A stretch of DNA of 63,057 nucleotides, the filler included, from Sluysia triapertura (Eukaryota): NCBI GenBank assembly GCA_046118255.1. It is 4 parts of 4 records of this genome, joined end to end, with 100 filler letters (N's around TTAATTAATTAA, not from the genome) between each part and the next. Parts side by side here need not be neighbours in the genome. Positions count along the whole stretch, not along the records: positions 17,991 to 35,246 come from JBJNIA010190274.1; positions 35,347 to 51,829 come from JBJNIA010203041.1; positions 51,930 to 63,057 come from JBJNIA010188476.1; 1 more part is not named here. One strand, written 5' to 3'. The translations under genes were made by a program, and so were the position numbers. Below the pieces are notes generated by a model. That model worked only from the letters and a program-made list of their open reading frames with translations. It did no database searches and was not told where the DNA came from. Below, in pieces: positions 1-63,057 of this stretch (positions within the stretch are counted from its first letter, which is position 1; each line of letters starts with the position of its first letter).

Positions 1-71
<71 letters not shown>
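1..71. repeat. (ATT)n microsatellite at contig start
   Basis: Perfect ATT run. Confidence 0.98.
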
Positions 72-72
<1 letters not shown>

Positions 73-2006
73 CATAGAAATAAATATTTATTATTTATTC
101 TAAATTTATATTAATTTGATTGTTGTTGTTATCAATAGTATTGTGGTAAAAATAGTCTTTCTTTTAGCCTTCACTGTGTTTTTTGAAATCAGAGAGAAAG
201 TGATTTCTACGATATTGAATGCCATTGCATAACAATCGAATATTTAAAATATTTTAAATTTTAATACATTGTCCATTAAAAAATACATGTTTTACAGTAC
301 ACAACAATATTATTATTTTAATTATTATTATTGTCATACTACTATTTATTTTAATTTTTAAAAATTATCATCACCTTCACAGCTATTCTTATTTTCGTTT
401 AGTTATTATGAATTTTAAGTTAAATTACAACTTTAAGTTAAATGACATGTTCATGAACAATTTAAAATCGAGAAAAAAAATACTATTCGAGAGCGCTATA
501 ATATTGCTGAGGGACATCTTAAATATCGCACATTTAAACTCCTAAGCTCGCCGATTAACAATGTCTCAAAGTACTTACTCGATCTATGTTGTCTTATTTT
601 CAATATCAAATTTTGAAATCTCAGCAAATCATGGATAAGAATTATATTGATGTCATTAATTGGAATGTCGTAGTATGAGGTTTCAATCAATTCTTATGAT
701 TAAATCTTGAGACGCATCGTCCTATAATCAATTTACTCAGTTGTATAACTCATACTTACTTTGAGATCGAACATCACTGCGAGTTGTGTTACACCTATTC
801 TTTTTGTCTTAATAAACAATGTTACACAAACACCGCCGCCGATATTGTAATTGGTGTCAACTATTACTTGATCACATGCAAGGTCTCTTAATCCATTATA
901 GATCCCATTTTAACTTGTGAAAATCACTCCCACGTGATTTATTCCGTTCAAATTCATCTTTTTTCATAATAGCATTAACCAGAAACTCGCTGAACACAAT
1001 CTATCTAATGAGGTGAAGGTTTGAAAGACGTAATCGATTATTCAGGAACACTCATGACACCATTTATGATAAGTTAAAATACGTTGGGTTCTATGAGTCG
1101 ATTGTTTATGTGATGTGGTTTATAATGTACAGTAGTGTTTAATACCGAATGAAGAGGATATAAATAAATCATAAATGTGAGAACGTTTAAGAAGCCGCGA
1201 TGCTGTCAGTCGCAAAAGCAAGTGGAAAAATTTGACATTTGTTCAATATTAAAAAATATGAAATATGAAGAACTTTGGTTTTAATGTCTGTAGACGTTTT
1301 GATGCAGATATAAGTTTCGATTCCTTGTCGAAAAAAGATAATACTCAAAATGAATAAATATGAACTTGCTGTAATTTATAAAATATTCTTTTAAATTACA
1401 TTATAAGATTGAAAATTTAAATTAAAATCCAAATTTACAACTTTACTAATATTTACTAATTTCCTCGGTCCTTTATGTCCCCAAAAAAATTCGAATAACG
1501 CATCAAATACGTTTTGATAAAATACGAACAATCAGACGGATATTCTATTTCCCATTCATTCAAATAGTAATTATTTAACATTGTAACAAAATGTAACTCT
1601 GTTGAAATTGTAAAATTAAAACATTAAAAAAGTGTTAAAAACAGTATGTTATGTAATCACATAATATTATGCTTCTATATGAAAAATTAGTATTACGCTT
1701 ACAATTATTATAATTATGATTATAATTAGATAGTAATGGGATGGCATTAGGCCTAAGGTTATGATGCACGATACAATAATTTTGAGTAAGAAACAATATC
1801 CACGAAGTAAAACTGAAAAAAGCAGATGACAACTTTCCATGTACAATATCAAAGTACGATGAGGTGTAAATAAAGAAAAGTGTACTATTGATCCATCGTA
1901 GAATATAACATAATGGAAGTCTGTCATGAACTATTTACCTTGAAAAAATAATCAAGATTAATATCAGTTTTTGGCTAAGGTCCAAAGATAAAAATAAAAA
2001 ACAAAC

Positions 2007-5000
2007 CAATTTGAAGAAATGAGGATCAATAAGTTGACAGTCGATGATCACATGAGTCACAGTAGATCCAGTATATGTATTTACAGTTTCTCCACCATGA
2101 CTACGAATAGCAGCCAACCATTGTTGTCGCTTGTACTCCGGTTCATAATCGTAACCAATCAAATAGAAGCAACAACCAATGAAACAATTATCTCTCGTGA
2201 TTGGTTGTTGATGCTTGTGTGGATAAACTTGATAGTGTGGTGGAAGTGAAACTATTTCATGACCATAATATTGAGGATATCGTAATATTACTGATGTAAA
2301 TAAGGCTTGTTGTGGCTGTTGATGTGATTGTTGTTGAATGTGAGTTGGTGGTGGACCGTTTATTTGTCGATTGTGCATCTGCATGGCATGAGGATGTGTA
2401 GCATGCATGTGATGGTGATAAGGACTTGCTGTAGCAGCATTTACATGGTGAGGATGATGATGCGAAGAAATATGAGGTGATGCACTTGGGCCACCTTGTA
2501 AGCCTGAAGTGTCCAACCCACCTAATGTAGTTGCAGTAACAATGTTAGCAGACTGGTTGTGATCAGGTCCCTGAATTAACGAATATCCAGGACCAGTTTG
2601 AACTCGTATACCTTTAGTTTAGAAGAAATCATTGAATAAACAGGAAATAAAGTACAACTCACTTAAGCTTTACGTCTTAGATCTACTTTTTAACATAGAT
2701 CGAAACAATTTTCAAAATATTTAAGTTAAACAATGTTTTACTAACTTATACCTCTAATAGAAATCCAAGGAAAGGTTATTTCTGCTAACTTATATTTGAA
2801 AGTAAAAACATTTTAAAACCATTTCATATTGAAACAGAATTGAACGTTACAAATTTATTATTTGAAAACTTTATTATTAAAGATCTATTTCTGATTCTAA
2901 ATTGTCCTCTGGAATATCCACTTTCAAAGAAAGCATTGTTAATAAAAATTTCCTGATGAATTACAATATGCTATAAGTATTTTTGATACTGGGTTTGTAA
3001 AAATATTTCATATATTTCATATAATATTTCATATAATGCAATAACTACCTGGTGATATTTGTGGCTGTGCTTGTAAAATAGACCGTACCGGTGTTCCTGC
3101 AGGTATTACACCAGGTCCTGTGGCTATATGAAGTTGCTGTTGTTGTGATAACGGTGTAGTTGTAGTCATAATACGATTATGTTGTATTATTTGTTGTTGT
3201 TGCTGCTGTTGTAACATAACTGTTGTTTGATTATTCAACGCTTGAGTACTAATCAACATACCAGTATTTGTCGGATTGGATAATGAAACATTAGTTGTCA
3301 TTAATGCACTTGTCGGTGCCCCACTATTGATTACACCAGGACGAAGCTGAAATTATAGATTCGCATTGTACACAAACTAAAGTAAAAATCATATTTAAGC
3401 GGACTTTTATCCGTTAACTACGACAAAAAATATTTGCAATTTTTCCAGTAATATTTTCATGTTCTAAAACCAAATATTGAAATACAAAACATAATTATTA
3501 AAATTTATTAAAATGCAAATTAAAATCGCTTATTTAAATTGCGGTGATTCTAAACATGAACAAAGTTTTATACATATAAAATATTTTAACTTAATGACAG
3601 AATTATAATAAAAAACAGATTAAATTTCCATTAAAGTTATATGCTCTACAAATCATATTGAAATTGTAACCGAAAATCTTATTTTAAAATTGCACTTAAT
3701 CATTCTATAGAAATAGCTGTTGTTGAAGAGGCAAGTCCAGTAACGAGTACACGGAAGAATTTGACATTAGGAAAAAATGTAGTCAGACATGGCTAACATT
3801 CGACCAGCGGACAACTTTTCAACATACAATTCAACTTCCAGCTATTAATCGAGTGAATATTTAAAAATATACCTGTTTAAATGAAATATTTACTTAATTT
3901 GCAATATAGAAGTTTCCAAGTCTTTGTTTAAATTCAGCATTGTTTCAATTAGGTACGATATTATTTACGAATTAATACGGTATTTAATATTTTATACTGA
4001 GAAAGACCTTTTCCACAAAGGATGGCTTCCAAAATGCGAAAAGTAGATTTAGAATGCCGAATATTTAATGAAGAATGGAGATTGAAATATTTTTTCGCTA
4101 TGTACAATAATGAAGCGGTATGTCTTATTTGTAACTCAAGTGTGACAGTTTTAAAGGAATACAACTTGAGAAGACAGCTGAAGAAAGTCGAAAAAAAACA
4201 AGCCGCTGATTTGGCAATAAAATTGACTTGACAGCAAAATGTATTATTAAAGCAAAATCGCTTAAATGATTCTGCTAATGAAGCAAGTTTATTAGTAACA
4301 AAACATATTTCTCTGTGTGGATTTGCCGAAGGAGAATTTGCAAAAAAATGCCTGATGGATGTTTGCGATGTTATGTGTCCAGAAGTGAAAAATAAGGCTA
4401 TCTAGGGAAACTATTGTTAGAAGAATAGAAGATTTAAATGCTGATATATATAATCAATTACTAGATAATTTAAAATCAACCAATTTTTATGCACTAGCTC
4501 TGGGAGAAAGTTGTGATGTAAAAAATACTGCTCAATTGTTAATTTTTATCAGGACATTCACCGAAGATTTTCAAAATTCAGAGGAACTTCTATCAGTTGT
4601 TCCAATGAAAGGCAATGAAAGGGAAAAGATCTTTACCGAGAGACTGAAAAGTGTCTTGAAGTGCAATGTAGATTGGAAAAAATAGATGAATGTTACAACA
4701 AATTGATCGGAAGATAAGATTTTCGAAATCAATCAAAATCAAAAACTTAAACCCATGCATTATGCAGAAATACCTTAAAAATCGATCATGTCACAAATGT
4801 AGTTGTGAAATTAGTGAAACAGTTACATTACGAGTATCAATAAAGAATCCAGAGATTAATATGAAAATAATTAAAAGACAAGAAAGATCATACAAATGAA
4901 GAAAAAGGAAATTCTATGTTTATTTATGCGAAAAAGAACTAAAGCCATATTCAAAAGAAAACAGAATTTGTACTTTTATCAAAATGTACCTATTTTATTT

Positions 5001-8000
5001 ATGTGATTACGTTATATTTCTCATAAATATAATAATAAAAATTAATATTCTAATTTAAAGTCAATATGGCTGTTTATTTACAAATTAATATAATACAAAA
5101 TGGCCGACAATATTGGCCCTTAACGTAAGCAATGCACGTATATCTTGGTGTGTGTGTTTAATAATTTAGTGACAATAAACTACATCAATACTCATATCCA
5201 ATCAAACGCGAATTGGCTACCTCAATGCAAATTCACATTTCATTGGATGTTTATGTCTAAATGTAAAAACACAAAATATGTATGCGTGCGAGTATTAAAT
5301 GTACAAAGTTATGTGTGCACGTATGCATTGTTTATAGTTGAAAGTATAATGTACAATTAAAAAGTTCGTGAACAAACGGAAAAACAACCGAAATAGCAAT
5401 GAATAAAATCAGTTAAAAGAATATTAAAAATTAGTAAAATAATCAGCAATTAGAAACTTATATAACCATGAGTTTTATCATGAACATATGCCTCCATCAA
5501 CGTGACCTTGAAATAACCTTTTAATCATTGTCATTTAACAACAACTTTAAAAAATCCTGCTTCTCCATTAACCACTTACAGACAATATAAAACCATCTCA
5601 GTACTATCATATAAACAGCTTCAATATTATGCTCATATAAATGAAGTCGTTCCGAAAAAAATTCGATATGACCCGTTAGTCCTTAAAGAATCAAAGTAAG
5701 AAAGGAAATTGCGTTATATCTAAACAATTAACACATTAAAGGCGGGAGTCGCCGCAGTGCTACGATTTATTTCTACTGTAGCTTAAAGGCGGGAGTCGTA
5801 TTAGTACGGTTTGAAACCACATTGCGCAATCCATGAGCCACTTTACATTTGTATTTAGTATGTTTTGTGGTTTGAAGTTGTTCGGTTGTTCAAATTCTAC
5901 TACAGTAAATATTATCCCACGCCTTTAATATGTTAATATTATAAACATGCTTAATACCATATAGTCAGTATTTAAATAATATGCAAAGGATCTAAAAATT
6001 AATTTGATAATAAATATTTATTTTATGGTAATTGTAGCCATTTTGTTTATTTTTTTAATTTATTATTTTAGTATTTTTATGTTTCTTATTATCAATGATA
6101 TTTTTGTTATAAATTTATATATATAAATGACCTATTTTTCAAGTTTATATGTGCTTAAATAACATTCAAAATGCTGTTAATCAATGAGATAAGTTTAGAT
6201 TTAGCAGTTCAGAAAGGAAAGTATATAAAAGTGGATTTAGAATTAATATTACTAATACGATCGATGATACATCTTTACATGCAGCTGTTTCACAAGGATA
6301 TGAAAATATTAAACTCTTAATTAATCTTGATTCTATTAAATGAACAGTAATTTAGTTCAAAACACAGTGTAAAGTCATTGTTAAGTTAGTGAAAATAAAA
6401 CACTGTACAAAGAAAATAAAGTAAAAGTGAATTCTCGAAGTGTTTTTGTATTAATTATCTATGAACAAAAATGAATCATTTAAAATCAAGATCTGTTGTA
6501 TCATTAAAGTGAAAGGTTACAATAGATTTTTGACAAAGATGATACATGGTCGATCAATTTGAATTTAAAGTACATTGTTCGTTGGTATTTCAAAATTTCA
6601 CCAAAGTCAATTTATTGTTGAATAAATTGTGGAATAAGTACGGAACTTATCAGAAATTTTATAATTTGTTTGGGTTTAAAATGAAAAGTTTCGTCTTATT
6701 ACGAATTTGTGAAGAAGTAAAGATTAGTTAAATATTTTGAACATATTTAAATTAACTTTTATTATGAATACAAAAGACATTACAAAGTGTACAAGGGCGA
6801 CACAGTTTGTAATCATTTTAAAACCTAATGGCACTGTCAAATATTCTTACAACATAACAATAATGTTGTTATAAAATGTTAATTCTCACACAATCTATGA
6901 GCTGAAGCTGATGCCAGGTTCGACTACATTTTTAAAATTTGAAATAGCATCAGAATGAACTTATATTTATAATTTCTCAATCGTCAAATTCTGTATCCTC
7001 GATAAGACGTTAAAACAGATGAGTCTGTCATTTTGTATAACTTAATTTATGCGTTACGCGCAAGCAAACCATTTCATCCATCTTCTCACTATACGCATTC
7101 CATCATAAAGTTTGGCAACATACGTCTTTAAGTTTCGACGTGAGTTTCCAAAACAAAATGCAGATAATATGTACACCAATACACTCATTTGTTATAATTT
7201 TATGCAATTGCTCAATTAATTGTAAGAACTCGTGTTTTCAAACATACAATGTGATTTTGTTTAATCTATTGTGATCCTATATTTATTTCGTGATTAAAAT
7301 GATAAACATAATAATCTGATGAATACAATGATGACCATGATTAAAAAACATATCGAGATCGAATAGTAATTATTTCAAGATTTACTAATTTAAAAACTAC
7401 CGTTCTCTAATTCATAAATATAAATAATGACTGATTCATGTAAATAAATAGTTATTTTTAAAACTAAGTAAATAAGCGAGTTCTATTTAATATTTCAATA
7501 TTAAATCAATAATGATTTACAATCTTTTGATTTTTAAACATTCGACATATTAAGAACAAATTTGAAGATGTGCATTTTATCAATAATTTTAATTAAGTTA
7601 TATAATTTCTTATTGGTGTTTAAATCTTCAAAACACATGCACCTTTATAAAGGAATACGTCCCAAAATCATACTCAAATGCGCTTCTCATATGCAGATAG
7701 TTTAATTTTATTAGAGTCGTTGAATTTTTATTGAGATCTGCATTCCTGGAATGCTTCTTGTGCACAGCTCAATCGCACTATATTCATTAATGTAGGAAAT
7801 GAAATGTTATTGGCAATACTTTTCAATTATTAATTGTAAATGTGTTAGTCATTAGTCATTGGATGAGCCGTTTAAATATAAAATTATTTACTGCATCTTA
7901 GTAAAAGATTTTCGCCTTCGAAAAACGCAACAAAACACACATTGTGAAAGACGTTAAAAAAGTATTATATTTGAAAAATTTTAATTGCAAAATACTTTGA

Positions 8001-11000
8001 TGAAAAAAAATTAAAATCCAAAATCAAACCATTAATTAAAAAAAGCAGAAAAGTAACTAACTAATTAATTAATAATAAAGCATTAATCATTAGAAATAAG
8101 AATTCACGCTACTTTAGTGATGTCCATAATTAATCTCACCAATTACTTGCTAATTACAATAAACATATAATTTCCAGACTTTCCTATTGATAAATCATAT
8201 TTATTTGTAAGTTATAAATATTTTAAGTTGAACCTCCATTTCAATATATTCATTCATAACGCCACTATAACAAAAAAAACTTCATAAATAAAATAAACAC
8301 CTTTTTAATAATAAAAAATGTAATGTTTCTGTTTTATTATAAATTAAGAAAATTAAATATTAAGAAACAGTGCTAATTCTTTAACAAAAATTAAATTTTA
8401 ATTCTTTATATCAAAAATACAATATTGTGTCTATGAAATATTAATATTTTTTCAACAAGTCGCTGCTATTTCGTGATTGTGATAGCAGTCTGCTAGCGCT
8501 ATTTTTAATTAACAGCTAAAAATAGCAGAATATCAAATATCATAACATCTCTAGTGCACATGTATAATTGCTTTATGAATTTGTAAGTATATTTGCTTTG
8601 CAATTTTATTCATGATGATTGTTCTACATCAAGAACGTAAATCATGGAATTACTTGAATTGGTAAAAAACAACATAAATATTCCAAGAAAAAACAAAAGT
8701 TTGTTAGTAAAATCGAACAATTTGTTTAGATTGCCCTAGTTTTCGCACCTTTGAGTTATAATACTATTTTTAATTGTTCATTAACTATTCATTATTTCAA
8801 AATATTTAACATCAATAATTAAATGGTGGTATCAAGATCTACAGAAGATATCACTAACAGAGGATGTATTTCCAAGGCTGTCTAATTGTCATAAATCAAT
8901 TTGACTTTAGAAAGATACGTAGAACCTTGGATACAAATAATACATCTATAAACAATCATATTTTCTCATCTATCATCTATTATAAGTCAGCTTTTGTTTG
9001 ATGGTGATATAACAACTCGATCTGTTGATAAGCTGTCTCATTTTAGCTAAGTCGAAATAAATTCTATTTAAACTGTTCGAAAACGAAATGTTAATTTGCA
9101 ATTGTACGAAATGAGTGATATTAAAATATTTATTCTAACACGACTAGTGCGGCTATAGCCGTCAATTTATGTCAACTTGAAAGAAAATGACGGCTCTAGC
9201 CGACAAAAATATTTCCATTAATAAAAACGCACCATAATGAACACAGTGCATTAATGCAGTCTCCCAATCAACGGCTAAGAACATTTTTTGTACGAATAGT
9301 AAAGTCTTGAACAAATCAGAACACATTATGATAAGCCGTAAACAGTTTTCCTCTGAAAATTTTTAAAATGCGTGATACTTTTAGTTTCTATACATACAAA
9401 TTATGTTTATTTGCTTGAGGGGCAGCATCAAATAATTTTTAAAAAGAGCGTTTGGGGACAATATGAGGAAAAAAACGTGTTAATCACCATAAAGTTAAAT
9501 TTTAATGAAATTTACAATTATAATATACTCAATTAATAACTAATTAAAAAGAATTGTTAAGACATGTTAAAGATTGACAAACGTATTATTTAAGGCTAGC
9601 ACAATGAATTTTAATTTTAATAATACTATAAAAATGGCATGCGATAATGTTTCTTTTCTGAATTTTAGTTCACAGAAAAAGTTACTTTAATTTTATTTAG
9701 AAATATTAAATTATTTTTAGAAATTTTAAAATTACTCTCACACAGTTTATTCTTTTGTTGCGTAGTGACGGACAAACAAATATCATTTTTTTAAAATAAA
9801 TTATTAATAAAAAGTTATTAGCAAGTAAAGTGTATAAATATGGAAAATGTATAAATAAATTCAAATCATAGAATACAATTATTATTCACATAAAACTTTA
9901 AAATAAACGTTGAAAATATTCATTGTAATATGTTATTTTATGCTCGATTAAACTAATATTACAATAAGTGTAAAAGTTTTATCTGAATAATAAATTAGAT
10001 TTAATGAAACTGCAGCATATAAATTATAAGTAATAAATATAAATACCTGCATCCAANNNNNNNNNNNNNNNNNNNNNNNNNNNNNNNNNNNNNNNNNNNN
10101 NNNNNNNNNNNNNNNNNNNNNNNNNNNNNNNNNNNNNNNNNNNNNNNNNNNNNNNNNNNNNNNNNNNNNNNNNNNNNNNNNNNNNNNNNNNNNNNNNNNN
10201 NNNNNNNNNNNNNNNNNNNNNNNNNNNNNNNNNNNNNNNNNNNNNNNNNNNNNNNNNNNNNNNNNNNNNNNNNNNNNNNNNNNNNNTAATAAAAGATTAT
10301 TATCAATTAAAAAAATGAAAACTAATTATTTTTAATTTAATACAAAATTAGATATAATAAATATATAACAGTATATATTCTCATTATATTTCTTAAGATT
10401 GTGTTATAATGATTAATTTCGATAATTGTGAAATTGTAGTTTGAAAAGTGTAAGATTTTTAATCTTTACAATAAGTAAAAATATAATAGTTGTAAATTTA
10501 CAATGCATTGAGTATAAATAAATGAATATGTCAATCAAAAGTAAATTAATTACGCACAATATGTAAAAACAAAACTGATGACATTATAAAAATTTTCCCT
10601 TAATTTTCTACACAATCTTATTGAACAATCTATTTTTGGTATTATTTTTGATGAGTTTGTAGGTTTGTACATGTTAGTAATATTGTTCAGAACGTCGCAT
10701 GTAAAAGCCGTTCAGAAAAAATCATATTGAAAGGGGGTTAAGTGTGGTCTGACGTGAAATATACTAAAAATTGCTGCAATAAAGCAAGACTGATTAAATG
10801 TGATACACATGCTGAACTCAGAAGTAATTAAACAGAGAAAAAAACAATAACCTAATTTTATTTTTAAAACAATTATATGCGTATTTTTAATTTTAGCGCC
10901 ATTGCTTACAACATGCATGGATTTTATAGCAGCAAGTGAAACAACGAAGATATTTACGCGCCCATAAGCTGAAAAATGACCGGATTTCTTCAAAATTAGG

Positions 11001-13022
11001 AAAGCTCTAGAAAGTGTCCTAGTGTGAATGGTACTTTGAAATATAAAACTTGGTTCTTTTATCTTTTGACTTTTCTATATGAGTTTAAAGAGACTTAGCT
11101 TTTCCTGCGTTTTGTGCAACTTCAAAAACCTGTAATTACATTTAACATTGTAAAGAAAATAAATAAAATAGTTGAATGCATGAATATTTTGAAAAGTAAA
11201 ACTAACAGCAGCTGTTTGTTGTTGTTGTTGCTGGGACGCTGCTACTGCTACTGCTGTTGCTGGTGGTGGTTGAGGATGATGTTGTGAAACTAAGTGAGAC
11301 CCAACAATTGAATGATTCGTTGTTATTGTACCTTGAGTTGTCAAAGCACTGTTATTAATATTGGTGTTGTTAGTGACTGGAATCGGTTGTTGTGATTGCT
11401 GTTGTATCTGGAACACTTGTGATGTTGGTTGAGTAACTACAGGTTGTTGTTGTTGTTGAGTAGTTGTTAGATGCACCACACCCTGAGATGGTGATATCAA
11501 TGCAGCCGTTGCATTACAACCTAGAAAATTAATTATATACTAACGGAGAGGCAAAAGTCGAATGGAAATTTCTAAAAAAAATTTAATACATCGAACCTTT
11601 TTAGTATTTAGATCTTATGTCATATAGTAAATGAAGTAAAAAAAAACCAACAAATATCATCAGTACATTCTTCAATAAGTACGTGATCATTCATAACGAT
11701 TTCCTAAATTATTTCATTAAATACAATCCGATAAAATCAACACGTTTGCAGAATGTCCCATGGAAAGGACTGTTCCTCAACTTACACTTAAGAAAAATAC
11801 TTCAAACGACTGCGATGCAAATCTGCGTTTGTAGCACAGAAGGGAGACATTTTTAAAAATATTTAAAATACAAATTCGAATACTTAATTAAAACCACTTT
11901 ATAATTAAATGAAATGAATGACCTTCGAACACTATGATATTACTTGTGGTTCACGAATTTCATATTTATAAATATGTTCTTATTCATTCTTGTTAAACGT
12001 CTACTTTTCATCTGAATTTATCATACCTTCAAAATGTAACTCTATTTAGCATCTATATTTAATTGTTTCATTTTTACACCAATTTCTTTGTCAGGAATAC
12101 TGATTGTAGATGTAGAGAAATTAACATATGCTGAAAGTAATCGAATCGATGACTGAATATTTTTTGAAATATAAAATCGAAAAGAAACGCTGTTTCTTAA
12201 ATGAAAGGTAAACATTGCTGTCTTCATTTCTTTTATAATAATCTCCTTATGATTTTGTCAATGACTGTAAAGCTTGAAAAGCCATTTTTATGTTTTATGA
12301 CTCGTAACTATCGGGAAAATGGCGAACATGTTACATTTTCTGTTATTTGAGTTCCAAGTTCCACAGTTTCTTGATAATTACAATACTTAAAGTAATTTTC
12401 ATTCTGTCGATTGTTATTTAGAATCTGGAAGATTCACTTTGCATCCTCTGAAACAATTTGTGCATATTTCATTGTAATACTTGCATTTAGAAATCCACAG
12501 AACATTTTGCGATAACTGACTTGCCAAATCTTATTTTTCTTTAATTTCTCCTAAACTTTTGCTGGTCTTCTCGGACAATGGGTGAAAACATGGTAATCGA
12601 GAAAATTGAAATATCGGATTATATAACCACAATGAATAAGCACATCACTTATTCTATGTAAACAATTTAACACAAAATACTAAATTGATTTTTAAAGATA
12701 TAATATTGACAATTAAGCCTATACCTGCTGCCGAATTCCACTGACCCATAGCTGTAGAACCAGGAATATTAATAATCTGTTGTGGTGGCTTTTGTGGCGA
12801 TGGTAAAGTTTGTTGTTGTGAATATTGTCTTTGATACTGTCTTTGTTGTTGTTGCTGTTGTTGTTGAATCAAGATATTTCCATGTGCTGTTGAAGCAATA
12901 TTTTGTGCCGCTTGACAACTTTTAGAAACCATCATTGTCGTAGGTGTTATAGATAATCCAGAAGCAGATTTGTCAGGTTGAGATATAATTGAATCTAAAT
13001 TTTCCGTAGAAATATCCAAACT
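2007..13022 (-). CDS. PAXIP1: PAXIP1/PTIP-like BRCT protein, partial (Q/H-rich middle region plus start of a BRCT domain)
   Basis: Four phase-compatible GT-AG exons: 13022-12725, 11520-11207, 3346-3049, 2611-2007. A polyQ/His-rich region is followed by YYGHE...FIGCCFYLIGYDYE...WLAAIRSHGGETVNTYTGSTVTHVIID, matching the PTIP BRCT that follows the polyQ region (GHDP...LLGCVFAIADY...WKRIIQAHGGTV...THLL). The 5' and 3' exons were not located. Confidence 0.8.
3784..4830 (+). mobile_element. Decayed hAT transposon (SPIN/GTF2IRD2-like transposase pseudogene) in PAXIP1 intron
   Basis: hAT-like end CAGACATGGCTAAC...CGACCAGCGG at 3784. ORF 4022 reads MASKMRKVDLECRIFNEEWRLKYFF...AVCLICNSSVTVLKEYNLRR. 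Downstream frameshifted FAEGEFAKKC and ALALGESCDVKNTAQLLIFIR motifs follow. Confidence 0.85.
5740..5924. mobile_element. TTAA-flanked MITE (Kolobok-like AGG ends), left end duplicated
   Basis: TTAA|AGGCGGGAG at 5740 and again at 5787; CCCACGCCT|TTAA ending at 5924. Confidence 0.55.
6170..6340 (+). pseudogene. Degenerate ankyrin-repeat fragment
   Basis: Translates with disruptions to LDLAVQKG...INITNTIDDTSLHAAVSQGYENIKLLINL, resembling the T(P/S)LHxAx..G ankyrin consensus. Confidence 0.5.
6750..7400 (-). mobile_element. Highly decayed L2/CR1-type LINE RT remnant
   Basis: Scattered post-YADD-like motifs (IVRRWMK, NLG-like, LVHFVMS) with many disruptions. Confidence 0.35.
9139..9479. mobile_element. 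piggyBac-like MITE
   Basis: (C)TAA|CACG...CGTG|TTAA ends; inverted subterminal motif CGGCTATAGCCGTCA / TGACGGCTCTAGCCG. Confidence 0.45.
10037..10286. other. Assembly gap (250 N)
   Basis: N run. Confidence 0.99.
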
Positions 13023-13329
13023 CTAAAATTAATAATTTGACTTAAATAACCCAGTAAAATCGAAAAATAGCAAACATCAATTTTATCCTTAATATTCAAA
13101 GTACATATCAAATTTAGACTGGAAATATATTTCTTGATACTTACAAATCGAACCCTTTGTTGCAGTTAAAAATTAATATATTGAATTACTATTTCACAAA
13201 CGAATCAAATTTCAATCATTAAGTCATCGAAATACTAATCAGTTTCAACTTTATGTAAAAGCAGATTGTCCTTTAGTTTTATTTTAATGTGGAAGTATCA
13301 TTTAATAAATCCATAAAACTTTACTTATT

Positions 13330-13484
13330 GTTAGGTCGTCATCAAGACCCTCTAAAATCATTAAAAATGCATTACAATTATTTATAAATATCCAAAAAAG
13401 TGTTTATTTTCCAAAAAAGAAAATAACATTTCTAAAAAAATTTGCTTCTAGAAATAGAATAGAAGCTTCTATAATGTTCTAGAA
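13330..13484 (-). repeat. Dispersed repeat family copy (also ~28100-28455 and ~33510-33720, plus strand)
   Basis: Reverse complement matches the GAACATT(C/A)(T/C)AGAAG(C/T)TTCTAT(T/A)CTATTT core; the GATGAC(G/A)ACC(C)TAACAATA motif is shared with the 28100 copy. Confidence 0.7.
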
Positions 13485-13862
13485 CAGGGCTTCTTAAACT
13501 TTTTTATATAGCGACCCCCTTCAAGTTTAGGAAATTTTAAACGACCCCCTCCTCCATATAATGAAATATATATTAACCGTAGATGTAGATGTAATATCGC
13601 ACTATTTTACAATGTAAATAAAATAAGGATTAAAGAATACGTACCCATTCATTTCACATATATATAATTGGAAACGTTGACGGGATATCGGTCGTAATAA
13701 AACACAATAAATAGAATGACATAAAACTATATATATATTTGATTTTCATTTGTATTTATATTTGTACGTAGTGTGTATATTAATTTTAAAATTTTATTTA
13801 TAATGATTGAAAAGTATCAGATCTTTGCGAACCCCTTTCAGTAGTCTCGCGACCCATAGTTT
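13485..13862. mobile_element. hAT/Charlie-like MITE, right end truncated
   Basis: TCTAGAA|CAGGGCTTCTTAAACTTTTT...GCGACCCC at the start and GCGACCCATAGTTT near the end. Confidence 0.7.
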
Positions 13863-13865
13863 TTT

Positions 13866-14201
13866 TTTCTAGGTTTAACGTCTAATTTTAATAATTACTG
13901 ATTTATTTCGAGTTATGAATTACAATTGATTTTGATATTTCATATTTTGATGAAATAAAGTTAAATATGTAGTGAGATTTTTTAAAGTGTTTAGTGTTAA
14001 TTTGTTTTATCGATGTTAGTTAAATCTTAAGTTTCATTGTGTTTTATTTGTTTTTTGAATAGTGACATTTATATGCTGTGTTATTTCTAGGTTTAACGTC
14101 TAATTTTAATAATTACTGATTTATTTCGAGTTATGTATGAATTATAATTTCTTTTGATATTTCATATTTTGATGAAATAAAGTTAAATATGTAATGAGAT
14201 T
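13866..14201. repeat. ~115-bp direct repeat (13866-13980 and 14085-14201)
   Basis: TTTCTAGGTTTAACGTCTAATTTTAATAATTACTG...GAGATT is present twice. Confidence 0.9.
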
Positions 14202-14773
14202 AGGGCTTGTTTAATTTTCGTATAAAAAGCATAATACGTAAATGTATATCATAAGTGAACTTTGATTCATTATTGATATCTAATCTTGTCTTTATAACTT
14301 TAACCGTGTTTGATCTCAAACGTAAGAAAAGCTCTCCGTTACCCTTTAGATAGAACTGCCAAAATGTTTGAGTTTTAAATATAAGGTATAAAAATCAAGA
14401 TAAATGATAGATATTATAAAACAAAAAGATGTACTTACATAGAGATGCATATACATACATACGGTAAAACAACAATGATAATGTCAGCAATAATTCTAAT
14501 AATAATATTAAATAATCATGGCCTTCCTGTTTTATATTTAAGTGTTGGAAATCTTCGTCTCATTGGTTTGTTAAGTGACTAGGCAAACCTAATTCTCAAC
14601 TAAATGATCATTTTCGTCGTTTTTGTAGCTCTCCTAAGAACCATATTTTGAGTGGCACTACAATTCTATCGAGTGTCTCCTTGTTTTGTTGATGTTTCAT
14701 TGCAACAATCAGATTTTACACTGAAATTTACGTTAAGTAAACTAGACATTGCTGAACTCATACTTACCATTAA

Positions 14774-15307
14774 CCCTTTCAGCCCCGGGACCCCCATATG
14801 GCGTCAATGGCGATTTTTTCTCTTACACAACCGCTATGCAAGATCATACGAAGAGCATAATTTTAGCTTCCTCCAGATATAAAGATTACTTTCCTTCTTA
14901 CATTCCTGGGCCATCTAACAATAGGAGAACTAGAAGGCGTTGCGTAGTTTGTTCATCGCACCAGCAACGGACAGATTCAATGTATATGTGTATTGAATGC
15001 GATGCGCCACTATGTGTTCCAGACTGCTTTCGGCAATATCACACTGTTTTACACTACTAAAGTCATTTATTATCATGTACCGCATTATTTACTTGGATTT
15101 TCTTTCATATTTTTATTTTGTCAAATTTTTACTAACTTTTTAAAACTTTTCCGTAACTTTTCAATAGATATTTATGTTTGAACTTTGACCTACATATATT
15201 TTTACTTCAAGTCAATATTTACAATTTCATACATTTTTCCTAAATCATCATCTATAATGACAATAAATCACCATATATCTTAAGGAAAAAATTCGGGGCT
15301 GAAAGGG
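14774..15307 (+). mobile_element. Non-autonomous piggyBac (534 bp) retaining the C-terminal Cys-rich domain coding region
   Basis: TTAA TSDs; perfect 14-bp TIR CCCTTTCAGCCCCG; RRRCVVC...YMCIECDAPLCVPDCFRQYH. Confidence 0.95.
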
Positions 15308-17890
15308 TTAATAAAGAATAAGTTTAAATAGAATAAGTCTTATTTAAATTTGCAGTAATAAACCGTAAGACTTTTTGCACAAAAAAATAATATTAAATTT
15401 TTTAATTTAAATTTTAATTTATCACGAAAGTGTTATTAATTAAAAAATTAACTGAATATTTTATTATTTGATTAATAAGCAATTTAAATAAACCAATAAA
15501 AGTTTTCTTTTTTGTTGTCTTTAGAAAAACAGCAAAATCTTTATTTAAAGAATTTTATCATGGATGAATTAAACAAATTAAACAAACAAATTTAAATTTA
15601 AAGTTTAATCGAATATTATCACTGTTAAATTGCTTAATGAGATTATTATTATGTTTTATTTAAGTAAAACTTTATTTTAATTTATAAAAAATTAATTATC
15701 TTATTTTGTATATTTTATTATCATCTTAAAAATAGATTTTCAAAGAAAATATTACGTTATTTCATGATATAATTATGAATTAATTAAGTATATAGTCTAA
15801 TATAAATAAATATTAATCGAAGAAAACATAAACACCATTTCGTTACAAAATCTTCCAAAACTCTGAAAGTAAAGACATTCGGTTGTTCTAAATAATGTGT
15901 TTTGAATAAATAACCACATTATCTAATTTATTCTACATGTTTTACTATTTATGCGCCTACAATTTATTGGACATTCATGTTCTACTTATTATTTGAATTA
16001 TTATATTTTGTGTTTGTTAATTTTCAATTTAATAATGTGGTAGTTTTTTAGATTATTCAGGCAATTTCTATTTTTTTGGTTTTGAAAACGTTTCTAGAAA
16101 AATTGTGTCTTCAAAAATATACATTTTGAGTAAAACATTATTGACGATTAATTTGGCAACACTATAGAAATTCATGATGCACAAATAAAAAGTATTGAAA
16201 CCATAATTTTATAATGATTAAAATTATTACATTCGAATTGACGATCAGAGTAAAAAATATTCCAATTTTTCGTAATATTCCAATGTTATTAAAATAAAGA
16301 AGCCTAAAACGAATTCATTCTAATTTTAAATGAACTGTTTACTTTTTAAACTGTTAAAATAAGCGTACTGAACTGTAAATTATATTAAATGGAATGTTCA
16401 TCATCTATTTATGTATCCTTGCAAAACGCATAAAATATTTCAATAATTTTTAGATTGAATGCATTTTTCGATTTTCTGGACATTAAATGAGTTTTTATTT
16501 TTTAAATTGGTATTATTATTACCGTTATTAAAACTACTTGTACTATTGATTTGACATTTAGAATTTTCATGTAAGTCATCTTGTTTTCCGTCGTTTATTC
16601 GATTAAAATATGAGTAATAAATTTTCAAAATTTATTAGAGCATGGCATTTATTGAGTTGACATTTGAATATAAATGAATAAATAAATAAATAAACAAATA
16701 ATATTTTGTTTTAAATATTCCAAATGAAATAAAACTATTTTAATTAATTAATTGATATTATAAAATATATTATTTACTATTAAAATATGTTTAATAAAAC
16801 TCTAATGAAAAGCTTAATCTATAAAAATATACGATAAAATCTATGTAAAGATAATCACGAAAATTTGTATATTAATAATAAATAATAAATAAAAATTATT
16901 TATAAGTAAGAAATTATAAATAAAAGAAAGCATAAAGCGGAACAAACAAAATAAATCTAACTTCCAATCTTGCATACTAGTGAATAATAATTATAATAAT
17001 AAAAATTAATTATAAAAAATAATAATAGTAATCTCTAATATCAAAATATGAAATTTATATATAAATTTTTTCAATCCAACATATTCATTTTTCCATGATA
17101 TAAATTTAATTTGTTTTTTTTATTTCTGTTTTATTTTTTTTTCTAAAATATTTATATTGTAATTTAATATTCAAATATCATTAAAAATATATATATATAT
17201 TTTAATTAAAAAATTTTATTAAATTTTGTCGTTTCATAATTTGATTTTTTATTTATAATTTTTGTACTTTTTATAAATATAATGCTGCTATAACGGAATG
17301 AAACTTTCTGAATATAAAGTTAGTAGATAGAAAAAAGATATGCAAGAACTAACAGCATTATAGGCCACATTAAACTATTTTGAATAATTTAATTTCTAAA
17401 CGGAAATGTAAAAGAATAATTATAAAAGACGAATTTATATATTTAAATATCATCAATCAAAGAAAGAAATACATTTTATCATATATAAAAATTAAATTAT
17501 TTTAATACTATTAATTTTAAATAGTTTAACCATTGTTTTAATAATGAAATTAATAATAATTATTTGGTTGTTTTATTAAATGATTTTTATTAATTAAAGA
17601 TTGTAGTTTAAAATTAAATTTGTGTTGATAAATCAATTCTTTCATTTTATTTATTTTTGACACAATAAAACATTGAGAAGTTATAAATTCCATGGCGTTA
17701 CTACTTCAATTTGATTTTATCTTACAATGAATCACGATGCAAAAATTCTTAACATAAATTTTATTAGGATAAACAAAAAATTTAAGATTTGAATTTAAAT
17801 TTTGTTTTTCTTTAATGTTTTCACGAGCATATTTCGTTTTCGATCTTCTAAAAGTATTTTAAGTAGTGTTCCTAGAGTAAGTAATCTGGA

Positions 17891-17990
17891 NNNNNNNNNN
17901 NNNNNNNNNNNNNNNNNNNNNNNNNNNNNNNNNNTTAATTAATTAANNNNNNNNNNNNNNNNNNNNNNNNNNNNNNNNNNNNNNNNNNNN
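17891..17990. other. Artificial contig-joining linker N44-TTAATTAATTAA-N44
   Basis: Identical 100-bp spacer with six-frame stops, seen three times. Confidence 0.97.
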
Positions 17991-19128
17991 CCTTTTTCTT
18001 AAATATTTCATAATCTTCCAGTAATTTGACATTCTCTGGTAACTGGTTGTATATTTTTGAAACATAAGCGGTATACAACCTATTACCTAACTTGTATAGA
18101 TTATCAAGCCTCAATGAAATATTCATCTTGGTTTCCAAATTTTTTATTATTTCTAAAAGGTATTCAGTATTTTACAAATAATGTATGTGGTGGCCAACTT
18201 TCACAACCATTGAAAGTTTATTAAAAACGATTATCTTTTTTTATTACACTCTAACATTCATATATTTATCTCTTTCATACCTATAAAACACCTTACCTAC
18301 TAAAATCAGTTCATACCCACAATTCCACAATTCCCCCAACATTACCAACTTACACCAACTAATCCACCAAAAACACGTTATTCGACATTCATAATAATCA
18401 ATTACAACATTTTAAATTGACCATTTGTCTCTGCATAATCACCAACAACACAATACAATACCTTTTAAAAATAGCAAACAAATCACATAAAATGCCACAT
18501 AATAATATTTTAAATACACCAAGAGTTGTATTGTAGTTGTCTTTTTACGTTTACTAAATTATAATCTTCTCAATAAGTCCTTTATCCACGATCTTCCAAT
18601 GCTTAAATGTCGTTTTCAAGTATGAACTTTAATCACCATCTAAGAACTCATTATAACATTCTCTATTTCATTTCACGACATAAATCAACTACCATATCTT
18701 GAAACACTAACTGCACATACCAATTCAGTCAAAGCAAGTTCTACTCAGAAACTTTTGTTTTAAACACATTTAAATTTATTACAATATATCAAGAAACCTC
18801 TAAGAATCAAAGGAAGATCGTGTACAGTTTTAAAGAATTCAAGTTTATGCAATGCAGTATCAACAATAACTTGAACATTGCGCATCTTGTCATCGTTGTT
18901 ATTGCATTCAAATTTATCATTTTTCTATTCCATTTCAATTAATTTTATATTAAGAAGGAAGTAAGATAAGAAAGGAAGTTATTGTAGATTATATAAAGAA
19001 TTTATGTATTTTGTATTAATAATAACAGCAACATTATTGTTATTATTAACATTAAATTTTATAATTTTACTTAGTTATAAAAATTATATCTTTTTATTGT
19101 TATTAAAATTTATAAATGACAGTATCTA

Positions 19129-19189
19129 CCATCATCAGTATTGACAATACTCATTATTGTAAATACATTTATGTCAATACTGATGATGG
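19129..19189. other. Perfect 18-bp stem hairpin in cassette A
   Basis: CCATCATCAGTATTGACA-25 nt-TGTCAATACTGATGATGG. Confidence 0.9.
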
Positions 19190-19375
19190 CTCTTCGCTCA
19201 TTCATCTGTATTTTTATGCTACACAAAATTTTGTCTTACCGGATTTCTAATGGCCGGTAATTTCAACGGACAAATTATAAATAAAGCATACAATAATCAC
19301 AACCTAATACTTACAAAAATAGAATACCCTTAAAATTACAAAAAAAGAAAAGAGTATGATAATGACAAATTTCAA

Positions 19376-20158
19376 ATGTCCAAGTCAACGCCAAGAAATT
19401 TCGTAATACCTAAACCAATAGTTAGTCCTAAAATTCCAGATCATTGTTATAAATCTCCAGATCATTGTTATAAATCTCTAGATCATTGTTATAAAACTCT
19501 AGATCATCGTTAGGAAGGCATATATAAATTTGATAAAGATTATCTTATTTCTAATTCAGTGTTGGTACGAAACTGTTGGTAATTAGCAGATGCCTATCCG
19601 GAACCATTTGATCATCAGTACCACGATTTAGGTCTCATCAGATCACTTCGACAAACAGTTTGCAGACAAAACTTAAGAAACCTGAAATGCAATTTATGAA
19701 ACAACTTCATTTCTGGACAATTTGTAATGCCATCATTAATAAAGTCTAATTTACATAAATACGTGATGTATTGTAGAATTCTACGACATAAAGATGAATC
19801 TTTTAAAGAAAAAACTCGATCTTGGAACCATTCTTGTCATATGTATAGATCGGCTACTCAAAGAAATAAAAATTATTACCAAATCGATAAATTAATATTA
19901 CCACTAAAACACTATGTATTACAAGAGACGGCAAACATCATGATCACATATCATTCTGGAAAACAAAAAGTTGATAAACCTACTAGTACGACAATGATCC
20001 ATTCCTTGGCGAAGTATATCAACATAATCATTTTATTTGTTTATCGTTACAATTTTTTAACTGTTGTTTTTATTTTAGAGATTAAACTAAAGACTGGGAT
20101 CAACGAAGTGTATAGAGATATGATCAAAGAAAGCAAAACTTTGTGTAATAATAATTAA
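19376..20158 (+). pseudogene. Cassette A cargo ORF, unknown protein, disrupted 5' part
   Basis: MSKSTPRNFVIPKPIVSPKIPDHCYKSPDHCYKSLDHCYK (21-bp repeat x4, ~19436-19510), followed by stops and then ORF 19727-20158. Candidate GT-AG intron 20014-20078; AATAAA near 20157. Confidence 0.5.
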
Positions 20159-20807
20159 TAAATTAAAATTTTTTAAATTCTTTATTTTTCTTTATCATAA
20201 AATCATACTAGGTAAAAGCGATAATGTCAGAAAGAATGTTGTTGACATAATTTTAATCAAATATAGTTTCTATAAAACTCATAATAATCACTGTAGTGTT
20301 TGTTCTATAATTAACCAATTTCTTTATCAACCAAAATGTAAGGATTTGTAAATTATTGTCATGATTCTGATTTCTATTCTTGCTTTTATTGGCAACCAAT
20401 GCAATTCCTTAAGATAAGATGTTACATGAAATCTTCTTCCAACTACTTAGAATAATAATAATATGTAAATAATATAACTGTCATGATGTAAATACTAAAA
20501 TATGATTAATATTTAAATAATTTCAATTTAAAAAATTGTTTAATTAGGAAATTAAAAGTACAAATCTAATTAATTTAATCTAACTAATTATTTTTGTTAT
20601 CAAATTTTGTCGGTATTAATAATTAATATATATTTTATCATATTTTATTATTACAATTGCCGGTAAACTTCAAAGTTTACGGAACAAGTAAAATAGATAA
20701 ATTAATATAAATAAGAGCACGATTTCTGCTAGAACCCAGTTGAAAAAATTATAATTCTAAGAAGACACGTTCATAAAAGTATAAATCTCGAAATCTTATT
20801 GGAATAG

Positions 20808-20969
20808 TCGTATATTTGGAATTTTGAAGAAAGACGTTACATTAAACTACGTGGACTTAATCGCGGAAAATCTATATCGGCTGCTAAAATCGATTCGGAT
20901 TAAACATTGCGTGAACATGGATATTCATTATTTGGACAGCTATCATTCAACTTTGTTTTTGAAGAAATC
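20808..20969 (+). pseudogene. Possible P5-ATPase (ATP13A-like) pseudo-exon
   Basis: YIWNFEERRYIKLRGLNRGKS...(frameshift) GL...REHGYSLFG...FVFEEI|gtaag resembles the ATP13A N-terminal Y.W...F..L.GLD.G.S...GL...R..LYG...L...EV segment. Confidence 0.4.
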
Positions 20970-23800
20970 GTAAGCTATTTATTTTTAAGTTATTCACAAA
21001 AATTCTTTGTGTTAAACTACACTTAAAATCATATAAATCATTTACAAGCCCAAGTATTAACCTGGGTTAAAATCTCATTTAAATTTTGCTTATATTAATC
21101 TTAGGAGAAGTCCTAGTGCATATATTATTATATATTGTTTATATTTTTTGTTTGTACTTAATTTTATTTACTTACTTTTCGTTAATTTTTGATTAAGATA
21201 GTAATTAGTGATTAAATAAAATATTTTGTGCTAATAGATTGATAGACCCTCAGACAATTGTTAAACTTGAACTAGTAATTGTACATCAAAGATTAAGATT
21301 TTCTTTTCGTAGAATATTTTGACCGACATTCCTATAACTACGTCTTCCTTGGGATTTAAACCGTAGATTATAGGCGAACCCATAAATTATAAACTATAAT
21401 TGTTGTGTGATAAGAAAAAATACGAACAAATATTTGAGTAATTTGAATTCATAATTTTCTAATGAAGTACTTCATATTTATCAGATTTAAATTACATTAA
21501 TATTTTTAATTTAAATCAATTTTTATTCCAAAAAATTATTAAAATAGTTTTAACATTGCATTTTTGAGTTGCTGTGTTTTAGGGCATCAATTTTTTTTAC
21601 ATATTTTCTGCTTAAATTTATAATTTAATCAATTAATAATCCTAAAAATAATTGAGTGTTTTTCAACAAATTTTAATTTATATTTAATGAAAACGTTAAC
21701 AGTAATTTTAATTTTAACTTTGCTGGGTGTTTTTCTTAATCTAAAAACCTAACATACAGCAAAAGAATTAATTATTCTGAGTCCGTTTACAGTATTAGAC
21801 TTACTAATGGCGTACATGTAAAATTACGTGAAAACAATTATCAAAATTAATCATGCAAAAATATTCTTTACCTTAACTTACCAATAATGGGCAAAATCGT
21901 CGTTTATGTCAATTAACAATAAATAACTTCAAAACTAATTAAGACCAACGTTAGTTTATGGAATATCTAAATTAATATAAAAATCAAGTGAATAATATTT
22001 GTATAAAAATGTGTCGTTCCTTATCTCTTTATATTTTAATTCAATGACCGTTAGGACTTTTAGTTTTTCACCTAGATTCAATCAGACACTATTAGAATTA
22101 ATGTTTTTTCGTCAATAAACTATACTTAAGTAAAAATTGATCGTGGTGTAAAGTAACTATAAAATAGGTCTAAATTGTAATGTTAATATTAGGACACTTA
22201 TAAAAATAAGACTCGAAAAATTTTAATAATTTTATTATACAAAATTTAGATTAAAATAAAAATTATTATAAAATTCGATAAAAACGATTAATAAAAACAC
22301 AAAAAATTTATAAATGATAAATTGATAATAACAATAATAGTTAAAATATAATAAGAGACTAGCTAAAAAACTATACCCTACAATAACTATTTTGTAATTC
22401 ACCTCAAGGGCCAACTAAAGTTTGAAGATTTTATATTTTAGTTTGATTTTATGATTGGCCATAATGACCAACCGTGAAAAACAGTAATTTACGTCTATAT
22501 TTTAACTCAAAAATTGAGTATTCAATTATGTGAAACTAACTTACTGATTTAATTAATAAGAAAAATCGTTGTTCAGCTTCTGGAAATAATTTGTCGAAGA
22601 AGACTTGGTCGGTTGTACTGTCGATATTTGTAAATCGCTACCCATCTAATCGCATGTGCGGGATTCAAGCGATAATTCGGAAGTTGAATCGAAGAATTGA
22701 CGAAAGACGGAGCATACTAACAAGCTGATGGTAATCGATGTAGAATTGTTGAAAATGATTTCCTTTGTAATTGTAGGCTTTGTCCTCGTTATGATTTCTT
22801 TATTTAATGACTTGTGTTATTTTTTAATGATGGCTTCTTTATTTGTCAATGTCTATATATTCACAGACATTTTTCAGAATTTACTTTAATTAAACAAATT
22901 TGTTTCTAGATGTTTCTTTTTGTAATGTTTTTTAATTTATAATTTAAATTTTAATATAATTAAACTAATAATTTTTTAAATAATATAAATTTTAATAATT
23001 TTTTTATAAAGTATAAATATAAAAATTTTGTACACCTTTACAACTTTATTACGTAAAACATACACAATAAAACAATTCAAACGAATTTATAATTTGGTTT
23101 TTAATTATTTTATTTTTAAAAGATAAGATTGGAATATTACATTGTTTTATTGAACCAATCATTTTCCATTTTTGGAGATGACAATAAGAAAAAAACAAAT
23201 AGTAGTCACAAGTTATAAAACAAAAAATAAAAACATTCTATCCAAAATTCTAGCAAATAGGTATCATTCATCTTGATTATACTTATTTGTTTCACGAGAT
23301 TTTTTATTAAATAAGTCACTATGCATTTCATTGGTCATAAATATAAATATATATTTTTTCAATTTTTCTTTAATGTTTAATTTCTTTTTGAAACTGTTCT
23401 ATTAAGTAAAGCTTCTTCATACTCATATTTATTTGTTTCATTTTCGAATTTATTAAATATATTAACCGTTTAATCCAGAATGGTAATTGTTTTGAGTATT
23501 TAAAACAAATGTAGAATCATAAATGGTTAAGATCGATATAATAATATGTAGTAAAATAAAATATGAACTAGTGAACACTCAGTGAGGGTATTTACACCTA
23601 AGAGTAATTTTGGAGGACTCTCTGGTGAGAATTTTAAAGATTACACAAGGAGTATTGTTAAAATTAATACTTTTATGAGCAAATTTAATTTTAAATATTT
23701 TTAATGCTTGTAAAGATGGATATTGAACATTAAATATTCAATACTTGATTTTTTGACGAAGATTTCATGATCATTTGACAGAATTCACTGAAATATCTCT

Positions 23801-23947
23801 NNNNNNNNNNNNNNNNNNNNNNNNNNNNNNNNNNNNNNNNNNNNNNNNNNNNNNNNNNNNNNNNNNNNNNNNNNNNNNNNNNNNNNNNNNNNNNNNNNNN
23901 NNNNNNNNNNNNNNNNNNNNNNNNNNNNNNNNNNNNNNNNNNNNNNN
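23801..23947. other. Assembly gap (147 N)
   Basis: N run. Confidence 0.99.
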
Positions 23948-24624
23948 GCACAATTATAATGAAAATAATAATAACGGTGAGATAGGACCAAGATAAAGGA
24001 TTAATCAGACAGTAGTAATCGGATAAGAATGTTTTACATTATAACAATATTAAATTTTAAATTGTCGTTGTGTGTAGATGTTAATGCAAGTATTGTTGGT
24101 ATTATGATTGTTGTGAAAATATGTTGAATTTTATGTTTTGTTTTAGTGTTTCTGATACCTTGACAAACATAAATCAAACAATAAAATATTAAAATTAAAA
24201 CCTTCATCAGGTGTTTAATTTAACCAATAATCTAGCCATTAAATCGTGGTATCAAAATTCTATTTAATAGTTTAAGTAAAAGTTTAATATTTTACTCTTA
24301 CGAATAAAACTACCTTTTTAATTTTAAAAGCTTATAACTTGTAAATTTTCTTGTAAAAATTTAAAATGGACACTATCTAGGTATGTAACAAAAATAGTAA
24401 AAAAAATCTTAAAAATTGAAATTGCAATTGTGATTGATTTTCAACTGAAGCTAATATTTGTACTAGTCATACTTTCCTTTTTTGGAAATTAATTTTTTTA
24501 TTATCTTGTTTTTACCTTACAATCTTCTTTCGACTTTAATAAATCGCTAATAATTGTATTTTTATAACTAGAATGAAGCGATGTAGTAATATAAATTATA
24601 AATTCAGTAAAACAAAATTATTAA

Positions 24625-24840
24625 AACGCTCGCTGCCGGGTCCACTGCGCCAACAAATTTTAATTAATTAATTGTATTTATGGGAAAGCTATTGAGTTTA
24701 GATTATTTTTAATTACTTTATTAAAAATGTCCTAATCGTGAACATGAAAATACTATGTGTGTGATCATAGTTCTACGAATTAACTCGTAGCTGGTGCCTC
24801 AACACAAACTTCGACAAACTCGTAGTTGGCAGCGAACATG
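24625..24840. mobile_element. piggyBac-like MITE
   Basis: TTAA|AACGCTCGCTGCC ... GGCAGCGAACATG|TTAA, an imperfect TIR with TTAA TSD. Confidence 0.65.
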
Positions 24841-25422
24841 TTAAAGATTATAGGTTGATTTATTTATCAAAACTATTCGTAAATGAAGTAAGAAAATTAA
24901 ATTTATTTCATCATCACCACAGATTTAGATAAAAATTAAGTGTCTTAGATGTATTTAGATGTATTACAATCATTATTTTCTAAAACAAGTTTTAGGTAAA
25001 GTTTGTATTTATCAGGAATGTTGGAGTATTTAAGTTAAATTTATGTATTTTTAAAATTAGAGTAATTATATTAATAAATCAATTACAAAACTGAGCCTTT
25101 TTTTAGTTAAGCATACTAAATATAATGATAAACTGCCACAATTAATACTATTTCCAATATAGTATATGATTTCTTTAATAATGCAAATATACTTCTAAAT
25201 ATAAATATAATTATATATTAATAAACAAAAAATATAATAGTATGATGCAACAAGAAATTGTTCATGGTTTATGTATTCATCAACATGGAAACATAAGTAA
25301 AATAAACAGTAATAATAATTGGTTAAAACATGGCTTTTGTTTTCTATAAAAAATAAAATATAATAATAAAATTTATTTTTATTCTTTTGTTATTGTTAAA
25401 TAATATTGTTGCTAGTAAATTA

Positions 25423-28400
25423 ATGTCTTCGTGGAAAGATAAAACTGATTCTTTTGGAGATTCTGTAATCAGTCTTCGTAAAGAAAATTTACCACGAAAT
25501 ACTAGTAGTCGAATATCGTTTGTTTCTCAAAAATCTTTCAATTTTAATGAAAATGAATCTCCTGATGTGGTGTATGGGATAAATAAAGAGGATATTGAAC
25601 AGGCTTCACAAAATTCATCAACCGCATACTTAAAAAGAATGACTAGTAGTCAGGAATCTAGTTGCTTATGCTGGAGAAAATTTATTGATGGCTTACGAAG
25701 TAAAATCATCGATTAATTCTGTATATATTATGACTTTTAATTAGGAGCTTGGGCTACGAGAAACACTGAAGATATTGGCCACAATTTGGAATTATTTGCA
25801 AAAACAACTTTTAGAGAAATGTTTACTTATACTATATTTATAACTTTATTAATGATAAGTTAGTTACGTGTCTTAATTTATTTCATATTTTATAAACATT
25901 TTCAACTTTCGAAATCAATTTATGAAAATTTATTCCATTTATATTTTTATAATTTATAATCATTGATAAACAATATCAAATTATTATAATTATAATAATA
26001 ATAATTATTATCATTGTAATAAAGACTCAAATCTTTATATTCAAAACAAATCAAACACTTAATTTACTAAGCACATTTAAAAACAAAATTCAATACTCGA
26101 ATACACTGTATAATAAAAGGGACCAAAGATAATAAATTTTATTTAGTTTAGATATTATACTCACTTAATTGCTATTCAACGAAAAAAGGAATTCATACAC
26201 TCAACTAGTATTTTCAAATATTGCGAAAAACTTAGGAATTCAAAAATTATGAACCGAAATTATTAATCCGAAATTGCGTTTCAAATATCCATTTAAGCTG
26301 ATAATATATATTATAACAAATAATATGAATTTAATAATTTTCGCCTATAATAACTTCTATAGTTAATTTCTTGATTATTTTTAATATATTATCATAATAA
26401 TACGATCAATTTTTTATTTTCATTTTAACAAAATTCAAATATCATTTAATCCATGGTATTCTCTATTTGTTAATGAACTGTAATGAGTTTCATTATATTC
26501 TATTTTTGTTTTCTTAAATTAAATGTATATTTTGAAACATTCTTTTCTTAATCTTTTGTTTACATTTTTGATAAATTATTCATTTTCTTATGAAGCCAAG
26601 TTTCATTTGTTTAGTTTCTTAAGAAATAAAATTATTTCGTTGGGGCCTGTTATAACCATTGAACACTGACAACTCAGATCGAAGATCATTGTATACCTAC
26701 GACTGAATTTCAGGCTGTTCATTTTTTGGATACCGTAGATATTATCAATGTTTTAAGTTGCTATATATAAATTGAAAATACATTTTTCAAAATTCTAAAT
26801 ATCAATAATTTGGATAAAATGTGAAGTAATCTGCTTCCAATAATACGTCCTATAATTTCGTAAATTAATTCTTATAATAAAATCAATTATATATATTTTG
26901 CATCGTTTACTTTAATTTCAGTTGCTTTCGGAATGAGTACAGCAAACATTTATTACTTTACTATAAGTCTGCAAGACGTATATATGCCAAACGAATTCAC
27001 CGAAATCAAAGACGTAGAAAGCTTGTGGGCGGTAATATTTTGAAAATAAAGATAAAATAATTATAATTTCTAAATTTAAATAATTCATACATTATTTTCA
27101 AATATTATTAACATTTATATATATATAAATCAATTTATAATATTTAGTATATAGATTATTATAGACTATGATTATTTTAGTTTATTTAAATCAATAAAAC
27201 AAATATAAAAATATAAGAATTAATATAATAAATCAATAAAAATTAATTTCAATTACAGTTTTTAACCGAAAAATTACTTAATGGCTGGTATTGGGATAAT
27301 TGGTATAATCAACGACCTAATATTACAAGACAATTTATATATTTCGAAAATCAGTTAATTAGCGTACCACAAATTCGGCAACTTCGCGTCAAAAATGGAA
27401 CATGTCAAATTCCAAATCATTTTAAAAATTTAATTCCTTATTGTTATGGTGATTTTAAGCAGAAAAGTATTGATAAAGCTCCTTTCGGTGATGGTATTGG
27501 TAGTGCGTAAGTTTTTTATTAAAATATTAAATCGTAAATATTTGTTTCTCTTAGTGTTACAGAAATATTTTTATATTAATGTTTTTGAACACAAATGTCG
27601 AATAAAATTTGTACATATTACTGTGGTTTTTACTGATACTTTAAGCTAAACCTACGGCAAAATAGAAAATTGATCAGGGTCCGGTTACAGTAAGCATCTT
27701 ACGTTGTAAAGAGGGCATTTCTGTAACAATATTAGTTAAGTAAAACGTAACAACCTAAACTGATAGTTTAAATATAAGGGGGGTCAAAAATTGTTATAGT
27801 ATGAAACTCAAGTTATTGTGCAATAAATAAAACTTCAAAACGTTCAATTAAAATTTTGTTACAATAATCATAATTATAAAATAAAGATATAAAGAAAGAG
27901 AAATTGAGGTTAAGAATTTTGTTCGGTATTTAACTATTTTAATTATATTTTGTACTCTATTTTGCTCCTCATTATATCTGGGAAACCTTAAACTTTACTG
28001 AATAGAATATTATTTTATGTATATTTTAAGATATTAATTTTTTTAAATAAAGTTAATATCGATCTTAAAATAAACAAATTACTTTGGTCACGGAACTAAT
28101 AAATTTGAATCCAAATTTGACTGCGATTTTGGTTGTTGACGATATACAAAAACGATGTTAAAAATTACGTTATTTTGGCGATTTTCATTGTATTGATCCT
28201 AGTTTATATACTAGTCATCATCCAATAAAAATCGTTAGAATGTTCTAGAATATTCTAGAACATTCCAGAAGTTTCTATACTATTTTCAGAAACCAATTTT
28301 CTTTTTTGCAAAATAATTTCTTTTTTAAGTAATTTTAAGGATTAATAAATGATATTAAAACATTTTCTATGATTTTAATTTTTTGATAATTTTAAATAAT

Positions 28401-28997
28401 TATGTGATCTTAAAATTATTTTGTTGGGTTGCGATGACAACCCTAACAATATGAAAGTATTTAGTTTCAAATCGCGTATTGAATTATTTGTGTACAATGT
28501 ATTTATGAATGCTGAGAGTATCCATCGGAAATTTCTAAGAAAATATTCAATAAGTTGGAAATATTAGAAAAACCGGAAGACTATCATCAACCAAAAAACA
28601 AATCGTAAAATATCAGTAAAGCAATCAGTATTTTGATTTATGATTTGCATTATATCATAAACATATTCAAGATATAAAGTATAAGCTTATTTATTTGTTA
28701 CTTGTCAATCAACCTTTTCCTTAGTATTTTCATTCATCATTTTCCAATAATTAGCATCCGCTTTTAAAATTTTGTCATATTTTCTTAATTTTAGTTATTT
28801 AACATCCTTACAAAATTGTCTAAAATTTGCGATTTATGAACAACCGTCTACATCATCTAATTTATTAATCACAACTATCATTTCTCGAGTGATGTTCTGT
28901 AAAAACAATCATATTTTCAGTTTCGACAAATGATTCTATTATATTATATTCATGTCTTTCTTTTATACTTCAAAGTATCATCACTAGTAACACAATA

Positions 28998-29051
<54 letters not shown>

Positions 29052-32000
29052 TTCTTTAATTTATTACTGCATTTTCTTTACACATTACTAAAAGATCTAG
29101 GATACTAAATGCATAAGATTTGATACGTCATGTGATAAATGTAGTAATTGTAATATGTTGGAGAGTTATGATCTAGACATGACTGAGTAGCAGTTACTGA
29201 ATCGAGTTGGATTTTACGACGATTCGAAGAAAACAAATGTTTAAACGGTTATATTTGTAAGGTTGTTTACATAGTTAGATACAAAAATGTATTTACAAAT
29301 TTATGTTTGCATTTCTACCCAAAGCAGGTGTCCATTAGAGAAAAATGTTAACGATTCAAACAGCGTATGACTATGAACAGAGAAGAACTTACAACTGTCA
29401 TTGATTTTACAATTTGAGACGCTTTGATTGTAGTCATTGTGTTGCTAAAGTGAATCATTGTCTTGACATAATTGTGAAATCGATGTTGATGACCACAAAA
29501 TTTATTTATATGAATATAAAGCTTTAATGTGTAATTGACATTACAAACCATCATGCAATGTAGTTTGTGAAGTTGGTCCCTTTATCGGTCTGTCATATTG
29601 CACAAGCGGTATTTGGTAAAATTATTTGATATTATTGTTTAACACAGTATGATAATAATAATGATAATTATCATTATAATAATAATAATTTTAATAGTAG
29701 AACAATAATAGTTTTAAATTAGAATATTTGAAACAAAAGATATTAATTTTGAAGTGTTAATAATGATGACGACGATGAAGTTAATTGTAGTAATAATAAC
29801 AATATGTAAAAAATATAATAATAAATATAATAGCTGAATGATAATGATAAAAATAAATAGAATAATGATAATGCCAAAGATAGAAATGAAAACATTATTA
29901 ACGACACTAATGTATTTTAAACATCTATCTAATAAAAAATCTTTGATTTTCAGAAATTGAATTACTGATTTTAGTTTAATAATAATAGTAATATAATAAT
30001 AATAAGAATGATAATACTGAATTAAAAAATTACTTAGGGTACTTTAAAATAAAACTAATTTAAATGTAAATATTTATAAAATCGATAGAAATGCATGAAA
30101 TAAAACTAAAACTAATATATTAAAATATTATTGTAAAAGAAAATACTAATATTAATTTAGAAATACTAAGCATTAAAAATTCTATTTAAAAAATACAATT
30201 ATATTGTACAAAACATTAAGTATTAAAATCTATCGTAAAAGTTTTATTATTCTGTCATTATTTTATTATTAAACAATTTCTGTAAAACCAACGATGATAT
30301 AATTTTATTGCATTGTAAAAATTATTATTTGTAAATTAAATAATTGTATTATAGACTAACAACAACTTTATTGTATTATAATAATTATTATAATAATAAT
30401 AAAATCGCATGAGAAAAAGTACAAATAGACAGTGCAATTAATAAGGAATATAATTAATCTCGAAACATGAATTCTGAAGAAGCGAACAATTAGTTTTAAT
30501 TTTTGTAAATTTTAAATTTTATTTTGTTTTAATTGCAAAATCAATTAAAATCTCTTATGTTTATAGTTTTCAAGAGACTAGAATTTAATTCTAGCAGATA
30601 AAATTCTATTTTTTGATTCCATATAAAGGAATCCTACGAAAAATATATAATTAAATTGATTTATTTAATTTTGCGATTCCAATTAAAATCTTTTAAAGAA
30701 TATTCACCTCCAGATAAAAAGGTACTCCAGAGACTTACTTGTCTTTAAATTTATCTTATAAAAATCCAACGGCTGGCCCCAGCAGGTAAGTCCAGTACGT
30801 TGGTGGGCTCACAGTTTTGACTTATTTTATTCTGTTAGCTTCACACACATATCTCACAGAAGGATAAGTTTATCTCTTTCGGTGAAAACCCAACAAAGCT
30901 CAGATTTTTCAACTAAATATTTTAATTTCGCGAAAGGATCATAGATACGTCACAAAAACTCTGCAAAATTATTGTGAAATTGATAAAAGCTTATAAAATT
31001 TGAGAACAAAGCTCGAGTAATAAATAAAGTCATTTTTAAATGAATAAATATAACAGGTTGAGAATTACGAATATTCCTATATTGACTGTTAAACATTGTT
31101 GTTCATGGATAGTTAAGGTTAATTAAAGGACTTATGGCCAAATAATGAATAAAATTTTATGTTAAAATGATGGAATAGATGTGGTATTTACATCCCAATA
31201 ATTATTATAATTAATGACACTATATGTTATTTTATAATTTTTTAATGTTTATTTTTACTGTTATTATTCTTACAGTTTTATTACTATTATTGTAATTAAT
31301 AATATAATTATTAATATTGACAAATAATTAATTAATAATTACGAGGATAAAATAATTAACGTGCTATACCAACTAAATATACTAAATTATTATTGTTTGT
31401 TCATATATTTTCGTGTCATTTTAATTATTTATAATCGAATTTTGATTTTTAAACAGATCTTAATGAATAAAGTATTTTATTTAATGAATAAATTTGTTAT
31501 AATAAACTGAAACATTGAATAATTTTAAATGCAAAAGTTGGCATTTCCATTTTTGCTATAAGGAACTGTTTACGAACTAACCTTGACGACGTAGACATTA
31601 ATTATAAACTAATTTAATTGCCGAGATAAAGTCACTCATTTATAATAGTGTTAGTTATAAAGCGAACTGTAAACTTATCACTGATTGCGAGTTAGAAGAA
31701 AAGTAATACATACAATTATATTATTATATCTATTATTCAAATTTAGCTGGATTTATACAGATAATAATGATTCGTCGTCGTATGATGGTGTGTTTGGGTC
31801 ATACACTGCCGGTGGTAATGTACAAACATTAACTAGGAGTAAAGATACATCCAGTGCAATATTGAATGATTTGAAAAGCAAACTATGGATTCGGAAAGGA
31901 ACTCGAGTTATATTTGTAGATTTTACTGTTTACAATGTCAATATAAATATGTTTTCTGTTATTAAGTAAGTGTTTCATCGACATGTAGTTAATTCAATAT

Positions 32001-34987
32001 CGATTGTTTAGTACATGTATTTCATAAACGCAATCAAAATTATAACTGCTTTAACTTGGAACGAAAATAATAATAATGTTAGACTTCATTAAATGAAGTC
32101 TGACCTGGATTCGAACCAGGGCCCTCTTACCTCACAGCTGTGAAGTTCGATGCTCGAACCATTAAGCTATCATCCCGTCTAACAATTTTAGATTATTGTA
32201 GTCAATTATACTATCCTTATTTTAAATGGCAATAATAATAATAATGAATAATGATTATAATAGTAATAATAATAATAATAGTAATAATATTTATCAATAA
32301 TAATTATTTTATAAATCATTATTTTGACCTTGTTGCTCAAATAGATCATTTTACTTGGCATGTACATGTATGGCTACTAAATCAGTGTTTTCAATTTCAT
32401 AAACAATAACAAATAAACAAAAATTTTATATTAATTAATTAGTAATATTTTATAAGAAATATAAATTGCATTATTTGTGTGTTTTATTTTAGACTTGTTT
32501 TTGAATTACCACCAACTGGTGGCGTCTTTAAATTTTCTGAAATTAAAACTGTCAAATTATTTCGCTATGTCAGTCCATTCGATTATTTCGTTATGGCTTG
32601 TGAAATTATTTATCTTTTATTTATTGTCTATTATATAATCGAAGAAATTATTGAGGTTATTTTTTAATTTTTTACTATAAACAAATTTTATCAAACAACC
32701 ATTTTATTATGGCACTTCTATTTATGTTATTGAAGTATTTTAAAACTTTAAAATTATTTTATTAGTTTCGATACTACTAATATTAAATTAGTAACGAAAG
32801 ACTATGACAATAATTTGAGAAAAACGATTGAAAACTTTAATAAAATAATTTAATGTAACTGGAACTTAGAACGACAATACATATAAATGCTTTTGGAAAG
32901 CAAGTTAACACAAAAAAATAAAATAGTAGGATGTGGGAAATACGAAATATTAATAGGATAGAAATGAAAAACAAATGCAAAATTCACGTAAATAAATAAA
33001 TTATATGATCAGAATTAAAATATATATAATATATAATTGATTTATTTAAACAAAAAATTAAGAATTATCTTAATAATATATATGTTCTGCAATTAGGGTC
33101 TTTAACAAATGATCAAAAAATTTTAATAACTTATCGTATGTCTTTTAATAATTAAATAGGCACCAAAATATTAACTTTATTTACGAAATATAAAAAATTT
33201 TATAGTAATAACAAAAACAGAGATCAGTAATAAAAGTTTTTTTAAGGATTAAAGTTCGAAGAGCGTTTAATCTAATAACTATAATAAATGGAGTACATAT
33301 TATCGGGTACTTAATAATTATAAATAATTAAAAATTTAAGTTGATTTTATAATGTTGAAATTGAACTTAAAAATATATAAATTACCAATAAATGGAATGA
33401 TTTTGAATAGTTGTTGTTCTGTGGATATTTCCCAAATATTTCTAAAGTTATACCAAATATTACTAAAATTCCAACAATGACGCTGCAAAATTGTACTAAA
33501 GGAGAATTCCAAATTGCGACTAATTTAAAATTTCAAAATGGAGATGCTAGTTTATATACTAGCCAATAGGAATCGAAAGAACATTCTAGAAGCTTCTATT
33601 CTATTTTTAGAGGCTAATTTTCTTTTTTTGAAAAATGATTTCTTTTTTTGGAAATAAATATTTTAAAGTAATTTTAAAGGTTTTAAAAGATTTTTAAAAC
33701 ATTTTAGATAATTTAAAATAATAGATACATTCAAAACAAATCTTGAATATGTAAATATTAATATTTACTTTATAATACCTAAATATCTACGAATATTTAT
33801 GTTATAATTGAAAAAATTGATAAAAACGTAAAACAAATAATCTTAATAAATCTTACAGTTATTCGGTCATATAATTTATTTTCATTCGTCTTATATTAGT
33901 TTGCATTTAGTGTTTTTATATTATTTCTGTTTTATTATCATTCTACAGAATTCCTATTTGATCCGCAACAATTTCCATCTATATTTCCCACATTATGCAC
34001 TTTTCTTTTCCTATGTTAACTTGGTTTTCAAAGGAATGTTTTATTGTTTACTAGAATATTTGGGAAACATTAAAGACCTTAAAGTTCAAGTCTTAAAGTT
34101 TAAGAATGCTTTAACTTGCTCCAATCCCCGTTAATTATATATCAAAATGTGGAACACATAATATTAAATAATTTTGTAAAATAAAAATCATTCAAAATTA
34201 AAACTAATAAATCTAATTTTCAAGTTTAAGTGTTAATTTAAATTTAGCACAACAGAAAAATTCCCTTTATTATTTATTAAATTTAAAAAGTGCAATTATC
34301 AGAACTTTGATAAGTTTTTCATTAGTGTCCTCGTTTTTATCCATGAGTAATTATACATACAGAAAGACTTTATGATGAACTTCAAACTTTCGAAAGAATT
34401 TTTTTGTAATAAAAGAATAAACATAATAAAATGCTAATTAAAAAAATTATTTCTTAGCGCAGATACAACTTTCATTTTATCGTGGTTTGAGTTGAATATA
34501 TCCTAACAAATAGATTGCCATTATAGCCTTTGACACAATTATGGCAAAAGTTTATTATCATGGCGACCCTAATACATGGAATTATGTATTTTAATATCTA
34601 CATAAAAATATTACAAATACCTTATAAAATCAAATAAAATTTTTGCACACTTTTAGGAAAATTTAAAAAAATCAATAAGATAAAATTATTGTGCGTAAAT
34701 TAAAGTACATTTTCATTTCATTTCTCATTTTTATTTTATATATTGTTTAGATTAAGAAACACCGATGGTCATATTTTAAAGAATTCTGGAATATATTGGA
34801 TTTATTTGTTATTTTAATAAGTATAATTTGTGCGATATTCAACATTTATCGAGTTATATATATCGATAATACTTTTCGTACTGTTTTAGAAAATACTGAA
34901 GTTTTCGTAGATTTTTATTTCATTAGTTATTGGCAACGAATTTTCAATGAAGCTATTTCTATTACTGTTTTTCTTGTAATGGTCAAG
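25423..34987 (+). CDS. PKD2: Polycystin-2 (PKD2/PKD2L, TRPP channel), 5' part; truncated by contig end
   Basis: Phase-compatible exons 25423-25699, 25745-25858, 26922-27031, 27259-27506, 31747-31965, 32493-32655, 34751-34987. Motifs AWATR...KTTFREMFTY, FIYFENQLISVPQIRQLRVKNGTC, LWIRKGTRVIFVDFTVYNVNINMF, LVFELPPTGG, FVMACEI and FWNILD match polycystin-2. Confidence 0.93.
28998..29051. repeat. (ATT)n microsatellite
   Basis: Perfect run. Confidence 0.95.
29340..29640 (-). mobile_element. Decayed retroviral-type integrase core (Gypsy/Ginger-like) in PKD2 intron
   Basis: QTDKGTNFT, RFHNYVKTMI and SVHSHTLF in shifting frames resemble SDNGT(N/Q)F / ERFH.TLK.ML / SVHS.TGF. Confidence 0.5.
32077..32195 (-). 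mobile_element. tRNA-derived SINE-like element
   Basis: A box TAGCTTAATGG and B box GGTTCGAATCC; flanks shared with the 41176-41284 copy; AAT tail. Confidence 0.7.
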
Positions 34988-35095
34988 GTTAGGCATTTTA
35001 TTTGCTATTATATTTTATGAAGTTGGGCGAAAATTAAATGTATGATTAATCATTATTTGCTTTATTTACTAATCTAAAACATTTAATTAATCCCT

Positions 35096-35175
35096 TAACC
35101 CGCACACTCGAATTAACTCGAGCGAGGTAAACCTGCAGAAATGAGCACACTCGAGTTAATTCGAGCGTTAACACT
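35096..35175. repeat. Probable piggyBac-type transposon end with two 23-bp palindromic subterminal repeats
   Basis: TTAA|CCC start; GCACACTCGA(A/G)TTAA(C/T)TCGAGCG twice; runs into the contig end. Confidence 0.5.
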
Positions 35176-35246
35176 TTTCGTATTACTATAATAATCACAA
35201 TCGTTTAAACTCAAGCAATAAAAAAATATGCGAAAAATTTACGATT

Positions 35247-35346
35247 NNNNNNNNNNNNNNNNNNNNNNNNNNNNNNNNNNNNNNNNNNNNTTAATTAATT
35301 AANNNNNNNNNNNNNNNNNNNNNNNNNNNNNNNNNNNNNNNNNNNN
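35247..35346. other. Artificial contig linker
   Basis: N44-TTAATTAATTAA-N44. Confidence 0.97.
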
Positions 35347-35804
35347 AATCTTTATATCTAATTACTCCGGAATTTATCGGAATTAAATTAATTACAAATC
35401 CTGTTTCAATAGGATTTTCTGCAAAATTATAAATAATCAAGAATATTTTGACAATCTTCATTAATTTCATAAATATTTACATTTATTTCGGAATTTAACG
35501 AAATTTGTAAAACACATTGTTTACAATCCCTTTTTTTAAAGGAATATTTCGTAAAATTTAACTGATAGAAATACAATAAAGTGGTTTAATTAAAGAGATA
35601 CATATATACTTATTAAATTGAAACATTCATTCAGTGTGTATTATTAGGATTACGATTTGACCTCCTACAGTTGCTTAGTTTTAAAATCCAACAGCTAACT
35701 GGTAAGTCTAGATACGTTGATGAACTCACATCCATATACTTTTATTCGTGAGCATCTAAGTTAGGTTTTATACTTTCCAAAGTATCTCATAATAAGTTCT
35801 AGAC

Positions 35805-36041
35805 CAGCATTTCTCAATTTTTTAACCCGTGAACCAATAAAATTTTTTCAGATTGTTCTGCGACCAAATCTTTATTACATAAAGGAGTGATAAGAAATAA
35901 AAAAGACATATGGTACTGGTGCTAATTAGCGTTTTGATTGTATAGATTAATTTTTGTAGTATCTAATTTATGTTTATATTATAATATATTATATTATTTA
36001 TATTAAGCCGCGAGTCCGCGACCCAACGGTGAGAAATCGTG
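35805..36041. mobile_element. hAT/Charlie-like MITE
   Basis: CAGCATTTCTCA...TGAGAAATCGTG ends; 8-bp TSD TTCTAGAC/TTATAGAC; internal GCGACC motifs as at 13485. Confidence 0.8.
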
Positions 36042-39000
36042 TTATAGACAACGATTCGTTTGTTGATTACTGTATGTATAATTATGTAATTATAATTTTA
36101 TGATTTACTGGACTTATTATTAATTAATAGTTTTAGAATTATTGATTTTTATATTTTATTAATCATTGCGGAATTTTATTTAACGGTAAATAATTTTATT
36201 ATTAAATTTTGTTACTTTTATGAAATAATTTCATTCTGTTAATGCTACAATTTAGGGAATTGGTTTTAACGTTATGTTTTTAAACTCAAATGAAGTGTTA
36301 CTGGGTTTTTAGAAGTGGTAATTTGTTAACAAATGTGACAAGTTTAAGTTTTAACAATATATTAATAACAAGTTGATGAGATTGAATATATGATTAAGAT
36401 TTATTTAATAAACACGAAAAATAATTAATGTTAAATATACAAAACACAAATACTCGAAATAATTGTATAAATTTATTAGATTATTTTTTTTCAAAATAAT
36501 CTTTGTATATTAATGTTCATACAATTGATCAATTTAAAAGGTCATTATGCGTTAAATTAAAAGGTTAATTAAAATTTAACCACACCTATTATAAATTAAA
36601 CTAATTATTTATTATAATGTTTTTAATAGAGTCCTAAGTATTTTATCCGATTCGAAAAATCTTCCTCAAAATAATTTGAATTACAGAATTAGTATAAATT
36701 TGTTTAAATCTGAATTGTAGAATTAATAATAGACTTGAGTTATACGAAGAAAAATAGTTCAACTTTGTAAACTTTTATAAATTGTAAAACACAATTTTAT
36801 GAGTCATTAACACATTAACAATATGACTTTTGCTATCTTGACCTTAAAGGTCTTCATGCTTATAAGTAGAAAATATTTTGAATTTTGATCTTAAAAGGTC
36901 TTATTTAATCTATTATTATTTGAACATTTATTATTATTGCATTAATTTTAAAATTTTTATTTTTAATTATTTACTGTTAAAATTTTATTTAAATATTAAA
37001 ATTTCATTCAAATACGTAAATTGAAATAAAAATTACATAAATTAACATGAAGATAACCTTTACATACTACCGTATGACATCATGACATTATAAATAAAAA
37101 TTGTACGTAAATACAAAGTTTCTTGAATGAAAAATAAGTTGAATTAATTAATTATATTATCGTGCCGTTACTAGTAAAAAAATAAGTGCAATATTCTTAA
37201 TTATTTTAATATTTCAACAGGTAATTAACATTTTTAAGGAAATACTTTTGATTTTATTTCAAATATTCAAATTAATAAAAATTTGACAGTTAAATCTTAC
37301 TATTTTTGATATATAATAATAATAAACTTGGACTCATTTAAAATTTGCACGCAATCTCTGTGAAACAAGGGTCCAGTTAAAGTACTCATGATAAGCTATC
37401 AAATTAGAGATTATAGTCTTTATGAATCCTGTTAAATATTATTTATAAAGTTAAAACAAAAGTACTATAAAAATAAAAAATAATATTATCGAAATTTAAA
37501 TTATTGTTTTCTATTCACTTTTTTGTTGACTCGTTATTTTGCAGCCTTTCTTTCATTATTTACATTGTGACATTAAATATTAAATAACTGCCGAAAATTA
37601 TATTTTTATTTTAAAATTATAATTGACATAATGTTATAAATAATATATTATCAAAAAATTCTTAGTTTAAATAAACATTGATTGACCAAAAATTATTAAA
37701 AAAAATAATAAAACAAATTGATACATTATTTAATTAAAATGATTTTCTTTGACATTTAGAATGGCAAGTTCGTTTATATAATAATAATAATTATTATTAT
37801 TAATATTATTAGTAGTAGTATTAGTATTATTATTATAAAAATAATAATGATAATAATAACAATAGCAAAATAAAAATTGAGCAGTTCCCGGTTATGGTAA
37901 ACGTCTTATGTTGTAAAGAGTGCGTTCCTTAAACAAATCCTAATGCATAATTAATAAAAATTCTTCTAACGATGACTATTTTCCTTAACGTAAATTAGAG
38001 GGTCTGTTAACTTGCAATTCTTGTCAATTTTATAGTTTTTAATGCTTGCTAATGATGCGTTTTTAACTTATCAGTGATTTTAATGCTGCTGAAAATAAGA
38101 ACAAATTAGAAAACTTAAGATATATTCCACAAAAATTCCACACTCCGTAACTAAAATACAAAGAGAAAATATTAAAATAATTTTAAAATTAAAATCCGAT
38201 TTAACTATAGATTATTTCTCTCATAGCATCGGTGAGAACTGCGAACGATCCAACAACTATGAGAACTAAACATAACTATAACATTAACATAAATTATATT
38301 TATTATTTATGAAGGATTACATTTATTTTTACATTTTATTAATTTATTTTTTTACTTTATTATTTATGATGAATTGCATTTAATATTTTATTAAACTAAT
38401 TATTTGCATTATAATAAATTTACAAACAATTTAAATTTAAAATTATTAATTTTTTTTATATATTAATTTGTCAAACTTAAATCATTTAAATTAATTAAAT
38501 AAAGTTAAAAAATTATATTTTATTATATTTTGTTTAAACAATATGGCAAATGTAAATTTCATATTTAAGAATTGAAAATTATAATGAAATTTACACAAGT
38601 CATATACTGAAAATTAAAATCAATCCTCACAGACAATTCAAATTTCCATGCCGAAAGTAAGATTTTATTTCATAAGTCGTATATTTTCACCGTAACCGGG
38701 ATAATTAATATATACTCAAACTATTTAATTTCTTTCCACTTAGACCGTAACTGGCTAAGTTAATATCTATCTATAATCACCACGCTAAATCTTCGAAGTT
38801 AAGTGTTAAATTGTTTATTATTATTATAATTTATTTTTCCCATGTAATAATATATTGTATTGATATTTGTAAGGAAAATTTCATAATACACATTGAGTAC
38901 GTGTCTATTTATTTATTAATAAATAAAATATCACTTTATCCTCGCTAGACCGTAATAAGGCCAGCTAAATATCTAATGCTGTTTAATGCTGTTACACATA

Positions 39001-39929
39001 TTTGCTAAAAATGATTTTTGTTGATTTCATCAGTTCGTATTACAGCTTTAAACCTTGTTTCCGAAAGTTGAACAAATCAATAATTAACTTATATTAACAA
39101 TTAAAAGTACTTACAACCATTGCTGTGCGAAACAAATTTCACAATAAAAGAAAAACACATTTCTGTATCAGATATTTATTTCAGAAACTACTATTAAGAT
39201 GACGAAATAAGTGAACGTTTCATTTAACTAAGTCATAGTTCTACGAAGATGATAACCGTGCATTCTGAATGTTCACAAAATGCTGAACAAGGTTTGACAA
39301 GTACTCATTGTTTATATTAATATCTGGCACTAAAAATTCAAATGGTAACATATTATTCGAGTTCCAGAAAACTGAAACTATAATTACCTTTTTGGTGATA
39401 AGTTGATCTTCTTATCTTCTTCCTTTATTGAAATTAGAAATAAAAGTTTCATAAATTTATGGGATCAAACAAAATTGCTTAAAAAATAAAGAAACATTAC
39501 AAATGTTACTAATACAAAAACATTGGCAAAGAGTTAATACTTATAAAGTGAAGTAGTGTTTTCATAATTAATTTGCTAAAAATACATCATCAGCAGCACA
39601 ATCATTACCACTATCACCATCATCATTATCATCATATATAACAACATTCATTTTAGAATTTTTAATTTTTTTGTGTAATTAGATAACATTATTACATCAC
39701 AATGTGATAAATTTTGTAAAAAAAATTTTGTGCCAATCAAAAATTTATAAAAGGCGACCAAAAGGTTACGGGTGATAAGAAAAAAATTACATAATTGAAA
39801 AGAAATTTCGGACAAAAAAGTAATTTGCCGCAATTTTTAAATCAATTAGGAAAAAGATCACTATGGTTGCAAGACAAAAATGATTCCAAAACTTGATGAC
39901 CTTATCAATGTAAATGAACTTAACAATTT

Positions 39930-40170
39930 TATCCTCAACCATTAAATCCACCATTATATCCTCAATGTAAATGATTCTGGTGATGAAGTAACGCAGAGTT
40001 TTCAACAACCATTATGCCTGTAATGTAGATCATTTCGATGGTAAAATTAAGGAGGCTTTTAAAGTTTCTCTCAACCATTATATCCTCAGAGTAAATAAAT
40101 CTGGTAATAAAGTTAACCACGTTATTAAAGTTTGTGTCAACTATTATACCTAAAATTTAAATTATTCTGA
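39930..40170. repeat. Degenerate 57-66 bp tandem repeat
   Basis: C(C/T)ATTAT(A/G) core at ~39952, 40009, 40075 and 40141. Confidence 0.7.
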
Positions 40171-41175
40171 AGTTTTTCAACTAAAACGAATAATATAGTT
40201 TCAAATCAATATAAATGTCAAACCATGTCATTTGAAAGCGAATTCTCTACTTGACTTGCATGATCGAAGCACTGAAATAAATTAAATAAACAAAAACTGT
40301 CTTGATGCTTCGAACTTAGACAAATATCAAAACATTTCAGTGAAATTCAACGCAAATGTCTACGATCAAGACACTCTGATACAGTTGGTGAGGAGATTCG
40401 CGATTCAATTAGAGTCTTGGTCTGCTTCATCATTTGTGAACCTGCCTACCAATCTAAAGTAAAAAATGTTTGATAACCCTTCTACATTATTTTTTATTAC
40501 ATTTTCTGCTCGCTTTATTTTGCCTAATAAATTGGAAATTTATCCTCTTTTATTTTTTGTAAAAATGATTTTAATAGATTTCCTTTTGCCTTAAAATTTA
40601 GAATTTTGCGCATTAATGTAAGAATTAACTTCAATAAACAATTAATTTTAGAAATAATATTAATTAATCCTTGCAAAATCGTTAAATATGTAACTCATGA
40701 TCTTTTTGACACACAAGTTTCAGACATCGAAAATTATCTTCACCTAATAAACAAATAAAATTCCCATTATTTATTCTTAAACAATTTAAATAATATAAGT
40801 AAAATAATTAAAATAAATAAATCGAACATAATTTGTAGTCAAAATAAAATTAGAACATCTTAGTAATTTTAATAGATTCAAAAAATAAAGAAACTTGTAT
40901 ATCTTAAGAAAACAAAAGAAAAACAATAGAAAAATGGTAGTACCATCGATTATTAGTTTTATTTTAACTTTATTATAGATTATAAAAAAATAATATAATT
41001 AGTAATAATTATGTAAAATTTTTTACATTTTAATAAAACTGGTTTTAATCGATTTTAATCCACATTAAATAATTTGGGCTTTAAATAATTAAGAAAATGA
41101 TTAAAATCATAAAAATATTTTAGTAATAATGCTGGGATACAGGCTTAAAGGTGTCATAGTGTAACTGAGTATAAT

Positions 41176-41284
41176 AATCTAAAAATTGTTAGACGGTGCT
41201 GATAGCTCAGTGGTAGAGCATTAAAATGCGTAACTATAGGTCACGGGTTCGATTCCCAATCAGTCCATTTTATGAAGTCTAACA
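41176..41284 (+). mobile_element. tRNA-derived SINE-like element / tRNA pseudogene (core 41195-41266)
   Basis: A box TAGCTCAGTGG and B box GGTTCGATTCC; the anticodon arm pairs poorly; flanked by TGTTAGAC...GTCTAACA and AAT repeats. Confidence 0.7.
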
Positions 41285-42821
41285 ATAATAAAAAATAAAT
41301 AATGCATTTAAATTGAAAAAAAAACAAATTTGTAAGAAAAAATTATCAAAATTAGTGATGTAATGCCAATTGATATATAGTATTATTAGTTACTCGTAGT
41401 TTTTATTATTTTTTCATTGACAAAATGATTGATTTATAAATGATAAATGTTTCTGTTTAATTTATTTGGCAACTGTTGTAAAATGCATTAACACTATATT
41501 TGTTGTCAATATTAAAGAATTTAGGAATGGAATTTTTTGTAATATCCTATTAAAAAAGATAAAATAAGTGATTTGAATATATAATTTATTTTGAAAAAAT
41601 TCTGCAGAATTTTAATTAAATTTAGTAATGTGAATTGTGTCAAACATTTAACAGTAATGTAAAGTGATATTAACATTAACTATTAGTATTACATTATTTA
41701 CATAAATTAACTAAATATTTATTAGTTGATATAAGTTCTGTCATTAATTAATATAAAATTAAATTCTAAATTTAACATTATTTCATTTTTAATTTTAAAT
41801 AAAACTTAAATTTTATAAATTTAATTTCTATTTAGATGTTTTATTTTGAGTTAATATAAGTTATTGATTACTTATGCAGTTAATTAATAAAGCAAAAAGA
41901 TCAAATTTAGAAATACAAAAATCCGAATTTAACTAAAAATACAATATTAAAACAAAGCCTCATTTTTGTGAAATAATTAAATATAATTAATTATAATTTA
42001 AAAAACATAATTAAATGTGTAATCAACTAATTTGATCACTTGCTCGGCTACTCTTGAAAAACTGTTATTGCATCGAAACATTTTGTGGTGGCCAACCCAA
42101 TATTTAAGAATTTTATTTTTATCAAGGCACAATAAAATTATCTTTCACAATGTTCACAATTATTTTTATCAGCAAACATTTTAAATATAAAATTTTACAA
42201 CAGCAAATTTTATTCGACATTCAAAATCATCAATCATACTCTCAAAAATCAAATTAACACATTTTAAAATTAATTCAACATACTGCACATTCTATAATAT
42301 TTTACCCATCTTTCTATCAAAACCTTTTTCATATTTTATGCCCTCAGATCCACTAGAACTATTCTCATTTAATACATTTTAAGTTACAGTTTTGACACCT
42401 TCAAATAAATTCATATATTCATGACCTGTCATCATTCAATCCCTAACATCTGAGAAAGATAATATTACCTAAAATCATCAAAAAATAAATCATACTAAAA
42501 GTTATCTTTTTTACATTCACTAAACCACACTCTCTCAATGTATCTTTAGGTCACAATCTCCCAATATTCAAACATTATCTTTAGTCACAAACATCAATTA
42601 GCATCTAAAAGTTCATTGTAAACATTCTACACACTATCATACAGCATTGTAACCTTAATCACACCTTAAAACATCAGACACGCATTTAGAACTAATTCAA
42701 ATCAACTTTCATTTAAAATTTTTTTTCTAAATAAATTCAAATATGTCTATAATTATTAAAAATGTAAAAGCAATATTCTGTAAATATTAAGATTTCAAAT
42801 AATTTAAGGACGTTATGTATT

Positions 42822-42901
<80 letters not shown>

Positions 42902-43563
42902 CGGCAACACTGTTGTTGTTATTATTATTGTTATCATATTTAATTTTCTTTAATTTTTAATATGTTGAGAAAGTAAGAAATTAACAGAAAAATCATGTAA
43001 TAATTAGGATGGATCTTTAAAGGATTTATGTATTTTAGGATAGTAATAATAATAATAACATTCTTGTTATTATTATTATCACCATTTTTAATTGTTATCA
43101 TTTTTAATTCAAGTTAATTTTATTGTGAGATTTATTAATTTAGTAACTACCACTACCAGTGGTGACTGCATTAATTTACAATGACAGTCAATGTCACCAA
43201 TGATAGTGGTTTGCATATCAACCAATTTGTTTTGGCAATTGTTACCGGTTGTCCAACCAGAGTGATTTTCATCATGATTTTTATATACATCTGGTTGGAC
43301 AGTCAATCAGATTGTTCATTTATATGAAATTTTGTGTTTCTAGCATAATAGCCTAATATTCTAATTTATTTGTGAACTAAAAACAAAGTCAGACACGCAG
43401 ATAAGGATTTCATTGTTGGTGCACACAAAAATTAATGTAATAACTAAAAATAGACAAAGAAATTAAAAAAAATTACCAATTTTATAAAAAAAATTAGTAG
43501 AAATAACAAGTTTATTGATAATTAAAAATTTTATCAACAGTTATATTTTGTAATTTGATAATT

Positions 43564-43784
43564 ATGATTTCTAAAACATTAACGTTAAAATTCATCTTAT
43601 AAAAGCATATTGGAGTTCGTTAGACATCTATTATGAATTCTTACGTAAATAATTTGTCTGTTAAAAATATTGGACCTAATGATCGACTTATAGTTCTCCA
43701 AATTTGGAACACAACAGGCCTAAATGATTGCATTCTAACTTACGTTATTTGAAGTGAAGATACATTTTACAATTTGGCACATTC
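43564..43784 (+). pseudogene. Rab7-like small GTPase 5' fragment (degenerate) inside cassette B
   Basis: MISKTLTLKFIL*KHIGVR*TSIMNSYVNN..LSVKNIGPNDRLIVLQIWNTTG aligns in register with Rab7 [31 protein letters not shown]...[22 protein letters not shown]. The switch-I segment is deleted and there are three in-frame stops. Confidence 0.75.
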
Positions 43785-43813
43785 GTACGTTAATTTTCTA
43801 ATTTTTTAGTTAG

Positions 43814-44648
43814 AAACAAAATTGATTTCAATTCACAAGCATTGTCGGAATATAAAGTAATGAAGTATTACAATGGTCATTATGATGTACATTATGTTAA
43901 AGTTATTACTAAAGGCGGAGTTTGCGCTAATGAAGTTTTTGAATACACTGTCAATATGGCATTGAAATTAAGACAACTATTAGACAAGTCAATTAGAGAA
44001 CTACATTTCAAATCAGATACGTCAATGTTAACCAACTTAGACTCAAATAATGTTGTTTTCGATCTCTTCAAAGTTCTTAATGTCAAATACCTATCAATGT
44101 TATATGTGGAACCTACTATATATAGAGTTGATGACGATGATTCTTCTCAAGCTACGCAAACACAGTATGCAGAACTAACTAACGTCAAGGCACATATTAG
44201 TAGTAACGTCACTGGATATTTAACGCCAAAGGGTGCAAATGAAATTCAAGAAAATATCAAACTCCTTACTGGCAGTTCATATCATATTGAATTTAAAGAT
44301 GTTTTACAATCAAGGAAAACCACAATTACTATGAAATTATCAAATTCTAACCAAGTAATCAAAAATGCTATCTACCTATTCGACAGCAATCAAGATGGAG
44401 TTTGTGTTAAGTATGGTATGCTCATGCAGTGAACCAGTTAGCACTTTCAAATACCGAATTCCTACAACGCCTGGATCATTTTTCCAGGATTACAAACATC
44501 TTAAATAGCCTCAGAGTTTCAAATCTAAATGAGATCAATAACAATTTGTGTATCCATGAACCTAAAGTAATTATTTCTTATCCATTTTATAATGACATTA
44601 ATTTTTGTGATTTTTATTTAGATGTCGAAACAGTTGGATCGAGAGTAA
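43814..44648 (+). pseudogene. Cassette B cargo ORF, unknown protein (one apparent frameshift near 44420)
   Basis: ORFs 43842-44432 and 44429 onward; candidate introns 43785-43813 and 44567-44621; short last exon and AATAAA. Confidence 0.55.
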
Positions 44649-45289
44649 GCACATCCGGGATTAAAATAATTAACGTTCAATGTAATTTTAATAAATTTTT
44701 ATGTAGTTATAGTTCATTTATAAATTATTTTATATTCCGAAAAGCACAATACAATAAAGAATTAAGAAACAAGAATTTATATAAGATTTCAATTTACTTT
44801 TTTAAACTCAATCTAAAATCATATAAAAGTGTCTTAACACATTTATTTTTGGATAATTTTTTAAATAGTACATAGATATATCTGCCGGTGGAGGGCTGGT
44901 ATAGCTCTAACATATCGTTTTCTAATGGTTTAGCGCAAATACAAGTTTAAAATCAGATTGGTTAAATGTTGTGCATTGAGATTTAGTATAGGTTTTCGTT
45001 AGAGTGAGAGTAAATTAAATGTGGATATCTTGTTTTTACTTTATTTTCTTTGTAGACGGAACTTAGGCTTTATTTATTTTAAGCAATCAAAATATTTTAT
45101 TTGTTAGTTAATCAGAAAAAAATAGTTGTTTGTCACCGCAGATAACCGTAACTTAATCTGCGACCAATCATACTTAGGCAATTTTTACATGAATGTGATA
45201 TATAATATTATCAGTTACATGCATAAGGATTACATCTATGAAGATTCTGTGGTTATCGCGCATTACATACAATAATATTTAGTAAAAAT

Positions 45290-46242
45290 AATACATTAAT
45301 ACAGTCTAGTAACGACGCCGATTACACTGTTTAAGACTTGTATTATACTGATGAAGGATTCGCTTAATGAAGGTAACCTAAGATCATAAATAGAAGTTAA
45401 AGTAATGAGTTCGCCTGTGATTCAAGACTTACAGAATGGTTTGTGATAGCCGGGTGCTATTATAATATCGAGCGAAAACATAATTATTAATTCGGAAACA
45501 TCTTTATTATAAAAGGAATTACTAGATCTGGGCTTAAGGCCCTCTTCAAATTTTAAAATCACATTATAAAGATCAATTTTATGAAAAGTGGACTTAAGGT
45601 CCTTTTCGTTGTTAAAATTAAACAGAGTGATATTACGGAAATTCGGCTTAATGCCTTTAATACTATGAGAATATTGCAATTTAAATGAATGACATAAAAC
45701 AAAATAAAATTTAGACATATATTCAAAATAAAACCTTACCACACCACACGTTTTTAAATGTAAGATGTACTGGAGGTCTTTAGGATAAATGATGCTAAAA
45801 CAAACAAAAATTCGAGTGACGAAATCTGATAATAATATAAACAAATTAAAGAAAACATAACCGCATCTTTCATAACGAAATAAGCAGTGAATCTTTGAAT
45901 GGGATAATTTAAGCAAAACTTTTGATAATGTCAGGCATACTTGCACCAGGTAATCCTAAACTAAACGGCCTTTTGTTAATACAGTTACGAGCCACTTGAG
46001 GATTTTCTCTCGTTTATTTTTTGCAAATACATTAGATAAGTCTTTGAAATGTCTTGAAATTCAAAATCCTCCTCATGATCCATTTTAAATTTACGATACA
46101 GCTTTAGACTTGTGACAATCGCCTTAAACATCTTTATAACGTGAACTTTTAAATTTATAGCAATCATTTTTAAACTTGTAGCGTCTTTCTTCAAATTCTC
46201 AAACATCTTTATAACATGAACTTTTAAATTTATAGCAATCAT
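45290..46242 (-). pseudogene. Orphan, disrupted, probably spliced ORF of unknown function
   Basis: ORFs 45985-46242 and 45422-45946; a 42-bp segment is duplicated at 75-bp spacing (46126, 46201). Confidence 0.35.
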
Positions 46243-46456
46243 CTTTGAATTTGTTCAAAATATTTTATTATTAAAACAATGAAAAACAAAACCCCTTTTT
46301 AATAATCAAATAAAAATTGTTTGGCTACAACACACAACCAATGAACATTAAAATCTAAAAATAGTTCATTTTAATAAGCACAACCTTGATACATAAATAC
46401 TTTTATTATAGTTTTATCTACTTGTAAATAATGAATAGTTTATTAATGGATAATAT

Positions 46457-49047
46457 TTATAAATTAGATTTTAAAATCTGTTCCTTATCCGGTGAACAAT
46501 TGGTCGGTAAAAAAACTGTTTCTTCTAAACTCTGATTTTGATTGGTTAATTCTTTGGCATTGTCTGCCCAATCCTTTGCAGTTTTATTTAGCTTTACACT
46601 TCCACTTGAACGTGTGGAATTTTGTATTGATTCTTTTTTATGTTGTCGTTTCTTGGTTGAAGATTGAGAGAAACTGTTCTGAGAGTCGATTGAGGTCGAG
46701 GTATATCTGAATAGTATATAGGAACCCTTACCATGGTTATAATTTTTATTATTTTATTGTTATTATTATATCATTACTATTATCATTTTATTTTATTGTT
46801 ATTATCATGTTTATTATTATTATTATTACTATTATTATTATTATTCGTCAATTTCGCTTTAGAACAAAAGAATATTTTTAAAAATATTTGGAATTTGGAA
46901 TTTTCTTTTATTGTTAACATTGTATGCAATAAAAATAATTTTTGTTCAAAAATTATCTACTGAAAAATATAAACAGAAAATAGTCAACCTCTTAAATGAC
47001 ATCCGCTTAGCCAGTATTTTTGATACCACCTCCTCCTGTGGTCCGACGTTCTCATCTTCTTGTTCTTCAATGTCTTTACCCTCGTCATCGGAATTCAGTG
47101 ATTGATGTAGTGGAAAGTTCACTATGCAACGAAATATATCTTTGTCCTTGGACAGCTTCTCATTTTTGAACAGCCAGTATGTTAAATACGACACGAATAG
47201 AATGACTAGGAGTGACATGACCATGCAGAACGTCTTCAGAGGGAAGAGTGAGTCACCTTCTTTCTATAGGAAATATAAACTAGATGTATATATACACTGC
47301 GACTAACCGTAAATAATGGCAGTATGGGTGGTAAAGATAACGAGCTTTCGCCTATCATCAGTCGCAATACGAAGCCCACCAGATAGCCCGAGAGAGATCC
47401 ATATGTATTACTCCATTCCACGTGCACCACGCATATTAATTGTGGAAATATAATGACGTAGACCATGTCGGAACACAAGAACCACAATGAGTAAATCGAT
47501 TCTATTTGAATTGCCAAGTAGCAAGCGAGAGCGCCAACCAGGAACACGCTAATCCTCATGGTCCAGATTATCTGCAATCATACAATGAAATAATGGCTCA
47601 TTATTATTGTCGATGGTTCAAATAGGACAGACAGATCATGTTTCATTGTAAAATAAACTTTACTTAAAATCTTACTGAATTTTAATAATTGTTAAAATCC
47701 AATTAAATCTATCTTAATTCTTTCATTACAATTCTAAAATAAATAAAATCAAAAGCTACAACTTTAATTATATTCAATATAAAGTAATTGCAATAATAGG
47801 GAAATAAAAACAAATAATTCCAATCAATTTTTCCAAATTATCTATTCTTACTATTATAAATCTAATATTCAAAACTACATTCACCTAACCGTAATTCAAA
47901 TAAAATAAGAAAAATAAACAAAATAATAATGAAAATAAAATGAAAACCAGGACTGATGTAACACAAAATCTAAATAAAAATTCCGTAATTTGAATTTATT
48001 ATAATTTAAATAATTTATTTATAACATTAAAAAAATAATAATAATGATTATTAAGATGAACCGTTCAACCAGTTGCGCGTTAGTGAACGTCATTCGTCAG
48101 TGTCCCTGATTGGAGACCTTTTACCTGCACTACTCCAATATGATTTTAGTAATTTATCCACCACCTCCAAAATTTCATTTGGGATCATTCATCCCTGTTT
48201 TTGTGCTACACACTGATACGACTTGAAATAGGAATCAACTGACTACAACTAAATTCTAAAGTGCATATGCAACGGATATGAGAATATTTGCAACCGTTTT
48301 CTAAGATCAAAGCAAGACTAAAACACTAAAATAACAAATTAGTCCTGCTCTTTAATTGTGAATTGTTCATAGATCTAAGTTCCTCGAGATTCAAATGTAA
48401 AGTCTTGCCAATTTGGAAGATATTCCAAAAGAAGGCTTGAAGATAGCAGATTATATAGCAAGATAGAGACAAACTTGAGGTTGCGGTATGAAAGGTATCC
48501 TAACTTTGATGTTACATTATTTAAAGTCGAGATTCTGACATTCCTTATGAAATAGAAGATAAATATGCTGATTCCTTCAAATGAAACAAAAGAACCAATC
48601 ACAGATGATTTATTACAAGTTGTCGATGAATTGATGTTATCGTCGCATTTCTTAATTCCTAGAACATACTGTTGCACAAAGTAAGCCCTTCTTCCGAATA
48701 TCTCGAATAATTCATCTTTATCAGGATATGAAATGAACAGCACAGAAATTATTTTAAATTTTAACTTTTGAAATAAAGATATATTTGTAACAATTAAATT
48801 TGCGTTACCATGTTATCAGATGCTTTCTGCCAAACAATGGATTTGAAGACATTTCTGGCGAACATAGAAGCAGCTGATAAAATTGAAGAATCGGCAGATG
48901 ACATTACCGCAGCCGACACAGCCCCAAGGCCGATGACACCCACAAATTCTGGACAGAGATATCGAAGAACTAGAGGTAGTATTTTGCGGCGCTCACTGTC
49001 CGGTATGGTGCCGTTTACAAGACCCGAGTAATTTGTGAAACTCCAAT
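46457..49047 (-). CDS. SLC5A7: High-affinity choline transporter SLC5A7/CHT1-like, 3' exons
   Basis: Exons 49047-48809, 47571-47308, 47263-46989, 46706-46457, in phase and ending in TAA. ILPLVLRYLCP...GLGAVSAAVMSSADSSILSAASMFARNV, LWFLCSDMVYVIIFPQL, SNTYGS and FPLKTFCM match CHT1. Confidence 0.92.
48050..48740 (+). mobile_element. Possible decayed hAT transposase in SLC5A7 intron
   Basis: Coding-like composition with many stops; weak hAT-like motifs (R*SERHSS..., YPNFDVTLFKVEI). Confidence 0.35.
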
Positions 49048-49519
49048 CTGAAATTAAAAAATCGAATGTCTAAAATTCAGCATGCTATAGGTGTATTTTG
49101 ATGGAACATATAATGCTGAAGAATTTTAAAGGACAATTATTGTAGAAGTACAACTATTGTAGAAGCACATAGAATGCAACATACATAATAATATTTATGA
49201 AATAAGCATACTATTTCATGATATTCCAGAAACTCGACATCATCTAGTAACTAGTTTATATATTTTTGAAATATAAAAGGTATTTGCACTGTCGGGGTGT
49301 CAGTGTAAGGTTTAAACTTTAAACGAATTAATAATAATAATAATAATAGACCTACCAGAAAATTATGTCCGATAACACAATATCAAATTTCAACATATAT
49401 GTGAATATTAATTTGAGAGATGCATGACTGCATGTATATATACGAGACCCTGTAAGCAAATATGACTTATGTTAGTTGTGTAAACATGAGTACTGATAAA
49501 GTTCATTTATGACACTCTA

Positions 49520-50375
49520 TTTGTACGAATTCCATCAAGGAATATATGTTACAGAAGTTGTAAATATTTAGTAAAAGTGTTTGGTGAAAGTACAGTTTCT
49601 GATAGGACATGCAGGAGATGATTCGAAAAATTTTTAAAAGGTGATTTCGATCTTACTGATAAACCACACTTTGAGTGGACATATTTGATCGATTACAATT
49701 TTATTAAAGTCACATTAGATCAAGATCCTTTTCTGACAATATCGACGATTGCGGAAAGGCTTAATTCAGCTCAGCAAACCATTTCGGACCACATTCGAGA
49801 GGGGTGCCGCATGAGTTAAATGAAAAACATTTGAATGATTGAGTCATCTCACATGTACATCTGGGAACAAAGTCAAACTGGGGATCAGAAAACATCGCAC
49901 GAAAAATGGGACAACCTGACCCCTACACCGATCTTGAGCTTTGGGATATTCGAGAACTAATGAATTAAGATCTTTTGAAACCGAATAAAAAAACCAATTT
50001 CGAGAGGTAATGACAACAATTAGATGATTTAAACAAAGCACTCACAGAAAAGAGGCCGGAACTATTCAATAGGAAGGAAATCATACTAAATCATGATAGT
50101 ACCAGGCCTCATACTGCTTTGGGGACTCGTCAGAAACTCGCAGAACTAGGCTGGAAAATTCTACCCAGACCTATCACCCTTCGATTACCGCTTGTTACAA
50201 CATTTTTTGAAAGCAAATGAATTCAGAAATGAACCAGGCCATTTTACAAACTGCCATTTCTCTGTCAATGTGTCGTAACTAATAAGGGAAACTATATTCT
50301 GCAATAAATATTATTAAAGGTATGAAAAATTTATTATTTTGTTGATTCGATAAGCGTACAGAACCTTCAGGTATA
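49520..50375 (+). mobile_element. Decayed mariner transposase
   Basis: SDRTCRR*FEKF..GDFDLTDKP, VPHELNEKH, NHDSTRPHTA..TRQKLAELGWKIL and PDL...DY motifs. Confidence 0.9.
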
Positions 50376-51829
50376 ATAAATAAATTATAATTAATAATAA
50401 TTAATAATAAATTAGTAATATAAGTTAATAAAATATTTTATCCCAGGAGGGTGCCCATATTACAAACATAATTTAAGCTATAATGCCCATCTTTAAAATA
50501 AAATATCGAATGACCTCAGCAAAAAGTTACAAAGACAAAAATATCTGCACATGACGTTGACTCCACAGAAATGACCACTCATAAGAAACCCCACCTCCCT
50601 GGAGGCAGTTCTTATTCTAGATTGTTTAGATTGAATATTATATTAAATTTGGATTTCGTGTGAATAAATTGGAAATGATTTTTTAGTTTTCATTTATGTG
50701 CACGAAACTTAGAGTACTACACGGGCTTTTATTTTAAGTAGTCAACGTCGATTTTAATGGTCAGTTAATCAGAATGTTAAGTCGCGTGTTTGTTACAGCA
50801 TCTGTTATGATGTGCTACAACTTATATAATTTTACAATATGTGATTTACAATATTACGTATAACACGATTATGCCTACGAAAGTTCTGTGCTTTCTCAAT
50901 TAACATACTCATACATATTCCTCGTCCAAAGAAATCTCCATCTCCAATAGTACCAACCTAATCTTGTAATGATGTTGCTGCTAATTGTTATTAATCTTTA
51001 GCATACGAAGTTATAAAAACAACAAAATGTGCTGAAAACCGATTTTTTAAACTCAACGATGAATTTTTTATGATCACTCCTACTGTTTTTTATTCATAAA
51101 AATATTACTAAAGTGATCCATAAAAAATTTCATAAATGCTAGATGTACATAGCATTCGTCTATTTTGACCATTAAATTAAAAGTTAGATATATCTGACAT
51201 TCGTAGACTAAAAGTTAGATATTAGTTAATAATAACGGAAAGTCATCAAGATCGAGAAACCTAAATATTCAAGTTTATGAATGCATTTTAATAATAATAA
51301 GACATTTGCCTTCATATCTCAAGAGCTGTGGCAATAGTAAAAATATATAGGATACAAATTGCAAGAAAAAATAACAAATAAATACATTTATTACAAATCG
51401 TCATTAAAATAATCATATTATCATTATTATTTTCCAGCCAGTACCTCGTGTCATCGTTGTTGGATTGTGCAATTTTCCTTTATTTGATCGCTTATAACTG
51501 ATCGTTTTTGGACCCACTTCTGATGTTATCTGGAGAATAAATTGTACTGTTTTAGAAACATTCTTTTTTATTTTTCTTGACTTATCTCGGTGCCTTTCAG
51601 AGTGACTATTTTAGTCTTATTCTATTCAGTAGTACTAGATATTAATGAAAAGAATTTGGGCCTCAAAAATATCCATTCAATATATTTTACCTTACTCTAA
51701 TATTATATCTTGAAATTTAGTATTATATATTGGATTGTTGATATCATAATTTTGTTGGGATTAGTGAAGAATAAGGGTTGATATAAGGGTCAAAACTTAG
51801 GATAACAGAATAAGTTGAACGTTATTAAA

Positions 51830-51929
51830 NNNNNNNNNNNNNNNNNNNNNNNNNNNNNNNNNNNNNNNNNNNNTTAATTAATTAANNNNNNNNNNNNNNN
51901 NNNNNNNNNNNNNNNNNNNNNNNNNNNNN
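51830..51929. other. Artificial contig linker
   Basis: N44-TTAATTAATTAA-N44. Confidence 0.97.
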
Positions 51930-52699
51930 ATATGCACGAGAACATTCAGAGTGATGGCTATTTTCAGATTATATTACTGTAAATTAGAAATTTGAATGTA
52001 TAATTAAAACAAGAACTTTTATGGGCAATATTAAAAAAGACAGAATGCATGGCAAGAATTCTTTTTCGAATCCACACCAGCGACATGTCACAGGAAAGCG
52101 AGGTGGAGGTTCGGAGGATATAAGTTAACCTTTAAAATATTGTTGCGCCTTAACCATGAATACAGAAGAATGGTCACTTAATTGGAGCAAAGATGGTGTG
52201 CCAGATGGAAGTTTTCATAAGGCAGTCGGTAAAATAACACTGACATTGAAGCGTTTTCCAAATTCGACTATTGGAAAGATTGAAAGTACTACAGATATTT
52301 CTCTACTTTATCTTTATGAAATGGACCAAACGTAATATCATCGCCTCCAGTGATGTCAGATTTAATTACCAGTTTAATCTCATCATCGGCAAAAAGGAAA
52401 GTAATCTGAGCTCCAAGTTAAGAAAGGAAGTCCTTTTTTGTAGCCGTGCATGTAGAGAACCTGGTCTTGATTCTCGGGAACAATGAGCAAAGTCGGAACC
52501 CGGATATAGGCGTTTAATAAATTTTTATGGTCTATATAGTGAAACCAGTCCACTGTTGGATTGATCCACAAGTGCGCTTTAGCCTAAAGTTACCATTGAG
52601 ATGCTGCGTTGATATTGCGACTGCTCCATTTTGTTTAATATAATTTAACATAACATATAATAATTTAAGAGTAATATTTTTAACATATTAGTTTTAGCA

Positions 52700-54850
52700 A
52701 TGTAATTTTATAACTGAGAGAAAAACTAAGGTCATGTATCATATTTCTGGTCTTATAAAAGGTAATGCCGATTTAACAGCAGATTTAAAAAATTTATAAT
52801 GAATCGTTCTCAAATATATCAACAATTTATAGATGGATAATTGCATTTAAAAGAGATAGATCAAATGTACATGACAAAAGATTTGGTAGATATTCAATTA
52901 TAAATGAAAATTTATCAATAACGTCAAAAGAAAATCATTGCAAACAAAAAAATCATGGTATCCTAAAAATATCTTGATAAAGGAAGTTATATTCAAGTTT
53001 GTGCCACGTTTTTTAACTGCAGATACGTTAAAATATGAAAAAGAATCATGGAATGTAGAATAACAAAATATGACAGAAAATAATATTCATATTTATTTAT
53101 ACCAAAACTAGAATGTCATTAAAATGTAAACATGCAAATGCTTGTTAAGATGAAGCAAAGGAATTTCAATGAAATAAAAAATTTAAATAAATCTTCAATT
53201 AAGCCTCACAGAAATAAATATAATCGCAAATACATAGCAAACATCTAGCGATGGCAAATTGAGATTGTATTGTACCATATGTGTATATATTATTTTGATT
53301 ATAAACTTTCTTAACTGTTATTTTCTGTATAAGCCACTGAATCATATAAAACGAGATGGCTTCCAAACAGAATATATCTTCCAATTTACGTTCTTCAACC
53401 ATGAAACAATTATCGTAATCTCTTTTGATATTTCCAAAGACAATGTGACAAGGATTTAAAGTAAAGTAATTTAAAAAAATTATTGTCCATAGTTGTTCTT
53501 TAAATGAATTAAATCTTTTTCGCATGTATCAGAAATTTAATCAACAAATGTGACATTGGTATTCTCGCATTTTGGTTCCATTTATAAATATACCACACCA
53601 ACTGTATAAGATCAGAAATCTTTAAATAAACGTCATTTATTTCGATTATTTAAACAAATTCCTTTTATTCTGACACATCAATAAAAACGCTGAACGGCTT
53701 AATAATTTTAAGGTAAATTTTTAGATAATAAAAAATACTCCCTCTGTCCGGAAATATGGTATGCATTTCAAAAAAATCATAGATTATGGAGGATATCGAA
53801 AAAATATTCATTATATTAGTATTGTATGCATTGAACGTCACATAACCTAACATAATTGGCAGGTGTTGCGTTCGTGTAAAGTAAGAACTTGACGATCAAA
53901 GATAAGATTTTTAAGATAAATAAAATAGGTACCGCTGTGATTTGCAAATGGAAATATCCGAAGAAAAATTGATAAACTTAAAAAGAGATGCCAAATATAA
54001 ACAATTGACCGAACAATAACGTCATGGCATCCTAGAAAAATTATTACAGCACATGAAAGAGAACAAGTTACAACACGGTTACAAGTAAATCTTACCAATA
54101 ACGGAGATGTTCTTTTTGATGATTTATATGACTACATTCATATTGACGAAAATTATCTTAGTAAAATTAAACGCTCTTATTACCTAATGTTAGACGAAAA
54201 AGAACCTCAGAGAAACTTTTATAAGATCAAATTTCTTTAACATGAAGCTTCCCCCAACACAATTAATGAATTGATTGATTGTGTTCCAAATTCATTTAAT
54301 AAATTAGAAAGAAATAATATTGATGTTTTTACCACATTATGGAATCAATTATGTTAATGGGTGGAAGAAATTCTTACAAAATTCCCATATAAATAAGACA
54401 AAATTTCGTCTCGAGAGTCGATTAGCTGAAAATACGGTCAAATCCTATTTGAATTAAATTTGTATTTAATTATATTGTTTAAATATGTATATAATATAAT
54501 TTGTATGTTAAATTTTAGTTTTATTTTATTTTTTTCGCAAATGTACATCATATTTTCGTACGACAAAAATTGCCAAATGTAAACCACATTTCCGGGCAGA
54601 GGGAGTAATTGAATCAAGAAATCTCGTAATATTTTACAGAATTAATACATACTTATCATTAAATCGATTGAGAATTTCAACAATTGTCAGGTTTGATGGA
54701 ATCAAATCTAATTCAACATTTTCATAACGTAAACGTTCAGAAATGAGTATTTTTAAAATAAAACTTGTTATTCTATGAGAAATTCGATTGGAGACGTCAA
54801 TTTTTATCGGCAAAGTAGCATTGTTCATGTGGAATTGTCTTTTCCAGCTA
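52700..54850 (-). pseudogene. Possible pseudogene of a receptor with periplasmic-binding-protein-like ectodomain, interrupted by a mariner
   Basis: PIKIDVSNRISHRITSFILKILISERLRYENVEL resembles the S..I...ILKILL.E.LGY.V motif of type-II binding-protein domains. Fragmentary coding-like frames continue downstream. Confidence 0.3.
53738..54605 (+). mobile_element. DD39D (plant-type/Stowaway-related) mariner, internally deleted
   Basis: TA TSD; 23-bp TIR CTCCCTCTG(T/C)CCGGAAAT(A/G)TGGT; remnants FDDLYDYIHIDE...YYLMLDEKEPQR and PNTINELIDCV..SF...GGRNSYKIP. Confidence 0.85.
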
Positions 54851-57749
54851 TAAACTGAAATAATTCATAAATTCAATTGATTTAAATAACTTTAAAGGAA
54901 AAAATTTTTTCATAAAATTAAATTTATAATTAGATTTGTTATAATTATAATTAGATTGAAGATAATAAAAGTCCTTAATAAATATAATATAAACATAATA
55001 TTATATTATGCATGATGTAAATCATATCACGTGAATTACGTAAATAAAACCATTAAGTTATAAAATTTTTATGTAACAAATTAAAACCATTTTATAAATA
55101 AATAACTGCAAATTACTCAACTTTTAATAAAATATAGTTATTGATTGCGGTATTTGTAATTTATTTTGCATTACATTTTTCGTGAATTGACCATTTCAGA
55201 GATTTGAAAATGTAAATAACATATTAACACATTGAGAGATGACGTTAATTCACGTTATTTGGAATTTTAATTTATATAATTTCAACAAAATATATAATTT
55301 CAAGCTCTGTGCCTCAATATGTTAATAGTGCATTACAAATTTTCAATTAAATTTTAAATTTTCATTTTTTGAAGTATCATATTTACATTGAATTTTCAAA
55401 TTTTACTATGCATTGTTTTAAAAATAATTTACTGCTAGATAGAATTGCTATTTATTCCAGTAATACTTACTAAAGTGGATAAATCATACTTTCAACCTTG
55501 ACGTTTACATGAACTTGGTAACTTTTAAAATATAAAAATAGTTGAGATACAGTTTGGATTATATATACAAGTATATAGACCATCAATAATGATAACTTTT
55601 ATTAATGGGTTTAATGTGAACCTGGAAAAAGCAAATGTGAGCTTAACAACTTGATAAAAATGTTAATTTCGTTAAGTTACACTTGATTTAATAAAATTAA
55701 TAAGTCGATTGAAGGTAGTATTCTAAAAAAAGAAATTATGAAAGTATTGATACAAAAAATAAGCTGAAACATTTTAAATTAACAATTTATTTTGTGCTAA
55801 CCATATTAATCAATGTAACTTATTATTTTTTACAAAACACTCCATAAATTGCAATTTATCAATTTTAATTTCTCTCACGTTATGCCTTCTAGGTTGTTAA
55901 GTTGTCATGATATACGAAAACGAAGTAGTCCAAATGGAATTACTGAATATAATTAGTCATTTTGTGTTACTGCTACTGTTATGAAACTTGAGAGCTTTTA
56001 TTTCCTTCTACAGCTATTTTTCCTTTACTCACTGAGACATTGTTATATGCATCATTGGTAAGTTTCTTAATCATTCTAACATTCTTAAAACTATTCAATC
56101 TTTCTGAATAAATTTGAAACACTTCTTCATAATTTCTTCTATAACTTAATATCTTTTGTTATTTCGGTGGAATATAGATAGTTTTATATTGATTTTATTG
56201 AATAAAAATATCAATTGAATTATGATGTTTACTATAACGAAATATTTTACAAAAAAATTTGCATTTTGTCTAGTTTTTGTTGCTTCGATTACTTTCTATG
56301 ATTTTCGCAGTTAAATCTTTAACAAACTATAAGCAAAAATTAAAAATAACACAATCTAAGCCATAAAAAATAATAAAGTACATTCGATCATTAATTTACA
56401 AAACTATAAATTTAAGCTGCAATTTTATTCACATTACAGATCATTGATAATTAGAGAGACATCGAAAAATTAACATAAAGTTCAACGAAATGATCAAATG
56501 TTATTGTGGTGGCCAACTTCTAACTTAAAATTCAAAATAATCATTCTAATTACATTATTACATTCATTAACATTTTACATTTTTACCTTTTCAAAATTTA
56601 TCAAAACCTTTTCTAGATTTTACATTTTTTAGATCCATTAAAACTATTCTCATTTCAAAACACTTTAAATTCACAATCTTTTAACATCAAAACTATAATT
56701 ACAGTCAAACCATTAATGTACATTTCAAATTTCATTAAAACATTTTTAACTCACAATTTCACAACATTAGAATCACACTTTACATCTCAAAGTACCAAAC
56801 ATAAATTTCAAAGTTAATTCAAAACATTTCAAATTCAAAATCTTTCAACATTTACAACATTTATTTCTTAAAAAACTTTAAAATTTCATTTTAATATCAA
56901 CTTTAAAACATCGCATTTAAAATGAAAATTCTTTAACTTCCTGAACTATATTCATTCATCAATTCCTCTAACATCTTTAACTACATTGATACCTTTTATT
57001 AATTCAATAATATTACAGAAAATGTGTTCAAGAATTTTTGTTTTATTTTATTTATTTTATTATTATTAATTTTATCTTATTATCACTATTAATTCTTATT
57101 ATAATTATTATTACTATTTTACTTCATTATTTATTTTATATAATCATTATTATTATGTTTATCACTATTAAACGTTGTTACTAGCCATTGTAACCTGTCA
57201 TAAGTTGACAGATTTTAATTTAATTTCATGACGATAATTTTATAACTGTCAACTGATGACAGCTGCCTGGTTTGTTTACATTTTTATCAAAATGCATGTC
57301 GATTGGTAATGTTTAGCCAACAAATAAGAGTTGTGTACAATTGATTCGCACACTGTCTCTGTTGATGCTGCATTGTTTATAGTATTTGATTTGGCACCCA
57401 ATCACTGATTTATAATCCAATTTTGATTTATAAGTTGGTTTATTACAAGCAAAAAAACTAGAGTAAACGAGCACTATTCATAATTAAAATTAAAGAGATA
57501 AAAATTCAGCTTTTTAAAAATTTAATGCTTACTTTACTAAATCAATGAAAAATTATTATAATTCAGTTATAGATAATGATAATAATAATTTAAAAGTAAC
57601 TGAAATTCAAAACCGATGGTTTTATCATTTTCAAGTAAAAATCGTATTCAGATTGTAATACGTACTTAGTAATTGATATTGATTATAACACTGTTACGTA
57701 TTCTCATTATTAAACATAAAATGTTATCAATGTTCAGAATATCAATGAA

Positions 57750-58336
57750 GAATTTTACATATCAAGAAAATAATACCCTTTGATGTTAATACTTGCGGAT
57801 TAATAGACAAGCAAGATACACGAAAGTTAGTAAAGTTTATTCATTGTAAACCTCAATTAATAAAGATCTTCGATAATATTCCTTTAGTATTTGCATTATC
57901 TGCTGCACACCATTGTTTTGAAGAACAAAAAAGAATATTCTATACGACATTATATGAAAAATGTTATCCAAAGTACACCAAATATTTAAATTATTCATTG
58001 GCTCTCAATGCACATCCGTTTGTTATAAACGATTACACGAAATCAGCTCAACCATCTGTATTTCCTTTTCCTTTGTCAGATAGATCAACTATGCATTGGA
58101 TTTTTGATTCTTTAAATTGGTGTTACCTTTTTTACATTGATGAAATAAATGAATCTTTGATCGAATTTCGAGTTGTTTACGAAGACATGATTAAGCTATT
58201 TGAACAAATCAAATTATTCTATTTTAAAGAAATGAATAAGCAAAAAACAATAAAGTTTTCGTTAACTATTACCAAACTACAATTTAGCAAATCAATAGAC
58301 AACTATATCATGTTCAAGACTTTCCTTATTATTTAA
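57750..58336 (+). pseudogene. Cassette C cargo ORF1, unknown
   Basis: Stop-free frame of ~195 codons (RILHIKKIIPFDVNTCG...FKTFLII*). Confidence 0.5.
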
Positions 58337-58564
58337 CTTTAAAGATACGTCTATTTTCTTTCAATGATCACAATATTGATATAAAAGTAAATCTTAGTGG
58401 GATTAAATTCATATTTAATAATGGCGTTATGATGAAAAGTTCCCATGAGGATATTCAACAGAATAGTTAAAATGATAATAAGTTTTACTATGTTTTTATT
58501 GAAAATAAAAGATTAAGTATTAAAAATCAAGTCCTGCTGTTTAAATTACAGTATTTATACAATT

Positions 58565-59150
58565 ATGGTAAAAAATGAAATTGAAAGAAGCTCCTGAATC
58601 AGAAAATGCTAATGCTCATCTACTAAAGGAGTTGGAGATCCCACACTGTCTCTTACATCATCTATGATGACTCAAAGAGGTTTTCAAAAAGTTACACAGT
58701 GGCTAAATATTGTTTATGATCCTAAGACAAATGTTCAAAGTCGATCTATTCCCATGCCAATTTTCAAAGCGATTTCCACCAATCAGTTACTTGCAGCACA
58801 ATGCCCCTACGGAGTGGATTCCTCCAATATTTGTATAAAGTATGGATTATGCTGTCCACATTATCACAACGTATTCGAAATCAACACTAATCAAGAACAA
58901 GCGATCGAACATAAAACAAGATTATACGATTTATTAGGATCAACAAAATATGGAAATTACCAATACCACCGACAGTTCAACAATAATCAACTAAAAGGCT
59001 ACTACCAAAGTAATGATATTATTTACAAAGTAATTTACATTTGCTTAACTATGTATAAATTATTGTTTATATAATAATTAGTTTATTTCGCAGGAATCTA
59101 CGACCAGAATAGTTGAAACGGCATCCGACTGCAGACACAGCAAAGTGTAA
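58565..59150 (+). pseudogene. Cassette C cargo ORF2, similar to cassette B cargo
   Basis: ORF from 58664; intron 59030-59093 (GTAATT...CGCAG) gives last exon ESTTRIVETASDCRHSKV*; two stops lie between the ATG at 58565 and 58664. Confidence 0.55.
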
Positions 59151-60637
59151 AATAGGAACTTTAAAAACATTTTTAGTAAAACTTAAAATTGATGTTTTTA
59201 AAAATAAAATTACGTTTTATTTTGTTTCTTTTTGTAAAATTTCAAATGCAAAAATGAAAAGTTAAATATAAAACTTATGAAATATTTTACAAGTATTGTA
59301 ATAGACTTGTAACTTTATATGTTTAAATTCCAAACAATAATTAATAACTAGATTACCTAAGCATATAACCCTAAAGATATATAAACTGCACTTGTACTAC
59401 GAAAAATAGAAAAACAATTCAAGCAAAACTAAAATATTTCAAACATTTACAAAGCATTTAAATGAAACAAAATTTATAATTTATAAAAATTATAATCTAA
59501 CCATCATTACTTTTACTCATTTTTTTGTCCAATTTAATACAATGTTTAAAAGAATAAATGTAAGTAGTAAAATAAAATAACATAAGTATTATTATACACA
59601 TATGATTCATCATGTTCCAGGTGAAGATAAAGAGATAATGCAAATTCCAAGTAAAATGCAATTTTGCAAATTATCCATATTTAACCAAACAAATTAGAAA
59701 TAATAAAACTATTCTGAACTGAGTAATTCATAAATATTAACATTATGTAATGTAACATAAAATTTGGCTTGAAAACATGCAAATGTTTAGATTGATTTCC
59801 GCTCTTCAAATATAATTGTTTTGGTAAATTTAAACAAAAAAGTAATAAATATAATTTGTAACAAATGTTTGACAAATATTTTATGTACTTATGAAAAATC
59901 AAGGATTAATAAATATAATATTAAGGTTTTTTTTTGCGCGATATTTTCAATATGCTTTGTCAACAAATATTTCAATATGTTTTTAAATTTTGTAAATAAA
60001 GGCATTATTTTATTTAAAAGATAAATGTGTGTAAATTAAGGAAATAGATTATGTAAGCTGTTACAATGATTTTGATCTTACTTCTAATTCTAACTGAATC
60101 ACATGTGTTTCTTTGGGACTGCGGAAATATCTTTGTTTAAGTACTTCTGAATTCTGTTTTAGAAATAAATTAACCCTATTAAATTAAACATATTGATTAA
60201 TTAACAAAACTTTGCATTTAATTCTTTAATTCGTTTATAACGATTATATGTTTTAGCTATTATAAAATGTGCAATTTTATTGCAAACAATCAAATATTAC
60301 ACAAGCTCATTCTGTGAATTACATTAAACATTGTATATTATAATTAAATTTAATTTAATCAATTTAACGAAAATATTTTGTAACTGTATTATAAACTATT
60401 TATCACAACTTCTTTCTTCATAGTGTGTTTAAATAATTTAACATTTAATGCTTTATATGTAACTTTAATTTTACTTTTGATGGGTTTTCATTTCATATTT
60501 ATTTAAATAACATTTCGACATAATTTCATTAATTTTATCTTATAACTTCAATGTATTTTATTTAGTAATACAAATTTTGCCATGGCAATTTAGTTCATGC
60601 TACAAAATAAATATTTTTTTCGATACATTTAAAATAC

Positions 60638-62309
60638 ATGGGTTTACGTTATGCTAAAAATACTATTGAATCAAAACCAGAATTTCGGAGAAAACGGTCA
60701 CTAGCTATTGAAAATGAACCTAATGCGTAAAAATAGATTTACTTTTAATTATATTTAGCAAACGCTGCCGTTCTACTTTCAATTATTTATATAATCATCT
60801 ATTTCTTAAAGGAGAAAATAGTGACATATGTATCAAGGCTTTCGACAAAAAATGGAATTTGCATAAAGTTTATATTCGACAAGTAAGCAGTTTAGAAAAT
60901 TTATATTTATAGTCGCCATATTTTGCTTCAATGTTTTCTGATTCTTGGATTGAAGCAAATTATTCTGAAGTTTCATTGGAGTTTACTGATTCTAATATAA
61001 ACGCGGAATCATTAAATATTGTTTTAGGAAGTTTTTATAATAACGACATCACATTGGATGAAGAAGGTATATTATCAATTTTAGCAACTAGTTTATGGTT
61101 CCAGTTAACGGATTTAACAGAACAATGTGAGGAATTTATTTTACGTAATCTTCGGTTAGGTTTCGTATTTTTTTAATATTGCTTAGTCTTGAGAATTTTG
61201 TATATTTTTATAATATTGCTGAAATCTATGAAATTTTACATTTGAGCAATAAAATTGTAGCATGGATTAGTCGCTGTATTATGATTGCAAAAGATTGTGA
61301 TAGTTTTTATGAGATTCTAAAATCAATTAAGTATATAAATTATTTTTTTTATTTTTTGTTTGTAGACCAAAGTTAATGTTGAAAATTGTACAATGTCATG
61401 AATTATTTGTTATACATGTTGAAGAAGATGTCTTGTTTTTAATTCTAAAGGTATGTTTCATTTAAAATGTAAATAAATTAATTATTCACTTTAATTTTAT
61501 ATAGTGGCTATATTTACAAAAGATATCTTACCCGAAAAAGTATAATGAAGAAATAAATTCAGGAATAAGAAATTTTTTTAAATATTCTGGTTTGTTTATT
61601 TATTAAAAGAATTATACTTTTAAGATATTAAAATTAATCAGTTTACTGAACCAGAAATCATCGAAGAAATATTTAAAGAAATAAAATGGCCTTATGTAAT
61701 ATCAACATTTTGTTCAGCATCTTCTGTTCTACAATTTTCAATTATTCCAAAACGTAATAAATATTTATTAAAATAATTAATGATTAAGATTCAAAATTTG
61801 TTTTTTGTCTTTTACGGAAGTAAAATTATTTCAGATAAATAATTTTAACGTAAAGTTTAACAATAATAGATCTACTATCTCATTATGTAGCAAGGTTAAT
61901 GTAATTTCGTTATTTTTTTCGAGATGTTTTAGATATTAGATTTACAGTGTCGAAATTTGGCTTTCTTTCTTAAAGTTTTTTTCTAGAGAACAACACTGAA
62001 ACGATTATTATTAATGTTTTTGTTGAAATAGTTTGTAACGTAATTTTCCATAGTAAATCTTGTTGCAAATATTTGTCAATTAATAAGAATTCTCCGTTTA
62101 ACTAATAATTTATTATTATTATTATATATAAATTCATTAATGAAATATAATATATTAATTTTGTATTTTCAAAGAGCCTTGTACGAAGATAATATTTTCA
62201 AATTCAGTGAATAAAAAAGGGTATACGTTTTCTTAAGCTTAATTACAAGAAGTATTTAATCTGATTAGATTCTTTATATTTTCATACCTTCTTCAATGTT
62301 ATTAGATAA
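60638..62309 (+). CDS. GMCL1: Germ cell-less (GMCL1)-like BTB/BACK protein
   Basis: MG start; STFNYLYNHLFLKGENSDICIKAFDKKWNLHKVYIRQSPYFASMFSDSWIE and LFVIHVEEDV...LKWLYLQ. Introns 60727-60758, 60883-60912, 61155-61186, 61331-61365, 61451-61504, 61590-61624 and more; the 3' exon boundaries are less certain. Confidence 0.88.
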
Positions 62310-62629
62310 TTGTTTTGGTTAACTATCGTTAGTTACCTATTTTAGTGTTCAACTTATTCATGAACGCAATCACAAATATTCAATACACAGTACACCTTCG
62401 CCACATCTTGCACAAATAACAACACCCAAAATATAACACACTTTTAACATATTACGCTAATATATCCTAACTTAAATAAAATATAATATACCTTAACTTA
62501 AATAGAATATAATATACCCAAATTACAATAATTTATCGAACAACGATACTTCAATCCGCCGATATCGCTCTACCCAACTACACCAACATTGTGCCAATTT
62601 TCACATCCTCCTTTATTTTATAATTTATA

Positions 62630-62936
62630 ATGACAATAAATAAGCGTATAAGTGTCACTTTGGAAGAAAATCGTAGTTTTAAAATTATAACAATAATTTT
62701 ATCTGTTGTTTTGGTATTATTCTTCAGTGGAATTCATTTTTTGTTAAATACACTTTATCCGATATTTGAAGAAAAACAATATTTCATAATTCTATGTAAT
62801 AATAGTTATAAAGTATGCCCAAAATCAATGTTTGGTTACGTTATAACAGTTGGAATATTATTTACAATTTTTCCAACACCGTTTACCGGTTTATTTTTTG
62901 ATAAAACTGGTTATGGAATTATATTAATAACAACAA
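62630..62936 (+). CDS. SLC43/MFS-like transporter N-terminus, interrupted by cassette D
   Basis: Hydrophobic VLVLFFSGIHF...YFIILC...C...FGYVITVG...PFTGLFFDKTG (MFS motif A G...D+.G), resembling TM1-3 of SLC43. Confidence 0.6.
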
Positions 62937-63057
62937 TGTAGTGGTCAACTTAATAACTCAAAATCAAAACAAACCGTAATAAAAAAACAACCTTCTCAAC
63001 AGCCATACTCCTTAATTCATAATCACAACACCACACATCTCATAAAACAATAATTCA
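62937..63057. mobile_element. Cassette D terminus (truncated by contig end)
   Basis: TGTAGTGGTCAAC followed by G-poor, C/A-rich sequence like the leaders of A-C. Confidence 0.65.

Follow-up and report, generated by a model that had tools for sequence, protein, structure and literature searches.

Results

A dispersed family of insertions with a common left end

The 63,057-nucleotide stretch of Sluysia triapertura DNA analysed here (GenBank assembly GCA_046118255.1; hereafter the window) carries members of a family of 2-3 kb mobile-element remnants that is abundant in this AT-rich invertebrate. Three copies, A, B and C, lie one to a contig on three contigs with N-linkers between them (Table 1), and all three begin exactly with the 13-bp left end TGTGGTGGCCAAC, at 18186, 42084 and 56505, as a previous sequence-only reading had stated. 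Left-end matches with up to two mismatches number four in the window against 0.15 expected, a count reached in none of 100 shuffles, and two further left ends overlooked by that reading, at 62937 (two mismatches) and 62341 (four mismatches), bring the total to five over three contigs, with a TG start in copies A-D. The assignment of E to the family is based on its terminus, composition and depth, and D and E show no alignment with each other.

In one public sequencing run that contains this DNA and is possibly the source of the assembly itself, the leaders behind the left ends reach a summed contig depth of 350-530x single-copy at a likeness cut-off of 80%, a measure that by the tool's own caution is not equal to copy number, with adjacent flanks at 2-4x; two leader sites are represented there by 87 and 100 separate contigs. 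Together, the five left ends and this depth mark the family as dispersed and multi-copy. The proposal in the sequence-only reading of a dispersed, integrase-type TG...CA family is supported by the high depth, by the sharp left boundaries of the copies in the window and by one clean 5-bp target duplication, without terminal inverted or paired repeats. The copies in the window are themselves old and decayed, and no relatives of the family were found in the metagenome or viral contigs searched.

Table 1. Features of the insertion family in the window (positions along the whole stretch)
Feature	Position	Strand	Remarks
Copy A	18186..20335	+	Right end not certain; ACA at 20247 as alternative
A, terminus and G-poor leader	18186..18800	+	G 6.5%, C 22.8%; homology with B 42500-42762
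A, AT-rich 12-bp stem	19016..19049	.	Corresponds in position to B 43040-43085
A, perfect 18-bp stem, 25-nt loop	19129..19189	.	Homologous to B 43149-43210
A, ORF, no family assigned	19700..20158	+	Predicted GT-AG intron 20014-20078; AATAAA at 20157
B, left duplication copy CATTT	42079..42083	+	
Copy B	42084..44839	+	TGT...ACA; both ends well supported, in this copy alone
B, terminus and G-poor leader	42084..42750	+	G 5.7%, C 20.2%
B, (AAT)26 tract and four stems	42823..43301	.	Stems 42861-42950, 43040-43085, 43149-43210, 43250-43301
B, frameshifted ORF	43794..44566	+	43794-44432, then 44411-44566; 3' part homologous to C ORF2
B, predicted 55-nt GT-AG intron	44567..44621	+	AATAAA at 44753, 87 nt before end
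B, right duplication copy CATTT	44840..44844	+	
Copy C	56505..59291	+	Right end not established; flank-level depth by bin starting 59350
C, terminus and G-poor leader	56505..57030	+	G 3.6%; summed depth 350-470x single-copy
C, imperfect ATT tract and 17-bp stem	57043..57262	.	Stem 57195-57262
C, decayed Ski/Sno gene (by domain homology)	57545..58336	+	Dachshund homology domain followed by a SAND-like, Smad4-binding one
C, ORF2, CCCH-finger-like motif	58613..59150	+	Predicted 64-nt intron 59030-59093, short last exon; AATAAA at 59203
Copy E	62341..62623	+	Degenerate left end, 280-nt G-poor leader; ~500x single-copy depth in its bin
Low-copy membrane-protein-like ORF	62630..62941	+	Between E and D; stop codon inside D's terminus
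Copy D	62937..63057	+	Variant left end, G-poor leader; cut off by window end

Leaders, repeat tracts and hairpins

The leaders are as strongly G-poor as had been noted (G 3.6-6.5% and C 18-23%, against ~13% each in the window) and are joined by collinear homology blocks between A and B (z 8.7-17.7), B and C (z 8.3-11.6) and A and C (z 4.2), the short shared blocks quoted earlier lying inside those of A/B and B/C. An AAT/ATT tract had been ascribed to every copy; it is perfect in B only and imperfect in C, and Tandem Repeats Finder reports none in A. The 17-18 bp hairpin is real and found in each of A, B and C; its stability z is -3.5 to -7.7 on either strand. Between the homologous hairpins of A (19129-19189) and B (43149-43210), 4 of 17 pairs are changed on both sides, and the wobble pairs (three G-T, four A-C) do not decide the strand. 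In size and predicted stability the stems fit microRNA precursors, which are hairpins of ~60 nt that give rise to discrete 22-nt RNAs; no Rfam family was matched in B, C, D or E. A TATA-like word lies at 18990 in A.

A Ski/Sno gene and a common finger-like ORF

Copy C carries what its domain homology identifies as a decayed Ski/Sno gene. A Dachshund homology domain (Ski_Sno_DHD, PF02437; 36.5 bits against a cut-off of 24.5, E 4e-9) is followed downstream, in the domain order of Ski/Sno proteins, by a Smad4-binding SAND-like domain (c-SKI_SMAD_bind, PF08782; E 0.001-0.013, below the cut-off), and matches in the PDB (entries 1sbx, 3eq5 and 1mr1) include Ski at E 2e-4 and SnoN at E 6e-4. The gene is not intact: five in-frame stops lie in the 5' part, with the frame open from 57749, the ORF ends after ~260 codons without the C-terminal coiled coil, and the majority of the Cys and His residues in the human SAND-like motif are missing from this copy. 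The gene has a depth of ~55-60x single-copy in the same public run, and comparison with another contig of that run (one record for each stretch) gives 58 differences over ~300 letters and no gap in the SAND-like stretch, with 12 gap letters in the stretch that follows it.

The second ORF of C is homologous to the 3' part of the B ORF (score 73, reached by none of 2000 shuffles, in a comparison picked after the likeness had been noticed by eye; plain BLASTP reaches no better than E 0.014). This common ORF is CCCH-finger-like, ends at a similarly placed predicted intron and looks like part of the chassis. No known relative was found for the 5' part of the B ORF, and homology between the A ORF and the second ORF of C is not significant (p 0.053). 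The earlier picture of differing cargo on a conserved chassis has to be corrected: one ORF is common to B and C, and C holds an identifiable Ski/Sno gene. The proposed 55-65 bp GT-AG intron before a short last exon corresponds to segments of 65, 55 and 64 nt in A, B and C, whose splicing is a prediction: the unspliced frame stays open too in A and B, and the predicted splice in A leads to a stop two codons downstream. Consistent with the earlier observation that no RT or integrase was visible, neither family was found in 19 + 88 window ORFs or in 21 read-through cargo frames, one of the scans covering ORFs of at least 58 aa outside low-complexity sequence. The window is rich in DNA-transposon remnants.

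The gene-like layout of leader, TATA-like word (A 18990), ORFs, short intron and AATAAA might also be that of a non-mobile multigene family of the host, its promoter conserved and its coding parts evolving fast, which we judge very improbable: stops and frameshifts interrupt the cargo ORFs, the non-coding leader is ~8-15x commoner than the ORFs of C, and the left boundary is sharp, with D's terminus cutting an ORF and B flanked by a target duplication.

Right ends, target duplications and mode of movement

Copy B ends in ACA at an exact CATTT duplication (chance 0.01-0.03 in 350 nt). The ATGTA duplication of A, compatible with a length of 4, 5 or 6 bp, is weak alone, 0.82 such matches being expected by chance in 350 nt, a figure that drops to 0.02-0.06 when an AMA/YYAMA end is required; the right end here reads AAA, and the alternative ACA end at 20247 is without a duplication. 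In C, the left-flank 5-mer has no copy in 58900-60500, so that the right end is not established, and its ACA end is likewise without a duplication. Of the duplications listed by the sequence-only reading (ATGTA in A, CATTT in B, an imperfect one in C), that of B is convincing and that of A possibly a chance match, while none is present in C. The right ends of A, B and C have little sequence in common and the 13-bp terminus does not recur at them; no terminal inverted repeat longer than 3 bp was found in any of the four end pairs tested (inverted comparison pairs 14-15 of the first 40 positions, local p 0.11-0.76), nor any strong direct repeat between ends (best score 17-20 over 300 x 300 nt). 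AATAAA precedes the right end by 87 nt in B, 89 nt in C and 179 nt in A (91 nt with the alternative end), and is common by chance in 75% AT DNA. Cargo between two LTRs, as in TRIM or LARD elements, does not describe these copies, which have no strong terminal direct repeats and no terminus at their right ends, D and E not aligning with each other.

Ginger1 and Ginger2-TDD elements, as described in part of PMC2836005, resemble the family in TGTNR ends, 4-5 bp duplications, introns and a length of 2.6-7 kb, but carry 40-270 bp terminal inverted repeats and an integrase-like transposase; an inverted repeat of at most 3 bp and no integrase-like transposase Pfam family in these copies rule against them. 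The copies could instead be whole non-autonomous cassettes that travel as DNA, in the manner of Pack-type gene shuttles, with the help of an integrase-like or DDE transposase tolerant of unlike ends; their introns would survive because there is no RNA step. The TGT...ACA ends and 5-bp duplication of B, the introns retained in all three copies, the variable cargo behind a conserved end, the many DNA-transposon remnants of the window and the lack of a visible parent retroelement within it agree with such shuttling. We nevertheless hold it to be unlikely, as the inverted repeats here (at most 3 bp) differ from the 40-270 bp of Ginger, whose duplications are mostly of 4 bp in the sections cited (PMC2836005), and the fixed AATAAA-to-end distance of B and C is an LTR trait.

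Depth across C drops steadily from ~470x at the left end to 13x at the right, which fits truncation from the right too. Together with the leader of just 280 nt in E, the poorly conserved right ends and the missing duplication in C, this gradient would suit truncated non-LTR or Penelope-like retroelements on the minus strand, with the conserved left end as their 3' end, ragged right ends, transduced or antisense cargo, and a duplication in B that is due to chance or variable in length; Penelope-like elements, moreover, keep introns. They are also described as transducing genes in part of PMC6431247. We regard such an origin as quite improbable, since the conserved end has no poly(A) or tandem tail, a simple pattern search finds no hammerhead core in any copy and Rfam no match over B, C, D and E, the TG start fits an integrase motif at 7 of 7 positions, the ACA of B falls exactly at its duplication, and subfamily-specific cargo would also yield a depth gradient at the 80% likeness cut-off.

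Discussion

Probable solo LTRs with an internal gene cassette

We consider it somewhat more probable than otherwise that the copies are solo LTRs left by a gypsy-like element of unusual size, whose LTR encloses a gene cassette. The very large solo LTRs proposed by the sequence-only reading thus remain the best account of the family, but the minus-strand sense it gave them is not established and we lean against it. The left end fits the 5' integrase motif TGTGGYG of CsRN1-type elements (PMC3601003, Table 3, as far as consulted) on the plus strand at 7 of 7 positions in A-C and 6 of 7 in D (chance given TG 0.0004-0.002, for one of eight motifs tried), and AATAAA lies near the right end, where R/U5 belongs, in B and C. 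Both observations favour the plus strand; the 3' motif MSYYAMA is matched at 6 of 7 positions in A and 5 of 7 in B and C. A plus-sense solo LTR is accordingly a serious possibility, held at less than even confidence, and a minus-sense one with antisense cargo is doubtful, both falling within the solo-LTR reading. In favour of minus sense, the reversed ends fit low-information motifs too (B at 7 of 7 for Sushi/rGmr1), LTR conservation is mostly at the 3' end according to PMC3601003, and intron retention is simply explained because the gene would be antisense; against plus sense, the sense-strand intron is kept in all three copies, and a plus-sense RNA intermediate could lose it. None of the ends is bordered by a visible TGG primer site or purine tract, which suits solo LTRs. 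Counting against them, the window shows neither a paired copy nor gag-pol with its primer site and purine tract, one right end of three is well supported, and the right ends are dissimilar, which is odd for an integrase end.

We propose that an autonomous parent elsewhere in the genome would reverse-transcribe and integrate, its integrase acting on the TGTGGTG and ...ACA ends and producing a 5-bp duplication. Recombination between two LTRs, an established mechanism that leaves a solo LTR, would then leave one of 2-3 kb. The observed plus-strand order is G-poor leader, stem cluster, gene or genes and AATAAA; the leader would serve as promoter region, and the cassette would sit in a long U3 and use the LTR's own poly(A) signal because AATAAA lies ~90 nt before the end. 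The CCCH-finger-like gene with its 3' intron would belong permanently to two subfamilies or more. In one of them the 5' portion of a Ski/Sno gene may have been acquired from the host before the subfamily was amplified, the Ski homology and multi-copy state being observed and the capture presumed. In a more tentative and less probable reading, the LTR might be a self-contained expression module in which a promoter, a microRNA-like hairpin cluster and a permanent CCCH-finger gene are combined with a slot where captured regulators of the host can be exchanged; a truncated Ski/Sno, a germ-line counterpart of v-ski kept in frame during amplification and spread by one subfamily, could then damp TGF-beta/BMP signalling in those cells in which the element jumps, each solo LTR being a ready-made gene.

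Implications and comparison with known elements

Genes captured by LTR elements usually lie between the LTRs. A literature search by titles and listings, mostly outside subscription journals, on transposons together with Ski or with genes inside LTRs found no such case. If the units are LTRs, their cargo outlasts the recombination that normally disarms an element, and many solo LTRs would therefore amount to a dispersed, host-derived signalling repressor with its own promoter and poly(A) signal. Ski is a brake on TGF-beta signalling that was also captured once by a bird tumour virus, so a transposon-borne Ski would repeat that capture in an invertebrate germ line, and TGF-beta/Smad control would join apoptosis and ubiquitin among the host pathways with which Burro and other giant retrotransposons seem to interfere. 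Should the units instead be DNA cassettes without inverted ends, the mobilising enzyme would be of interest in itself.

The v-ski gene of the avian Sloan-Kettering viruses sits in the internal region of its virus. It is likewise a retroelement-borne, truncated Ski with Dachshund homology and SAND-like domains, which lie within the first 304 residues, the portion required for transformation and repression (PMC5992185, in part). Unlike that laboratory-derived bird virus, the Ski described here is germ-line, multi-copy, apparently inside an LTR and in an invertebrate, this copy being decayed. MMTV sag, in U3, is a complete accessory gene inside an LTR. It is one fixed, intronless viral gene without exchangeable host cargo.

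Foamy virus LTRs are similar in having a long U3 that overlaps an accessory ORF and contains a microRNA hairpin cluster, and in placing a splice donor before the poly(A) signal; these are vertebrate retroviruses, however, whose microRNAs were shown by sequencing while the stems here are predicted, and their ORF starts outside the LTR and is not a captured host gene (PMC7104284, PMC3694450). Burro, a giant gypsy element of planarians with some likeness in description to our family, exists in thousands of copies and has taken up host BIR, BCL2-like and MATH domains, placed in internal ORFs and not in the LTR in the passages cited (PMC6431247). Solo LTRs of CsRN1-type Metaviridae have TG...CA ends, a TGTGGYG left end, AATAAA near the 3' end and a short target duplication, and may end in AAA, as A does (PMC3601003, PMC2582038, both in part). 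The CsRn1 clade has a 4-bp duplication and LTRs of a few hundred bases (same part of PMC2582038), whereas B, the one informative copy, needs 5 bp to end in ACA; the other marks of that clade, a tRNA-Trp primer site and a CHCC Gag signature, belong to an internal region, of which the window shows none. Unlike CsRN1-type LTRs, the copies here contain genes, a predicted intron and stems, with no parent seen in the window, and measure 2.1-2.8 kb against 146-383 bp in the table rows consulted (PMC3601003, PMC2582038).

Abundance and Layout of the Repeat Family

Copies A (18186 to a provisional right end at 20335), B (42084-44839) and C (56505 to a provisional right end at 59291) belong to a real and abundant repeat family, in which a common left end is followed by a strongly G-poor leader, a cluster of hairpin stems and cargo ORFs that include a Ski-derived gene. 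The 13-bp left end is identical in all three copies, as the sequence-only reading had proposed, and at up to 2 mismatches only 0.15 matches would be expected by chance in the window; a variant stands at 62937 (D, cut by the window's end), and a more degenerate left end at 62341 (E) precedes a G-poor leader of its own. Strong G-poor skew is found over four long stretches of the window, each one a leader (of A, B, C or E), with two short stretches elsewhere, and collinear blocks are common to the leaders. In the intervals between leaders and ORFs we count 7 stems in 1,460 nt, compared with 35 over 52,700 background nt. A and B carry homologous versions of the best stem, in which 4 of 17 pairs are altered on both sides; this number, drawn from A and B alone, was equalled in 35 of 500 shuffles, and the double-sided changes would lend modest support to a conserved A/B stem. 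E and D were rejected as an LTR pair, as their sequences do not align to each other. The tandem repeat within copy A falls in an ORF piece, where each unit translates to 7 residues, among them one Cys and one His.

Depth was taken from one public run, kept as contigs, which shares 88% of sampled words and may be the assembly's source; it covers the fourth contig only (C, D and E), and summed contig depth does not equal copy number. Contigs judged unique have a depth of 12.5-18.8, and relative to 16.5 the bins across C read 3 in the left flank, 468 and 351 in the leader, 214 in the stems, 60 and 56 in the Ski-like gene, 28-33 in the second ORF (ORF2), 13 at the right end and 4 further on, while the bins containing E and D reach 512 and 531 times this value, with 2 immediately upstream. 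Distinct contigs number 87 and 100 over two leader sites, and 16-41 over the Ski-like gene sites listed. The family is large, old and subdivided, and its Ski-like cargo is a subfamily trait rather than a one-off. The gradient across C fits truncated non-LTR or Penelope-like elements, an origin that we nonetheless hold to be quite unlikely; membership of a host gene family is very improbable. Among the 15 of 137 contig joints listed, none skips C or its predicted intron, which is uninformative either way.

Further afield, a sequence scan of metagenomes returned 0 matches to the block shared by the B and C leaders, and the terminus followed by a G-free run gave 7, none with a strongly G-poor leader and with AT-rich likeness of at most 28 nt. 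Viral contigs gave one match, which we put down to chance, and no protein relatives.

A Ski-Like Gene and Other Cargo

The gene at 57545-58336 in C is identified from its sequence as a Ski/Sno gene: with stops read as X, its Dachshund homology domain scores 36.5 bits against a cut-off of 24.5, a weak match to the Smad4-binding domain follows, and it matches the structures of Ski and SnoN. Its 5' part holds 5 in-frame stops, most of the human Cys/His motif is absent, and it ends short of any coiled coil. Compared with one other contig, the SAND-like stretch has 58 differing letters over ~300, gap-free, a hint from this single contig that the frame may have been kept between subfamilies. A word-based search with the Ski-like ORF gave no near-length match, and the listings from literature searches name no transposon-borne Ski.

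ORF2 of C shares homology with the frameshifted ORF of B over the latter's 3' part (alignment score 73, reached in 0 of 2000 shuffles), and both terminate at a predicted intron, in a like position. It carries a CCCH-finger-like motif, a label that is a lead only, at a Pfam E of 0.011, short of the cut-off, and with Atlas scores < 0.9. Its relation to the ORF of A is not significant (p 0.053), and all-against-all comparison of 108 frame pairs gave no further shared ORF above multiple-testing expectation. The introns in A and B are predicted, and the unspliced frames are open too. No match to B's ORF was found in Pfam, NCBIfam, PHROGs, PDB or Atlas, and the sole match among 1.84 billion proteins, a repetitive bacterial surface protein, was rejected as chance; both single-sequence structure models were unusable (pLDDT 32 and 35). 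Family, structure and protein searches found no known relatives of A's ORF or of the 5' part of B's, for which a ubiquitin-like fold, guessed by eye, is unsupported.

Between the leader of E and D, a membrane-protein-like ORF presumably resembles the start of SLC43-type transporters, with no support from Pfam, NCBIfam or PDB. This ORF may represent a second cargo at low copy number, since at two sites a single contig at depth ~50 (3 times single-copy) differs in sequence from the window. Listings from literature searches name no captured genes inside invertebrate LTRs.

Termini, Strand and Proposed Origin

The sequence-only reading had described 5-bp target duplications for A and B and an imperfect one for C, a claim that is sound for B, weak for A and unsupported for C. 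B has the ends TGT...ACA, flanked by two identical copies of CATTT (chance 0.01-0.03). In A, ATGTA alone would be expected 0.82 times by chance, or 0.02-0.06 if AAA is admitted as an end, which is permitted in CsRn1-type LTRs (PMC2582038, in excerpt); an alternative right end at 20247, 91 nt past AATAAA, lacks a duplication. This distance is 87 nt in B and 89 nt in C, and a search for a target duplication in C found none. End comparisons bear out the lack of long terminal inverted repeats, with none above 3 bp, and give no strong direct repeat between the ends; because of these two results, Ginger as defined in the excerpt of PMC2836005 and a TRIM/LARD layout are both excluded. We regard DNA cassettes without inverted ends as unlikely.

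We judge it somewhat probable that the copies are solo LTRs of a large gypsy-like retrotransposon. Such a parent would integrate using these ends, LTR-LTR recombination would leave solo LTRs behind, and each of these would carry a promoter, stems, genes and a poly(A) signal as one cassette. The left terminus was rejected as a tRNA primer site, its TGG being broken in D and its presumed tRNA likeness spanning just 8 nt.

As to the sense of such an LTR, minus had been proposed previously, and we now give plus the larger part of our confidence and minus the smaller. Read as plus, the left end agrees with the 5' integrase motif of CsRN1-type elements at 7/7 positions (PMC3601003 Table 3), AATAAA lies ~90 nt ahead of the right ends of both B and C, and the C-rich, G-poor leader fits the cytosine conservation that the same excerpted source reports for class III and gamma retroviruses in their U3. 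In favour of minus, the ends when reversed agree with looser motifs, LTRs tend to be most conserved at the 3' end (PMC3601003, in excerpt), and antisense cargo would explain the retained introns. Strand choice from hairpin wobble pairs was dropped, as an unbiased count gave 3 G-T vs 4 A-C. Membership of the CsRN1 clade fails on duplication length, 5 bp in B vs the clade's 4 bp (PMC2582038, in excerpt).

The family belongs to none of the known systems that it recalls, namely MMTV, foamy virus, v-ski viruses, Burro and rotifer LTR elements. The MMTV LTR has a gene within its long U3, a likeness to the copies here. The foamy virus LTR likewise has a long U3 holding a gene together with microRNA hairpins (PMC7104284), and the cargo of C parallels v-ski (PMC5992185). 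Burro has a parallel habit of acquiring host regulators (PMC6431247) and rotifer LTR elements a parallel uptake of extra ORFs (PMC5408684), but in both the extra genes are internal, as far as the excerpts of these four sources go. Conversion of an LTR into an exchangeable expression module for host genes and hairpins is a tentative and rather doubtful extension.

Genomic Setting

G+C is ~25% in the window and its four contigs, whose order and orientation across the artificial linkers have no meaning. The polycystin channel, choline transporter and germ cell-less genes, with short introns, show the host to be an animal. Its proteins are 42-65% identical to their database matches, whose taxa include flatworm, molluscs, tick and wasps; no close relative is among the protein matches returned, and the top identities, 57-65%, point to an animal lineage with sparse sampling.

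Features of the window beside the main copies
Feature	Position	Strand	Details
Tandem repeat, 21-nt unit	19431-19512		4 units at 93% matches, within copy A
Membrane-protein-like ORF	62630-62941		intronless, 103 codons
Element bounded by terminal inverted repeats that begin TACTCCCTCTG	53738-54597		decayed ORF pieces; core-bin depth 1,400-1,900
DDE_Tnp_1-like zinc finger	14746-15060		E 1e-8
Spin-doc zinc finger	4001-4228		E 7e-7
Strong GC-rich hairpins outside the family	9147-9205, 35101-35172		z -7.4 and -7.6
Low-scoring tRNA matches	32096-32176, 41196-41267	-, +	31.8 and 34.5 bits
Host gene, BRCT and polyQ protein	1638-13022	-	
Host gene, polycystin channel	27247-35017	+	
Host gene, high-affinity choline transporter	46949-49069	-	
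Host gene, germ cell-less	60724-61373	+	
Artificial linkers	17891-17990, 35247-35346, 51830-51929		44 N, 12-base stop cassette, 44 N; between the contigs

We take the BRCT and polyQ gene to be PAXIP1-like and the element with terminal inverted repeats to be Tc1/mariner-like. Neither GC-rich hairpin matches Rfam at gathering score, and the tRNA matches may be pseudogenes or the heads of SINEs. The DDE_Tnp_1-like finger, inside the BRCT/polyQ gene, is accompanied by a pair of inverted repeats at 14771 and 15298 (span 14771-15310), and the remnant is presumably piggyBac-like. The Spin-doc finger is probably left over from a hAT-type transposon, and one of its 13-mers is found again at 53355.

Follow-up and report, generated by a model that had tools for sequence, protein, structure and literature searches.

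A probable chimeric-gene copy derived from Rab7 in a multicopy cassette of Sluysia triapertura

A reading frame starting at position 43564 of a 63,057-nucleotide stretch of Sluysia triapertura DNA (assembly GCA_046118255.1; this whole stretch, filler included, is called the window) resembles the small GTPase Rab7 and lies just upstream of a long open reading frame. This raises the questions of how a Rab7-like sequence came to lie in a repeated cassette, how the two frames are related, and whether they ever encoded a protein. The original prediction was that the cassette had captured a Rab7 exon and joined it, through a 29-nt intron, to an unrelated orphan ORF, the product possibly being a trafficking decoy.

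The cassettes and their copies

With a base composition of about 25% GC, the window is AT-rich animal DNA in which exons of host genes encoding a BRCT protein, a polycystin channel, a sodium:solute transporter and a BTB protein are present. Short host introns are about 30 nt long (candidates of 30-35 nt in the BTB gene, for example 60883-60912), and multi-kb introns coexist in the genome with these candidates. A 13-nt motif, which likely forms the left end of the cassette, has exact copies at 18186, 42084 and 56505 and a further copy at 62937 that differs at two sites; all four lie on the plus strand. At no more than 3 mismatches it has 11 matches in the window, against 3.05 expected. Each of the exact copies is followed by a C/A-rich block, an AT-rich stretch, a hairpin and unrelated open frames. 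The Rab7-derived segment is part of the second cassette (motif at 42084), which has the following features:

42084..42096, plus strand: 13-nt motif, likely cassette left end
42097..42760, plus strand: C/A-rich non-coding block common to the cassettes (62% mean column identity in a three-way alignment; GC skew -0.56)
42823..42899, unstranded: (AAT)n microsatellite
43149..43210 and 43250-43261/43290-43301, unstranded: two hairpins, the second a perfect 12-bp pair (from folding z and pair search)
43564..43803, plus strand: N-terminal part of the Rab7 segment, from beta1 to alpha3, interrupted by stops at 43600, 43621 and 43750 and by gaps, both in frame, at the two switches
43785..43813, plus strand: proposed 29-nt intron; end of alpha3 and start of beta5 in the Rab7 coding sequence
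43806..43967, plus strand: Rab7-derived C-terminal part (beta5, G4, alpha4, beta6, degenerate G5, alpha5), stop-free
43968..44432, plus strand: tail of 154 aa that continues the open frame; no known family by Pfam, PDB and whole-ORF searches
45422..46753, minus strand: second cargo, multicopy, with orphan open frames of 177, 89 and 98 codons
46737..46845, unstranded: (TTA)n microsatellite close to where multicopy cover ends on the right; beyond it lies a single-copy host transporter exon

Hairpins are found at the equivalent place in three cassettes (19129-19189, z -5.7; 43149-43210, z -2.7; 57195-57262, z -4.8). Their sequence differs and the fold is kept; a possible role is that of terminator or origin. 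For the second cargo, family searches found no family for the 177-codon frame or for the whole stretch. The cargo of the first cassette (19334-20158, plus strand) is a broken frame; its 21-nt tandem repeat is similar to a repeat within the minus-strand cargo of the second cassette (46163-46252; tblastx E 0.009). A further high-cover C/A-rich remnant with a 145-codon orphan frame (48375-48812, minus strand) lies at 47620-48812, between transporter exons, and contig joints connect it to the left block of the second cassette. Elsewhere in the window, the sole Rfam matches are weak tRNA-like ones at 41196-41267 (plus strand) and 32096-32176 (minus strand), possibly SINE heads or pseudogenes, and ordinary transposon remnants encode a Spin-doc zinc finger (4001-4228), a DDE-type zinc finger (14746-15057) and a helix-turn-helix (49622-50217) which we take to be mariner-like.

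Copy abundance was assessed from the contigs of one sequencing run (X1), possibly the window's own source. Contig depth, which is not copy number, reached 1,000-5,000 across much of the left block; for the Rab part it was 185-396 and for the tail 240-550, compared with 16 for a neighbouring host exon. Over 43542-43800 one contig matches the window at 91% identity, 22 contigs differ from the window copy at 43851, and up to 61 differ at one site in the left block. Clearly, the Rab segment is not a one-off insertion but part of a multicopy cassette. An independent later insertion of this segment with its own target-site duplication, the event that would have undone the original prediction, is thus contradicted by the cover over the Rab part; 43900-44900 contains no A run of at least 6, and flanking direct repeats are only 8-9 nt long and AT-rich, although age could have erased such traces.

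Judged from weak profile matches, the third cassette likely carries another captured, far-diverged host regulator. An open frame of 195 codons (57749-58336, plus strand) matches both Ski/Sno domains in order (E 0.003 and 0.001; PDB Ski E 0.93), which suggests repeated capture. Further along, an open 153-codon frame (58613-59074, plus strand) has a weak match to an Unkempt-type CCCH finger (E 0.011) and no PDB hit.

Rab7 ancestry of both halves and the three gaps

The single frame from the ATG reads as originally described, in a copy with stops at codons 13, 20 and 63, and its match to Rab proteins, the lack of which would have refuted the prediction, is significant. A PDB search with 43564-43803 (X at stops) returned Rab7a first (E 2.9e-5) and Rab9 next (E 0.0013), hhalign against the Rab7 alignment gave a probability of 97.3 and an E of 2.4e-11, and none of 2000 shuffles reached the N-terminal Rab7 profile score. 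The Ras-family HMM proposed as a check was less sensitive than the Rab7-specific profiles: Pfam Ras gave no hit in one search and E 0.14 in another, probably because of the long gaps in the fragment. A match from the first Met through G3 had been proposed. The match itself stands; the start Met is placed by the position of the ATG only, with alignments beginning at residue 4, and the true extent is larger, continuing through beta4 and alpha3 to 43803, inside the proposed intron, and resuming at 43806 through alpha5. The predicted deletion of switch I is likewise present but incomplete as a description, since switch II and the alpha3-beta5 loop are also absent. In the P-loop G1 (GxxxxGKS/T) neither glycine is kept and a stop stands at the lysine codon, in G3 (DxxG) asparagine stands in place of aspartate, and the G2 threonine is lost with switch I.

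For the downstream half, 119 loci with a Rab7 motif were fetched, and a Rab7 profile was built from the 26 of them that have an uninterrupted frame with G1, G4 and G5. The first 64 codons of the supposed orphan ORF match profile positions 121-176 with 15.3 bits, a score reached by none of 2000 shuffles (shuffle maximum 6.5). When 7656 pieces of the window were scored, the four best all lay at 43537-43970, and the best piece outside reached 11.9 bits, against 15.7 for the C-terminal match; this second Rab-like piece, at 30051-30290, was dropped as it contains no motif residues. By hhalign the C-terminal part gives E 3e-4 but a probability of only 40, it is 18-22% identical to intact Rab7, and on its own it has no match in PDB or Pfam. 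Its G4 motif (NKxD) is intact at 43815-43826, and of G5 the lysine alone is kept. Modest as the C-terminal match is, its order and position are correct: it follows the N-terminal part directly and opens with the intact G4. The C-terminal part was compared with Rab7 only and so does not separate Rab subfamilies.

Taken over its full length, the similarity spans the whole G domain (profile positions 5-176), and profile comparison places both halves as descendants of Rab7. The Rab segment is about 32% identical (42/131) to the closest fetched intact Rab7, whereas pairs of intact Rab7 proteins are at least 51% identical (median 70%, 120 pairs); a word-based search with the Rab part gave no candidate. 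An open frame does follow the Rab-like start, as had been noted, with a length not of 196 aa but of 212 codons from stop to stop, or 190 from the ATG at 43860, and at its start it is no orphan. As this start, of about 55 codons, corresponds to Rab7 beta5 to alpha5, the fusion to new sequence lies inside the ORF, at about 43967. Shuffling of an exon onto an unrelated ORF at the 29-nt stretch does not agree with these data, in which both flanks of the stretch are Rab7 and the 29 nt themselves score as Rab7 coding sequence. The broader idea, host-gene capture by a repeated cassette giving a chimera of Rab and new sequence, is supported by the end motif, the multicopy depth and the Rab7 profile matches.

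The 154-aa tail stands where the hypervariable and prenylation tail of Rab7 would be. Alone it gave no Pfam hit (best PDB E 1.8), and searches with the whole ORF, among them viral contigs and PHROGs (prokaryotic viruses only), found no relative; one match to a bacterial Ig-repeat protein was set aside as chance. No two-cysteine prenylation motif is present, there being no cysteine among the last eight residues of the frame. Structure prediction for the ORF from its single sequence was too poor to use (pLDDT 31.7).

Aligned with intact Rab7, the frame shows three gaps, which follow residues 30, 65 and 108 and measure 13, 14 and about 12 aa. In 25 pairwise alignments the first gap was 13-14 aa in 23 and split 4+10 in the other two, the second was 14 aa in all 25, and the third was a single 12-aa gap in 21. 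When mapped on a structure model of an intact fetched Rab7 (pLDDT 78.9), the gaps fall in the alpha1-beta2 stretch, the alpha2 region and the alpha3-beta5 loop, which we take to be switch I, switch II and part of RabSF3, respectively. On this model they cost 2 strand and 2 core-helix residues, and only 0.07% of 93,664 random placements do as well (P ~7e-4), while strands alone are spared by 11% of random placements. As the core was defined after the gaps had been seen, this test is suggestive and not proof that regulatory surfaces were removed and the core strands and helices spared. In the Rab7 loci that were fetched, introns are concentrated around codons 18, 60 and 132, occur a few times near 30, and show no clear match to the edges of the three gaps in a sample that cannot show introns at 62-75.

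According to parts of PMC2693434, the switch, interswitch and RabSF regions of Rab proteins make the contacts to regulators and effectors, and a two-cysteine motif provides membrane attachment. Both switches, the alpha3-beta5 loop and the two-cysteine motif are absent here. With effector surfaces and lipid anchor missing, the decoy role in trafficking that was originally considered appears unlikely from the sequence.

Stops, open frame and the 29-nt stretch

On balance, the multicopy cassette probably holds here a chimeric gene in broken form, a whole but switch-less Rab7 G domain joined to the 154-aa tail. Its product likely evolved as a folded protein that does not switch, and three stops and a frame change arose in this copy afterwards. 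Neutral decay was simulated down to 32-50% identity, and this gave 5.4-7.5 stops per 135 codons and a P of no more than 2e-4 for 205 open codons. Mismatches in the Rab segment are more conservative than simulated ones (mean BLOSUM -0.14 to -0.21 versus -0.57 to -0.72), most clearly in the C-terminal part; this signal is inflated towards selection since the simulation started from foreign Rab7 proteins and not from the host gene. The three stops alone do not reject neutral decay (P 0.05-0.24), and stops are denser in the N-terminal part (3/74 codons) than in the downstream frame (0/205; P 0.018).

These numbers also bear on an alternative which we consider unlikely, namely that a long-dead processed Rab7 pseudogene is carried passively and that only the frame from the ATG at 43860 was kept open, the N-terminal part being an untranslated leader. 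All three stops do lie in the N-terminal part, where G1 and G3 are also damaged and the mismatches are borderline neutral (mean BLOSUM -0.32), and the downstream frame has an ATG of its own. Among the listed differences of this copy from its siblings in the ORF, 7 of 8 are non-synonymous (402 further sites lie outside this listing), as expected for a copy decaying since insertion. No intact sibling was seen in a listing of sites that did not take in the N-terminal part, and the stops may be family-wide. However, G4 is intact upstream of the ATG at 43860 while the other C-terminal residues are only about 20% identical, suggesting translation from upstream, and the core is spared by all three gaps, two of which are long and in frame.

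The boundaries of the proposed intron are real insofar as GT stands at 43785 and AG at 43812-13 and removal of the 29 nt joins the frames. Its origin as an intron is not upheld, the stretch being Rab7 coding sequence by descent: against the Rab7 columns it beats 99.7% of 20,000 shuffles that retain the GT and AG ends (P 0.003). A change of frame within the T run 43802-43807, where the third gap lies, therefore seems the better reading. Read in this way (X at breaks), the sequence forms one domain over profile positions 5-176 with 32.1 bits, while with the 29 nt removed it forms two domains with 30.0 bits.

Secondary intronisation is also improbable, at much the same level as the dead pseudogene. 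By this route the 29 nt, once coding, would have turned into an intron that compensates for the third deletion, which is out of frame, and splicing would give a Rab-tail protein without beta5. In its favour are the GT-AG ends with a near-consensus donor, a T-rich acceptor, a host-like size, the in-frame join and a score merely 2.1 bits below that of the frame-change reading; a precedent in which an indel and intronisation together keep the frame is described for human retrogenes in PMC3565874. These retrogenes share with our locus a GT-AG intron-like stretch from coding sequence beside an indel, but splicing here is putative and the less likely reading. Opposed to it, besides the persisting score as Rab7 coding sequence, is a nearer and stronger AG at 43808-09 that would yield an immediate stop. 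Furthermore, three GT-AG pairs span the frame change, and chance would allow for the one among them that is in frame. A sibling contig of depth 18.8 is without 43792-43831, and has neither of the acceptors nor G4, and a core strand would be lost on splicing. In a scan of splice strength the passing site was at 35634, so that the scan has no bearing on 43785 (background 5/98 donor-like sites).

Class of the cassette and meaning of the proposed capture

The cassette appears to work like a capture-prone transposon. No inverted end motif with fewer than 3 mismatches was found outside the motif's own palindrome, and self-comparisons gave no long inverted pair, so terminal inverted repeats were not detected by either route. 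Near-identical direct terminal repeats of the LTR type are absent as well, the shared blocks being only about 60-70% alike and located in different cassettes. Neither a right end nor a target-site duplication was found, candidates for the latter being at chance level; this also holds for a TG...CA end at 46849 that has a duplication of 4 nt. The frames scanned contained no transposase.

Parts of PMC4224331 and PMC4778049 describe bat Helibat Helitrons that carry captured genes or retrogenes, and the bypass of the hairpin is a known route of Helitron capture (available text of PMC4778049). The cassette resembles Helitrons in its one conserved end, its hairpins and its variable captured host sequence. 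Helitrons leave no target-site duplication, and here the candidates are at chance level. The hairpins lie about 1.1 kb inside the single conserved end, cover is lower beyond them and the cargo varies, a combination that would fit read-through capture as in Helitrons. In the available text of PMC4224331 Helitrons are defined by a TC start and a hairpin-CTRR end, whereas the shared cassette end, with its exact boundary as we infer it, starts with TG in 4/4 copies. No stem-loop with CTRR was found in the second cassette (one site in the whole window, at 57184 on the minus strand), and no RepHel was seen. The cargo also looks reshaped at the protein level and is not a near-identical fragment.

It is improbable that the cassettes are instead a dispersed, fast-evolving host gene family with a common upstream region, or the cargo of an endogenous large DNA virus: the lack of transposase, inverted ends, long terminal repeats and target-site duplication in our searches and the long cargo frames, far diverged from host sources, would agree with this, but unrelated cargo (Rab7-like, Ski-like, orphan) stands behind one common left end, cover of the shared part is far deeper than that of the cargo, and there is no relative in viral contigs or PHROGs (prokaryotic viruses only).

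For the outcome, the closest precedent is Ssk-FB4, a Pack-TIR element of Drosophila, in which, as parts of PMC8277862 describe, a transposon-borne multicopy copy of a host gene gave rise to a fast-evolving distinct protein family that lost its old partners. Both cases involve a multicopy host-gene copy on an element that is a transposon there and likely mobile here; the present cassette differs in being without terminal inverted repeats, far older, more diverged and chimeric with a new tail, and in being known from sequence alone. A literature search (titles and abstract openings; few subscription papers) found no transposon with this end motif and no transposon-borne Rab7 derivative. With Rab7a itself, of the RAB7/Ypt7 subfamily, the locus shares the top PDB match, the span over the whole G domain and the kept G4, and differs from it by the degenerate G1 and G3, the deletion of G2, both switches and the alpha3-beta5 loop, and the replacement of the hypervariable and prenylation tail by 154 new residues.

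The history we favour, that of a captured and remodelled gene, starts from what is observed: both halves descend from Rab7, three gaps interrupt the match, the frame is open from G4 into the tail, this copy is broken and its cover is multicopy. A likely mobile cassette would have picked up an intron-free Rab7 copy. Among routes of capture, Helitron-like read-through past the cassette hairpins into flanking DNA would be the most likely, a suggestion we make tentatively. Selection on the protein would then have released the regulatory surfaces and retained strands and helices, and the intact form would neither cycle nor bind Rab7 effectors nor be prenylated, and might serve as a scaffold for the tail.

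Animal transposons are known to capture genes, and captured pieces usually stay near the host gene sequence or decay. Here, a highly conserved eukaryotic protein appears to have been trimmed at exactly three regulatory surfaces and given a new tail within a repeat. A bolder proposal, which we hold to be rather doubtful, is that a family of one-ended mobile cassettes captures host regulators (Rab7, Ski/Sno, perhaps Unkempt) and remodels them, with intact siblings that encode a switch-less Rab7 fold of about 135 residues plus a new domain and are expressed and selected. If no intact sibling exists, the locus would be a well-documented fossil of capture and remodelling. If intact siblings do exist, they would offer a natural test of whether the small-GTPase fold survives without its switches, and of how mobile elements make new proteins from host regulators.

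Follow-up and report, generated by a model that had tools for sequence, protein, structure and literature searches.

A candidate family of gene-capturing repeat cassettes, one with a Ski/Sno-derived fragment, in Sluysia triapertura

Introduction

Ski and Sno proteins carry a Dachshund-homology domain (DHD) followed by a Smad4-binding, SAND-like domain (accessible part of PMC5992185), and the zinc ligands of the SAND domain in Ski are Cys2/His2 (accessible part of PMC3413677). A ski fragment has also been described inside a mobile genetic element, as v-ski of the avian Sloan-Kettering retroviruses, where it is a functional oncogene of a vertebrate retrovirus (PMC5992185, same part). Gene capture by mobile elements is already known; the multicopy cases from animals in the accessible part of PMC8277862 are few and small, a survey of Pack-TIRs having counted 370 in 100 genomes, with a median insert of 224 bp and four multicopy cases plus Ssk-FB4, and the capture routes given there are template switching or gap repair.

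Here, a window of 63,057 nucleotides (the whole stretch of DNA that was analysed, filler included) from Sluysia triapertura was found to contain three cassettes, A, B and C, which open with the same type of leader and then carry different coding DNA. We hold, with slightly better than even confidence, that they are old copies of a non-autonomous mobile element family, which captured pieces of host coding sequence, was amplified and decayed. Cassette C is like Pack-TIRs and elements of Pack-MULE type in animals in that host coding sequence apparently lies inside an amplified repeat, but its Ski piece measures at least 440 bp and exists in seemingly tens of copies, and no enclosing TIRs or target-site duplication were found (compared with the accessible part of PMC8277862). 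It is like v-ski in placing a ski fragment in what may be a mobile element; unlike v-ski, the fragment in C has decayed, and the element is without detected viral genes.

The window and its cassettes

The window consists of AT-rich eukaryotic DNA, mostly at 20-34% GC, in which Pfam recognised a BTB exon and, weakly, a BRCT domain, introns are short by eye, and some exons are presumably choline-transporter-like and PKD2-like. We read its source as an animal genome. The sequence TGTGGTGGCCAAC opens cassettes A (18186), B (42084) and C (56505), and a variant of it stands at 62937; the four leaders within 63 kb share this opening motif, and the DNA to the left of each is unrelated. The leaders and their parts are as follows.

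18186 to 20158 (+): cassette A, with the same leader type and an 18-bp perfect hairpin at 19129-19190 (z -6.4)
42084 to 43427 (+): leader of cassette B, which opens with TGTGGTGGCCAAC and holds a C/A-rich tract, (AAT)n and two hairpins
43140 to 43310 (no strand): the two hairpins of the B leader, at 43150-43210 (z -3.0) and 43248-43300 (z -3.2)
43415 to 43427: terminal inverted copy, imperfect, of the start of the B leader
56505 to 57447 (+): leader of cassette C, with the TGTGGTGGCCAAC start and a hairpin at about 57190-57265 (z -4.2)
57434 to 57447: possible inverted end of the C leader
62937 to 63057 (+): opening of a fourth leader, TGTAGTGGTCAAC, truncated by the end of the window

Each cassette is laid out as a C/A-rich tract, an AT-rich tract and hairpins, and then ORFs; the leader length common to the cassettes is 1-1.3 kb. 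A shared leader is directly supported by DNA similarity, at E 2e-12 between A and B and at 78% identity across 73 nt between B and C. At the DNA level the three cargoes gave no match to one another, and for the stop-interrupted ORF of cassette A no relationship with B, C or Ski was detected. The leader pattern was not found among viral and metagenome contigs.

Upon folding, four of 12 stretches stood out, with the remainder unremarkable. The leader hairpins are offered as pre-miRNA-like structures or as a signal at the DNA level; Rfam at the gathering threshold gave two tRNA-like matches only, none of them on the leader hairpins. In the three leaders (A, B, C) the hairpins lie in the same place although their arm sequences differ. 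The words TGACA/TGTCA occur 2-4 times per 200 nt at the leader hairpins, with about 0.45 expected. A match of A to the tail of C ORF1, spotted by eye, was dropped when 605 of 3000 shuffles proved as good.

The Ski/Sno fragment of cassette C

The sequence-only reading had recognised no known domain in the cargo, which is wrong for C ORF1. The frame around this ORF holds matches to both Ski/Sno domains.

57698 to 57835 (+): C-terminal half of the Ski/Sno Dachshund-homology domain (Pfam PF02437), with a stop at 57746
57893 to 58141 (+): Ski Smad4-binding SAND-like domain (PF08782), with Y, Y, N, Y in place of the zinc ligands
57998 to 58336 (+): C ORF1, the 3' part only of the Ski-like frame, whose open stretch begins at about 57749

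Taken from stop to stop, the C ORF1 frame matched c-SKI_SMAD_bind at E 1e-3 and Ski_Sno_DHD at E 0.02, in the natural order. In this stop-to-stop frame the SAND-like domain scored 19.7 bits with PF08782, below the cutoff of 25. Once the stops were replaced by X, the DHD reached 35.4-39.5 bits (E 5e-10; Pfam cutoff 24.5) over model positions 60-105 of 109 only, its N-terminal half being not alignable. A custom Ski HMM gave the SAND-like domain 20.1 bits (E 4e-5). This HMM came from 60 metagenome loci with the Ski motif, of which 48 were in frame, 31 held both domains and 26 were distinct. Over C ORF1, DHD then SAND, it gave 55.9 bits (E 2.8e-16), with the next of 1260 tiles at 4.2 bits and reversed tiles at no more than 5.2. 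All three PDB matches of the read-through frame are Ski or SnoN domains; the C ORF1 frame matched 1SBX at E 1.7e-4 and 3EQ5 at E 2.4e-3, and 1MR1_C is the top PDB match for the SAND-like part. The Ski motif was not found among viral contigs.

Five stops (57656, 57674, 57680, 57686 and 57746) lie in or just before the DHD, the one at 57746 within it. The frame keeps 20 of 38 invariant Ski columns, has lost all of the Cys2/His2 zinc ligands of the SAND domain, and ends about 65 codons beyond that domain. These data directly support a Ski origin and a decay of C ORF1, which, as judged from its sequence, is a Ski/Sno-derived fragment, neither an orphan nor a working member. It is like the Ski, SnoN and Fussel (SKOR) co-repressors of TGF-beta/Smad signalling (1SBX, 3EQ5, 1MR1) in its DHD-SAND order (PMC5992185, accessible part), but unlike these it has stops, has no zinc ligands and sits in a multi-copy repeat. 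Between 57893 and 58000 all three Cys of the zinc region are replaced by Tyr, as is one His, and each replacement is one transition away; the changes from Cys and His to Tyr may reflect strong directional mutation in the cassette C repeat.

Copy number and variation among contigs

Contigs were compared from one public DNA data set, which may itself be the source of the assembly, and were placed on 51930-63057 only (n=5367, most of them less than 95% alike). The 16 variants listed for the cassette C cargo (57747-59010) are each carried by 12-41 contigs, and the flanks of the cassette are spanned by single contigs at depth 12-19. The summed depth of placed contigs, which is no copy number, is greatest over the C leader (7720, 5788 and 3532), falls to 988 and 916 in the Ski part and to 469 and 545 in C-middle/C2, and is near background by about 59350. 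These contigs show that C is a dispersed repeat present in multiple copies, and tens of copies is a fair reading.

Among the variants listed, 40 of 819 difference rows, two bear on the history of the frame. Twenty other contigs (depth 774 of 790) lack the stop at 57746, which suggests that this stop is private to the window copy and that the frame was open in the family's past. The invariant Asp of the SAND end, kept in the window copy, is altered by a non-synonymous change in 25 of the other contigs (depth 752 of 773), and amplification therefore continued after constraint was lost. Open-frame variants among the listed rows number 11, four synonymous and seven not, a split that is no guide to dN/dS.

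The module shared by cassettes B and C

Cassette B carries two overlapping frames, of which the end of the first and the start of the second resemble the second ORF of cassette C (C ORF2, or C2).

43842 to 44432 (+): ORF B1, 196 aa, first ATG at 43860; its N-terminal two thirds are without assignment
44429 to 44875 (+): ORF B2, 148 aa, which carries B1 on in a different frame
44295 to 44545 (+): part of B homologous to C ORF2, crossing the B1/B2 frame break near 44417
58664 to 59074 (+): C ORF2, 136 aa, of which 58724-58987 is homologous to B

B1, C ORF1 and C ORF2 stand where the sequence-only reading had placed them, and the stop-free frame of B1 runs to 212 codons, with a maximum of 125 among 300 shuffles. 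That reading had further proposed that four collinear motifs are kept between B and C despite little DNA identity. Three of them (T..G, QSR and [VI]C[VI]KYG) do occur, in order, in both B1 and C2, but S.NQ[VL] is present in C2 only, its counterpart in B1 being NQV, one residue out of register. QSR and C[VI]KYG fall on one gapless diagonal of 42 codons with 10 identities, as good a result being given by 31 of 1500 shuffles, and the DNA identity on this diagonal is indeed low, at 40%. When B1 was compared with C2 alone, the BLASTP E value was 0.012 for the single pair, and equal scores were reached by 161 of 5000 shuffles and by 214 of 4224 unrelated window stretches, which makes the four-motif similarity of B1 and C2 borderline.

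The comparison becomes firm once it is run into B2. With an X at the B1/B2 break, B aligns with C2 over about 88 columns at a score of 75, which none of 5000 shuffles and none of 4224 window controls attained, the best control being 67; with BLOSUM45 one of 5000 shuffles did so. Without the Asn-rich tail the score is 64 (0 of 3000 shuffles), and when the junction was optimised for real and shuffled sequences it is 76, the highest shuffle reaching 74 (0 of 150). The start of B2 also matches the tail of C2 independently, at a score of 47 (6 of 5000 shuffles) and on nearly the same diagonal as B1 and C2. The homology is firm because the alignment runs over the frame break into B2: B1 and B2 are one gene, in which a small indel (or an assembly error) has changed the frame, and the middle of that gene is homologous to C ORF2. 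That the similarity arose by chance between AT-rich frames is very unlikely. Such a chance would fit the window controls that equal B1 against C2 alone, the other pairs among 36 tested that reach similar p, and a junction that was picked after looking, with one junction-optimised shuffle at 74 against 76; but it would have to account for the independent match of B2, for the zero counts across the break in all four of the 5000-, 4224-, 3000- and 150-fold tests, and for the homologous leaders that precede both B and C2. Two further candidates were dropped, an internal repeat within B (376 of 3000 shuffles) and a match of B2 to C-middle (298 of 3000).

The proposed link between the N-terminus of B and C ORF1 is at chance level, below the shuffle mean (4327 of 5000; 2797 of 3000). 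Its literal motif, F..LN..YL..Y, is absent from B1 and from C ORF1, and the F..LN..YL stretch of C corresponds to the last part of the SAND domain. With the B N-terminus and C ORF1 at chance, a fusion of two C genes in B is without statistical support. Protein-level selection, also put forward for this cargo, fares in part: on the 42-codon diagonal identity by codon position is 17, 21 and 12 of 42, and six of the 10 shared residues stand on different codons, a pattern that fits past constraint over very few sites, but present-day selection is without support because C ORF1 has stops, the zinc ligands are lost and the B frame is broken.

In a collection of 5.8 billion proteins, searches with B1, the C ORF1 frame and C2 that were confined to near lengths gave no relatives at E 0.1, and none of eight ORFs had an exact record. 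Relatives of B1, C ORF1 and C2 were not found among viral contigs, and PHROGs and NCBIfam gave nothing below E 0.03. In the ESM Atlas the best match for B1 was at 0.89, with low recognition, and C ORF1 had no usable match; in single-sequence AlphaFold2 the pLDDT was 31.7 for B1 and 33.9 for C2, neither of which folds. A phmmer search of B1 against 1.84 billion sequences returned a single match, a 1756-aa secreted protein with Ig repeats, which was rejected as repeat-inflated. The proposal of an orphan family holds to the extent that B1 and C2 are without detectable database relatives, and fails for the Ski/Sno-derived C ORF1. The full view of the sequence-only reading, that of an orphan protein family still alive and selected, in which B fuses the two C genes, is very unlikely: the B/C2 homology, the codon-position pattern, the long open frame of B1 and the lack of relatives speak in its favour, but C ORF1 is Ski-derived, the B N-terminus matches C ORF1 no better than 2797 of 3000 shuffles do, and both cassettes are broken.

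As to what the module may have been, C ORF2 contains C-x9-C-x6-C-x3-H, and in one of many scans it matched zf-CCCH_UNK (PF25427) with E 0.006 and 16.9 bits, the cutoff being 31.1. It is like an Unkempt-type CCCH finger in its Cys/His spacing and this weak match, and unlike one in being a single finger, far below cutoff, with the motif broken in B, which in the gapless register has Tyr at the first Cys and departs from the motif after KYG. C ORF2 may bear a closer likeness to Unkempt fingers. PDB searches gave no support for a CCCH finger in C ORF2. The other possibility is that all of the cargo is Ski-derived, with B1, B2, C ORF1 and C ORF2 as tandem decayed DHD/SAND copies of a lineage-specific expansion, mobile or not. 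C2 against the SAND end of the 26-sequence Ski profile was equalled by 3 and 2 of 200 shuffles, and with hhalign by 0 and 1 of 40; the B read-through against the DHD gave 0 of 40, a chain of B1 blocks 4 of 100, and the B2 tail against the C ORF1 tail 36 of 3000. However, unrelated controls match the Ski signals as well (SLC-like 4 and 5 of 200; BRCT 0 and 1 of 150), C2 against Ski under other scorings gave 9 of 150, 35 of 150 and 32 of 100, the tiles of B, C2 and A rank with the background for Ski under HMMER, and the Ski registers proposed for B are mutually contradictory. We regard a Ski origin of the whole cargo as unlikely.

Class of the element and proposed history

No transposase, RT or gag/pol domains were found in six-frame Pfam scans, and no target-site duplication at the candidate element ends, the right ends being not firm. 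In the 6 kb to the right of the A or C cargo there was no terminal inverted copy with 4 mismatches or fewer; in cassette B one inverted copy of the leader start, with 3 mismatches, lies at 46320 and is a candidate end. Because there is no transposase or RT, no target-site duplication and no firm right end, mobility is a point that we infer only.

The B and C leaders are bounded by TGT...ACA, their inverted ends being imperfect and, in C, placed where the depth drops. These ends, the leader coverage at several times that of the interior, as solo LTRs would give, and the Cys/His cluster in C2 could be read as an element of LTR type, with the leader as LTR, the shared module as the element's own gag-like or zinc-finger ORF, and Ski as the only captured piece. 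But nhmmer found no second leader after the cargo of any cassette, a single-copy contig (59014-61565) follows C, A has no such end, gag/pol matches are missing from Pfam as stated above, and no primer-binding site or purine tract was seen by eye, all of which makes the LTR type a quite improbable assignment. Helitrons end with 5' TC and with a 3' hairpin plus CTRR; the shared end here is TGT on the plus strand, or ...ACA on the minus strand, and only one end is defined. The accessible part of PMC6839031 contains nothing on TGT ends.

Under the preferred reading of a non-autonomous, gene-capturing family, the ancestor of B and C would already have held one coding module, now the end of B1 plus B2 in the one and C ORF2 in the other, which most likely derives from a small nucleic-acid-binding protein of Cys/His type. 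In the C lineage part of a host Ski/Sno gene would additionally have been captured, either through an RNA route or, as for Pack-TIRs (PMC8277862, accessible part), by template switching or gap repair. A parental Ski locus was not seen. Enzymes acting in trans would then have spread the element, presumably including B, to tens of sites, with the cargo decaying meanwhile. Some copies may still code, as the stop at 57746 is private and B1 has 212 open codons.

A more active role is conceivable, in which the cassette family is a library of captured regulatory domains, some copies being open, transcribed and selected, with zinc-less Ski decoys in TGF-beta/Smad signalling and hairpins that possibly give rise to small RNAs. 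There is some room for this because of the private stop, the 212-codon B1 and the hairpins kept despite sequence change; we think it quite improbable.

A thin literature search gave no case of a Ski/SnoN fragment captured and amplified by a transposon in an invertebrate. A Ski fragment in tens of copies within an unclassified element would, if true, be an unusually large case of capture, and such copies would inflate counts of Ski/Sno genes in the annotation of this genome. The cargo is probably dead, in which case it amounts to a curiosity of genome evolution.

Other features of the window

Three assembly gaps (17891-17990, 35247-35346 and 51830-51929) hold the spacer TTAATTAATTAA between runs of N, an artefact, and the apparent 100-nt 'inverted repeats' of the window arise because of these spacers. 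The two tRNA-like Rfam matches, at 41196-41267 (+) and 32096-32176 (-), were not called by ARAGORN and are offered as pseudogenes or SINE heads. A dispersed repeat of about 140 nt has three copies (13353-13484, 28253-28400 and 33578-33722), and decayed remnants that we take, by eye, to be hAT-like and mariner-like lie at 4000-4850 and 49200-50300. A second multi-copy repeat, at 53414-54526, has a summed depth of 450-1940, which is no copy number, and 45-64 contigs per listed variant site; its frames are decayed on both strands and without a Pfam match.

On the minus strand, 29000-29650 is TGACA-rich by AAT tracts, like the hairpin zone of the leaders; neither the start motif nor stable hairpins occur in it, and among the tiles outside C it ranks highest with the Ski HMM, at chance level. 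To the right of cassette B, 45422-46242 (-) contains ORFs of 174 and 85 aa without Pfam or PHROG match, the 85-aa ORF containing a 75-nt tandem duplication. The stretch 62310-63057 combines a high-copy, leader-like piece (about 62390-62620), a low-depth hydrophobic ORF and the new leader at 62937; the ORF (62630-62941, 103 aa) has weak Pfam matches and is possibly another captured host fragment. A short piggyBac-like element at 14770-15311 matches zf-Tnp_2 at E 1.3e-8 and has, by eye, inverted ends flanked by TTAA.
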